A DNA stretch of 32,000 bases from Candidatus Freyarchaeum deiterrae (GTDB taxonomy: Archaea; Asgardarchaeota; Jordiarchaeia; Jordiarchaeales; Jordiarchaeaceae): positions 1,452,259 through 1,484,258 of the forward strand of contig CP147778.1 of the NCBI GenBank assembly GCA_037305845.1, in the 5' to 3' direction. Shown here in pieces: positions 1 through 32,000 of the stretch. The notes beneath the pieces were generated by a model. That model saw only the letters and a list, made by a program, of their open reading frames with translations, had not been told where the DNA came from and ran no database searches. Both the position numbers and the translations under genes were made by a program. How positions within the stretch are numbered: the first letter of the stretch is position 1; every line of letters begins with the position of its first letter.

Positions 1-782
1 TTGATGTCCTAGACCCCGTGAACCCGTGTGAACCATTACGGTAACCTGATTCTCACTTAATCCTAAGACCTTGGCTGCGTCTTGATCAAAAATTTTCTCT
101 ACGTATTGAATCTCGAGAAAATGATTACCTGCCCCTAATGTTCCCACTTGGGCAACCCCTCTCTCCTTTGCTTTGCTTGACACTTTTGAAGTGTTCGCTC
201 CCTCCAATTTTCCATTCGCTTCGCAGTTTAAAGCGTCCTCTTCCCATCCGAAACCGTTTTTAATAGACCAGCTAACGCCCTCGGAAAGAATTCCGTCCAA
301 GTCTCTAGCTGAGAGTTTAATTTTTCTCTTAGATCCCAAACCACTAGGCACATTATCAAACATTTCTTTTGTTAACTCTTTTATCTTGGATTCAGCGTCC
401 TTCCTCTCAAGATTGGTTTTAATCACTCTAACACCGCAATTGATATCATACCCAACCCCGCCGGGACTTACAACTCCGTTGTCCTCAATATCAGTAGCGG
501 CTACTCCGCCTATTGGAAAACCGTAGCCCTGATGAGCTTCCCTCAGTAGAGGACATCCTCTCCTGAATCGGGCAGGGTTACGGAGAATTTTTTTATGCCT
601 GGCAGGCTGCATACGTTAACGGCTTGGATTAGAGTTTGATCCTTATAAATATCTTTAAGCAATACCTCGTTTGCAATAATTCTGGCTGGAACCCTCATGT
701 AGGGTCGATAATCTTTAGGAATCTCCCAAATGTTTTTATTAATCTGCTTAAGAGGAATATTTCTTGTACTCAAAACAATCAC
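1..782 (-). CDS. rtcB: RNA-splicing ligase RtcB, 5' part of the gene (continues past the left edge). Proposed exons are 782..567 and 537..1, separated by a 29-nt insert.
   Basis: Minus-strand translation 782->567 gives MIVLSTRNIPLKQINKNIWEIPKDYRPYMRVPARIIANEVLL...NVCSLPGIKKFSVTLPD. Translation 537->1, in a different frame, gives AHQGYGFPIGGVAATDIEDNGVVSPGGVGYDINCGVRVIKTNL...GAGNHFLEIQYVEKIF...VMVHTGSRGLGHQ. These are hallmark RtcB motifs, and the frame stays open to position 1. Confidence 0.85.
538..566 (-). other. Putative BHB-type mini-intron (29 nt) in the rtcB pre-mRNA
   Basis: RNA reads CCCG-AU|U-CAGGAGAGG-AUGU-CCUCUACUG-AGGG-AA|G. The inner helix is 9 bp with one G.A mismatch. The central helix is CCC/GGG plus one G.A pair, flanked by 3-nt bulges on opposite strands. 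Cutting after the 2nd bulge nucleotide removes 29 nt, including a UGA and the frameshift, and gives ...SVTLPD-A-HQGYGFPIGG. Confidence 0.55.
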
Positions 783-1307
783 CTCAGTTCAACAATAAAT
801 AAATCAATTCAGGGAGGGATATATTAGGTTAGAAATTTGACAGATTGATACTCCGCTTTGTTTAACATGGTTTATATCTGTAACTCTCTTAAAATATTAG
901 TTGTATTTATTTTTAATGCGTATACCAAATTCCAAAGTCCAGAGAAACAGTTTATCACTATTGATTGTTCGGTGCTTCTCCGTTTTTCTTAGTAGGTATT
1001 CCTGGTTTTATATGCCACTTCAAAGAGTTGTTGTATATAAAATTATCTAGTTTGCTCAGTAAGAAGATTAAGAATCTCTTAAAAGGGAAGTATTTTTAAT
1101 TAAATCAGAGTTTTGATATTGAATAGAACCAATGACTTCAATGAGAACCTAAGCTGAGAGCAGTTCTTAAATTGAAATTTAGGTTACTAGTATAGAACTA
1201 GCAAGCATTATTTCCATATTTTTGGGTACAAAGTAAGGAAGGTATGCGAAAAATTGAAAACTCCAAACACACAACTTAAAACCAAAAGAAAAGAGCGGCG
1301 ATGAAGT

Positions 1308-3089
1308 ATGCACCTAAGACAACCCATATGCGTAGTACTGGGACACATAGACAGCGGAAAAACCAGCATACTGGACAAAATAAGAGGAACCGCCGTACAA
1401 AAAAGAGAAGCAAGAGGCATAACCCAACACATAGGAGCAAGCATGCTGGACGCAGAAACCATCAAAGCCATAGGAGGAGAACTCATCAAGACATTCAACA
1501 TAACACTAACCATACCAGGCATCCTGGTTATTGACACACCGGGGCACGCGAGCTTCTATAACTTGCGTCGTCGTGGTGGTGCGGTTGCTGATTTTGCTAT
1601 TCTTGTGGTGGATGTTTTGAGTGGTTTTCAGGCGCAAACCTATGAGTGTGTTGATATTTTGAAGTCGCGTAAAACTCCTTTTTTGATTGCCGCTAATAAG
1701 ATTGATAGGATTAATGGTTGGGTTCCTTCGGGTTCTCTTTCGGTTCTTAAGAGTTTGGGTAGTCAACCTGATTTTGCTTTGCGTTTTTTGGATGAGCGTA
1801 TTTATGAGATTATGGGTGACTTGTCACGTCTGGGTTTTCCCGCAGATCGTATTGACAGGGTGCGTGACTTTACTCGTAATATTGCCATAATTCCTACTAG
1901 CGCTGCTAATGGTGAGGGAGTTGCTGAATTATTAGTCGTTCTGGCAGGTTTGGCTCAGCAGTATTTAGCTAAACGTTTAGAGGTTAGTGAAGGCCCCGCC
2001 AGAGGAGTGGTTTTGGAGGTAAAAGAAGAGCCAGGTTTGGGTCACACTGTAGACGCAATAATTTATGATGGTATTTTGCGCAGTAATGATTCGATAGTTT
2101 TCGGTGGTTTGGGAAAGGCGGTTAGTACCTCGATTCGCGCTTTATTGTTGCCCAAGCCTTTAGATGAGATGCGCGACCCACGCCAACGTTTTGACAGCGT
2201 TGATGAAGTTGTGGCTGCTGCCGGCGTGAAAATCGTTGCTCCTGGTTTAGAAGGGGTAGTTGCAGGAGCTCCTTTACGCGTTATTGATAGTTCTTCCAGG
2301 CTTGAAGAAATTGAAAAAGAAGTTCAAGCGGATGTAGAGGCAATACGCATTGAGACCAGTAAAAGTGGCGTTATTCTTAAGGCGGATACTTTGGGCAGTT
2401 TAGAGGCTTTAGTGAATTATTTTAGTGAACGCAAGGTTTCTGTGCGTTTAGCAGATGTGGGTGACGTAAGCAAACGCGATGTGGTTGAGGCAGCGGTGGT
2501 TGCAGATAAGGAGCCTTTTAACGCAGTAGTTTTGGCTTTTAATGTGCGTATTTTGCCGGATGCTGAAGAAGAAGCGGAGGTTTCCGATGTCCCCATTTTT
2601 CGAAGCGATGTAATTTATGGTTTGTTTGAGGATTATGATAAGTGGGTTGCTGAGAAGAGGGAGGAAGAACGGCGGCGAGCTTTAGTGGGAGTGGTACGCC
2701 CGTTTAAGATTAAGATTTTGCCGGGCTTCATTTTTCGAAAGAGCAAGCCTGCCGTCGTAGGTGTGGAAGTTTTGGAAGGCTCAATGATCCCCAAAGTCAG
2801 ACTAGTTAATGGGGATAATCGGCGCGTGGGCGAGATTATGCAGATTCAGGACGAGGGCGAAACACGACAGGTGGCACATAGGGGTACTAATGTAGCTATT
2901 AGTATTCGCGGCCCTACAGTAGGACGTCAAATTCACGAGGGCGATGTTTTGTATTCGGATATTGCAGAAGTTCAACTTGAAAAGCTCTCGCGAGAACTTG
3001 GGGAGGAGCTTAGTCCAGACGAAATGAATGTATTGAATGAAATCAAGAAATTCAAAAGAAAGGAACTTTTTAACTTTGACGAAAGTTGA
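1308..3089 (+). CDS. infB: Translation initiation factor aIF5B (IF2-like GTPase)
   Basis: 593-aa ORF with GTPase motifs GHIDSGKT (G1), DTPGH (G3) and NKID (G4). Length and domain order are typical of aIF5B. An in-frame TGA at 1302..1304 fixes the start at 1308. Confidence 0.9.
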   Translation: MHLRQPICVVLGHIDSGKTSILDKIRGTAVQKREARGITQHIGASMLDAETIKAIGGELIKTFNITLTIPGILVIDTPGHASFYNLRRRGGAVADFAILVVDVLSGFQAQTYECVDILKSRKTPFLIAANKIDRINGWVPSGSLSVLKSLGSQPDFALRFLDERIYEIMGDLSRLGFPADRIDRVRDFTRNIAIIPTSAANGEGVAELLVVLAGLAQQYLAKRLEVSEGPARGVVLEVKEEPGLGHTVDAIIYDGILRSNDSIVFGGLGKAVSTSIRALLLPKPLDEMRDPRQRFDSVDEVVAAAGVKIVAPGLEGVVAGAPLRVIDSSSRLEEIEKEVQADVEAIRIETSKSGVILKADTLGSLEALVNYFSERKVSVRLADVGDVSKRDVVEAAVVADKEPFNAVVLAFNVRILPDAEEEAEVSDVPIFRSDVIYGLFEDYDKWVAEKREEERRRALVGVVRPFKIKILPGFIFRKSKPAVVGVEVLEGSMIPKVRLVNGDNRRVGEIMQIQDEGETRQVAHRGTNVAISIRGPTVGRQIHEGDVLYSDIAEVQLEKLSRELGEELSPDEMNVLNEIKKFKRKELFNFDES

Positions 3090-3234
3090 TTAGAGGAGTG
3101 CCAGTTTTTGGAAGATTTTATATGATACGAGGCAATTTTGGCAGATTCGCTTAATAATATGAGAAACACTAATTGCGAATGGTTTAAAAGGAGTTCTTGT
3201 TAGTATTTTTTGTACCTATTGGAGGTTATTGTTA

Positions 3235-3603
3235 ATGCCCGGATTTAAACTGGTTATTTCTGATCCAGAGAAAGGTCGTTCTTTGCAGATTGAGGTTGAT
3301 GAAGCCAAGTCTCGTTCCTTGTTTGGTACGCGTATAGGCCAGAAGGTCGATGGTGGACCTCTGGGTTTCGGTGGGTATGAGTTTTTGATTACTGGGGGAA
3401 GTGATAAGGATGGTTTTCCAATGCGTAAGGGCATTCACGGTCCTATGAGAAAGAATATTCTTATGAGCACCGGCCCAGGTTTTCATCCTCCATACGAGGG
3501 ACAGCGGAAGAGAAAGAAAGTTCGAGGGGATACTATCTCAGAGGATATGGCTCAAGTGAACATGAAGATTGTTAAAATGGGTGCTAAGAACATCTTTGAA
3601 TGA
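3235..3603 (+). CDS. rps6e: 30S ribosomal protein S6e
   Basis: MPGFKLVISDP...GGSDKDGFPMRKG...KRKKVRG matches the S6e family. The ATG at 3235 lies 9 nt after GGAGG (3221..3225). The ORF-track start at 3229 is a TTG. Confidence 0.85.
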   Translation: MPGFKLVISDPEKGRSLQIEVDEAKSRSLFGTRIGQKVDGGPLGFGGYEFLITGGSDKDGFPMRKGIHGPMRKNILMSTGPGFHPPYEGQRKRKKVRGDTISEDMAQVNMKIVKMGAKNIFE

Positions 3604-3687
3604 TATGATGTTTATTGACCTATTTTTCTCGAATATTGGTGCTGCTGTCTTTATTTTCCCAGAATTCTGGAATTTGGAGGTTTTCTG

Positions 3688-4203
3688 ATGAGTACATATA
3701 AGTTGGGATTAGGTTCTACAGTAGAGTTACGGTTTGCATGTGACGCTATGCTAGGACGCCTTGCACGGTGGCTTCGTTTACTTGGCTATGATACCTTTTA
3801 TTCTTCTGAAATCAAGGACGCTGAACTTTTGGAGGTTTGTTCGCAAGGAAATTGGATTCTTCTCACTCGGGATGTGGAATTTTTTAAGCAAGCAGTTTTA
3901 CAAGGTTTAAGAGCAAAGTTACTACAGGAGAATTCTTTTCAGAACCAGTTCGCCGAGGTTGTGGAGAGTTTCGGGTTAAATCTAAGAATTACGCCCGAAG
4001 GTTCTCGCTGTCCGACCTGCAACGGGTTAATTCATAGTATTGACAAAGAGGAAGTTAAGAATAAAGTTTCTGCGAATACCTTGAATTCCTACGATTCTTT
4101 TTTTATATGTTCTAACTGCGGTAAGGTATACTGGATGGGCCGGATGTGGCGATCTATAGTTAGAATTTGCGAAATGGTTAGCATGAAGTTAGGGAAAAGT
4201 TAG
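3688..4203 (+). CDS. Mut7-C/DUF82 family PIN-like nuclease with a C-terminal zinc ribbon
   Basis: The N-terminal DAMLGRLARWLRLLGYD motif is typical of the Mut7-C RNase domain. CPTCNG...CSNCGKVYW forms a CxxC...CxxC zinc ribbon. Confidence 0.65.
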   Translation: MSTYKLGLGSTVELRFACDAMLGRLARWLRLLGYDTFYSSEIKDAELLEVCSQGNWILLTRDVEFFKQAVLQGLRAKLLQENSFQNQFAEVVESFGLNLRITPEGSRCPTCNGLIHSIDKEEVKNKVSANTLNSYDSFFICSNCGKVYWMGRMWRSIVRICEMVSMKLGKS

Positions 4204-4244
4204 GTTTTTTTGAGCCAATGCATCTATTTTTTGAAAAAAAATCG

Positions 4245-4282
4245 ATTTTTTGATAATTATATTTCTCTTTATAATATAAAAG
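4245..4282. repeat. Copy 1 of a 38-nt AT-rich imperfect direct repeat
   Basis: attttttgataattatatttctctttataatataaaag versus copy 2 atattttgataattatatttctttttataatttgaaag, about 33/38 identical by eye. Confidence 0.7.
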
Positions 4283-4356
4283 TTTTTATGAAAGATTAAA
4301 TTTTTCGATATATATGATTTTCAAGTTATTACATATATTTTTACAAGAAATATTAG

Positions 4357-4394
4357 ATATTTTGATAATTATATTTCTTTTTATAATTTGAAAG
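4357..4394. repeat. Copy 2 of the 38-nt AT-rich imperfect direct repeat
   Basis: Same unit as 4245..4282, offset by 112 bp, inside the 285-bp intergenic region upstream of the AMMECR1 gene. Confidence 0.7.
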
Positions 4395-4488
4395 ATTTTA
4401 GGAAAAATTTTTTTATAAGTGTTGTTATGAGATTTTTGAACTAAACTTAATGTGATTTCTAGACTCTTATTCTGAGAGGAATGGTATA

Positions 4489-5103
4489 ATGACTCTTGAG
4501 GAAGGTAGATTTCTAGTTAAGCTCGCTCGTCGGGCTGCTGAGACTTATGTTAAAGAAGACGTGAAGATTAAGGTTCCTGAAGAAACCCCAGCTAAGCTGC
4601 TTGAGAATAGTGGCGTTTTTGTGACTCTGAATACTGTTTCTAAAGGAGGAGATAAGCGGTTGCGCGGTTGTATAGGTTTCCCTCTCCCCTACCTTCCTTT
4701 GGCTCAGGCGGTCATCGAGTCAGCAATCAGCGCTGCCAGCGCAGATCCCAGATTTCCTCCCGTGGAGCCTAGTGAATTGGACGATATTGTGGTCGAGGTT
4801 ACTGTTTTAACACCTCCTACTTTAATCGAAGCTAAAGAGCCTAAGGAATACCCCGACAAGATTAAAGTTGGTAAACATGGTTTGGTAGTTGAACGGGGGC
4901 CCTACAAAGGGTTGCTTCTCCCTCAGGTTCCAGTGGATTGGAACTGGAATGAGGAAGAGTTCTTGTGTGAATGCTGTGTTAAAGCGGGGCTTCCACCCGA
5001 TTCGTGGTGCGATAAGAAAACCAAAGTCTATTGTTTTCAAGGAATTATTTACGAGGAAGAAAGTCCTAATGGAGAGATAGTTGAGCGTTCATTGAAGGAG
5101 TAG
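4489..5103 (+). CDS. AMMECR1-domain protein
   Basis: GVFVTL...LRGCIGF...DPRFPPV...EVTVLTPP...GLLLPQV are the conserved AMMECR1 blocks. At 204 aa the size is typical. Confidence 0.8.
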   Translation: MTLEEGRFLVKLARRAAETYVKEDVKIKVPEETPAKLLENSGVFVTLNTVSKGGDKRLRGCIGFPLPYLPLAQAVIESAISAASADPRFPPVEPSELDDIVVEVTVLTPPTLIEAKEPKEYPDKIKVGKHGLVVERGPYKGLLLPQVPVDWNWNEEEFLCECCVKAGLPPDSWCDKKTKVYCFQGIIYEEESPNGEIVERSLKE

Positions 5104-5125
5104 TTATTTACGGAGGCTTTCAGGA

Positions 5126-6301
5126 ATGAGAGTGTACTTTTCCCCAAATGGAATGGCTCTGGGTCATGCGGGACGCCTTGTTCCTATTGCAAAGAAACTA
5201 ATCAGTAATGGCGACGAGGTTCTCTTCTCAACTTATGGAGATGCGGTGGGTTTTGTTAAGGCGGCGGGTATGCCTGTGGTTAGTGTACCTAGAATGGGAC
5301 TTGTTGAGAGTCCAGATGGTACTATTGAGATGCTCAAAACCAGTATTAGATGGCCTAAGTATGTTTGGATTTTTATGAAGCAGGTCATTTCCGAAATTAG
5401 GCTCTTGAATAGTTTCAAGCCCAGTGTAGCGGTATCAGATTCTCGTTTGTCCACTGTTTTGGCCTGCTGGTTGTTGAGAATTCCTTGTCTTCTGTTACTG
5501 CATCAGATTAAGTTGCTAGTACCTCACAAGAAGAAGCTCAGTAGTTTTAAGGAAAAGCTGAAGCATTTTGCGGAGTGGTTCATTCTTTACACTACCCACC
5601 TACTTTGGAATAGGAGCACTAAGATTCTTGTTCCAGATTTCCCACCTCCGTATACCATATTTAAATCTAATCTTGACGTCCCGGAGAAGCTCATGAGTAA
5701 GGTGGAATTTGTTGGACATGTAATTGAAGAACCTCAGTCTCTGCTACCGAGCCAAAAGGATTTGAGGAAAAAGTTGGGGTTCGATGATCGCCCACTCATC
5801 TTTGTCGGGGTTTCTGGAACCAAAAAAGAGAGAGAACTTCTAGCTATGAGGCTTGATGAAATTTTTAGCGAGTTTCCCGATGAGTATAATATTGTAATGA
5901 CTTTGGGAAGACCAGATAAACCGGACAACTTTGTGCAAAAGGGTAATCTGCGTATCTATAATTGGGTCACAGATAGATATCCTTTAATTAAGGCCTGTGA
6001 CCTCGTGGTATCTAGATCAGGTCATAACACTTTAGCTGAGTCCATGTATTATGGTAAACCGTCAATTCTTATCCCAACGCCTGCACACACTGAACACCAA
6101 GAGAACTCCAAGTCTGCAGAGCGTATGGGTATTGCTAAAGTCGTGCAACAAAAGGATCTATCGAAAAATATACTGTTGGAGAGTGTAGAGGAAATCCTTA
6201 ACCACTCAGAGTATAAAACGCGTATAAACAGAATCCAGAAAAAAATTTCAAATTTGGATGCTATTCAATCGATTATAGATGCCGTCTATCAATTTGGATA
6301 A
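5126..6301 (+). CDS. Glycosyltransferase, GT-B fold (GT1/GT28, MurG-like family)
   Basis: The N-terminal MRVYFSPNGMALGHAGRLVPIAKKL and the C-terminal SRSGHNTLAESMYYGKPSILIPTPAHTEHQENS resemble the MurG/UDP-glycosyltransferase nucleotide-sugar binding region. The substrate is unknown. Confidence 0.6.
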   Translation: MRVYFSPNGMALGHAGRLVPIAKKLISNGDEVLFSTYGDAVGFVKAAGMPVVSVPRMGLVESPDGTIEMLKTSIRWPKYVWIFMKQVISEIRLLNSFKPSVAVSDSRLSTVLACWLLRIPCLLLLHQIKLLVPHKKKLSSFKEKLKHFAEWFILYTTHLLWNRSTKILVPDFPPPYTIFKSNLDVPEKLMSKVEFVGHVIEEPQSLLPSQKDLRKKLGFDDRPLIFVGVSGTKKERELLAMRLDEIFSEFPDEYNIVMTLGRPDKPDNFVQKGNLRIYNWVTDRYPLIKACDLVVSRSGHNTLAESMYYGKPSILIPTPAHTEHQENSKSAERMGIAKVVQQKDLSKNILLESVEEILNHSEYKTRINRIQKKISNLDAIQSIIDAVYQFG

Positions 6302-6327
6302 AATATAATTTTGAGAGGTTTGTCCTT

Positions 6328-7185
6328 TTGGTTGAGGATAAGTTAACAGAGAGAAAGGTATTAGAATTTTTAGAAGAAGATCTGGGGTTTGGAGATATTA
6401 CCACAAATGCACTCATCCCAGAGCAGACCACGGCTGAGGCTAGGATAATTTCCAAAAGAGAGGGAGTAATTGCAGGTATACAAGAAGCAGACATTATTTT
6501 TAAGCTCTTAAATATTGACTCTAAACCGCTAGTAAAAGACGGAGACAGGGTTACGCGTGGGCAAATTATAGTCGAGTTGTCTGGTTCCGCTAGAAACATC
6601 CTAATGGCGGAACGAACGGTTCTAAACATAATGATGCGTATGAGCGGTATTGCCACTGAGACATCTAAACTAGTGGATGCCGCGAAAAAGATTAACCCTA
6701 AACTTAGAATAGCTTGTACCCGCAAGACTACTCCGGGTTTCAGATATTTTGAGAAGAAAGCCGTCGCCCTGGGTGGCGGTGACATTCATCGGTTCCGACT
6801 TGATGACATGGTTCTAATCAAAGACAACCACATAAGTGTAGTTGGCAGTGTTACTGAAGCGGTGAACCGAGCCAGATCTAAATGTAGTTTCTCCAAAAAA
6901 ATTGAGATAGAAGTTGAAAACGCTGACCAAGCAATCGAAGCAGCGAGAGCAGGAGCAGACATAATCATGTTTGATAATATGTCTCCCGAGGATGCCAAAA
7001 AAACACTGGAACTCTTAGAGAAGAAAGGACTAAGAGACAGCGTACTCATTGAATTATCCGGTGGGATTACCCCAGAGAATATCGATAGGTACATGGCTCT
7101 TAATGTTAATATTATATCCATGGGTTACATCATCCACTCCATAAGGGCCTTAGACATTAGTTTAGATTTCAAAAAAATGAGGTAA
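6328..7185 (+). CDS. nadC: Nicotinate-nucleotide pyrophosphorylase (quinolinate phosphoribosyltransferase)
   Basis: DLGFGDITT, AERTVLNIMMRMSGIAT, TRKTTPGFR, DHIS and the IEVEVEN...D(I)IMFDNMSP motifs are characteristic of NadC. The start is a TTG. Confidence 0.85.
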   Translation: MVEDKLTERKVLEFLEEDLGFGDITTNALIPEQTTAEARIISKREGVIAGIQEADIIFKLLNIDSKPLVKDGDRVTRGQIIVELSGSARNILMAERTVLNIMMRMSGIATETSKLVDAAKKINPKLRIACTRKTTPGFRYFEKKAVALGGGDIHRFRLDDMVLIKDNHISVVGSVTEAVNRARSKCSFSKKIEIEVENADQAIEAARAGADIIMFDNMSPEDAKKTLELLEKKGLRDSVLIELSGGITPENIDRYMALNVNIISMGYIIHSIRALDISLDFKKMR

Positions 7186-7321
7186 AGTCTATTTTTCATC
7201 ACTTATCCATATAGTTTTAAAAAAAAGCAGTTGTTTTGTTTATCATAGGTAGTTTTTTGAGGGCTAAGAATTTCAAAGAATATTCTTGGCTAATTTTTAC
7301 ATAAGCGAGAGTGACTAGACT

Positions 7322-8530
7322 ATGAATCAGAAGGAAGTAAGTGAATCCCCAGTCGAAATTCTTAAGGAATGGAAAAAAAGTGTTCTTGTACGTTACGGGG
7401 AATTGTCGCTTAAGAGCCCTTCAGTTAGAAGCTTTATGGAAAATATTCTGATTAGAAACATAAAGTGGATGCTTGATAGGAAAAAAATTCCTTATGAGAG
7501 TATCATCAGAGAGAGAGGGAGAATCTTTCTGGACAGCGACTTTCCCAGAAAAGTGTGTGAGGGCCTCTCAAACGTTTTTGGCATAGTGTCAACCAGTCCG
7601 GTTCTGGAAACATCCACGGACATAGATGAAATCGTACGTCTCTCGCTACGGGTAGCCGAAACTATAATCGGATCGAATGAGAGCTTCGCAGTTAGAGCTA
7701 GAAGAGTGGGGACTCATAAATTCACTTCTATCGATGTTGAAAGAATAGTGGGAGAAGCGATTCTTAATAAAACAAGTAGACTAAACACCAAAGTAAATCT
7801 AAAGAAACCTGATAAGTACATTTTCATAGAGGTCAGAGAGAAAATGGCTTATGTATACCACGAGGTTTTCAAAGGGCCTGGAGGCTTACCTTATAGTTGT
7901 GAGGGAAAGATAGTTTCACTTTTCTCGGGGGGTATAGACAGCCCGGTTGCTGCATGGTTGATGATGAAACGCGGATGTAAGATAATTCCAATATATTTTG
8001 ATAACTCCCCATACACGGATCAATCTACGCTTAATCGGGCTATGAGTGTAATAAAAATCTTAAGAGAATATGCTACTCATGACAGATTTTATATGTACGT
8101 AGTTTCTCATGGTAAAACCCTAGAAAAGGTAATTAATCAGGCTCCTCGTAATCTGACCTGTCTTCTATGTAAGCGAACACTTTATCGCGTAGCTACTGCA
8201 ATAGCAGAAAGAGAGGGAGCGAAAGGCATTGTGACAGGTGAGAGCTTAGGACAAGTCGCAAGCCAAACATTAGACAATCTTACGATTCTAAACGAATCTA
8301 CGAATCTCCCAGTATACCGCCCTCTAATAGGACTAGACAAATTGGAAATAGAAGAAATCGCCAGAAAAATTGGAACATACGAATCTTCTAGCATTAACGT
8401 TACAAGTTGTGGAGCTGTACCAAAGAAACCAGCAACAAGAGCAAAATTGGAAAAGGTAAAGTCAGCTGAAGAAATTATCAACTCTATACAAGAAGAGATA
8501 AATTCCGTTGAACGTGTTTATATAGACTGA
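7322..8530 (+). CDS. thiI: tRNA 4-thiouridine synthase / thiamine biosynthesis protein ThiI
   Basis: An N-terminal THUMP-like region is followed by the PP-loop SGGIDSPVAAW and the GESLGQVASQT motif. Confidence 0.85.
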   Translation: MNQKEVSESPVEILKEWKKSVLVRYGELSLKSPSVRSFMENILIRNIKWMLDRKKIPYESIIRERGRIFLDSDFPRKVCEGLSNVFGIVSTSPVLETSTDIDEIVRLSLRVAETIIGSNESFAVRARRVGTHKFTSIDVERIVGEAILNKTSRLNTKVNLKKPDKYIFIEVREKMAYVYHEVFKGPGGLPYSCEGKIVSLFSGGIDSPVAAWLMMKRGCKIIPIYFDNSPYTDQSTLNRAMSVIKILREYATHDRFYMYVVSHGKTLEKVINQAPRNLTCLLCKRTLYRVATAIAEREGAKGIVTGESLGQVASQTLDNLTILNESTNLPVYRPLIGLDKLEIEEIARKIGTYESSSINVTSCGAVPKKPATRAKLEKVKSAEEIINSIQEEINSVERVYID

Positions 8531-8634
8531 ATCATTCGAAGGAATATTTCCGAAAATTGAGTACTAAAAAAGGTTTAAATACATCTTTTTACTTGGTTTT
8601 TGCACCTATAAGTTAATTTAGCTGAGGGAATTTA

Positions 8635-9075
8635 ATGGTTGGTAAATCACCCAAAGGCGAGTTTGCAGCTCGTACACTCAAGACAAAAAGTAAAAACGCG
8701 AGATGGAAAGACAGATATTATAAACGTAGAATGTTACACCTGGACGTTAAAGCAGACCCCTTAGAGGGCGCTCCGCAGGCTCGAGCCATCGTGCTTGAAA
8801 AGGTTGGAGTGGAATGCAAACAGCCAAACTCTTCCATTAGAAAATGCGTCCGAGTACAACTCATTAAGAACGGTAAGCAGATTACGGCTTTCCTACCGGG
8901 CGATGGTGCATTAAACTTTGTTGATGAACATGACGAAGTCATTGTAGCGGGTATAGGCGGAGCTAGAGGCGGTGCCTTTGGTGATATACCCGGAGTGAGA
9001 TGGAAGGTTGTTAAGGTCAACGGAGTGTCTTTAGAAGCCCTTCTTATAGGAAAGAGAGAAAAACCAATAAGGTAA
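8635..9075 (+). CDS. rps12: 30S ribosomal protein S12
   Basis: [30 protein letters not shown]...[13 protein letters not shown] is canonical archaeal S12, 146 aa. Confidence 0.95.
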
Positions 9076-9166
9076 GGATTATTCCCAAAATTATCTTAAA
9101 TTATAATTAATGTTAACACTAAGACGAAATAATCAGCATTTTCCACAAAAAGAGGTAAGTAATGAG

Positions 9167-9733
9167 ATGAGCGAAATCAAAGTATTTGGAAAATGGATAA
9201 CAGATGATGTTGAAGTGCATGATGTAGGACTAAGAGGAAGTATTAATCTCACTCCAAAATATGTTCCTCATACTGACGGCCGGCATGAACATAGAAGATT
9301 TATGAAAGCCCGGGTTTTTATAGTAGAGAGGCTGATTAACAAGCTACAGAACCCTGGACGAAATGCTGGCAAAAAAATGAAGGCCCTTAACATTGTCAGA
9401 CTCACTTTTGAAATTATTAATATAAAGACCGGGGAAAATCCTTTACAAGTCCTAGTTAATGCTGTAGAAAACGCGGCTCCTAGAGAAGAAACCACAAGAA
9501 TCAGTTACGGTGGAATTGTTTACCATCAAGCGGTGGACGTCTCTCCCCTGAGGCGAGTGGATCTTGCCTTAAGGTTTATAACAAATGCAGCCAGAAAAGC
9601 AAGTTTTGGTACACAGAAAACCATAGAGGAATGCTTAGCAGACGAATTAATTTCAGCGGCCAATAATGAAACTAAAAGCAGTGCGGTAATGAGGAAAGAA
9701 GAAAAAGAGCGGATAGCAACATCAGTACGATAA
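9167..9733 (+). CDS. rps7: 30S ribosomal protein S7
   Basis: MSEIKVFGKW...PREETTRISYGGIVYHQAVDVSPLRRVDLALR matches S7. I prefer the ATG at 9167 (GAGG upstream) over the ORF-track start at 9110, because the upstream 19 residues match nothing in S7. Confidence 0.85.
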   Translation: MSEIKVFGKWITDDVEVHDVGLRGSINLTPKYVPHTDGRHEHRRFMKARVFIVERLINKLQNPGRNAGKKMKALNIVRLTFEIINIKTGENPLQVLVNAVENAAPREETTRISYGGIVYHQAVDVSPLRRVDLALRFITNAARKASFGTQKTIEECLADELISAANNETKSSAVMRKEEKERIATSVR

Positions 9734-9988
9734 AGCATTTATGCGACATAACACAAAATTCTATGGAAGCTTTTTCCTCAATTTTTTAAATTAATTTAAA
9801 ACCTCTATAAGGCTAGCTTATCAAAAAATTGACTTGATTTTTATCTGGTAACTGAATTATAAGAAATAGGAAAATTACCAATATTTCGGGAACATTAACT
9901 GTATATTTGACTTTCTTTTTTCTAAAAATGCAAGTAATCGAAATTTAACCTTTAAAAGGTTAGAGTAGATAGTTTTATGATATGATTT

Positions 9989-10429
9989 TTAACTAATTAT
10001 TACGTCATCTATTTGGAAATGCCTCCGTGCCAACAAACGAGCGCGGGCAACATTACGGCCACTTTTTCCAATAGCTATTCCTTTGTCTTTGGAGTCTGCG
10101 TTTACAACTGCCACTTTTCGTCCGTTTCTTTTTTCCGTTATGTGGATGGATTTTATGCGTGCCGGGGCGAGAGTATTTTTTATAAAGTCTTCAGGGTTAT
10201 CTGCGTACTCCACGACGTCGATGGGTTTTTTGATAAAGTCTCTAACTCTTTTTATGTTTGTGCCTTTCTTGCCTATTGCCATACCGATGTCTCCTGATTT
10301 GATCACGAAAACAATTCTTCCTTCTTCTTCGTCGATAATGCAATCCTTAACTACAGCACCAGTTATGCTCTCAAAGAGAGCAATATATCGGAGCTCGTTT
10401 GAGGTAAGTTTTACACTATAGCTTGCCAT
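9989..10429 (-). CDS. nusA: Archaeal NusA-like protein (two KH domains)
   Basis: 146 aa with two GxxG KH signatures (AIGKKGTNIKR and AIGKSGRNVARAR). It sits directly downstream of L30e and rpoA''. Confidence 0.85.
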   Translation of the reverse strand: MASYSVKLTSNELRYIALFESITGAVVKDCIIDEEEGRIVFVIKSGDIGMAIGKKGTNIKRVRDFIKKPIDVVEYADNPEDFIKNTLAPARIKSIHITEKRNGRKVAVVNADSKDKGIAIGKSGRNVARARLLARRHFQIDDVIIS

Positions 10430-10434
10430 TTATT

Positions 10435-10734
10435 TTATTCCTCCTTAAGTTTTAGAATTTTAGAATCTCCTGGTTGTTCAACTGCCATGCATGCTATCAT
10501 GTGGGGTCTTCCACAAACGGCGCCGAGATCCCAGCTTGTGCCAGAGTAGGTGTAGACTGAAACCTCGGAGAGTTCACCGTAGTGGAGAACCTCTTGTTGA
10601 GTTTCTATTGGGCAGTTTTTAGATATAATTACTAGTTGGGGTTTTCCCTGTTTTATTAGTCTTAGTGTTCTTTTTGTGCCTAGAACTACTTTTCCAGTTT
10701 TAACTGCAAGAGTTATTGCTTTGTCAACGTCCAA
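10435..10734 (-). CDS. rpl30e: 50S ribosomal protein L30e
   Basis: 99 aa with KTGKVVLGTKRTLRLIKQGKPQLVIISKNCP...YSGTSWDLGAVCGRP. Confidence 0.9.
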   Translation of the reverse strand: MDVDKAITLAVKTGKVVLGTKRTLRLIKQGKPQLVIISKNCPIETQQEVLHYGELSEVSVYTYSGTSWDLGAVCGRPHMIACMAVEQPGDSKILKLKEE

Positions 10735-10735
10735 T

Positions 10736-11932
10736 TTATGTTTCCTCCTTCTTATTTTCTTGTTTTGGGTATTGGCCCATTAATAAGTCAATTGCGCCGG
10801 TACCTACGGGTATCATTTGTCCTACAATAACGTTTTCGGTTATACCGCTCAGAGTATCTTCCTCCCCTTTTACGCTCGCCTCTATTAAATGTTTTACTGT
10901 TACCTCAAATGCAGCTCTTGCAAGAACGCTTTCTTTCTCTCCACTTATTCCATGGCGTCCAATTTGCCTTATGTCGCCGGAAACCGTCATTAAATCCGCT
11001 ACTAACATTATATGGCGAATATCGACATCAAGCCCCTGTTCATCTAGAACCTTGCTTGCCTCTTCGATTATGGCATTTCGGGCAGCCTCGACGCCGAGAG
11101 TTTGGGCGACTTCATGAATATGGTTTGAACTGGTTCTTGAGACATCGACGCCTGGAATACGGAGAACTTCAGGTAGATTTGTTCCCTCTGAATACAAAAC
11201 GTATTCATTTACATCTCTCTCTTTTTTAATGACAACACGATCTATTCCTATAACTCCCTTCAGAGTTAGGCTTCTTGTTTTTTCAAGAAGTTTTTGTAGG
11301 TCTGCTAAGCTCTCATACTCTGGAGTCAGTAAAATAGTGTTGCCTTGGAGAACAACTTCGCCTTTCTTAAGGTTTTTTACCTTTTCCAATACCATTTCCG
11401 CTGTGATACCCTTGTCCTCCACGAGTTCAGGATCCAAATTAATTACAATCTGCATTGTGGTAAGGTCTATTTCCACATTGTACGCAACATTTTCTATTCT
11501 TGTAGTTTCAATCAATCTCGCTACTTCTCTTGCCTTTGCGAGATCGTAACAGTGCTCCTTATCTAAATGAATTGTCATCATTGGAGTAGCGGGGTTACGT
11601 CTGGCGTCAACAATTTCTATTAAACGAGGCAAACCTAGTGTTACGTTAAGTTCAGCTACACCGGCGTAGTGGAATGTCTTTAGTGTCATCTGTGTGCCTG
11701 GTTCTCCCAAACTCTGAGCAGCAACTGTACCTACAGCCTCTTCAGGTTCTACTAATACCTGAGAATAAGCTTTTTTGACCTCTTCTATTATTTTCTTAAC
11801 TTTTTTTGGGGTAAAATTATCTTCATTAATTCTGGCTTTCAAAGCCTTCTCAAGCTCATCAATTAGTAAGGATGGAAGAGAAGCCTCGCTTCTTAGCTTT
11901 TCTATTTGGCTTACAATTTCCTCAATTGACAT
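10736..11932 (-). CDS. rpoA2: DNA-directed RNA polymerase subunit A''
   Basis: AQSLGEPGTQMTLKTFHYAGV...NVTLGLPRLIEI and the C-terminal VIVGQMIPVGTG match subunit A''. Confidence 0.95.
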   Translation of the reverse strand: MSIEEIVSQIEKLRSEASLPSLLIDELEKALKARINEDNFTPKKVKKIIEEVKKAYSQVLVEPEEAVGTVAAQSLGEPGTQMTLKTFHYAGVAELNVTLGLPRLIEIVDARRNPATPMMTIHLDKEHCYDLAKAREVARLIETTRIENVAYNVEIDLTTMQIVINLDPELVEDKGITAEMVLEKVKNLKKGEVVLQGNTILLTPEYESLADLQKLLEKTRSLTLKGVIGIDRVVIKKERDVNEYVLYSEGTNLPEVLRIPGVDVSRTSSNHIHEVAQTLGVEAARNAIIEEASKVLDEQGLDVDIRHIMLVADLMTVSGDIRQIGRHGISGEKESVLARAAFEVTVKHLIEASVKGEEDTLSGITENVIVGQMIPVGTGAIDLLMGQYPKQENKKEET

Positions 11933-12078
11933 TTTAACTCACTTTATACCTCTAAGGGCGTCTAATACTTAATGAGTGGCGTATTTTTTATTCAGCAGTT
12001 TTCTTACTTTGTCCGTAGCTAACTTTTTCCACTCCATCTATAATTTACATGAGTACTCAGATTGGTAGCGTCCTATAT

Positions 12079-14727
12079 TCACTCTTCCTCGCTGAGTACT
12101 TTTTCGATTATTACTTTTATGTTTACTGATTTACCATGATCGCTTTTGGATGGGTCTGCTCCGTCTTCTCCATACTGGAATTGAATTATACTTCCAGCCG
12201 CATTTCTAACAGTTCTGTCATACTCCACCTTGATGTCTTGAAGAGCGTTTATCAATCTTCTCTGCATATATCCGCTGGTGCTAGTTCTAACAGCTGTATC
12301 AACTAATCCTTCTCTGCCACCCATCGCGTGGAAGAAGAATTCAATGGGACTCAATCCCCTCTGATAACTAGCACTAACAAAACCTCTTGCTTTTGCGCTC
12401 AAGTCGCCTTCCTCAAAATGAGGCAGTGTTCTGTTTCTGTATCCTCTCTGTATTCTGCTACCTCTCACCGATTGTTGTCCTACGCAGGCAGCCATCTGTG
12501 CAAGGTTGAGCAGAGTTCCTCGTGCGCCAGTCTTAGCCATTATTACTGCATGGTTTTGCATACCGAGGTATTCTCCCGCCACATCACCAGCTTTGTCTCG
12601 AGCATTAGAAAGTTCCTGCATAATTAGCATCTCTAATGTTTCTTGAAGTGTTCTGCCGGGTAGACTCTCGAGTTCTCCTCGTCGGTATGTGTCAACTAAT
12701 TCATTAACTTTATTATTAGATTCCTGCAGAATTTCGTTTACACGGGAAAGAGCTTCCTTTGTTATGTCTACATCGTCAATTCCCATTGTAAAGCCCAATC
12801 TAGTTATCATAAGCGTTAACATTCGTGTGACCGAGTCTAGGAAATCACGCGCTTGATCCGCTCCATAATCTTTTACAATTCTGTGGAATAAGCTCTCAGG
12901 TACTCCCGCACCGAAAGCGGATTTATCAATTACACCCGAAACGAGATTTCCGTTGCGAACCATTACAAAGTAATCATTTGGGCAACTCTCCTTCGAACAT
13001 GTATCACATCGTTTACAGATTTTTGCTTTAAAGGAGAGATTCAGGTCTTTGGGTAAAAGAACGCTGAAAATTTGTTTTCCTGTCCAGAGTTCCATGGGGC
13101 TTTTAATTGCTGGAGGAGGAAGTTCAGTACGTCCAGCTACTAAGAGAAGGTCGCATGTATCCTTTCTGTTAAAGAAAGTATCCTTTTTCGTGAGCAAATA
13201 AGCTGATGAAATAAAATCTTGAATGCCGCCTATAATCGGACCGCCGTAACGCGGACTAAGGATATTTTCCTGAACTCTCATTAAAACAAAGGCTTCTGCT
13301 CGCGCCTCCTCACCCTGGGGAACGTGAAGATTCATTTCATCTCCATCAAAATCTGCGTTGTATGGAGGACAGACGCAAAGATTTAATCTAAATGTTTTAA
13401 ACGGCATCACGCGTACCTGATGTGCCATTATGGACATCCTGTGTAATGAGGGCTGTCTGTTAAAGAGCACAATATCCTTATCTCTGAGATGCCTCTCTAC
13501 AATAAATCCCACTTCTAGAGTATCCGCGATAGCTTTTCGATCCTTTACGAAACGAAGGTCAATTCTTCTTCCATCGCTACGTATAACGTAGTTTGCACCC
13601 GGAGGTTTCTCAGGTCCCCTTATAATTAGCTCTTTCATTTCCTCTATATTCCACTCGGTTATTCGCTCAGGTATTGTCAAAATTTCCGCGATTTCAAGGG
13701 GTACCCCAACCTCATTTATACCAAGATTAGGGTCAGGGGATATCACGGTTCTTGCAGAAAAGTCAACTCTCTTCCCTGATAGATTACTTCTAAAACGGCC
13801 TTCTTTTCCTTTAAGTCTCTGCGCGAGAGTACGCAGAGCTCTTCCAGACCTGTGTCTTGCCGGTGGTATTCCTGACATTTCATTATCAAAGTAAGTAGTA
13901 ACATGATACTGAAGCAGTTCCCATAAGTCCTCCACGATAAGTTGAGGAGCACCCGCCTCAATATTCTCCCTCAAACGTTGATTGATACGGATAACATCAA
14001 CAAGTTTGTGTGTAAGATCATCTTCAGAACGGACCCCCGAGTCTAGGGTGATGCTAGGGCGTACTGCCACAGGGGGCACGGGTAGGACGGTGAGAACCAT
14101 CCATTCAGGCCGAGCGAATTTGGGGTTTATTCCAATCAAGCGACAATCATCATCAATAATTCGCTCACACCTGTCTCTGACATCACTCGGAGTTAAACGA
14201 ATAGATCCTATGTCGGTCTCCTCATAAAATGTAGTGGGCTTTTCTAAACGGATCTTAAGCTGTTTCTCTCCACAATGAGGGCATGTACTTATTCTGGAGG
14301 CTCTCTTTGTTACCTCCGTCGTTATACTATCGCTCAAAGTTCCAGTTTCTTTCTCATAAGCATCCATTTGCTCTTTAAAAACCGTAATTTCATCATCAGG
14401 CAGAAGGAGACGTGAACAAGAGCGACAGGTGGCTCTAAGAATTTTCTGAAGAAGTTTAGCAAATCCCTCATGAATCACGGGGCGCGCTAACTCAATGTGA
14501 CCGAAATGACCCTGGCATTCTCCTACTCTACTTCCACACGTCTTGCATCGTCTACCTGGTTCTATTGTTCCAAGTCTGCTGTCCATTAATCCCGAGTCTA
14601 TCGGTGCCCCGTCCTCGTCGTATGTGTCGGGCGTTATTATTCTAGTAACGGACATTCTTCGGATCTCGTCTGGTGATAGTAATCCAAATTTTATCGAGTC
14701 AACAACCTTGGGAAGTCTGAATGCCAA
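12079..14727 (-). CDS. rpoA1: DNA-directed RNA polymerase subunit A'
   Basis: 882 aa with zinc motifs CKTCG...GHFGHIEL, then NRQPSLHRMSIMAH and the catalytic NADFDGDEMNLH. The TTG start at 14727 has GGAG 8 nt upstream. Confidence 0.95.
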   Translation of the reverse strand: MAFRLPKVVDSIKFGLLSPDEIRRMSVTRIITPDTYDEDGAPIDSGLMDSRLGTIEPGRRCKTCGSRVGECQGHFGHIELARPVIHEGFAKLLQKILRATCRSCSRLLLPDDEITVFKEQMDAYEKETGTLSDSITTEVTKRASRISTCPHCGEKQLKIRLEKPTTFYEETDIGSIRLTPSDVRDRCERIIDDDCRLIGINPKFARPEWMVLTVLPVPPVAVRPSITLDSGVRSEDDLTHKLVDVIRINQRLRENIEAGAPQLIVEDLWELLQYHVTTYFDNEMSGIPPARHRSGRALRTLAQRLKGKEGRFRSNLSGKRVDFSARTVISPDPNLGINEVGVPLEIAEILTIPERITEWNIEEMKELIIRGPEKPPGANYVIRSDGRRIDLRFVKDRKAIADTLEVGFIVERHLRDKDIVLFNRQPSLHRMSIMAHQVRVMPFKTFRLNLCVCPPYNADFDGDEMNLHVPQGEEARAEAFVLMRVQENILSPRYGGPIIGGIQDFISSAYLLTKKDTFFNRKDTCDLLLVAGRTELPPPAIKSPMELWTGKQIFSVLLPKDLNLSFKAKICKRCDTCSKESCPNDYFVMVRNGNLVSGVIDKSAFGAGVPESLFHRIVKDYGADQARDFLDSVTRMLTLMITRLGFTMGIDDVDITKEALSRVNEILQESNNKVNELVDTYRRGELESLPGRTLQETLEMLIMQELSNARDKAGDVAGEYLGMQNHAVIMAKTGARGTLLNLAQMAACVGQQSVRGSRIQRGYRNRTLPHFEEGDLSAKARGFVSASYQRGLSPIEFFFHAMGGREGLVDTAVRTSTSGYMQRRLINALQDIKVEYDRTVRNAAGSIIQFQYGEDGADPSKSDHGKSVNIKVIIEKVLSEEE

Positions 14728-15020
14728 CTAATCAACTCCAAAACACTATCAGCTCATCTCTTAAAACTCAAAAGTAGTATCCCTTACAACCAAAGAAGAA
14801 CCTCGCACAACTTATAAACTTTTCTTCAATTTCTTCAGGAACCTCGTCTTGACCCTGTCTTTTTCCTTATGATATGCACACATTGGTCTTAATTTTTTTA
14901 GGCCTTTTTATAAGAAGCCTCAATAAAATATGTCATAATCTGTAGATATGATTATACAGGATTATTTAAAGCCTACTACCCTCAATTCTTTCCCTTTTTG
15001 AAATGTGGCGAGTTTTGTAT

Positions 15021-16841
15021 TTATAAGACGGTAACACTCTTCGCTAAATTCCTCGGCTTGTCAGGGTCGTATCCTCTTTTGGTGGCAGCGTAATAAGCAA
15101 ATAATTGTAGCGGTACCACGTAGGTGATAGGCGAGAATGCTGACGCGGTTTGTGTTATATCAATCATCTTATCGGATAACTTTTGTATCTCATAATCTTC
15201 TTCTTCTGCTATGCTTATTATTGTGGCTTCGCGTGCTTTCATTTCCATAATGTTTCCAATTATTTTTTCATGCGTTTCATCGGGAGGTGTGATAAAGACA
15301 ACCGGAAAACCTGGCTCGATTAACGCTATTGGGCCATGTTTGGATTCTCCCGCGGGGTACGCTTCGGAATGAATATATGAAATTTCTTTTAGTTTTAGAG
15401 AACCTTCCATCGCGGTGGCGGTACTAATCCCTCTTCCCAGAAATAGGAAATTCTGTTTGTTAGCATATTCATAAGCAATATCTCTTATCAGACTCTCCTG
15501 CTTGTTAATGGTTTTCTCGATAATTTTAGGAGTTTGTGAGAGTTCTTCTCTAAGATGTTCTATTTCACCACTGTCGAGTTCACCTGTAACTCCTGCAATC
15601 TTCAAAGAGATTAAGGCCAGGCTAGCTAATTGTACCATGAATGTCTTTGTTGCAGCAACTCCTATTTCGGGTCCAGCCTGCGTGTATAAAGTCAGGTCGG
15701 ACAATCTGGAAATGGTACTTCCCATCACGTTTGTTATGGAAATTATTTTTGCTCCGTTGTCCTTAGCAAATTTTACAGCATTTAGGGTGTCAGCGGTTTC
15801 TCCTGATTGGCTTATTGCGAGAATTGTTGTATCATCGTCTATAAGGTTCGCTGTTGATTCCTGGAATTCCGAGGATATTATCGATTGGCTTCGCACAGAG
15901 GAGAGCTTGGATAACATGTATTTTCCAGCTAATCCTGCATGATTTGATGTCCCCGCAGCTGTGATATATAATCTTTCTGAATCATTAAGGGCTCTTGCGA
16001 TCTCATCGATTATTTCGGGTCTTATCATGAGAGTATTATTGAGTGCGTGAGGCTGTTCATGAATCTCTTTGAGCATAAAATGAGGATAACCACCTTTCTG
16101 AGCCATTTCGGGCGTCCAGGGAACATCAAATATTTTTGGTTCTACCTCCACCTCCCCATTGATGGTTTCGATGCGCATTTCATTACATTGAATAGTTGCC
16201 ATTTCACCATCGTTCATTAATACAACTTTTCTTGTAAATGGAAGAAGCGCAGGTATATCTGAGGCGCAGTAACGCGTGTTTTCACCAATACCTATTACCA
16301 GAGGACTGCCATTCCGGGCGCAAACTAACTTATCTGGCTCCTTTACATAAATAATGACTAAAGCATAGCTTCCCCTTATTTTTTGCAGAGCCAGCCTAGT
16401 AGCCGTACGGAGATCACACTTGTTTTTTGTTATAATCTCTTCTATTAGGTGCGGAATAATCTCGGTGTCCGTTGCTGATACAAACGTGTGCCTTTTTCCT
16501 AATTCATCCCGAAGTTCTAGAAAGTTTTCAATTATACCATTGTGAACCACTGCGATTTTATTTGTACAATCAACATGAGGGTGTGCGTTTATTCTTGAGG
16601 GAAGTCCATGTGTCGCCCATCTTGTGTGACCTATTCCTGTTGTGCCAGGCAACTTGTCCAAGTCTAGTTTTTCATGTATTTCTTTTATTTTCCCCTTATC
16701 TTTTTTTAGGGAGATTGCGTTTTGATAAATTGTTGCAATACCTGCGGAATCATAGCCACGATATTCCAGTCTTAGGAGAGCTTCATGTATAATAGGTGAA
16801 ACGAGTTGATTCTTGTCTACGATACCCACTATTCCGCACAT
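15021..16841 (-). CDS. glmS: Glutamine--fructose-6-phosphate aminotransferase (isomerizing)
   Basis: MCGIVG N-terminal nucleophile, two SIS domains and the C-terminal ...KPRNLAKSVTV(L/E) tail. 606 aa. Confidence 0.95.
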   Translation of the reverse strand: MCGIVGIVDKNQLVSPIIHEALLRLEYRGYDSAGIATIYQNAISLKKDKGKIKEIHEKLDLDKLPGTTGIGHTRWATHGLPSRINAHPHVDCTNKIAVVHNGIIENFLELRDELGKRHTFVSATDTEIIPHLIEEIITKNKCDLRTATRLALQKIRGSYALVIIYVKEPDKLVCARNGSPLVIGIGENTRYCASDIPALLPFTRKVVLMNDGEMATIQCNEMRIETINGEVEVEPKIFDVPWTPEMAQKGGYPHFMLKEIHEQPHALNNTLMIRPEIIDEIARALNDSERLYITAAGTSNHAGLAGKYMLSKLSSVRSQSIISSEFQESTANLIDDDTTILAISQSGETADTLNAVKFAKDNGAKIISITNVMGSTISRLSDLTLYTQAGPEIGVAATKTFMVQLASLALISLKIAGVTGELDSGEIEHLREELSQTPKIIEKTINKQESLIRDIAYEYANKQNFLFLGRGISTATAMEGSLKLKEISYIHSEAYPAGESKHGPIALIEPGFPVVFITPPDETHEKIIGNIMEMKAREATIISIAEEEDYEIQKLSDKMIDITQTASAFSPITYVVPLQLFAYYAATKRGYDPDKPRNLAKSVTVL

Positions 16842-16890
16842 TTTTTTCCCTCAGCTTCAGGATAGTTAAAACTAAGATTAGTCTTGCTTT

Positions 16891-18255
16891 TTATGTATTT
16901 GTGTCTACACCACCCTGAAGTATTTGGTAACCATTATAGGGCTCCCGGGAAGTTATTTCTCCACATAAGTTAGTAGTCATTTGTTTGTATATTTCTTCCA
17001 TGTTTTTTGTATGCCCTAGAATATAGATCAATTTTACATAAGCAGTTTCAGGTAACATATTCTCACAGGGAATTACTCCTATTTTTAGAAGATCTCTTCC
17101 TCTTTCATACACATTCATTCCTACAAATCCGTAAAGGCATTGCGAGGTCATCGCTATGGGGATATTTTCTTCTTTAGCTCGGGTTAAAGAATCCATTAGA
17201 GTTTTGGGGCAGTGACCTAAACCGGTACCAGCCAGAACAATTCCATGATATTTTGAATCTATAAGGTGGTTAATAATATCGGCTTCTATTCCAGGATACG
17301 TAAATACCAATGCAACTTTAGGGTCTAGTTTTGTATCCGATTCCACCTCGCCTTGCTTCTTCCTTTTTTTATAATCGTTTCTAATCATTTTTATCTCATT
17401 ATTCAGCACTAACCCAAGAGGGATATCTCCAATTGTACGAAAGGCGTCTCTTCTACTGGTATGCATTTTTCTAACTCTAGTTCCCCTGTGAATCAAGTTA
17501 TAGTCGTCGCTACTATGCCCATGCATACAAATAACCACTTCAGCTATATCGCTAAACGCGGCAACTCTAGCTGCGGAAATCAGATTTATCGCTGCATCAC
17601 TTGATGGTCTGTCACTACTCCTCTGGCTTCCAACTAAAACTACTGGAACTGGTAAATCTTTTAGCATAAATGATAACGCTGAAGAAGTAAAGTGCATAGT
17701 ATCTGTGCCATGGGGAATAATGATTCCGTCTACTCCCGAGTTTATTTGTTCAGCTGCCATTTCCGCAATTTTAACCCAGTATTCCGGTCTCATATCTTCT
17801 GAAAATATTTCAAACAAGAGTTCTGTTTTTAGATTACAGACTTCTGCAAGTTCTGGAACCGCACTAAAAAGCTCCTGAGGAGTAAAAGCGGGCATAACAG
17901 CCCCGGTTCTGTAATCGAGCCTACTCGCCACCGTACCCCCAGTGCCAATAAGAAATACGTTTGGTTTCTTGGAATCGAACTCAACTTCTATTTCGGGGAT
18001 GGCGTAAAGACCGGGGTTATATCCTATCTCTTTGATTTCTGTATCATCTGTAATTTTTACTCCGATGTTGTAGCCAGTGTCTAGTTTAAGAACTAGATGC
18101 TGATCATCACCCATATCGGATCTTGGTAGTAATACTCCCTTGTATGTTGCTTCAGGTGTAACTACTTCAATAACACTCCAAATCTTGACTTCTGCGAACT
18201 CTAGCTTTTTTCTAACAAATCCCCAATATCCTTGTAATTCCTCTTTTATGGTCAT
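16891..18255 (-). CDS. gatD: Glutamyl-tRNA(Gln) amidotransferase subunit D
   Basis: Asparaginase-like core (GTGGTVASRLDYRTG, HGTDTMHFTSSALSF) with a GatD-type N-terminal domain. The start lies 2 nt after the gatE stop. Confidence 0.9.
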   Translation of the reverse strand: MTIKEELQGYWGFVRKKLEFAEVKIWSVIEVVTPEATYKGVLLPRSDMGDDQHLVLKLDTGYNIGVKITDDTEIKEIGYNPGLYAIPEIEVEFDSKKPNVFLIGTGGTVASRLDYRTGAVMPAFTPQELFSAVPELAEVCNLKTELLFEIFSEDMRPEYWVKIAEMAAEQINSGVDGIIIPHGTDTMHFTSSALSFMLKDLPVPVVLVGSQRSSDRPSSDAAINLISAARVAAFSDIAEVVICMHGHSSDDYNLIHRGTRVRKMHTSRRDAFRTIGDIPLGLVLNNEIKMIRNDYKKRKKQGEVESDTKLDPKVALVFTYPGIEADIINHLIDSKYHGIVLAGTGLGHCPKTLMDSLTRAKEENIPIAMTSQCLYGFVGMNVYERGRDLLKIGVIPCENMLPETAYVKLIYILGHTKNMEEIYKQMTTNLCGEITSREPYNGYQILQGGVDTNT

Positions 18256-18257
18256 TA

Positions 18258-20207
18258 TTATCCCTCTAACCTTTGTTTTAATTTTTTACGAAGGAGTTCA
18301 GCCACTACTTTTCCGTCGATGTTGCCCCTAACTTTTTCCATCACTTTACCCATCATAGGGCTAAACGCTCTTTCTCCGTTTTTTTCTATAAAGTCGCTGC
18401 TTTCATCAAGTATTTCATCGATTATTCCTTCAAGTTCCTCCGTGGTAATGGTTTCCAGTTTCAATTCTTTGAGAGCGTCCTCAACTGTAATTGAGGGAGA
18501 TTTTCCAAGTACTCGAAGGACTTCCTCCACTGCCTCTTTTGCAATTTTACCTTCAGAGAGAAATTTGAAAGTCTCTTTAATTTTTTCTTGAGGTATTTCA
18601 TCTGTTTGAATGTTCTCTCTATCCAGTGCTTTCATAGTTTGAAGAAGAGATACAGCAACGATCGTCGGATCTATTTTAATTTCTTTAACAATTTCCATGA
18701 AAAGCTCCATTTTTCCAGATCCCATCAATTCCTCTGCGAACAATTCGTTTATCTTGTATTTCTTTGCCAAGCGTTTCTGAACCACCCAGGGATATTCTGG
18801 AAGGTTTTTTCTAATTGATTCTACTCTTTCTTTTTCTATAACCAGTGGTGGCGAATCTGTATCGGGATATAGACGCGCCCCGCCATGTAACTCTCTTAAG
18901 AATTCGCTGTTGCCATTTTCTAGGGCTCTTCTGGTTTCTCTTAGTACACCCTTTAAGGCTCGCTTGGCGCGGCTAACGGCGTTATCCAATGCCTTTTGTG
19001 CTTTACTTTCATCTCCAATAACAATTGCATATGAGTCCATCTCGTCCAGAGCGAGAAAGCTTCGCAGCTTTGAATCCTCTTCCACACTGATGTTGTATTT
19101 ATCAAGTTTTTCATCGGAATGGATAATGCCCTTTAGTCCGGTAATCACTGTTACTCTCTCAGCGATTTCCTTTCCAAAACTTTTTCCTGGTTGAACCTCT
19201 TTGCCTAATAATCCAGCAAATTTGGGCAGCTTTACCGACAGCACTTTTTCTTCCTTTTTCTTATTTTTAATAATCTTGCATTTGGTAGAAGCGAAAATCT
19301 TGGAAGCATCTTTATATTCCGGTGAAAAGTCTTCTTCCTTTACCCCTCGTTCTAATAGCTGCTTCTTAATGTCTAGTAGTGCAACTTGTCTTATTGTCTC
19401 ATTTTCAGCTAGTCTAGGGATCCATTCTAACTTCTGGACTCCCTTGATTTCAACCCGCTCACCGCCCTCTATACTGACGTTAATATCCTGTCTTATGGTT
19501 CCAAGTCCCCTCTTTACCTTCTCTGTTGATCGTATAAGCATCCCTATCTTGTAAGCGGTTTTAAGAATTTCATCCGGATTTGTTATTTCCGGTAATGTAA
19601 CGATTTCCACTAGGGGAATTCCCAATCTGTCTATTCTATAATAAACTGTTTTCTCTTCTTCCCTAATTTTTCTAGCAGCATCCTCTTCTATACAAATAGT
19701 GGAGACTCCGATTTTCTTACCGTCGAGTGGTATGAAGCCGTCTGTTCCGATGATTAATGTGCGCTGAAATCCACAGGGAACTGATCCATCGAGATAGTTT
19801 TTTCGTAGGATGTGCAATTCGTCTATTACCTTTGCATTAAACAGGAGTGAAATTTCAATACCTATGTCTATCGCTTCTTGGGAGATGTCAAAAGGAGGTG
19901 TTTGATGCTTGCAGGTGTTCTACATGCAAGTTTCATCTATCTCATATGTGCAGTTAACATCATTAAATCCTTCATATACGATAGTACGTCCTTTTTCATA
20001 CTCAACTAGCATTGCTTCATCATACTTCCCCATCTCACCTAATACTGGTCTAAAATATCTCTTAACTAGAAATTCGGGTTCATCGGTTTTTAGAATTGGC
20101 TGACAGAGACAGAATAGTTTGCGATTGGTTAGAAGCTCCTGGTGAATTTCAATTCCTGCCTTGAATCCTAGTTTTTCGTATTCTAGCTCCAATAGAACCG
20201 CCTCCAA
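18258..20207 (-). CDS. gatE: Glutamyl-tRNA(Gln) amidotransferase subunit E. Proposed exons are 20207..19932 and 19901..18258, about 639 aa once the 30-nt insert is removed.
   Basis: The N-terminal ORF (YEKLGFKAGIEIHQEL...CTYEIDE) and the C-terminal ORF (LRKNYLDGSVPCGFQRT...EEDAARKI...) are in the same frame. They are separated only by a single TAG (19920..19922) inside an 11-codon stretch that interrupts the GatE/GatB-type DE(E)PP motif. Confidence 0.85.
19902..19931 (-). other. Putative BHB mini-intron (30 nt) in the gatE pre-mRNA
   Basis: RNA reads GAUG-AA|A-CUUGCA-UGUAGAACACC-UGCAAG-CAUC-AA|A. It has a perfect 4-bp central helix (GAUG/CAUC), two 3-nt bulges on opposite strands, a 6-bp inner helix and an 11-nt loop carrying the UAG. 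The outer helix is weak. Splicing gives ...YEIDE-TPPFDISQEAIDIG... Confidence 0.7.
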
Positions 20208-20382
20208 TTTTTTAAGGTTTCAAACACATTATCCGATGGTAACAACAAGAACCAACACCTTTTTCTTCATAATAATATCTCTTTCTAAAAATCTTTTCTA
20301 AGGCTTACAAAAATTCAAAGTATTTATAACTATTTCATTGCCTAGTCAGCATTGTATTCTAAACTTTTAGGGGCAAAAACAC

Positions 20383-21990
20383 TTGGAAACCACGGCTTCT
20401 CTTAAAAATATGCAAAAAATGGCTTGCAGGGAAATAATAGAGCAGGTTCTAAACAATAAGGAAATGAACGAGGAGCTAAACAAATTAAAAATAAAAATTT
20501 GCCAGAAATATCACCTAAATAAGGTTCCTAGGAACTCGGAGATTCTTAGCTATGCCTCGGAACAAGAGAGACAATATCTGCTACCCCTCTTAAGAAAGAA
20601 GAGAACACGTACAATTTCAGGTATCGCCATCGTAGCCGTAATGTCTAAGCCGGCACCCTGCCCCGGTACTTGTATCTACTGCCCTGGAGGTACCATCGCT
20701 CCGAAATCCTACTCAGGGCATGAGCCAGCAGCCATGAGAGCTATTCAGAATAATTTTGACCCATACTTACAGGTAAAATCTAGGATTAAACAACTAGGAG
20801 CAATCGGCCACAGGGTTGACGGAGGCAAAATAAAGCTCGTGGTAATGGGTGGAACATTTCTTTCTCTCCCAATAGATTATCAGCATTACTTTGTACAAAG
20901 ATGCCTTGATGCAATAACCGATATTTCTTCAGATACACTGGATGAAGCAAAAAGAAATGCAGAACATTCTCGTACTAGAAATGTGGGAATAACTTTCGAA
21001 ACACGCCCTGATTATTGCAGAGAAAAGCACGTCGATAACATGCTCAATATGGGGGGAACTAAAGTGGAAATTGGAGTTCAAACTGTTTACGATGATATTT
21101 ACAAACTTGTTCACAGAGGCCACACTGTACAAGATGTGGTAGAAGCTTTTAGGATAGCTAAGGATTCGGGTCTCAAGGTTACAGCGCACCTTATGCCTAA
21201 TCTTCCGGGATCAGATTATAGTAGAGATTTGGATATGTTCAAAACCATCTTTGATGATCCAAGGTTTAAGCCCGACAGCCTGAAGATTTATCCTTGTTTG
21301 GTACTTGAAGGCACGCCTCTCTACGATTTGTATATTAAAGGTGAGTATAGCCCTTACACGACGGATGATATCGTCAAACTTGTTGCTGAAGCTAAACGTA
21401 TAATTCCAAAATGGATCCGTATTCAACGTATTCAAAGAGATATACCTTCAAACCTAATTGTTTGCGGTGTGAAGAATGGCAATCTAAGGGAGTTAGCCGC
21501 TGAGGAGCTGGCAAGAAGGGGGTATAAATGTCAATGTATACGTTGCAGAGAAGTAGGTCATGTATCGCAGAGAAATCCGAATCTTTTACAAGGGGCAGAA
21601 GTGTTTTTACACACTGAGAGCTACTCTGCATCGGAAGGGGAAGAAGTGTTTGTATCCTATGAAAATAAGGATAGAAGTATTTTAGTAGGGTTTTTAAGAC
21701 TTAGACGACCATCAGATTTGGCTCATAGACCTGAGATTCGAAATTGTGGGTCAATGGTTGTTAGAGAATTGCATGTTTATGGTCCACTTGTACCCGTTCA
21801 TGAAAAGCCAAGGGATGAATGGCAACACCGGGGATACGGTAAAAATTTACTAAGTGAAGCCGAAAAAATTGCCAGAGAAGATTATGATGCAAAAAAGCTC
21901 CTAGTTCTCTCTGGCATAGGAGTTAAAGAGTATTACTATAAACTGGGATACAAACCTGATGGCATCTATGTTTCAAAAAAATTAAAATAG
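20383..21990 (+). CDS. elp3: Elp3-family radical-SAM / acetyltransferase (tRNA wobble uridine modification)
   Basis: Radical-SAM cluster motif CPGTCIYCPGG plus a C-terminal GNAT region (HRGYGKNLLSEAEKIA). The start is uncertain: TTG 20383, ATG 20410 or ATG 20419. Confidence 0.9.
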   Translation: METTASLKNMQKMACREIIEQVLNNKEMNEELNKLKIKICQKYHLNKVPRNSEILSYASEQERQYLLPLLRKKRTRTISGIAIVAVMSKPAPCPGTCIYCPGGTIAPKSYSGHEPAAMRAIQNNFDPYLQVKSRIKQLGAIGHRVDGGKIKLVVMGGTFLSLPIDYQHYFVQRCLDAITDISSDTLDEAKRNAEHSRTRNVGITFETRPDYCREKHVDNMLNMGGTKVEIGVQTVYDDIYKLVHRGHTVQDVVEAFRIAKDSGLKVTAHLMPNLPGSDYSRDLDMFKTIFDDPRFKPDSLKIYPCLVLEGTPLYDLYIKGEYSPYTTDDIVKLVAEAKRIIPKWIRIQRIQRDIPSNLIVCGVKNGNLRELAAEELARRGYKCQCIRCREVGHVSQRNPNLLQGAEVFLHTESYSASEGEEVFVSYENKDRSILVGFLRLRRPSDLAHRPEIRNCGSMVVRELHVYGPLVPVHEKPRDEWQHRGYGKNLLSEAEKIAREDYDAKKLLVLSGIGVKEYYYKLGYKPDGIYVSKKLK

Positions 21991-21994
21991 TTAA

Positions 21995-22015
21995 GTTCTC
22001 ATTTTTTTCGAGAAC
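21995..22015 (+). terminator. Possible terminator: oligo-T (T7, 22002..22008) inside a 6-bp hairpin just after the elp3 stop
   Basis: gttctc-attttttt c-gagaac lies 5 nt after the TAG at 21988..21990. Archaeal termination commonly uses oligo-T tracts. Confidence 0.4.
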
Positions 22016-22132
22016 CGTTGATTTGGCAAGAGTAGTATTCGCTTTTCTTCAAAGAAGTTCGCTTTAAGTTTAAGCAAAACGTGTTTTTTCCGACTAGGTA
22101 ATGTTTACAAGGGTCACAGACAGTAACAGTTT

Positions 22133-22504
22133 TTACTTTAGTTCTGCTATTTTTTTAGCTATGTCATTAATTAAATCGCGTGCGTTTCCCGGTTCGATTA
22201 TGCTCACGGCAGCAGATGGAACGTCTATTCCCGAGGCAGTGCCAATCTGTTCTCTACTGCGCACATAGATGTACGGAATTTTTTTCTCCTCGCAGAGCAG
22301 CGGCACATGAGCCACAACTTCTGGAGGGTCGACATCTTCTGCCAGTATAACTAGTTTAGCTTGCCCACGTTCTATGGTCTTAGTCGTCTCATTTGTGCCC
22401 TTTCTAATCTTACCGGTATCACGCGCAATCTCTAGCGCTTGCAGAGCTTTTTTGACTAGCTCATCTGGGACTTGAAACCTTACATAAAAGGGCTTCGACA
22501 ACAA
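22133..22504 (-). CDS. rpl7ae: 50S ribosomal protein L7Ae (k-turn binding protein)
   Basis: [22 protein letters not shown]...[43 protein letters not shown]. The start is a TTG, 5 nt after GGAGG. Confidence 0.95.
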
Positions 22505-22509
22505 TCATT

Positions 22510-22534
22510 CCTCCTTCGGGCAGCGCCCTCATCA
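22510..22534 (-). promoter_or_regulatory. C-box-like UGAUGA plus a GA-flanked GC hairpin overlapping the L7Ae Shine-Dalgarno (possible k-turn/k-loop autoregulatory site)
   Basis: The leader RNA reads AAAAUGAUGA-GGGC-GCU-GCCC-GA-AGGAGG-AAUGA-UUG(start). GA dinucleotides on both sides of the GGGC/GCCC stem could form tandem sheared G.A pairs. I could not draw a clean C-stem. Confidence 0.3.
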
Positions 22535-22654
22535 TTTTGTGGGGCATCGCTCTGAATTGATTATTGGTAGGAAATAAGTTATCAAGTTTCGCTTATGAAA
22601 TTTTTGGTGATATTAAAATTTGGAGAAGAACAGCGTAATTCGAGTGGATAAATT

Positions 22655-23170
22655 TTATCTAGACAGAAAGTTGAGAACTTCATTAAGAGCACATTTAAAC
22701 CATATGGTGTATTTTTCTGGGTGTTTTTCTACGTTTTCTTTAAGCGTATCTATACTTACCCATTTAAAATCTTCTGCTTCTTCTGGATTTAGTTTGATTT
22801 TCCCGTCATGTTTTCCGATAAAAACGTGGTCGAATTCATATTCAGTAAGATTATGATCAAGATTAGCTTTATATACAAAATCGAAAGATTCTTTCAAATC
22901 ACAATCAAAACCCATTTCTTCCATTAATCTTCTATGAGCAGCTTTATCTATAGCTTCCCCGGGTCTTGGATGGCTACAACAGGCATTTGACCATAGACCA
23001 CCGGAGTGATACTTACTCTTTGCTCTTTTTTGGAGAAGCATTTCCTCCCTTGAGTTAAAGATAAAAATTGAGAACGCGCGATGTAGTTTCCCTTCTTCGT
23101 GTGCTTTTATCTTTTCTTCTGTGCCTATTTCTTTATCAGTCTCGTCCACTAGGATTACTGTTTCTTTCAT
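22655..23170 (-). CDS. idi: Isopentenyl-diphosphate delta-isomerase, type 1 (Nudix family)
   Basis: LHRAFSIFIFN...LLQKRAKSKYHSGGLWSNACCSHPRPGE...EYEFDHVF...W aligns with the Cys and Glu catalytic regions of E. coli-type Idi. I prefer the ATG at 23170 (GAGG 8 nt upstream) over 23221. Confidence 0.8.
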   Translation of the reverse strand: MKETVILVDETDKEIGTEEKIKAHEEGKLHRAFSIFIFNSREEMLLQKRAKSKYHSGGLWSNACCSHPRPGEAIDKAAHRRLMEEMGFDCDLKESFDFVYKANLDHNLTEYEFDHVFIGKHDGKIKLNPEEAEDFKWVSIDTLKENVEKHPEKYTIWFKCALNEVLNFLSR

Positions 23171-23241
23171 GTTTAATGCCTCTTTTTTATAAACTAATAA
23201 CAATTTCGCATACATTGCCATGAAAACTTCAATTTTGATAA

Positions 23242-24045
23242 TTATTGGGCAGATATAAGAGTTCCCAACTCTTTATTTCCAAGTAGGGAGTTTAGTATGT
23301 ATCCCTCCTTTTTAGCGTTTATTATTTCTACTTGGATCCCCCTTTCCACAAGAGGTAAGAGCTCCAATATTTTACGGCGCATTCCCCCAGTAACGTCGGT
23401 GGTTTTGGAACCTGAAACGTTTCTTAGAGTTTTTTCAATATTATCTGGTGTAATTAAACGAATTAATTTAGCGTTTTTATTTGTGTTCGGATCAGAATCA
23501 AATACGCCGTCCACGTTAGTTCCGAAAATTACGCGTTCGGAGTTTAGTTTTTGGGCCAAAAAAGGTACGATATGGTCACCAGACAATATGCTGTAGCCCT
23601 GTTTTTCATCAAAAACAGCATCTCCCCAAAGCACAGGTATACAACCCAGATTTAATGCTGACATCAGGGTTTTAGTGAACATGTCGGATAATTTACTATC
23701 CTTCTGGATAGAAATGGCAGAAGGCTGTAAAGGAATAGCGGGTAGTCCAAGGTTCTGAAGCTCCTCCACGAATATTAGATTAAGTTTACGCATAACTTGA
23801 ACAGTTTTAGTAAATCCCAATATCTGATTACCAGACTTTAAACCTAGATGCACATTATACTTAGCCGCAACGCTATGCCCAAAAGAACCTCCCCCGTGAA
23901 CTAAAACTAGTTTCAAATTGGGAGAGCGGTCAAATGCTTCTTTAATCTCCATAGCTATTCTCTTTATGGCTTTGAAATCAGCGAGCATATCCTTCTCTTT
24001 TTTTGTAATGACACTTCCTCCAACCTTAAGTATAACAATGCTCAT
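23242..24045 (-). CDS. ipk: Isopentenyl phosphate kinase (amino-acid-kinase fold)
   Basis: ILKVGGSVITKK...LVHGGGSFGH...DVTGGM motifs, with the gene sitting between mvk and idi. The start is 24045 or 24060. Confidence 0.8.
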   Translation of the reverse strand: MSIVILKVGGSVITKKEKDMLADFKAIKRIAMEIKEAFDRSPNLKLVLVHGGGSFGHSVAAKYNVHLGLKSGNQILGFTKTVQVMRKLNLIFVEELQNLGLPAIPLQPSAISIQKDSKLSDMFTKTLMSALNLGCIPVLWGDAVFDEKQGYSILSGDHIVPFLAQKLNSERVIFGTNVDGVFDSDPNTNKNAKLIRLITPDNIEKTLRNVSGSKTTDVTGGMRRKILELLPLVERGIQVEIINAKKEGYILNSLLGNKELGTLISAQ

Positions 24046-24079
24046 CGTTATCTCTTCCAAAAGCAGTTTAGTTTTCCAT

Positions 24080-25046
24080 TTAGCTCTTCTCTATTTTCGC
24101 CCCTTCTTGGGATATGTTGGTAATAATGGGTTTTCCATCAGCTTTTAGTAAAGCATCAGCTATTTGTTTCTGTTTCATTTCCGGTGATAGAGCTATCATG
24201 CAGCCTCCTCCGCCTGCGCCTGTTAACTTTGCGCCATATGCCCCATTTGTTCTAGCTACGTTTATGAGTTTGTTGAGTTCAAAGGTGGAAACACCTATTG
24301 CCTCTAATAATCCTTGGTTAATGTCCATTAATTCTCCAAGCGCTGGTAAATCATTCTTTTCTAGAAACTTTAGACTCTCCATGACAAGTTTGCCTATTGA
24401 ATTAATAATTGGGGTTACTACTTCGGTTTGTCTATCTCTCCTCAACCTAACCTTCCTAACCCATTCTGCCGTATTTCTCTCTATGCCTGTATCTCCGATC
24501 ACGAGAGGTATTCTGGAGTTTAGTTTGACTGGTTTAATGGTGCCCCCTTTGTATAGTATAATACTTCCATTAGTTGCGATTGTGTTATCGATTCCGGAAG
24601 GCGTTCCATGGACAATTTTTTCAGCCTTAAAAGCTATATCAGAAATTTCGGATTTAGAGAGATTTAGATTTAGCAAAGCGTTTATGGCCATAGTAAGAGC
24701 TACAGAAACCGCTGCAGATGAACCTAGTCCAGCACCCGGAGGAATGTCCGACCTTATAGAAATATCAAAACCACGATCAAAACCGCTCCGATTTGAAATC
24801 TCTTTACAAACAGCACATGCTGGAATAAAAATACTTGGTAAATGTGACTCTGGCTCGCTTTCATTAATTTTAAACTCACATGACTTCTTATATTCTTGGG
24901 AGAAGATTTGACATTCTTTTTTATCATTTAAACTGGCAGTTACATAAACCCGCTTATCTATCGCAGCCACTAACGCGGGTTCCCCATAGACAACCGCATG
25001 TTCACCGAAAAAAAATAACCTTCCCCGGCGCCGAAGCTGTTACCAT
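24080..25046 (-). CDS. mvk: Mevalonate kinase. The reading frame requires a +1 shift (or removal of one U) at the U8 tract 25008..25015.
   Basis: Starting at the ATG at 25046 the frame reads MVTASAPGKVIFF, then CGG-UGA. The next frame continues GEHAVVYGEPALVAAIDKRVYV...PPGAGLGSSAAV...KLTGAGGGGC. These are GHMP kinase motifs 1-3, with motif 1 split by the shift. Confidence 0.75.
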
Positions 25047-25147
25047 ATCAATTCACCCATCGGTCAGCCAGCATGAGTCCTATAAGGCTCAGCTTATTCA
25101 TTTATTTTTAATTCATACCTCTTATACCAATTCAAAACTACAATTTT

Positions 25148-25756
25148 TTACCTTTTAACTTTGGCTTCAAAATCATCTACAGAAATGGGTAGTTCCCCGT
25201 CAGGCTGGATTTCTCCTCTCTCCCTTAGAACCTGCTGTGCTAATAACCAGTATATAATGGAGAGCGCCCTACGTCCTTTATTATTACTTGGAATAACTAG
25301 ATCAATATTCTCGGTAGAATTATCTGTATCACATAGAGCAACCACCGGGATTCTAGCCGTTGCAGCTTCAGTTAATGCCTGCGAATCCGCCCGGGGATCG
25401 GTGAGCATTATAACATCAGGCTCAATGTACCTTCCTAAAGAGGGGTTTGTAAAAATTCCAGGAATAAATCTTCCAGCTATCGTGTTAGCACGGATTATGC
25501 TACTGAATTTACGTACAGGCCTTTGACCATATTGTCTTGCAGATACAAGAGCTATTCTTGCTGGTTCGAATCTTGCTAGAAAACGACCAGTTACTCTTAT
25601 TCTCTCATCGGTCTTTCTGATGTCGAGAACATAGAGTCCATCAGACCTTACCCTATAGATAAAGGGCTCCATACTTTTGGTTTTAACCTGTGTCCCAATA
25701 TGGACTCCTGCGGCAAGATACTTATCCAATGGAATTAATAGTTCTGGCTCAGACAT
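25148..25756 (-). CDS. rps2: 30S ribosomal protein S2
   Basis: [18 protein letters not shown]...[12 protein letters not shown]...[11 protein letters not shown], 202 aa. Confidence 0.95.
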
Positions 25757-25829
25757 TATGTAACACGCTCAAATTCTAATTGGATTTGGATGTCTGTGAA
25801 ATAACGTTTAGACCTAAAAATTTTATGGG

Positions 25830-26030
25830 TTAGGTGTGTTGACTAAAGGGAAGTATATCGTCAATTAGGTTAATATGACTAAGCATCATACGCCTACAAC
25901 AGTATCGTGTAATTTTCAGACTGGTTAAAACGACATCCGGCGGCTCACCTTGTCTTACTCTTCTAATAAACTCTTCCCATTTGTCAGCTATCAATTTACC
26001 ACATGTAAAGCATCTTATAGGTATAATCAT
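25830..26030 (-). CDS. rpoN: DNA-directed RNA polymerase subunit N (Rpb10)
   Basis: [12 protein letters not shown]...RYCCRRM zinc motif. The ATG at 26030 lies 9 nt after GGAG. The ORF-track start at 26048 would add 6 non-conserved residues. Confidence 0.9.
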
Positions 26031-26174
26031 ATGACAAATCTCCATCAACCATTAAAAACTGACCAAACTTTCCTATCACACAATGTTTTGTACTATTGGT
26101 GAAATAAACGTTTTTTGGATTTTTAAATAGAATGTAAAGATTATGCAAAGCTCATCTGTTCTTAAATTAGCTCA

Positions 26175-26585
26175 TCACCTGTAACTCTTTTGGACTTTTG
26201 CCCTGGCGCCTCTTCCTCCAGGTTTCTTTGGTTCCTTTTGTCTAGGATCGGAAACTAGAAATTTTCTATCGTACTCTAGAAGTTTTTGTCTTATTTGAGG
26301 ATCGTCGAAATATTGGGTTAAGGCCTTCGCAATGGTGGTTCTAGCTGCTTCTGCTTGACTCGTTATTCCTCCACCCTGAACTGTAACGTCTATGTCAACT
26401 TTGTTATATAAAGCGGGTTCTACCAGAATTAATGGTTCCATTACTTTTTGGCGGGCTAAAAGTGGTTCTATTAGTTTAACGGGTGTCTTGTTAACTCTGA
26501 TTCTTCCTGAGCCCGGTTTTAGAACCGCTCTGGCTATTGAATTCTTCCTTTTTCCGCTAGTTAGTATTACTATCTTTTTACTCAC
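26175..26585 (-). CDS. rps9: 30S ribosomal protein S9
   Basis: GKRKNSIARAVLKPGSG...VQGGGITSQAEAARTTIAKAL...DPRQKEPKKPGGRGARAKVQKSYR. Confidence 0.95.
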   Translation of the reverse strand: MSKKIVILTSGKRKNSIARAVLKPGSGRIRVNKTPVKLIEPLLARQKVMEPLILVEPALYNKVDIDVTVQGGGITSQAEAARTTIAKALTQYFDDPQIRQKLLEYDRKFLVSDPRQKEPKKPGGRGARAKVQKSYR

Positions 26586-26604
26586 AATTAAACCTCCGTG
26601 AGTT

Positions 26605-27183
26605 CTAACCTACAGGCGATACCCATCCTATTTCATTGGAAAGTGTTTCTATAGTAATATAGGAACAATCTGATTTTTTAATATGAGCATAGGAAATGGT
26701 TTGGGAGGGAGCTTTGCCCAAATACTCGGGTACGCCTAGATAAACTCTTAGATGCTTGTAGGCAGCCTTTCCTTTAGGTCTCTTCCATGGAAGCATGCCT
26801 CGAATGGTACGTTTAACTATTCGGTCGGGTCTTCGAAAATGGAATGGCCCCTTCAAAGGTTGTGTGTGTGTTTTAATTTGTAATTTCCATTTGTATCGGG
26901 ATATAATTGCTTTTTTGGTACCAGTAATTACTGCTTTCTCAGCATTAATGACGGCTACCCTTTGTCCTTGCACAAGATGTGAGGCGACCACGCTTGCCAA
27001 CCTTCCGAGAATAAGGTTAGTGGCATCAATTACGACTAGGTTGTCTAGGGGGAGGGAGCCTCTAATTTTCTTTTCGCGGGGTTGTCTTGTTTTTTCTGAT
27101 TTTTTCTCTATTTTCTTCTCTTCTACTGATTCCGTTTCTTTCTTTTTTCCAGATTTTTTGACTTGTTTTGACATTTTACCCAC
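26605..27183 (-). CDS. rpl13: 50S ribosomal protein L13, with a possible ~45-aa Lys/Glu-rich N-terminal extension
   Basis: The core VVIDATNLILGRLAS...INAEKAVITG...RPDRIVKRTIRGMLP matches L13. No ATG lies between 27183 and the core, so either the extension is real or an internal non-ATG start is used. Confidence 0.85.
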   Translation of the reverse strand: MGKMSKQVKKSGKKKETESVEEKKIEKKSEKTRQPREKKIRGSLPLDNLVVIDATNLILGRLASVVASHLVQGQRVAVINAEKAVITGTKKAIISRYKWKLQIKTHTQPLKGPFHFRRPDRIVKRTIRGMLPWKRPKGKAAYKHLRVYLGVPEYLGKAPSQTISYAHIKKSDCSYITIETLSNEIGWVSPVG

Positions 27184-27185
27184 GT

Positions 27186-27551
27186 TTACCCTATTATTTT
27201 GACATTAGTGCCTGAAGGATTTCTTTTCATAAGTTCTTGAATGGTTATGCATTCTCCTCCAGTCTTTTTAGCTTTGTTTGTCGCTTCCTTAGAAAAAGAT
27301 AATGCTGCTACACATACCTTATGGTTTAATTCTCCTGAACTCAAAACCTTTCCAGGCACTAAAACGGTGTCATCATCAACGGTGTATCTGTTAATTTTGG
27401 ATAAGTTTACAGAAACCTGATTCCTAGCGGGTCTCCTTAATTCGTCTGCCACTCTGCTCCATAGGTTATTTTTTTCTGATTTTGATTTTTTTGTAAGTTC
27501 AGCTATCAATTTCCAAACTTCAGGATTCGTTGGTCCAGTTGGTTTAGGCAA
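27186..27551 (-). CDS. rpl18e: 50S ribosomal protein L18e
   Basis: PTGPTNPEVWKLIAEL...RRPARNQVSVNLSKINR...VLVPGKVLSSGEL, 121 aa. Confidence 0.9.
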   Translation of the reverse strand: MPKPTGPTNPEVWKLIAELTKKSKSEKNNLWSRVADELRRPARNQVSVNLSKINRYTVDDDTVLVPGKVLSSGELNHKVCVAALSFSKEATNKAKKTGGECITIQELMKRNPSGTNVKIIG

Positions 27552-27588
27552 TATTTAACCTCCGATTTTCATGTCTGACAATGTATAT

Positions 27589-28395
27589 TTATGTAGTTTG
27601 TGAGGCGAGAAGTGACTGTAGCTCTTTAACTTTTTTCTCAAATATTTCAATAGATGTTTTTACTATCTCCTCTGGAGGGAGCGCCTCAGTGGATTCTATA
27701 TTAAATATAAACGAGGTGTCATCCGCTTCAACGTGGATGGCGTCAAACTCGCATTCGTTTTCGCATGCTTTGCATAGTGAACAATTAAAGACATCCTTTA
27801 TCATGATTGATTTATTCTTGAGATCCAAAACGCCTTTAGGACAAATTTCTACACAATCACCACAAGCTTCGCATTTGTCTCCTTCAAGTTGCACGATTGG
27901 TTTATATTTATAAGAACATGTGGAAACGGGTTGGTATTTTGCATGATCCTTGCCTCGACCAAGAGAGGCATAAGCTTCTAGTACTATCCGTTGCCCTCGT
28001 GCTAAGCGAACAATAGGAATTTTATCACTTACAGGAACTACTGAGGGATCCTGAGATTTTAGTTCCCCCGAATAAACTATTACTCCTTCTTCCTCCGCTT
28101 CCCTCTCGAGAGTAAAGGTAAGTTGACACTGAGTACACCCAGCTCCTTGGCAACTGCATTTTTCAGGTAAATTATAACCCTGCAAATCGGTTTTGAGAGG
28201 AATAAGACCTAAGCGGTGCCCAAGAACTTCATCAAATAGGGGAGATGTGTTTTCTATGATAATGACCTCATCAATAGCCATAACCGGCACTTCAGCTAAG
28301 ATTATGCGCCGTAAAGCATTAGCGAATGAAACATCGATGTTCTCCACCATAAACTTCATTGTATTTTCATCCTTGGATAGTATACGGATGTTCAT
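27589..28395 (-). CDS. rpoD: DNA-directed RNA polymerase subunit D (Rpb3-like) with a ferredoxin-like Cys-rich domain
   Basis: FANALRRIILAEVP near the N-terminus, plus two CxxCxxCxxxC(P) motifs (CEACGDCVEICP and CSLCKACENEC), as in FeS-containing archaeal RpoD. Confidence 0.9.
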   Translation of the reverse strand: MNIRILSKDENTMKFMVENIDVSFANALRRIILAEVPVMAIDEVIIIENTSPLFDEVLGHRLGLIPLKTDLQGYNLPEKCSCQGAGCTQCQLTFTLEREAEEEGVIVYSGELKSQDPSVVPVSDKIPIVRLARGQRIVLEAYASLGRGKDHAKYQPVSTCSYKYKPIVQLEGDKCEACGDCVEICPKGVLDLKNKSIMIKDVFNCSLCKACENECEFDAIHVEADDTSFIFNIESTEALPPEEIVKTSIEIFEKKVKELQSLLASQTT

Positions 28396-28540
28396 AATTA
28401 CACCAACGAGCTAGTTAAAGTACATTAAATAATTAAAAACTCTTTCTTCAATAAGCACAATCAACAACATATAAAAATTATATAAAGTTACTCACTCTCT
28501 TTTTTCTAAAAATTTTAAGACGTAGGGAGTTATTATAATT

Positions 28541-28942
28541 TTAAACCCTACGACCACGTCGTCCTCCTGGTCTGCGTGTGCCGTCATGTGGATGTGGAGT
28601 TACCTCCTCAATTCTTCCAATTCTCAGTCCTGCTCTTGCCAGAGCACGTATGGCCGCTTGGGCCCCTGGACCTGGTGTTTTAGGGCCATGCCCACCAGGC
28701 GCTCTGACATAAATGTGTATAGCTGTAATTCCCTTGTCCATAGCCGTCTGAGCTGCCCTGTAAGCAGCTTGCATAGCTGCATACGGAGAAGATTCATCTC
28801 GATCGGCTTTTACAATCATTCCTCCTGAATATCTCGCAACTGTTTCAGCGCCCGAAACGTCAGTTATGTGAACAATAGTGTCGTTATAAGAAGAGTATAT
28901 GCGGGCAATTCCCCAATGAATTTTTTTAGATTTTTCGCCCAT
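28541..28942 (-). CDS. rps11: 30S ribosomal protein S11
   Basis: [18 protein letters not shown]...[10 protein letters not shown]...[34 protein letters not shown]. Confidence 0.95.
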
Positions 28943-28974
28943 TTTTCATTCCTCTATTTTCTAATTTATCATCA

Positions 28975-29502
28975 TTATTCTTGGACATTTGCTTTGATGC
29001 GTGTTGGATGATTTGGATCACTTAATGGTGAAGAAGAAGCGAAAGATACTAGGCTCTCGCCTTTTCTATCCACTAGATATCCTGGTGATGTGATACGCTT
29101 TCCGTCTACAGCTATATGTCCATGTACTATTAATTGCCTGGAATGGTAAATAGAATTTGACAGACCTTGCATTTGGACTAGGGTCTGTAGTCTTCTATTT
29201 AATATGTCTTCAATGTTTAGCCTAAGCACTTCATCCAGTGTAGCTTCTGGTGATAAGATGCCTAGACGATTAAGTTTTCCCACTAATTGGCTCCTTGCTT
29301 TTTCCTGTGCCTCATCTGGAAGAGCAAGTGAACGTCTGGCATGCTTCCTTAAGCCTCTGAGCAGGGTAGTAGCTCGCCAGATTTCTCTCTTATTCCTCAA
29401 TCCATACTTACCCATAAGAATTAGTTCACTGTGTATCCTATCCTTCGAAAATGGATGCATTGGAGTCTTATACTTCTTTCTTTGCCTCTTAGGATCGCCC
29501 AT
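28975..29502 (-). CDS. rps4: 30S ribosomal protein S4
   Basis: MGDPKRQRKKYKTP.HP...YGLRNKREIWR...RRLQTLV...SRQLIVHGHIAVDGKRITSPGY. Confidence 0.95.
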   Translation of the reverse strand: MGDPKRQRKKYKTPMHPFSKDRIHSELILMGKYGLRNKREIWRATTLLRGLRKHARRSLALPDEAQEKARSQLVGKLNRLGILSPEATLDEVLRLNIEDILNRRLQTLVQMQGLSNSIYHSRQLIVHGHIAVDGKRITSPGYLVDRKGESLVSFASSSPLSDPNHPTRIKANVQE

Positions 29503-29519
29503 TTAAACTACCTCGAAAT

Positions 29520-29972
29520 TTACCTCTTCTTTCTCCTCACTCCCACGGTTTGACCTTTACGACCCGTGGTTTTGGTATGCTGCCCTCTGGACTTGAGTCC
29601 TAAAGCGTGGCGTATACCTCTGTAACTCTTCGTTTTTCTCAAATCATCTATATCATTTTTGGTGATTAAAGTTAAATCATTGCCAATAAAATGTTTATCC
29701 TTACCTAAACTAACATCCTTCTGCCGATTCAACATCCAACCAGGGATACCGAATTTCATTGGATCATCTAGAACCTCTTCAACCTTTTTAACATCCTGAT
29801 CCGAAACATATCCCATTCTAATATCCGGATTTAGACCAGTCACCCGGATTATAGCTTGCGCTAACCTAATGCCTACGCCTTTAATACCCTTCAAAGCGTA
29901 AAGGAACCTTTTTGCACCATCTAAATCGGTACCTGAAACCCGAACAATATAACGATAACTTTCCGACGACAA
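29520..29972 (-). CDS. rps13: 30S ribosomal protein S13
   Basis: YRYIVRVSGTDLDG...LKGIKGVGIRLAQAI...YRGIRHALGLKSRGQHTKTTGR. I propose the TTG start at 29972 (GGAG 9 nt upstream). The ORF-track start at 30038 would add about 22 residues with no S13 counterpart. Confidence 0.85.
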   Translation of the reverse strand: MSSESYRYIVRVSGTDLDGAKRFLYALKGIKGVGIRLAQAIIRVTGLNPDIRMGYVSDQDVKKVEEVLDDPMKFGIPGWMLNRQKDVSLGKDKHFIGNDLTLITKNDIDDLRKTKSYRGIRHALGLKSRGQHTKTTGRKGQTVGVRRKKR

Positions 29973-30096
29973 TAGTGAACACTCCTTGTTAGGATGCAAA
30001 AACATCAAAACATCCAAATAAACTTTACGTATAAACATGTGATAAGCAACAATACAGAGTATAACTTTAAAAAATAAACATTTCTATTTAAAATAC

Positions 30097-30107
30097 GCTG
30101 AAAACAA
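30097..30107 (+). promoter_or_regulatory. TATA-like box upstream of the tRNA
   Basis: aaataaatata ends 33 nt before the mature tRNA 5' end. That spacing is compatible with an archaeal TATA box if a short leader is present. Confidence 0.35.
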
Positions 30108-30139
30108 ATAAATATACAAGGCTGTAAACTAAATAGCAA

Positions 30140-30284
30140 GCAGGGATAGCCAAGTGGTAAACGTTAAACGTATCCGCAACGGCGCAGATAGTCTACAATG
30201 GTAGATAGCGTAAGCCTGGAGAACTTTCTTGGAAGCCTGTGATCCGTAAGGATCGCGTGGGTTCAAATCCCACTCCCTGCGCCA
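30140..30284 (+). tRNA. tRNA-Ser (anticodon GGA) precursor with three introns and a genomically encoded CCA
   Basis: Acceptor stem GCAGGGA/UCCCUGC, discriminator G, CCA at 30282..30284, T-arm GUGGG-UUCAAAU-CCCAC, long variable arm GAUCC-GUAA-GGAUC. Removing 30160..30179 (20 nt, D-loop), 30188..30213 (26 nt, 5' strand of the anticodon stem) and 30222..30233 (12 nt, position 37/38) leaves an 84-nt class II tRNA. Its anticodon arm is CAGGC-CUGGAGA-GCCUG. Confidence 0.8.
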
Positions 30285-30371
30285 TTATTTGTTCCTTTTA
30301 ATATAACTTGAAAAGAAATTCCATCTCTAAATTAAAATTCTTAAATCTTTAAAACTTGAGTCTAGTACTTT

Positions 30372-31414
30372 CTATTGGGTTTTTTCTTCTTTGTGTTTTT
30401 TCCATAGTGAGGGGTAGGTTCCGGGTTCCATTAGTACTCTGTCTACTTCTACTGCGATTCCGTGATTTGAAGAGTACATTTCTTCGCTGCTCATTTTTGA
30501 GCTGCCTAAAGCTACTGCTTCATTTTTGAGTGTGAAAATAGCAACAAGGTTCCTTACACCTATTTCGCTCTCTAGCTTTACTATTCCTGGGACTGTTAGG
30601 TTGGCGCCATGGCAGATAGAGTCCACGGCTGAGTCGCGTATGAATATTTTGGGTATGTGTTCTAATGCCTTTTCCATGGGTTGTATTATGTTTCTTAAGA
30701 AGGATTCATCTCCATCTTCCTTCCAAAAATGGTAAGCATCAATAACATCATGCAGGTTTGCAAGAGTATCTTCTTTGAAAGGCCCGGTTCGGGTTCGTCT
30801 GAGTTCTTTCATATGGGCGCCGCAGCCCAAGATTTCACCAATATCGTGGCAGAGCTTTCTTATGTAGGTACCCGCCTCGCAACCAACGCGAAGAAGCCCG
30901 TTTCGAGCCTCCATCTCTTTTAATTCAATATAGTATATTTCCCTAATTCTAAGTCTTCTTCTAACGGAGGAGCGGAGTGGTGGGCGTTGATATATTGGCC
31001 CTACGAGCTCATTTACAACGTTCCTGAACTTCTCTTCTGGCACGTCGCCGTGTAGTTGAATGACGCAGACGTATTCTTTCCCCGCCGGAAGAAGAGTCTG
31101 AACCACTTTGGTTGCTGATTCCAAAGCTACAGGGAGTACCCCGGTGACTTTGGGATTTCACTACTCCTCGCAAAATGCTAGAGGAGTTCTAGTGTCCCAG
31201 AGTGACCCGCCTTTTGAATATTGAGAATTTTTTTAACCCAGCTAACTACTTCATGCGAAGTTGGGCCAGGGGGCTTATCCACATTGATTATACCATTTTT
31301 TATGTATTCTTCTATTGGGCGTTGGTTGGGTGGGGTTCCATACGTGGGGTCTGAAGTTGCTTCGGCTTTTTCAATTAATTCTCTTTTCTTGTCACTTGGT
31401 AAAAAGTGGTCCAT
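30372..31414 (-). CDS. cbf5: tRNA/rRNA pseudouridine synthase Cbf5 (H/ACA RNP catalytic subunit). Exons are 31414..31189 and 31156..30372, 336 aa after splicing.
   Basis: Exon 1 ends ...[14 protein letters not shown] and exon 2 reads (D)[31 protein letters not shown]..., followed by a PUA domain. The catalytic GTLDP motif forms only when the 32-nt insert is removed. Confidence 0.9.
31157..31188 (-). other. BHB intron (32 nt) in the cbf5 pre-mRNA
   Basis: RNA reads GGGA-CACU-AG|A-ACUCCUC-UAGCAUUUUGC-GAGGAGU-AGUG-AA|A-UCCC. It has a 4-5 bp outer helix, a perfect 4-bp central helix, two 3-nt bulges, a 7-bp inner helix and an 11-nt loop. Canonical cuts join CUAG+AUCCC into CUA GAU CCC (L-D-P). 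Confidence 0.85.
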
Positions 31415-31504
31415 TAAACCAGCCTCATTGTAAATTTTTTTTAATTTCTTCTGGAATTTAAATAAAAAGAAGTGTAGATTGATTTTTTATACCAGTCTCT
31501 TTTT

Positions 31505-31786
31505 TTAGAGATTGATTTTTGCTTTTTCCTTCATCGTATCTAACAAGCCGGCATTTTTTAGCAATTCAGCGATTTCGGAGTCTTCAGCCCCGCGTTTAAT
31601 TTCAATCTTTTTCTCTGTGACTTCCAAATGTTTAACATTTGATCTGCGTCTTCTAACCTTGTTTACTGAAGGCGGGCCTGTGATAAGGACATAGTTTTTG
31701 TCGATAACTTCAACTATTACGCATCTTTGGCCGGCTTCTCTTCCTGTTATTTTTATGCAGATTTTTCCGGGTTCAATTGCAGCCAT
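31505..31786 (-). CDS. rpl14e: 50S ribosomal protein L14e
   Basis: MAAIEPGKICIKITGREAGQRCVIVEVIDKNYVLITGP...VRRRRSNVKHLE. The ATG at 31786 lies 9 nt after GGAGG. The ORF-track start at 31843 is probably too far upstream. Confidence 0.85.
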   Translation of the reverse strand: MAAIEPGKICIKITGREAGQRCVIVEVIDKNYVLITGPPSVNKVRRRRSNVKHLEVTEKKIEIKRGAEDSEIAELLKNAGLLDTMKEKAKINL

Positions 31787-31847
31787 TTTTCTAAACCTCC
31801 AGCCACTCTTGAGTCTTCCTCTAGGTCGCCCTAGTAGGTTCAACCTC

Positions 31848-32000
31848 TTATGAGGACGAGGTGAGATACTCTTCTACAACAGTCTTTAAAATCTTTACTA
31901 TAGAGTCGAGTGACCATAATTCTGTGTTGATTATTACATCGAAAATGGAGTAATCATCAACATTTATGTTATAGAGTTTTTTAAATCTCTCCTTCTCGCT
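31848..32000 (-). CDS. cmk: Cytidylate kinase, archaeal type, C-terminal fragment (gene starts beyond the right edge)
   Basis: Minus-strand translation gives ...SEKERFKKLYNINVDDYSIFDVIINTELWSLDSIVKILKTVVEEYLTSSS*, which resembles archaeal CMP kinase C-termini. cmk-L14e-cbf5 is also a common archaeal gene order. Confidence 0.6.
   Translation of the reverse strand, partial: SEKERFKKLYNINVDDYSIFDVIINTELWSLDSIVKILKTVVEEYLTSSS

Follow-up and report, generated by a model that had tools for sequence, protein, structure and literature searches.

A BHB intron in the cbf5 pre-mRNA of Crenarchaeota has reportedly been known since 2002, from work ascribed to Watanabe in 2002 and Yoshinari in 2006, and tRNA genes with multiple introns are said to have been described in Thermoproteales by Sugahara in 2008. 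The crenarchaeal cbf5 introns, whose splicing was shown experimentally, share their codon position with the one found here, and their gain and loss were discussed in passages that name no regulatory role (Yokobori 2009; PMC2738675). A 2023 review named cbf5 and HVO_1309 as the only two archaeal genes whose mRNA the tRNA endonuclease splices, and expected more; in the Haloferax volcanii HVO_1309 mRNA, the BHB is cut by an alpha2 endonuclease (PMC10485636). In the genomes of Freyarchaeia and Atabeyarchaeia, 92-95% of the tRNA genes contain introns, many at non-canonical positions, and the passages of that study cited here treat tRNA introns only, with no mention of protein-coding introns (PMC11291895).

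The window, a DNA stretch of 32,000 nucleotides, belongs to an Asgard archaeon of the Ca. Jordarchaeaceae (Jordarchaeia/Freyarchaeia). Three essential protein genes, rtcB, gatE and cbf5, all on the minus strand, contain a short hairpin insert, and the span 538-31188 of the initial annotation opens exactly with the rtcB insert and closes exactly with the cbf5 insert. When the insert was deleted, each gene gave one ORF that aligned without gaps across the junction to the solved structures of RtcB, GatE and Cbf5. The initial annotation had described BHB-like inserts of 29-32 nt that have AA ahead of the 3' cut and a GC-containing stem and that truncate the unspliced product. This was confirmed on all points. 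The inserts measure 29, 30 and 32 nt and are kept in relatives, AA precedes the 3' cut and G-C pairs occur in the stem of every one, and each carries a stop codon or a frameshift. The unspliced products are fragments of 72-96 aa, whose ends lie inside the catalytic motif or slightly before it. When each bulge was cut after its second nucleotide, the exons of all three genes joined into one reading frame, and the same rule gave a valid tRNA-Ser. The BHB fold was the minimum-free-energy (MFE) structure, with z = -5.1 for cbf5, -2.6 for gatE and -1.75 for rtcB. A BHB-like shape alone is not rare, and a strict descriptor found 47 matches in the window; the restoration of the ORFs at catalytic motifs together with the conservation of the inserts in relatives is beyond what chance would give. 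No visibly split gene other than these three was found in the window. Mevalonate kinase is interrupted there by a 1-nt (+1) frameshift at a conserved site, which is not an intron. A published report of introns in gatE or rtcB was not found.

The cbf5 gene consists of exon 1 (31189..31414, minus strand, ATG at 31414), an intron of 32 nt (31157..31188) and exon 2 (30372..31156). The intron has an in-frame TAG and a canonical hBHBh' motif, UGGGA-CACU-ag|A-7-bp hairpin-AGUG-aa|A-UCCCA. Its MFE structure (-21.4 kcal/mol, z -5.14, 0/200 shuffles) runs from 5 bp and 4 bp through a 3-nt bulge, a 7-bp hairpin and a second 3-nt bulge, in line with the definition of hBHBh', where a 4-bp helix with further helices at its sides lies between two 3-nt bulges on opposite strands. 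The spliced ORF aligned to 2aus with E 6e-139 and was gapless through the junction ...GTLD|PKVTG. The cut falls after the first base of the catalytic Asp codon, at the site ACA CUA G|...|AU CCC in the window and in the relatives L002, L004 and L052, and this is the crenarchaeal-type insertion site as defined in PMC2738675. Among L002, L004 and L052 the hairpin sequence differs while the intron is kept. Four compensatory pairs were observed, and 96.9% of the cells are paired across 4 lineages (11-16/500 shuffles). The gene is split in both families sampled, and intact cbf5 occurs in other Asgard classes (Baldr-, Hodarchaeia) among the named matches listed, a patchy distribution.

In gatE, an intron of 30 nt (19902..19931, minus strand) separates exon 1 (19932..20207; the start codon is uncertain, the ORF opening at TTG 20207) from exon 2 (18258..19901). 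It has an in-frame TAG and a relaxed BHB, GAUG aa|A-CUUGCA-11 nt loop with UAG-UGCAAG-CAUC aa|A. The spliced ORF aligned to 1zq1 with E 3.5e-157, gapless through the junction ...DET|PP. In the fold (z -2.61), the AAA bulges and the hairpin of the intron accompany the 4-bp GAUG/CAUC helix; an adjacent exon helix was not found, and the exon-exon helix is only GAG/CUC, separated by an internal loop. The intron is kept in L001-L004, whose inserts hold both TAG and TAA, and in L047-L049 it is 31 nt long with an unrelated 10-bp GC stem. Six pairs were changed on both sides with 96.7% of the cells paired, which 0/500 shuffles reached. As with cbf5, the gene is split in both families sampled.

The rtcB gene continues past the left end of the window, and its exon 2 is therefore partial (1..537, minus strand). 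Exon 1 (567..782, GTG start at 782) has 72 codons, with the Asp codon of PD(A/G)HQGYG at its end. The 29-nt intron between them (538..566) causes a frameshift, and translation continued from exon 1 runs into a TGA. Joining of the exons gave an alignment to P. horikoshii RtcB (7lfq/1uc2, E 5e-92) that is gapless through the junction ...tlPD|AHQGYG. The BHB is relaxed, CCCG at|T-9-bp hairpin-AGGG aa|G, and a larger 3' bulge displaces the exon helix CCCUG/CAGGG. Within the MFE fold (-21.3 kcal/mol, z -1.75), a 3-bp CCC/GGG helix with a G.A mismatch and a 3-nt 5' bulge is followed by an 8-nt 3' bulge before CCCUG/CAGGG. The intron measures 30 nt in the relatives L009, L010/L050/L051 and L011/L012. 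There, CAG/CUG is changed to CAU/AUG, and an A to C change gives a perfect CCCG/CGGG helix; the G.A mismatch has become G-C in L011 (perfect 4 bp). The covariation is weak and not significant, with one pair changed on both sides in 4 sequences (shuffles 249/500), and 88.9% of the cells are paired, compared with at most 53.5% in slid controls. The intron-bearing exons use CCC and CAG GGC, which pair inside the BHB, whereas the intron-less rtcB of the sister family has CCT and CAA GGA at the same positions. Between the two families sampled, the intron is confined to the Jordarchaeaceae.

A tRNA with three introns had also been proposed for this DNA, and ARAGORN indeed called a tRNA-Ser(GGA) gene (30140..30284, plus strand) once a D-loop intron of 20 nt (30160-30179), an anticodon-stem intron of 26 nt (30188-30213) and an intron of 12 nt at position 37/38 (30222-30233) had all been removed. 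ARAGORN and Rfam found no tRNA in the unmodified window. The only match to the exact T-loop consensus in the window lies inside this gene. For the orthologue in L002/L004, the call was obtained only after removal of four introns of 20, 25, 12 and 28 nt, with the 28-nt intron lying in the T-loop.

Judged from sequence comparison, the three inserts are BHB introns of pre-mRNAs. Beside the observed inserts, restored ORFs, BHB geometry and conservation with covariation, we consider it highly probable that they are genuine introns, spliced constitutively by EndA and RtcB, and a spill-over of tRNA-intron proliferation; the enzymes, the constitutive rather than regulated splicing and the neutral origin are what we infer. 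The tRNA splicing endonuclease EndA would cut each bulge after the second nucleotide, as is assumed for the relaxed rtcB and gatE motifs, and RtcB would join the 2',3'-cyclic-phosphate and 5'-OH ends. The joining would restore the codons of the catalytic motifs PD|AHQGYG in RtcB, DET|PP in GatE and GTL-D-P in Cbf5. It follows from the sequence that full-length RtcB would require an RNA-ligase activity already in place, so that RtcB would be needed to make RtcB. In the simplest view, the mRNA introns would have spilled over from a massive proliferation of BHB introns in the tRNA genes of Jordarchaeaceae. Their tolerance would be due to constitutive removal by a broad-specificity endonuclease. 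Their retention at very conserved codons would reflect that the BHB's exon half is not free to drift there and that an imprecise loss would be lethal. Such an endonuclease is expected in the host. Relaxed motifs, as in gatE and rtcB, are reported to be cut only by broad-specificity EndA, and an (alpha-beta)2 EndA whose L1 loop allows relaxed motifs was described for the four Asgard genomes examined, Jordarchaeia not among them (PMC5829648). Besides this type, an epsilon2 form would also suit such motifs; neither the window nor the retrieved loci contain an EndA gene.

Alternatively, the introns could be kept by selection, with the tRNA-splicing machinery co-opted as an expression gate that couples the synthesis of RtcB, Cbf5 and GatE to the EndA/RtcB capacity, i.e. 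to the tRNA-splicing status. With its self-dependence, which follows directly from the sequence, rtcB would be an autocatalytic, possibly bistable loop, and the output of cbf5 and gatE would be tied to that capacity as well. Purifying selection on the intron structure across relatives is consistent with a gate, as is the in-frame stop kept in every orthologous intron seen, by which the unspliced mRNA gives a truncated product. However, limiting or regulated splicing has no support here, and under the positive feedback a saturated ligase would be made in smaller amounts, the opposite of what homeostasis would need. The gain and loss discussion of the crenarchaeal cbf5 intron likewise proceeds in those passages without a regulatory role (PMC2738675). 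The initial annotation had placed the three hosts in one pathway. They do all act on RNA, namely tRNA or rRNA, and with ~6 such enzymes among ~37 genes P is ~0.003 if this category is accepted, but the category is post hoc with n=3. Information-processing genes dominate the window, and with 'translation/transcription machinery' (~26/37) as the category P becomes ~0.33. A purely neutral model, in turn, explains the three RNA-acting hosts only by the argument of the conserved motif. The extrapolation to dozens of spliced mRNAs found no support, since ~25 kb of additional flanking DNA and ~37 kb of sister-family loci contained no further split gene. The introns also arose at different times, as the sister family has those of cbf5 and gatE and lacks that of rtcB, and with such differences in age and spread a stepwise, piecemeal gain would fit better than a designed circuit. 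We therefore regard a selected gate as unlikely.

That the inserts stay in the RNA, as sequencing or assembly errors, pseudogene lesions, joints of two-piece proteins or sites of translational bypass or stop-codon recoding, is hardly credible: recoding (Pyl/Sec) is reported in Jordarchaeia (PMC9723677), the gatE insert of the window is in frame with TAG as its sole stop and mevalonate kinase has a 1-nt frame disruption in the same window, but the inserts are found again in numerous assemblies of independent origin (NCBI, JGI, ENA, Logan), lie in conserved core genes that are the sole copies seen in the loci read, and show compensatory changes that keep the RNA structure and not the peptide, while bypass and recoding were rejected since the cbf5 cut inside the catalytic Asp codon leaves no two-piece or read-through product that can hold this residue, the rtcB (29 nt) and L047 gatE (31 nt) inserts shift the frame and the gatE inserts of L001-L004 combine TAG with TAA.

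Gene callers truncated the close homologues in all cases, giving 418-419 aa instead of 483 for RtcB, 428-564 aa instead of 637-640 for GatE and ~250 aa instead of ~335 for Cbf5. All public annotations seen for these genomes have the three genes truncated or split, and for Asgard MAGs this distorts the sets of marker genes, the estimates of completeness and the reconstruction of metabolism. The frameshifted mevalonate kinase was missed entirely by the gene callers in some assemblies. With constitutively spliced BHB introns as the preferred reading, the restored ORFs and the covariation would add gatE and rtcB to the host genes, and the range of the classic cbf5 intron is extended beyond Crenarchaeota to Asgard archaea, with its codon position unchanged. 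An RNA ligase with an mRNA that itself needs ligation would be an experimentally testable self-dependent loop, in a lineage that has introns in >90% of its tRNA genes and is close to the eukaryotic stem.

The closest known system is the crenarchaeal cbf5 intron (Aeropyrum, Sulfolobales, Desulfurococcales), which shares with the present one the host gene, the cut site, the small hairpin with a BHB where exon and intron meet and the variable interior within a conserved BHB frame. It is associated with a hetero-oligomeric (alpha-beta)2 EndA. It differs in that its hosts are TACK and not Asgard archaea, that its motifs are mostly described as relaxed whereas the one found here is fully canonical hBHBh', and that two more intron-bearing protein genes accompany cbf5 here. 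The multi-intron tRNA genes of Thermoproteales and of Atabeyarchaeia/Freyarchaeia, the latter from the same lineage as the window, share the size range of 12-32 nt and the AA-ending 3' bulge with the mRNA introns; they also show non-canonical positions and intron turnover, comparable to the three introns of tRNA-Ser in the window and the four in L002/L004, but their hosts are tRNAs, whereas here protein genes are interrupted as well. HVO_1309 is the second archaeal case to be accepted. As proposed here, the tRNA splicing endonuclease cuts its mRNA at a BHB and the pieces are then re-ligated, with a BHB element that reportedly sits in the transcript's 5' region and not in a catalytic motif. In eukaryotes, the XBP1/HAC1 mRNA undergoes an unconventional cytoplasmic splicing by the IRE1 endonuclease and the ligase RtcB or Trl1. 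The XBP1 mini-intron of 26 nt is set by RNA stem-loops, its exons are joined by RtcB and its removal alters the reading frame. The likeness lies in the mini-intron removed by a protein endonuclease, in the joining by RtcB, which here is proposed, and in the change of frame, whereas the endonuclease (IRE1) and the RNA motif differ from those proposed here. The XBP1/HAC1 event is regulated by a stimulus and switches between two functional outputs, whereas the unspliced product here is a truncated fragment only.

The window is archaeal, has about 40% G+C and is rich in information-processing genes. Three genes on its minus strand are interrupted by short inserts, of 29 nt in rtcB (538-566), 30 nt in gatE (19902-19931) and 32 nt in cbf5 (31157-31188). 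The initial annotation had placed this family of inserts between 538 and 31188, limits that coincide exactly with insert ends, and the features it had listed (an AA preceding the 3' cut, a stem containing GC, and either a stop codon or a frameshift) were correct. A stop in the upstream frame was present in all three inserts, and the rtcB insert causes a frameshift in addition. When the inserts were deleted, a single ORF was obtained for each gene. The spliced RtcB aligned with the solved structures 7lfq/1uc2 (E 5e-92) without a gap across the junction (tlPD↓AHQGYG against vmPDGHQGYG), and gapless junctions were also observed for Cbf5 against 2aus (E 6e-139, GTLD↓PKVTG) and GatE against 1zq1 (E 3.5e-157, DET↓PP). 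All three interruptions therefore lie inside strongly conserved motifs.

The inserts were folded as bulge-helix-bulge (BHB) introns, assuming that each 3-nt bulge is cut behind its second nucleotide, the rule applied to crenarchaeal cbf5 introns (PMC2738675). The cbf5 insert gave a textbook hBHBh' fold, UGGGA-CACU-ag↓A-(7-bp hairpin)-AGUG-aa↓A-UCCCA, with a minimum free energy of -21.4 kcal/mol (z = -5.1). In gatE the predicted fold was GAUG-aa↓A-(6-bp hairpin)-CAUC-aa↓A without an adjacent exon-exon helix (z = -2.6). The rtcB fold, CCCG-at↓T-(9-bp hairpin)-AGGG-aa↓G (z = -1.75), has a central helix with one G.A mismatch, and its 3' bulge, before the exon helix CCCUG/CAGGG, is enlarged. Scanning with a strict BHB descriptor, and also with a looser version, showed that the shape is not rare: the strict one matched 47 times in 64 kb of strand sequence, with many matches within intact conserved coding sequence, so that structure alone is not diagnostic. 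The structural scan was dropped as a discovery tool, and a scan for BHB-like segments that fuse long ORFs on removal was of no use, since most of what it gave joined adjacent genes or ORFs on the antisense strand. The case for introns rests on the ORF restoration and the comparative data, not on the BHB shape.

The same inserts were found in independent assemblies from NCBI, JGI, ENA and Logan. In gatE, the loci L001-L004 of relatives carry a 30-nt insert with the stem CUUGUAUG/CAUACAAG against CUUGCA/UGCAAG in the window, and the sister-family loci L047-L049 have at this site an insert of 31 nt, whose 10-bp GC stem is unrelated. In the gatE alignment 96.7% of cells were paired and 6 pairs had changed on both sides, which was equalled in none of 500 shuffles. 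The cbf5 loci L002, L004 and L052 kept the frame GGGA/CACU...AGUG/UCCC around three different hairpins; here 96.9% of cells were paired, with 4 compensatory pairs, a result matched by 11-16 of 500 shuffles. In rtcB, 30-nt inserts were present in the relatives L009, L010/L050/L051 and L011/L012, where the changes include CAG/CUG to CAU/AUG and, in L011, an A to C exchange that converts the G.A mismatch to a G-C pair; with n = 4 sequences the statistical support for covariation was weak. The intron-less rtcB of the sister-family locus L055 has CCT and CAA GGA in place of the CCC and CAG GGC of the intron-bearing genes, whose bases take part in the pairing of the BHB. This suggests that the rtcB exons have co-adapted to the intron.

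The three introns differ in their spread. The Elp3 protein of the window has 81-82% identity to Ca. Jordarchaeia/Freyarchaeota MAGs, and the close RtcB and GatE homologues bear the source name Ca. Jordarchaeaceae, which places the window in an Asgard lineage. All RtcB homologues with at least 85% identity are 418-419 aa long, i.e. their N-terminal exon was not called, and the next group (Jordarchaeales, 67-69% identity) is intact with 483 aa and an unbroken PDAHQGYG at the locus. GatE is truncated to 428-544 aa in Jordarchaeaceae and to 528-564 aa in a Jordarchaeales/Freyarchaeota group of 56-58% identity; Odin-, Hod-, Hel- and Lokiarchaeia have the full length of 637-640 aa. For Cbf5, both the Jordarchaeaceae and the sister family (database protein P0263, locus L052) have a split gene, and Baldr- and Hodarchaeia an intact one; many other Cbf5 matches are about 250 aa long, consistent with the known crenarchaeal introns. 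The different spread points to a stepwise addition of the introns or to a loss of some.

Some short or divided entries had other origins. An apparent split of ribosomal protein L15 in the relative's locus L043 (55 aa and 77 aa in the gene table) was one intact 145-aa ORF. The short RtcB entry P0083 was rejected as an intron carrier: it is cut off by a contig end bearing an Illumina adapter, and the PDGHQGYG site in it is unbroken. The public ENA metagenome contig L054 starts (1-66) with an Illumina Nextera adapter (…TCGTCGGCAGCGTCAGATGTGTATAAGAGACAG) fused to rtcB coding sequence, which has led to a falsely short RtcB of 419 aa in the protein database. In two distant metagenomic genes, L040 (8405-10501) and L041 (8249-10501), the N- and C-terminal parts of RtcB are about 1.3-1.4 kb apart near GYDINCG; the gap may be an intein, at a site distinct from the intron site.

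The window also contains a class II tRNA-Ser(GGA) gene at 30140-30284 on the plus strand, which includes the sole exact match to the T-loop consensus in the window. In the unspliced window it was detected neither by ARAGORN, with the intron option included, nor by Rfam in the gathering and E-value modes. ARAGORN matched the gene only after manual removal of a 20-nt segment of the D-loop, a 26-nt segment of the anticodon stem and a 12-nt segment at position 37/38, in agreement with the three introns that had been noticed from the sequence. The orthologues in L002 (about 19925-20097) and L004 required the removal of four introns (20, 25, 12 and 28 nt), the fourth being a T-loop intron that is missing from the window gene. 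Tallying three introns here against four there, tRNA intron complements therefore turn over quickly, and judged from these sequences introns are gained or lost between close relatives.

To the observed sequence, structure, conservation and ORF restoration we add an enzymology modelled on the cbf5 precedent and on the tRNA introns of the same genome. The tRNA splicing endonuclease EndA would cut both bulges, the ligase RtcB would join the exons and the intron would be released, probably as a circle. In four Asgard genomes EndA is reported as an (alpha-beta)2 form with an L1 loop that permits relaxed motifs (PMC5829648). For complete Freyarchaeia and Atabeyarchaeia genomes, introns are reported in 92-95% of the tRNA genes, frequently with more than one in a gene and outside the canonical sites (PMC11291895); the passages searched in that paper contain no mention of protein-coding introns. 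We favour the view that the introns multiplied in a BHB-permissive lineage and are spliced constitutively. Their location at invariant motifs can be explained neutrally, because exon sequence makes up half of the BHB and is held constant only by invariant codons, and because an imprecise deletion there would be lethal.

The initial annotation had instead proposed a splicing-gated circuit, in which the endonuclease/ligase pair may act as a general switch on RNA-maturation genes and, should the density in the window hold genome-wide, dozens of mRNAs could be spliced. Six tRNA/rRNA-acting enzymes among about 37 genes do give a pathway enrichment (P ~0.003), but this category was picked after the fact, and with a wider category, translation and transcription machinery, P was ~0.33. 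About 25 kb of extra Jordarchaeaceae flanks, together with about 37 kb from sister-family loci, showed no further split gene. Judged from the sequence RtcB does depend on RtcB, but this would be positive feedback and not an obvious homeostat. We consider such a circuit improbable. Two-piece proteins or read-through were rejected, as the cbf5 cut falls within a codon, the frame is shifted by the inserts of 29 and 31 nt, and double stops occur in some of the gatE inserts. Pyl read-through of the gatE TAG was rejected because the inserts of the relatives L001-L004 carry an in-frame TAA together with the TAG. An artefact or pseudogenes were rejected on account of the recurrence in many assemblies, the core nature of the genes and the structural covariation.

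Mevalonate kinase (ATG at 25046, stop ending at 24080, minus strand) was rejected as a fourth intron host, since its frame is changed by a single extra base and not by a BHB insert. The change follows 13 codons, at AUU UUU UUU C GGU GAA (with UUU-C-GGU-GA at 25007-25015, minus strand), and the protein from the fused frames aligns with solved mevalonate kinases from residue 1. The extra base is common to L002 and L043 and was also found in the sister family (L047-L049) in the different upstream context GUG AUA UUA UUU C GGU GAG; the 0-frame always reads UUU CGG UGA. In L004 there is one T fewer (T7) and the gene is in frame. This looks like a conserved candidate +1 frameshift site, at which UUU would re-pair as UUC before CGG-UGA, rather than a homopolymer error, and possibly reflects +1 frameshifting that is programmed, or else slippage in transcription. 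Gene calls either cut the gene short or lacked it altogether. No report of this frameshift was found in the literature searched, the coverage of which was incomplete.

Elsewhere in the window, an unusual gap of 146 nt (11933-12078) lies between rpoA1 and rpoA2, and rpoA1 has no preceding rpoB, its place being taken by a 293-nt spacer (14728-15020) and glmS. Nothing was identified in either spacer. The ORF for ribosomal protein L13 (26605-27183, minus strand) encodes 192 aa, of which the N-terminal 45 form a Lys/Glu-rich extension; the calls for L043 likewise give 192 aa, and the sister family (L047) has 147 aa. The extension may be a start-codon artefact or lineage-specific.

The practical cost of the introns lies in the annotation of Asgard MAGs, and the self-reference of a ligase message that would need its own ligase adds to the appeal of the finding. 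BHB introns in archaeal mRNAs are an already known kind: a 2023 review lists two spliced archaeal genes, cbf5 and HVO_1309, and anticipates further ones (PMC10485636). The literature searched, with incomplete coverage, yielded no account of introns in rtcB, in gatE or, for Asgard archaea, in cbf5, and these three are thus newly added cases of the known kind. The cbf5 of the window is cut behind the first base of the catalytic Asp codon, exactly where the crenarchaeal introns lie (PMC2738675).

Follow-up and report, generated by a model that had tools for sequence, protein, structure and literature searches.

Vertebrate mitochondrial DNA offers a case in which the composition of a strand follows its exposure, as C>T and A>G changes on its heavy strand scale with the time that this strand spends single-stranded. 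The locus described here, the essential aIF5B gene of the Asgard archaeon Candidatus Freyarchaeum deiterrae and its neighborhood, was studied in a stretch of 32,000 nucleotides of the genome (hereafter "the window"). It shares with the displaced mitochondrial strand the same two transitions on one strand and a very strong bias at synonymous sites and, like it, shows a gradient that is monotonic from a start point and for which gene orientation is irrelevant. It differs from it by its location on an archaeal chromosome, by its two arms of opposite sign, and by its kilobase-scale reach. We know of no strand-displacement replication at this locus.

The skews that surround replication origins (bacterial oriC, human 'N-domains'), which jump upward there and leave the leading strand with an excess of G and T, display the same polarity on the + strand, the same rotational symmetry, and the same sharp flip, and their G-C and T-A skews shift jointly, as they do at the aIF5B centre. 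However, they cover a replichore with values of 0.05-0.3, while the aIF5B centre acts over 0.4-5 kb and comes near saturation (~95% G/T at sites free to vary). Also unlike origins, it lies in coding DNA, away from any ORB, DUE, or orc1/cdc6 gene, and has a second centre 2 kb off. R-loop and GC-skew regions (CpG-island promoters, immunoglobulin switch regions, sites of somatic hypermutation) likewise carry a G/T excess on one strand, which, as at aIF5B, begins a few hundred nucleotides from the promoter and decays across 1-5 kb. In contrast with these regions, the aIF5B-type bias is blind to gene orientation in related loci, crosses convergent genes, has a much larger magnitude, and is absent from other highly expressed genes. 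Finally, kataegis, which arises from long single-stranded DNA damaged at breaks or in break-induced replication, shares strand-coordinated transitions, a point of strand switch, and kilobase-scale tracts, but corresponds to single somatic events, while the aIF5B pattern is found at the species level, is saturating, has been long maintained at one conserved site, and has been filtered by purifying selection.

Third-position composition switches abruptly inside aIF5B

The aIF5B (infB) gene (1308..3089, + strand) is intact and encodes a 593-residue protein with the Pfam domains GTP_EFTU, IF-2, and GTP_EFTU_D4, whose nearest named homologues are the IF-2 proteins of Jordarchaeum, Freyarchaeota, and Sigynarchaeota. 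A first-pass annotation had reported that codons 1-73 comprise no T-ending and only seven G-ending codons, that the next ~100 end almost exclusively in T or G, and that arginine is encoded by AGA (4 of 4) before the switch and mostly by CGT after it. Systematic counting gave the same picture: codons 1-73 have A40, C26, G7, and T0 at the third position, codons 74-173 have T59, G28, C8, and A5 (T+G, 87/100), and the arginine codons amount to 4 AGA out of 4 before the switch and to 11 CGT and 2 AGG in codons 86-230. The contrast between codons 1-73 and 74-173 is highly significant (Fisher exact p=3.2e-26), and the probability of finding no T at 73 third positions for a T frequency of 0.30 is 4.9e-12. 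In composition, the two blocks are the exact mirror, or complement, of each other, with A.55, C about.35-.36, G.10, and T.00 in the first block and T.55, G.39, C.03, and A.04 in the following tract.

To express this bias, we used keto3, defined as (G+T-A-C)/n at third positions, in sliding windows of 70 codons. The extremes, -0.86 and +0.86, were both found within aIF5B, whereas the values for all other genes of the window ranged from -0.57 to +0.43 (mean -0.06, sd 0.18), which places the aIF5B extremes at z=-4.5 and +5.2. The switch in aIF5B is therefore real and extreme. The weaker patchiness that had also been noted in rpoA' is not exceptional, as keto3 in this gene falls within the normal range of the window.

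The sign reversal is completed in ~10 codons, at positions 1524..1547 (codons 73-80), which encode L-V-I-D-T-P-G-H and comprise the GTPase G3 motif. A cumulative keto walk located the switch at 1524/1525, between codons 73 and 74 (L|VIDTPGH) and in frame, which agrees with the breakpoint initially proposed at VIDTPGH. We refer to this point as centre D2.

Two arms of opposite sign and unequal length

Left of the switch, an arm that is A/C-rich on the + strand and T/G-rich on the - strand (1121..1524) comprises the promoter, the leader, and aIF5B codons 1-73. The keto walk has a local maximum at 1121 and its minimum at 1524, a fall of -105 over 403 nt, and the bias peaks in 1237..1526. The leader (1237..1307) contains 13% T and 49% A, consistent with the initial remark that it is T-poor. 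The strong part of this arm stops at the position of CGAAAAATTGAAAA (1247..1260, + strand), an element that is invariant in the 8/8 lineages compared (alignment A2) and is probably the BRE/TATA of the aIF5B promoter. A convergent-type jump of -0.42 to -0.45 is observed at 1228-1249.

On the other side, the + strand is T/G-rich over a much longer arm (1525..6055), which decays smoothly and extends from aIF5B codons 74-593 to the 5' half of a glycosyltransferase gene, with the same T/G bias in all intergenic spacers. In the keto walk, this arm ends at about 5500-6055 and climbs by +725, as compared to a maximum of +355 over equal spans elsewhere. T/(T+C) at third positions drops from 0.83 to ~0.6 and G/(G+A) from 0.64 to ~0.35 by ~5 kb, both monotonically with distance and straight across gene boundaries. 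The arm, which extends ~4.5 kb beyond the centre as compared to ~0.4 kb for the left one, includes, all on the + strand, the genes for ribosomal protein S6e (3235..3603; keto3 +0.40), a Mut7-C RNase-domain protein (3688..4203; +0.22), and AMMECR1 (4489..5103; +0.26), and fades out inside the glycosyltransferase gene (GT28-type, with a GT28 C-terminal domain; 5126..6301). A gradual decay through S6e, Mut7-C, and AMMECR1 had been described before; it is indeed seen, and it extends to the spacers and to the glycosyltransferase gene (5' half).

The same switch is found in related lineages

A switch at the identical codon was found in at least five Jordarchaeum-like lineages (L005, L006, L009, L010, and L093), which answers the question, raised by the first-pass annotation, of whether infB orthologues in sister genomes show it. 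Two of these lineages switch far more strongly than the window, with ~95% G/T over ~2 kb. In L005 and L006, keto3 stays at ~ +0.9 throughout the remainder of aIF5B after the switch, and the spacers of L005 have keto values of +0.49 and +0.57. The strength of the first block co-varies with that of the tract from lineage to lineage.

The junction is sharp and coincides with a conserved motif, at which exchange between diverged alleles would be easiest, and we considered a recombination or gene-conversion junction, a partial horizontal transfer, or a chimera of the metagenomic assembly. However, the sequence around the junction is 100% identical, over spans of 3.8-10.6 kb, in four runs that were assembled separately, nucleotide identity to L005, L006, and L008 is uniform on both sides of it, and synteny is conserved around the locus; neither discordant similarity across the junction nor an assembly-specific junction was observed in these comparisons. 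Because, in addition, five lineages or more have the same switch codon, and two of them still acquire the bias on their separate branches, recombination or chimerism is refuted as the primary cause, and we regard it as extremely improbable.

A second centre of asymmetry (D1) was found in RtcB, at the codons for GSTAH|GAGR, ~500 nt to the left of the window start; the window contains the 5' part of this gene (1..771, - strand), which is divergent from aIF5B. D1 and D2 are only ~2 kb apart and, in L010 and L093, have the same polarity (A/C on the left and T/G on the right, + strand). Some Bathyarchaeia also have a comparable centre in aIF5B. The position of the aIF5B centre varies with the clade, being at codon 74, about 97, or about 130, and near NKID in Bathyarchaeia.

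The asymmetry belongs to the DNA strand

Genes of opposite orientation lying within the arms of related loci allowed us to distinguish a bias of genes from a bias of strands. In L010 and L093, the T/G(+) arm to the right of D1 overlies RtcB codons 1-350, which are A/C-rich at third positions (keto3 -0.5 to -1.0) because this gene is on the - strand. The A/C(+) arm to the left of D1 overlies a + strand membrane-protein gene with keto3 of -0.67 and -0.60, a bias whose magnitude grows to -1.0 on nearing D1. L010 and L093 differ at 20 synonymous versus 5 non-synonymous sites of this membrane-protein gene, which marks it as a real gene. Similarly, guaA, which is convergent and lies in the T/G(+) arm of the bathyarchaeial lineage L015, has a keto3 of -0.61, and the - strand gene located upstream in L134 has a keto3 of +0.51. 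The asymmetry goes with the DNA strand, whichever way the genes lie, and is in our reading independent of mRNA and codons.

These observations bear on the proposal that selection on mRNA or decoding would keep the 5' end poor in U and free of structure, first with A/C-ending codons read by Watson-Crick pairing and then with T/G-ending ones read by wobble. In keeping with it, the highly expressed genes of this genome prefer A/C-ending codons, the A/C block begins at the leader, and the right-arm genes of the window all point the same way, so that the window alone would be compatible with an effect on an operon mRNA. Yet the bias is restricted neither to codons nor to the orientation of the reading strand, as it extends to the leader and spacers and is mirrored in opposite-strand genes of related loci. 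Furthermore, S6e is driven contrary to the preferred codons of the genome (other ribosomal protein genes have keto3 values of -0.1 to -0.4), first and second codon positions also drift, and RNA selection does not predict the exact complementarity of the two blocks. The strand-fixed behavior largely refutes mRNA selection, which we now consider very unlikely; the overlapping coding proposed with it is disfavored too.

Another possibility is an internal bidirectional transcription start at ~1525, with R-loops or exposure of the non-template strands giving each of these strands its C>T and A>G changes. A ~280-nt antisense RNA would run leftward as far as the conserved AAAAATTGAAAA, where an oligo-T terminator would end it, and a sense transcript would run rightward through the operon. 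The polarity agrees, because the non-template strands departing from the centre are the T/G-rich ones, and the inequality of the arms would reflect transcript lengths. The invariant element at which the left arm stops has the - strand sequence TTTTCAATTTTT and resembles archaeal terminators, and candidate TATA-like SFFNL codons are present 25-30 nt to the right of the switch (AGTTTTTTTAAC in L005, L006, and L010; TTCTATAAC in the window), although such runs may be a mere by-product of the T3 bias. However, the G/T excess did not track the non-template strand of RtcB and the membrane-protein gene in L010/L093 or of guaA in L015, and the smooth passage of the arms across the convergent genes (guaA, membrane-protein gene) would require pervasive read-through. 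Moreover, ribosomal-protein and RNA polymerase genes, which are highly expressed in this genome, are A/C3-rich, with no T/G excess on the coding strand. An explanation by transcription seems unlikely to us.

Substitutions are transitions, and the bias is still evolving

Polarised changes are nearly all A>G or C>T to the right of the centre and G>A or T>C to its left, in agreement with the earlier suggestion of C>U- and A>I-type transitions on opposite strands on either side of ~1530. In codons 231-593 of L005 aIF5B, 23 of the 32 ancestral A/C third positions had become G/T, compared with only 2 of 198 G/T third positions that had become A/C. This corresponds to a rate ratio (AC>GT over the reverse) of about 70, as against about 14 in L006 and 0.6-0.9 in control genes. 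The transition:transversion ratio among A/C>G/T changes was ~12:1 in the tract and ~4:1 in controls, and first plus second codon positions of the tract shifted in the same manner (76 vs 51, as compared to 74 vs 74 in controls). In the lineage of the window, by contrast, 100 GT>AC and 5 AC>GT changes were counted in 2000..3090, the majority of them derived, with L008 as the outgroup. The bias thus still arises in the two sister lineages L005 and L006 and is eroding in that of the window. Divergence data alone cannot separate a mutation bias from a fixation bias of the same strength. Two hallmarks of mitochondrial-type deamination, an excess of transitions on one strand with few transversions and a bias that is monotonic with distance from a start point regardless of genes, are both present.

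Comparison with an origin of replication

A change of skew sign with the departing strand G/T-rich, as at oriC, is observed at D2 and also at D1 in L010 and L093. The skew does not continue along replichores, as the baseline is reached by about 5-6 kb and the strand-fixed component of keto3 in the chromosome flanks (+0.025 on the right, -0.055 on the left) is within noise. No ORB-like repeats were found, only weak two-copy repeats (560..1600). The centre consists of coding DNA with about 46-50% GC and lacks an AT-rich unwinding element. No Orc1/Cdc6 gene or domain was present among the neighbors within ~10 kb upstream or ~30 kb downstream.

A proposed local centre of asymmetric mutation

Our preferred reading, which we hold tentatively, is that a local and evolutionarily persistent gradient of strand-asymmetric transition mutations, a property of the DNA, is centred on position ~1525. 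The strand running 5'->3' away from the centre would gain C>T and A>G wherever a change is tolerated, i.e. at third positions, at the synonymous first positions of Leu and Arg codons, in the leader, and in the spacers, up to ~95% G/T in the strongest lineages. The most likely cause would be a recurrent exposure of single-stranded DNA on one side, or an asymmetric synthesis of DNA, initiated at a fixed point and moving outward, a geometry that would be that of a replication or strand-displacement initiation site. The left arm is possibly halted at the aIF5B promoter by some block, though this is speculation. In the lineage of the window, the process would have weakened, the distal tract reverting through G>A and T>C.

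The outward direction holds on the assumption that exposed DNA is deaminated or that G.T is misinserted; with a different repair spectrum, for instance one in which A.C mismatches stay uncorrected, it would turn inward. Under an origin-like reading, arms of 0.4 and 4.5 kb need an additional assumption, and the pairing of the RtcB and aIF5B centres ~2 kb apart is odd for an origin. The replacement of Arg AGA by CGT/CGG rather than AGG needs a secondary codon selection.

A recurrent nick, double-strand break (e.g. by a homing endonuclease), or fork barrier at the centre, followed by kilobase resection and repair synthesis with transitions on the exposed or new strands, is a further alternative. 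Highly conserved motif codons are typical targets of selfish endonucleases, and the centres do lie in such codons (DTPGH in aIF5B, the catalytic HGAGR in RtcB, near NKID in Bathyarchaeia). Nascent strands of break-induced or synthesis-dependent repair depart from the break 5'->3', which matches the polarity, and arms of 0.4-5 kb are comparable to resection or repair tracts. On the other hand, no intein, intron, or endonuclease gene was found at the site in ~170 aIF5B loci, a weak negative since intein-bearing archaea were not targeted. Two long aIF5B matches were considered as inteins and rejected, the extra length being neighboring genes. As the centre is at codon 74, about 97, or about 130 according to the clade, there is not one target sequence. 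Furthermore, if the 3' tails left by plain 5'->3' resection were deaminated, the opposite sign would be expected, and a parasitic cutter is expected to select for resistant synonymous variants rather than to last across species. We consider such recurrent damage or stalling quite unlikely.

Of the first-pass annotation as a whole, the description and the opposite-strand transitions stand, recombination is rejected, mRNA selection is disfavored, and the rpoA' patchiness is within the normal range. A local strand-asymmetric source, one of its suggestions, is the type of explanation that we favor, without the features of a classical origin. To our knowledge, a 19-70-fold rate asymmetry exceeds by far every replication skew that has been documented for the chromosomes of cells. 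What we see resembles the trace of a strong mutation process that acts on one strand and spreads outward from a fixed point, of a kind that has not been described before.

A switch of third-position composition inside aIF5B

The nearest named relatives of Candidatus Freyarchaeum deiterrae, an Asgard archaeon, are Candidatus Jordarchaeum, Freyarchaeota and Sigynarchaeota. Its aIF5B gene is an ORF at 1308..3089 on the forward strand, followed on the same strand by the genes for S6e, a Mut7-C RNase-domain protein, AMMECR1, a glycosyltransferase, QPRTase, ThiI, S12 and S7. The 5' part of RtcB (~1..771, reverse strand) lies upstream and is divergently transcribed. No Rfam match at the gathering threshold and no tRNA was found in the whole window.

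The first-pass annotation had noted that the codons of aIF5B are free of third-position T up to codon 73 and thereafter end mostly in T or G. Counting confirmed this: third positions were A40 C26 G7 T0 in codons 1-73 and T59 G28 C8 A5 in codons 74-173 (Fisher p = 3e-26 for the contrast), and the chance of finding no T in 73 codons at the T3 frequency of the window was 5e-12. Arginine usage changed as described, from AGA (4 of 4) to CGT/AGG. We expressed the bias as keto3, i.e. (G+T-A-C)/n at third codon positions. In windows of 70 codons, the minimum (-0.86) and the maximum (+0.86) of the 32 kb adjoined each other in aIF5B, all other genes of the window ranging from -0.57 to +0.43 (sd 0.18). 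The weaker patchiness reported in rpoA' fell inside the normal range of the window. A cumulative walk flipped at 1524/1525, between codons 73 and 74, at the first residue of the VIDTPGH motif, where the breakpoint had indeed been placed; it delimited an A/C-rich left arm (1121..1524) and a T/G-rich right arm (1525 to ~5.5-6 kb).

The same bias was present in the leader and in every spacer within the T/G-rich tract. The decay described across S6e, Mut7-C and AMMECR1 was also seen, T/(T+C) and G/(G+A) both falling smoothly with distance, regardless of gene boundaries. The third positions of codons 1-73 (A.55 C.35 G.10 T.00) and those of the tract (T.55 G.39 C.03 A.04) are exact compositional complements, as expected from one process acting on opposite strands, unlike two selective regimes acting on an mRNA. 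Three long ORFs antisense to RtcB or aIF5B (173..526, forward strand; 1208..1537 and 1506..1766, reverse strand) are probably a side effect of the compositional skew, which strips stop codons from some frames; ORF 173..526, the only one of the three that was checked, had no Pfam match.

The switch in separate assemblies and related lineages

The exact aIF5B protein was found on contigs of four separately assembled sequencing runs, which were 100% identical to the window across the junction over 3.8-10.6 kb. Furthermore, the switch occurred at the same codon in loci with lower amino acid identity in aIF5B: L005 (JGI, 94%), L006 and L007 (ENA, 88%), L009 (Ca. Jordarchaeum madagascariense, 83%), L010 (GTDB genome, Jordarchaeia QZM_A3, 82%) and L093 (JGI metagenome, 81%). 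Two other loci, L008 and L092, had only a weak version of it. In L005 and L006, ~95% of the third positions in the remainder of aIF5B were G or T (keto3 +0.8 to +1.0); S6e still had a keto3 of +0.66 and +0.79, respectively, and the bias dropped further through Mut7-C, AMMECR1 and the glycosyltransferase to reach zero at ~4.5-5 kb. Nucleotide identity between lineages was flat over the junction. The annotation had listed recombination or an assembly chimera among the possible causes. The identical assemblies, the shared switch codon and the flat identity exclude a chimera or a strain-specific recombination event, and this explanation was rejected. A 15-nt palindrome at the switch, ACCAGGCATCCTGGT, was also discarded, being broken in L005, L006, L010 and L008.

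Lineages differed in the length (536 nt to ~1.65 kb) and content of the intergenic region between RtcB and aIF5B, which has an additional ORF in L008. The L006 and L007 contigs, from two assemblies (ENA ERZ4756917 and ERZ4756919), both start ~495 nt 5' of aIF5B, within this spacer, which suggests that the region is variable or difficult to assemble.

A strand-fixed asymmetry and a second centre in RtcB

The asymmetry belongs to the DNA strands and not to genes or mRNAs. Non-coding spacers of the L005 tract (+0.49 and +0.57) were skewed as much as coding DNA. In RtcB, too, the composition changed sharply from A/C to T/G. This second centre has the polarity of the first and sits exactly on the GSTAH|GAGR codons of the catalytic motif. 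It lies ~500 nt left of the window start, at ~8195..8216 in locus L001, at 8168 in L010 and at ~4050 in L093. Its strength was moderate in the window's lineage and L005 (keto3 -0.3 to +0.5, gene sense) and very high in L010 and L093 (-0.9 to +1.0), where the left arm was ~1.3-1.4 kb long and the right arm at least 1.8 kb. In these two lineages, the T/G-rich (forward-strand) arm spans codons 1-350 of RtcB, which is on the reverse strand, so that the coding strand is A/C-rich there. The A/C-rich arm spans a membrane-protein gene on the forward strand, with a keto3 of -0.67 and -0.60, falling to -1.0 near the centre. This gene is genuine, L010 and L093 differing by 20 synonymous and 5 non-synonymous substitutions. 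No convincing sequence motif common to the aIF5B and RtcB centres was found when these were compared by eye.

A similar centre in Bathyarchaeia

A like, strand-fixed centre was found in aIF5B of a Bathyarchaeial family sampled from peat or wetland (L015, 688..4300; L134, 4400..7300; also L084 and L095; ~59% aIF5B identity). It lies at ~codon 125-140, near the NKID motif, with a left arm of ~2 kb and a right arm of ~3.3 kb. Genes on the opposite strand under these arms comprised guaA and a DUF4342 gene; the right arm includes the convergent guaA (keto3 -0.61 in the guaA sense), and the upstream reverse-strand gene had a keto3 of +0.51. In the related lineages L034, L099 and L056, a switch was observed at ~codon 60-100.

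Selection on the mRNA or its decoding is disfavoured by the sharing of the bias by spacers, by its mirroring in opposite-strand genes and by the complementarity of the two blocks. An internal bidirectional transcription start with R-loops would match the polarity and the unequal arms; we consider it improbable, since the arms pass through convergent genes and other highly expressed genes are devoid of such a bias. Breaks, nicks or stalled forks that recur at the codons of conserved motifs would fit with the location of the two Jordarchaeial centres and the Bathyarchaeial one near very conserved motifs, but seem improbable: no intein or intron was found at the centre sites among ~170 aIF5B loci, and the position of the centre is not constant between clades. 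As to inteins, ~2.6-kb aIF5B matches in L017 and L074 turned out to be read-through into adjacent genes, and we found no literature on IF2 or RtcB intein sites.

We also surveyed 163 archaeal aIF5B loci (2.06 Mb) for divergent jumps at the kilobase scale. Twelve of the 20 strongest were within ~550 nt of the aIF5B start. They collapsed to about two independent clades with an intragenic centre, Jordarchaeum and one Bathyarchaeial family, along with a few cases in other clades that are plain divergent-gene effects; specificity for aIF5B was therefore not established. No further centre of the strength of the aIF5B one was above threshold in ~43 kb more of contigs of related lineages. As an exception, a modest divergent jump (0.55) was conserved at the start of the S13-S4-S11-RpoD operon (window ~29650..30370, reverse-strand genes; L089 ~20218; L091 ~20103), the 5' part of S13 being T/G3-rich (+0.6) and the 3' end of the upstream Cbf5/TruB gene A/C3-rich (-0.4 to -0.7). 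This jump was in the upper range of the normal variation of the window.

Direction and tempo of the substitutions

Substitutions were polarised in an 8.6-kb alignment of the window, L005, L006 and L008. Lineage-specific changes in the tract were overwhelmingly transitions. In aIF5B codons 231-593 of L005, 23 of the 32 A/C third positions had changed to G/T, as against 2 of the 198 G/T third positions to A/C (rate ratio ~70); the ratio was ~14 in L006 and 0.6-0.9 in the control genes (QPRT to S7). Substitutions in codons 1-73 were the mirror image of those of the tract, and first and second codon positions drifted likewise (76 against 51 in the tract; 74 each way in the controls). The window's own lineage was reversed over 2000..3090 (100 GT>AC and 5 AC>GT changes, mostly derived according to the outgroup), indicating that its ancestor had a saturated tract. 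The process is still running in L005 and L006; in the window's lineage it has become weaker or shorter, which accounts for the 'decay' that the annotation saw already inside aIF5B.

These comparisons demonstrate that C>T and A>G changes on the strand leaving the centre 5'->3' form a strand-symmetric ('divergent') gradient anchored at one site. The gradient has been maintained across species, with purifying selection acting as a filter. The local asymmetry in rates that it implies is 20-70-fold; to our knowledge, this far exceeds any replication or transcription skew in cellular chromosomes. The divergence data fit a mutation bias and an equally strong fixation bias alike.

Conserved intergenic elements and an insert in RtcB

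A 14-nt element, CGAAAAATTGAAAA (1247..1260), was the same in eight lineages, in which the rest of the intergenic region is ~44% identical. It sits 48-61 nt 5' of the aIF5B ATG, precedes a conserved Shine-Dalgarno-like element, AGAGGGG, and is probably the aIF5B promoter. The left arm ends near it, and it might serve as a barrier to the process in that arm. A second conserved block, AAAGAGTTGTTGTATATAAAATTATCTAG (~1021..1050), holds a strong TATA-like box.

In RtcB, a 29-nt insert (538..566, reverse strand) interrupts the frame between ...L-P-D and A-H-Q-G-Y-G-F-P-I-G-G and, unless removed, leads it into a TGA. It is also present (29-30 nt) in L005, L008, L010 and L093, and is possibly the reason why RtcB was left uncalled by gene callers in L008. 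It folds into a hairpin with a lineage-dependent stem, AGAGG/CCUCU in the window and GGAGG/CCUCC in L010. Pairing is also possible between the two flanking exon sequences, and the consensus fold has only one fully compensatory pair, in this exon-exon helix. Lying within the gene for the tRNA-splicing ligase itself, the insert may be a recoding site or else an archaeal mRNA mini-intron, in which case its bulge-helix-bulge motif would perhaps be a relaxed one. A GatE-like gene at L091 7870..9535 was uncalled in the NCBI record despite conserved synteny, which may be due to an in-frame interruption or to stop-codon recoding; its orthologues in the window and L089 have GatB_N/GAD/GatB_Yqey domains. 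One paper reports recoding in Jordarchaeia (PMC9723677).

Possible cause and significance

We favour an origin-like or strand-displacement-like initiation site as the cause of the gradient. DNA synthesis or strand displacement would start at a fixed point, exposing one strand on each side. This reading is favoured by the geometry, by the G/T-rich leading strands of replication origins, which resemble the strands leaving the aIF5B centre, and by the displaced mitochondrial heavy strand, which undergoes the same two transitions in a distance-dependent manner. Unlike a classical oriC, the aIF5B centre is GC-normal coding DNA, its skew does not persist along the flanks (+0.025 and -0.055 for long-range origin-type skew, of the right signs and within noise), and two centres are found 2 kb apart. 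Around the centre, a search for ORB-like or other repeats gave only weak, chance-level pairs, and no orc1/cdc6 gene was found nearby.

It is possible, and we propose it only tentatively, that essential genes of Jordarchaeia (Asgard) and some Bathyarchaeia contain an unrecognised class of fixed, kilobase-scale sites ('micro-origins' or programmed D- or R-loops) at which DNA synthesis or strand displacement begins. Such sites would fire so often that deamination-type transitions saturate synonymous positions, leaving footprints readable in the sequence. A full-text literature search (local skew, strand-coordinated transitions, Asgard or Bathyarchaeota origins) yielded no description of local, saturating, intragenic strand-asymmetry centres in archaea. 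The sole related statement found was that a complete Freyarchaeia genome has a cumulative GC skew compatible with bidirectional replication (PMC11291895).

The feature distorts the codon usage of aIF5B, S6e and their neighbours. Tests that use codon usage to judge gene expression or horizontal transfer are affected, as are nucleotide-level trees built on a common marker gene; assembly and coverage may be as well. The footprint can be read from the sequence, is sharply localised and close to saturation, and is conserved across species, an unusual combination. Should it mark where DNA synthesis or the exposure of a single strand begins, uncultured lineages could be searched for candidate sites; if the micro-origin reading is true, initiation sites in uncultured archaea would be mappable directly from sequence.

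What the first reader, a model, noticed from the sequence alone, without database searches (positions are those of the whole stretch)
19902..19931. gatE is interrupted by a 30-nt BHB mini-intron carrying an in-frame UAG
Seen directly: the two gatE ORFs share one frame and are separated by a single TAG (19920..19922). Around it the protein reads YEIDE-[TCM*NTCKHQ]-TPPFD, where GatE/GatB homologues have a contiguous D-E-E-P-P motif. The minus-strand RNA folds as GAUG / AA|A / CUUGCA-(11-nt loop UGUAGAACACC)-UGCAAG / CAUC / AA|A. That is a perfect 4-bp central helix flanked by two 3-nt bulges on opposite strands, the geometry recognised by the archaeal splicing endonuclease. Cutting between bulge nucleotides 2 and 3 removes exactly 30 nt, including the stop, and yields YEIDETPPFDIS. 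The architecture (4-bp helix, NNA bulges, 6-7 bp stem, 11-nt loop containing UAG) is the same as the cbf5 insert 11 kb away. To my knowledge Cbf5 is the only well-established archaeal protein-coding gene with a BHB intron, so a gatE intron would be new.
Basis: partly seen in the sequence, partly recalled or inferred. Interest (0 to 1): 0.85.

Follow-up and report, generated by a model that had tools for sequence, protein, structure and literature searches.

The report
Mini-intron splits Asgard archaeal gatE gene
An essential translation gene (gatE) of an Asgard archaeon is interrupted by a 30-base hairpin insert that looks like a tRNA-type intron cut out by proteins. Until now only one archaeal protein gene, cbf5, was known to be spliced this way, and two more genes in the same window carry similar inserts.

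Summary
gatE (minus strand, 18258..20207) carries a 30-nt insert at 19902..19931 with an in-frame TAG. Solved GatE structures align with a gap of exactly those 10 codons. The window comes from a Jordarchaeia/Freyarchaeia (Asgard) genome.

Eleven distinct versions of the insert from independent assemblies all keep the same fold: a 4-bp helix, an AAA bulge, a 6-8 bp stem and a second AAA. Five of 12 pairs show compensatory changes, including one exon/insert pair. The in-frame stop is TAG, TAA or TGA depending on lineage. Four variants have two stops, and one insert is 29 nt and shifts the frame. That excludes stop-codon recoding and read-through. Loki-type and other GatE genes lack the insert.

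The 3' bulge is not closed by a conserved outer helix, so this is a relaxed motif, not the strict bulge-helix-bulge form.

In the same window, cbf5 has a strict 32-nt intron at exactly the codon known from Crenarchaeota. rtcB, the splicing ligase gene itself, has a 29-nt insert of the same kind.

No paper in the searched library reports either the gatE or the rtcB case. Splicing itself is untested.

The parts
19932..20207 (-). gatE exon 1 (92 codons, TTG start, ends ...TYEIDE)
   Evidence: ORF list and translation. Gene callers elsewhere annotate its orthologues as 90-112 aa orphan proteins ending DETCM/DETCR/DETYM.
19902..19931 (-). 30-nt BHB-type mini-intron ACUUGCAUGUAGAACACCUGCAAGCAUCAA (four equivalent registers because both bulges are AAA)
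   Evidence: Exact 10-codon gap against solved GatE structures. Conserved fold with covariation in 11 variants.
19934..19937 (-). 5' strand of the central 4-bp helix (GAUG, exon 1: last base of Ile codon, Asp codon)
   Evidence: Pairs with 19904..19907. 100% of cells paired in 11 variants, with exon GAU->GAC matched by insert CAUC->CGUC in L010.
19931..19933 (-). 5' bulge AAA; predicted cut between 19932 and 19931
   Evidence: Invariant in all 11 variants and bounded by helices on both sides. The cut rule comes from PMC2738675.
19908..19930 (-). Inner hairpin: CUUGCA / 11-nt loop UGUAGAACACC / UGCAAG (8-bp stem in most relatives)
   Evidence: 4 of 8 stem pairs show changes on both sides. Slid controls show almost none: 0 pairs at five of the six offsets and 1 at +3.
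19920..19922 (-). In-frame stop codon (TAG) at the start of the loop
   Evidence: The same codon position is a stop in every variant, but as TAG, TAA or TGA.
19904..19907 (-). 3' strand of the central helix (CAUC, inside the intron)
   Evidence: helix 1.
19901..19903 (-). 3' 'bulge' AAA; predicted cut between 19902 and 19901; not closed by a conserved outer helix
   Evidence: Invariant AAA. The flanks GAGAUA and CACCUC could form only 4 of 6 pairs, and fewer in relatives (read).
18258..19901 (-). gatE exon 2 (starts TPPFDISQEAIDIG..., includes the stop codon)
   Evidence: The first 28 codons vary at codon positions 1/2/3 in 12/3/28 columns, and no in-frame start codon occurs for 14-105 codons.
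16891..18255 (-). gatD, partner subunit, immediately downstream
   Evidence: NCBIfam GatD equivalog, 564.9 bits.
31157..31188 (-). cbf5 intron, 32 nt, strict hBHBh' form: outer UGGGA/UCCCA, central CACU/AGUG, bulges AGA and AAA, 7-bp inner stem
   Evidence: It splits the catalytic Asp codon as G|AU, the same position as in Crenarchaeota (PMC2738675). Spliced Cbf5 scores 490.7 bits over positions 2-322 of 323.
538..566 (-). rtcB insert, 29 nt, frame-shifting, relaxed BHB-like: CCC(G)/AUU/9-bp stem/(A)GGG/AAG
   Evidence: Removing it gives PD|AHQGYGFPIGG, which aligns without a gap to P. horikoshii RtcB.

Best explanation
The 30 nt at 19902..19931 are an archaeal bulge-helix-bulge-type intron in the gatE pre-mRNA.

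Proposed mechanism:
- Exon bases GAUG pair with intron bases CAUC to form the 4-bp central helix. An AAA bulge and a 6-8 bp intron hairpin lie on one side, and a second AAA lies directly 3' of the helix on the other side.
- The tRNA-splicing endonuclease (EndA, the heterotetrameric broad-specificity type reported for Asgard archaea) cuts two nucleotides 3' of the helix on each strand.
- RtcB joins the exons, restoring ...YEIDE|TPPFD..., and releases (probably circularises) the 30-mer.
- Unspliced mRNA is stopped at the conserved in-loop stop codon. It can therefore yield only a 95-aa fragment, never a GatE with 10 extra residues in a conserved motif.

Shown by sequence: the insert, its exact position, its conserved and covarying fold, that it cannot be translated, and that the sequence after it is translated in frame.

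Inferred: cleavage by EndA, ligation by RtcB, and any role of the in-loop stop codon.

The intron was probably acquired in the Jordarchaeia/Freyarchaeia ancestor, a lineage in which tRNA introns are unusually abundant.
For: 1. Exact 10-codon gap against solved GatE structures. The spliced product matches the GatE equivalog end to end.
2. The insert sits at the same site in 11 distinct sequence variants from at least 16 contigs of Jordarchaeia/Freyarchaeia, with exon-1 identity from 94% down to 63%.
3. On alignment A1, 97% of cells are paired, and 5 of 12 pairs change on both sides. The covariation score is 0.291 against 0.152 +/- 0.023 in shuffles (0 of 500 reach it). Slid controls give 0-1 such pairs. 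The central helix covaries between exon and insert.
4. The stop codon is TAG, TAA (L016) or TGA (L010). L002-L005 carry two stops. L013 has a 29-nt insert that shifts the frame.
5. The first 28 codons after the insert vary at codon positions 1/2/3 in 12/3/28 columns, and there is no in-frame start codon for 14-105 codons. That segment must therefore be read as a continuation of exon 1.
6. TAG, TAA and TGA all end ordinary genes in the window. Pyl machinery is reported as lost in Jordarchaeia (PMC9723677).
7. 92-95% of tRNA genes carry introns across three complete Asgard genomes, one Freyarchaeia and two Atabeyarchaeia, many at non-canonical sites (PMC11291895). Asgard EndA is the (alpha-beta)2 type with the L1 loop linked to broad specificity (PMC5829648).
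8. The same window holds a strict BHB intron in cbf5 at the codon where splicing was demonstrated in Crenarchaeota. It also holds rtcB, itself interrupted in the same way.
9. No junction-spanning GatE above 70% identity exists among 5.8 billion proteins, so all close relatives are interrupted.
Against: - No RNA-level evidence: no junction reads, no circular intron, no cleavage assay.
- The 3' AAA is not closed by a conserved outer helix, so the strict hBHBh' definition is not met. Cleavage at that site depends on a relaxed-specificity enzyme that I could not examine in this genome.
- The minimum-energy fold of the region picks a slightly different register and is not significant against shuffles.
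- The bare motif occurs by chance a few times per 32 kb.
- The relatives are related sequences, so part of the shuffle statistic reflects shared ancestry. The compensatory changes and the slid controls do not suffer from this.
Confidence: 0.85

Rival explanations
1. Stop-codon recoding or read-through: the TAG is read as pyrrolysine or another amino acid, and the 10 extra codons are a lineage-specific protein insertion.
For: In the window the insert is in frame and has a single TAG. Some Asgard lineages (Sifarchaeia) do use Pyl.
Against: - The stop is TAA in L016/L017 and TGA in L010-L012.
- L002-L005 have TAG plus TAA.
- L013's insert is 29 nt and shifts the frame.
- Variation in the insert follows base pairing, not codon periodicity.
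- TAG ends Elp3, AMMECR1, Mut7-C, L13 and cbf5 in this window.
- Pyl genes are reported as lost in Jordarchaeia.
Confidence: 0.01
2. Split gene: GatE is made as two polypeptides (about 95 aa and about 520 aa) that assemble after translation, and the hairpin is a terminator or other punctuation between them.
For: Gene callers annotate two ORFs. Split genes are known in some archaea (my own knowledge).
Against: - There is no in-frame ATG/GTG/TTG for 14-105 codons after the insert, yet those codons show strong third-position variation and conserved protein sequence.
- A downstream start would delete TPPF...IDE, which aligns to conserved GatE/GatB residues.
- A split gene does not explain the exon/insert covariation of the 4-bp helix or the invariant AAA pair placed exactly two nucleotides from the needed junction.
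Confidence: 0.04
3. Programmed translational bypassing: the ribosome hops over the hairpin, as in phage T4 gene 60 or the mitochondrial 'byp' elements. It would take off at the Thr codon ACU and land on the Thr codon ACA 30 nt later, giving the same protein without RNA cutting.
For: A hairpin with a stop codon inside a short coding gap resembles bypass elements (my own knowledge). Both codons next to the gap are Thr codons in all variants.
Against: - Take-off and landing codons differ in 7 of 11 variants (ACU/ACA or ACG/ACA).
- The stop is two codons after the putative take-off codon, not adjacent to it.
- AUG or AGG, the codon directly before the stop, has no matching landing codon.
- Bypassing does not need a 4-bp helix flanked by two 3-nt bulges at fixed spacing.
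- The cbf5 insert with the same architecture splits a codon (G|AU), and its crenarchaeal counterpart is spliced at the RNA level.
Confidence: 0.03
4. Decaying pseudogene or assembly artefact.
For: An in-frame stop in an essential gene is the usual signature of either.
Against: - The same insert occurs in at least 16 contigs from NCBI, ENA, JGI and Logan assemblies.
- Both exons remain under purifying selection down to 63% identity.
- gatD is intact and adjacent.
- No second gatE or intronless copy is seen among close relatives.
Confidence: 0.01

Closest known systems
cbf5 pre-mRNA intron of Crenarchaeota (Watanabe 2002; Yoshinari 2006; Yokobori 2009, PMC2738675)
   Same: - A short insert (tens of nt) in a protein-coding gene.
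- Bounded by a BHB-type motif formed between exon and intron.
- Predicted cuts between bulge nucleotides 2 and 3.
- Often a relaxed ('unconventional') motif that needs the hetero-oligomeric endonuclease.
- Interrupts a catalytically important, conserved motif.
- Gene callers mis-annotate it as two ORFs or a frameshift.
   Different: - A different gene (gatE, a tRNA-dependent amidotransferase subunit) and a different lineage (the Asgard class Jordarchaeia/Freyarchaeia).
- Length is nearly fixed (30 nt, once 29), with an in-frame stop always at the fourth codon.
- cbf5 splicing has cDNA and in vitro support; gatE has none yet.
Non-canonical tRNA introns with relaxed BHB motifs (HBh'/hBH/BHL) in Thermoproteales and Asgard archaea
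   Same: Same predicted enzymes (EndA and RtcB), same size range, same central helix plus 3-nt bulge geometry, one bulge not properly closed, and abundant in this very lineage (PMC11291895).
   Different: The host RNA is an mRNA, so splicing competes with translation. Exon sequence is constrained by coding, which may explain the missing outer helix.
HAC1/XBP1 unconventional mRNA splicing in eukaryotes
   Same: Protein-only, spliceosome-independent removal of a very short mRNA intron defined by RNA structure. In animals the exons are joined by RtcB. Removal is needed for the functional reading frame (my own knowledge, plus review PMC13149111).
   Different: The nuclease is IRE1, not the tRNA endonuclease. 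The motif is a pair of 7-nt loops, not a BHB. It is a regulated stress switch. No regulation is shown here.
Translational bypassing elements (T4 gene 60; mitochondrial byps)
   Same: A short hairpin-containing coding gap with a stop codon that has to be skipped.
   Different: They need matching take-off and landing codons and no RNA cutting. Those features are not met here (see the rival explanations).

Membership tests
Archaeal BHB intron (substrate of splicing endonuclease EndA) | Central helix of exactly 4 bp | tested here: met
   GAUG/CAUC. All 44 cells are paired in 11 variants, with G-C to G-U changes, one U-A to U-G change and one U-A to C-G double change between exon and insert.
Archaeal BHB intron (substrate of splicing endonuclease EndA) | A 3-nt bulge immediately 3' of each strand of the central helix, on opposite strands | tested here: inconclusive
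   The 5' bulge AAA is a true bulge between two helices and is invariant. The 3' AAA is invariant and correctly placed, but it opens into an unpaired stretch rather than a closed 3-nt bulge.
Archaeal BHB intron (substrate of splicing endonuclease EndA) | Flanking helices on both sides (strict hBHBh' form) | tested here: not met
   The inner helix is present (6-8 bp, 4 covarying pairs). The outer exon-exon helix is not conserved (4 of 6 possible pairs here, 2 of 6 in L002). This is a relaxed form, as in most crenarchaeal cbf5 introns. The window's own cbf5 intron does meet the strict form.
Archaeal BHB intron (substrate of splicing endonuclease EndA) | Cutting between bulge nucleotides 2 and 3 yields the functional mature RNA | tested here: met
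   It gives YEIDE|TPPFD, identical to intronless Loki-type genes (DETPPF). It restores the frame even for the 29-nt variant.
Archaeal BHB intron (substrate of splicing endonuclease EndA) | Host encodes EndA of a type that accepts relaxed motifs, plus the RtcB ligase | tested here: inconclusive
   rtcB is in the window, but it is itself interrupted. endA is not in the window and I had no query for it. The literature gives (alpha-beta)2 EndA with the L1 loop for four other Asgard lineages and massive tRNA intron loads in Freyarchaeia.
Archaeal BHB intron (substrate of splicing endonuclease EndA) | Excision and exon ligation seen at the RNA level | not testable with these tools
   No transcript data were available. 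The protein database holds no junction-spanning sequence from close relatives.
Pyrrolysine / UAG recoding site | A conserved in-frame UAG (only UAG) in an otherwise translated segment, in a genome with pylTSBCD | tested here: not met
   The stop is TAG, TAA or TGA. Four variants have two stops and one is 29 nt. Pyl genes are reported as lost in Jordarchaeia.
Programmed translational bypass element | Identical take-off and landing codons flanking the gap, with a stop right after the take-off codon | tested here: not met
   The codons match in only 4 of 11 variants. The stop lies two codons after the candidate take-off codon.

The most novel reading that the evidence does not exclude
Jordarchaeia/Freyarchaeia may carry a whole population of EndA/RtcB-spliced mini-introns in protein-coding genes, not just one. 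This 32-kb window alone has three, all in enzymes that act on tRNA or guide RNA modification: rtcB, gatE and cbf5.

The ligase gene rtcB would need its own product to mature its mRNA. That would form a self-dependent circuit tying expression of tRNA-handling enzymes to the capacity of the tRNA-splicing pathway.

It would be a protein-only mRNA splicing system, with RtcB as ligase as in animal XBP1 splicing, operating in close relatives of eukaryotes.
Probability: 0.3. Interest if true: 0.92.

Novelty: new member of a known kind. Interest (0 to 1): 0.8.

Why it matters
For more than twenty years cbf5 has been the only archaeal protein-coding gene with an established endonuclease-spliced intron, and only in Crenarchaeota. 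Papers from 2018 and 2025 in the searched library still cite only the cbf5 work for pre-mRNA substrates.

A second gene (gatE) and apparently a third (rtcB), all in an Asgard lineage, would have several consequences:
- They would show that mRNA can be a regular substrate of the tRNA-splicing machinery.
- They would explain recurrent 'broken' essential genes in Asgard genome bins, which affects completeness estimates and annotation.
- They would give a concrete test case for how intron-rich RNA processing behaves where transcription and translation are thought to be coupled.
- The cbf5 intron sitting at the identical codon position in Asgard and Crenarchaeota raises a question: is that intron ancient, transferred, or repeatedly inserted at a favoured site?

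Tried and rejected
- ARAGORN and Rfam on the whole window found nothing. This gave no help with in-window tRNA introns.
- RNAfold on 19880..19960 gave an MFE register that differs from the BHB register and is not significant. MFE folding handles 3-nt bulges poorly, so I relied on covariation instead.
- A permissive BHB scan allowing G-U pairs gave hundreds of hits and was useless. The strict scan gave 8 hits against 3.8 expected, so motif presence alone is not evidence.
- Two strict hits were checked and rejected. 26993..27019 lies in conserved L13 sequence DATNLILGRLAS. 17012..17064 in gatD is 53 nt and would break an intact ORF.
cbf5 is on the other side, at 30372..31414.
- I tried brute-force removal of up to three BHB-bounded segments from the tRNA-like gene at 30139..30285, followed by ARAGORN. 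It gave 417 mutually inconsistent solutions and was left unresolved.
- Seven literature searches for gatE, rtcB or Asgard mRNA introns found no report. The library does not cover subscription-only papers.
- A search for spliced-cDNA-derived proteins spanning the junction found none.
- Intein and self-splicing intron readings were dismissed on size (30 nt) and the stop codons.
Full report
**What is in the sequence**

The window has 40% G+C and carries archaeal information-processing genes. These include aIF5B, S6e, S12, S7, NusA, L30e, RpoA1/A2, GlmS, GatD, GatE, Elp3, L7Ae, S2, RpoN, S9, L13, Cbf5 and, by gene order rather than any test here, L14e.

gatE lies on the minus strand at 18258..20207 and is broken by one in-frame TAG at 19920..19922. 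Removing 19902..19931 (30 nt) gives ...YEIDETPPFDIS.... Because both bulges are AAA, four neighbouring registers give the same product.

**Is the insert foreign to GatE?**

Yes. The two solved GatE structures (M. thermautotrophicus 2d6f, P. abyssi 1zq1) align across this point with a gap of exactly the ten inserted codons: veaDE----------ePPhpl. The spliced protein matches NCBI's GatE equivalog model end to end, at 719.7 bits against a cut-off of 456, over positions 3-628 of 630.

**Whose genome is it?**

The closest loci in a species-level genome collection are Candidatus Jordarchaeum madagascariense (85% identity) and other Jordarchaeia/Freyarchaeota bins (77-78%). A Promethearchaeota (Loki) locus comes next at 47%. 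Jordarchaeia and Freyarchaeia are two names for the same Asgard class.

**Comparative evidence**

I collected the site from the genome collection (L001-L005). I also searched a 5.8-billion-protein database with the exon-1 peptide. That search returned seven orphan gene calls of 90-112 aa ending DETCM, DETCR or DETYM, and I fetched DNA for six of them (L010-L019). The seventh, P0005, is the KIH09_10885 Freyarchaeota protein, and its DNA was not fetched. This gives eleven distinct versions of the insert from at least 16 contigs, with exon-1 identity from 94% down to 63%. All share the same layout:
- a 4-bp helix formed between exon and insert;
- an invariant AAA;
- a 6-8 bp stem with a 6-11 nt loop;
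- the other helix strand, then a second invariant AAA.

On the alignment (A1), 97% of cells form pairs and 5 of 12 pairs show changes on both sides. The covariation score is 0.291 against 0.152 +/- 0.023 in shuffles (0 of 500 reach it). Sliding the 3' partners by one to three columns leaves 0-1 such pairs.

The most telling change is in L010-L012. There the exon's Asp codon is GAC instead of GAU, and the insert's partner strand is CGUC instead of CAUC.

**Why the insert cannot be translated**

- The in-frame stop sits at the same codon in every variant, but it is TAG in most, TAA in L016/L017 and TGA in L010-L012.
- L002-L005 carry a second stop (TAA).
- L013's insert is 29 nt, so reading through it would shift the frame. 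After removal of those 29 nt, the downstream sequence again reads TPPFEISQEALEIG.
- All three stop codons end ordinary genes in this window. TAG ends Elp3, AMMECR1, Mut7-C, L13 and cbf5.
- The paper that described Jordarchaeia reports Sec recoding but loss of the pyrrolysine system in this class (PMC9723677).

**Why the two ORFs are not separate proteins**

The 28 codons right after the insert vary in 12, 3 and 28 columns at codon positions 1, 2 and 3. They encode a conserved peptide that aligns to GatE/GatB. Yet no in-frame ATG, GTG or TTG occurs for 14 to 105 codons, depending on the variant. That stretch is therefore translated, and only as a continuation of exon 1.

**Distribution**

The insert is absent from the following:
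- the Loki-type locus L006 and proteins P0126/P0127 (DETPPF);
- P0008 (59% identity to exon 1);
- a Micrarchaeota locus (DEEPPH);
- the euryarchaeal structures.

A junction-spanning query found no protein above 70% identity. So every close relative sampled is interrupted, and no intronless allele or cDNA-derived sequence is on record. The simplest history is one gain in the Jordarchaeia/Freyarchaeia ancestor, followed by retention.

**How it most likely works**

The geometry is that of the archaeal splicing endonuclease substrate: a 4-bp helix with a 3-nt bulge directly 3' of each strand. The cbf5 study states that cleavage falls between the second and third bulge residues (PMC2738675). Applied here, that rule gives exactly the junction the protein alignment demands, for the 30-nt and the 29-nt forms alike.

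The motif is not the strict form. The 5' bulge is closed on both sides, but the 3' AAA opens into unpaired sequence. The exon flanks GAGAUA and CACCUC could form only four of six pairs, and fewer in relatives. Most crenarchaeal cbf5 introns are likewise 'unconventional' and need the hetero-oligomeric enzyme.

Asgard archaea are reported to have the (alpha-beta)2 endonuclease with the L1 insert associated with broad specificity (PMC5829648). Across three complete Asgard genomes, one Freyarchaeia and two Atabeyarchaeia, 92-95% of tRNA genes carry introns, often several and at non-canonical positions (PMC11291895). So the machinery and the habit are both present in this class.

Cleavage by EndA and ligation by RtcB are inferred, not shown.

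The invariant position of a stop codon of varying identity suggests selection for a fail-safe that truncates translation of unspliced mRNA. That is my inference.

**Chance**

The motif alone is weak evidence. A strict scan finds 8 hits in the window against 3.8 +/- 2.2 in shuffles, and two of those hits are clearly accidental. RNAfold's minimum-energy structure is not significant either.

The argument rests on the coincidence of motif and required junction (about 2e-4 by the shuffle rate), on covariation, and on the variants that cannot be translated.

**Other interrupted genes in the window**

cbf5 (minus strand) has a 32-nt, frame-shifting insert at 31157..31188 in the strict form:
- outer helix UGGGA/UCCCA;
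- central helix CACU/AGUG;
- bulges AGA and AAA;
- 7-bp inner stem.

It splits the catalytic Asp codon as G|AU, which is precisely where the crenarchaeal cbf5 intron lies. Two more cbf5 loci found with the exon-1 peptide, whose lineage was not determined, carry 31-nt and 24-nt versions at the same spot. Spliced Cbf5 matches its equivalog over positions 2-322 of 323.

Unexpectedly, rtcB, the ligase of this very pathway, starts near 782 on the minus strand and is interrupted by a 29-nt frame-shifting insert at 538..566. Removing it gives ...SVTLPD|AHQGYGFPIGGVAA..., which aligns without a gap to P. horikoshii RtcB. The insert has a 9-bp hairpin and a CCC(G)/(A)GGG helix. The helix is a perfect CCCG/CGGG in relative L024. 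The cut sites again lie two nucleotides 3' of the helix on each strand, and the 3' bulge is enlarged to 8 nt. Only the two closest metagenomic relatives (83% and 79% identity) have it, and 78 other RtcB loci do not. It therefore looks younger than the gatE intron.

**Comparison with what is known, and novelty**

The mechanism proposed is the known one for cbf5. What is new is the gene and the lineage. In the searchable library I found no report of a BHB intron in gatE or rtcB, nor of any mRNA intron of this type in Asgard archaea. The Freyarchaeia genome paper discusses tRNA introns only. The library does not hold subscription-only papers, so an earlier report cannot be excluded.

I file this as a new member of a known kind. 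It is of high interest because it turns a single curiosity (cbf5) into what looks like a class, and it does so in a close relative of eukaryotes.

**Verdict**

- Observation: confirmed.
- Interpretation: supported by sequence evidence, at about 0.85 confidence, subject to RNA-level proof.
- Rivals together: under 0.1. These are recoding, split gene, ribosomal bypassing, and pseudogene or artefact.

Noticed in passing
window 1..782, minus strand (insert at 538..566): rtcB, the tRNA-splicing ligase gene, is itself interrupted by a 29-nt frame-shifting hairpin insert with a relaxed BHB-like layout. Removing it restores PD|AHQGYGFPIGG and a gapless alignment to P. horikoshii RtcB. Only the two closest metagenomic relatives (L023 and L024, 30-nt versions) share it, and 78 other RtcB loci lack it. 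The ligase mRNA would need ligase to mature.
   Followed up: yes
window 31157..31188, minus strand; also L021 ~1720-1760 and L022 ~1700-1740: The cbf5 intron (32 nt here, 31 and 24 nt in two cbf5 loci of undetermined lineage) splits the catalytic Asp codon between its first and second base. This is the identical position to the cbf5 intron of Desulfurococcales and Sulfolobales. The exon-1 search also returned dozens of truncated Cbf5 N-terminal gene calls from other lineages, including Nezhaarchaeales. Ancient origin, transfer or a favoured insertion site are all open.
   Followed up: partly
window 30139..30285, plus strand: A tRNA-like gene missed by ARAGORN and Rfam. It has a perfect acceptor stem (GCAGGGA/UCCCUGC), a T arm (GUGGG-UUCAAAU-CCCAC), an encoded CCA and a class-II-like variable-arm hairpin. 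It is about 147 nt long, roughly 60 nt too many. Short direct repeats (AGAUAG x2, AAGCCUG x2) hint at several small introns. I could not resolve a unique intron set.
   Followed up: partly
all gatE, cbf5 and rtcB insert variants (window and L001-L024): Every insert has a stop codon in the upstream exon's frame within its first few codons. In gatE it is always at the fourth codon, although the codon itself varies (TAG, TAA or TGA). This looks like selection for early termination on unspliced mRNA.
   Followed up: partly
window 4267..4380: An AT-rich intergenic stretch with long nested palindromes (for example AAGAAATAT...ATATTTCTT) between the Mut7-C and AMMECR1 genes. Function unknown; it may be a promoter or terminator region.
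   Followed up: no
window 173..526, plus strand: A 117-aa ORF with no Pfam or NCBIfam match. It lies antisense to rtcB exon 2, so it is almost certainly not a gene.
   Followed up: partly
public annotations of relatives (P0003, P0005, P0023): The exon-1 fragments of gatE and cbf5 are deposited as 'hypothetical protein' in Jordarchaeaceae and Freyarchaeota bins. Marker-gene completeness estimates and annotations for this class are therefore probably affected by unrecognised mini-introns.
   Followed up: no
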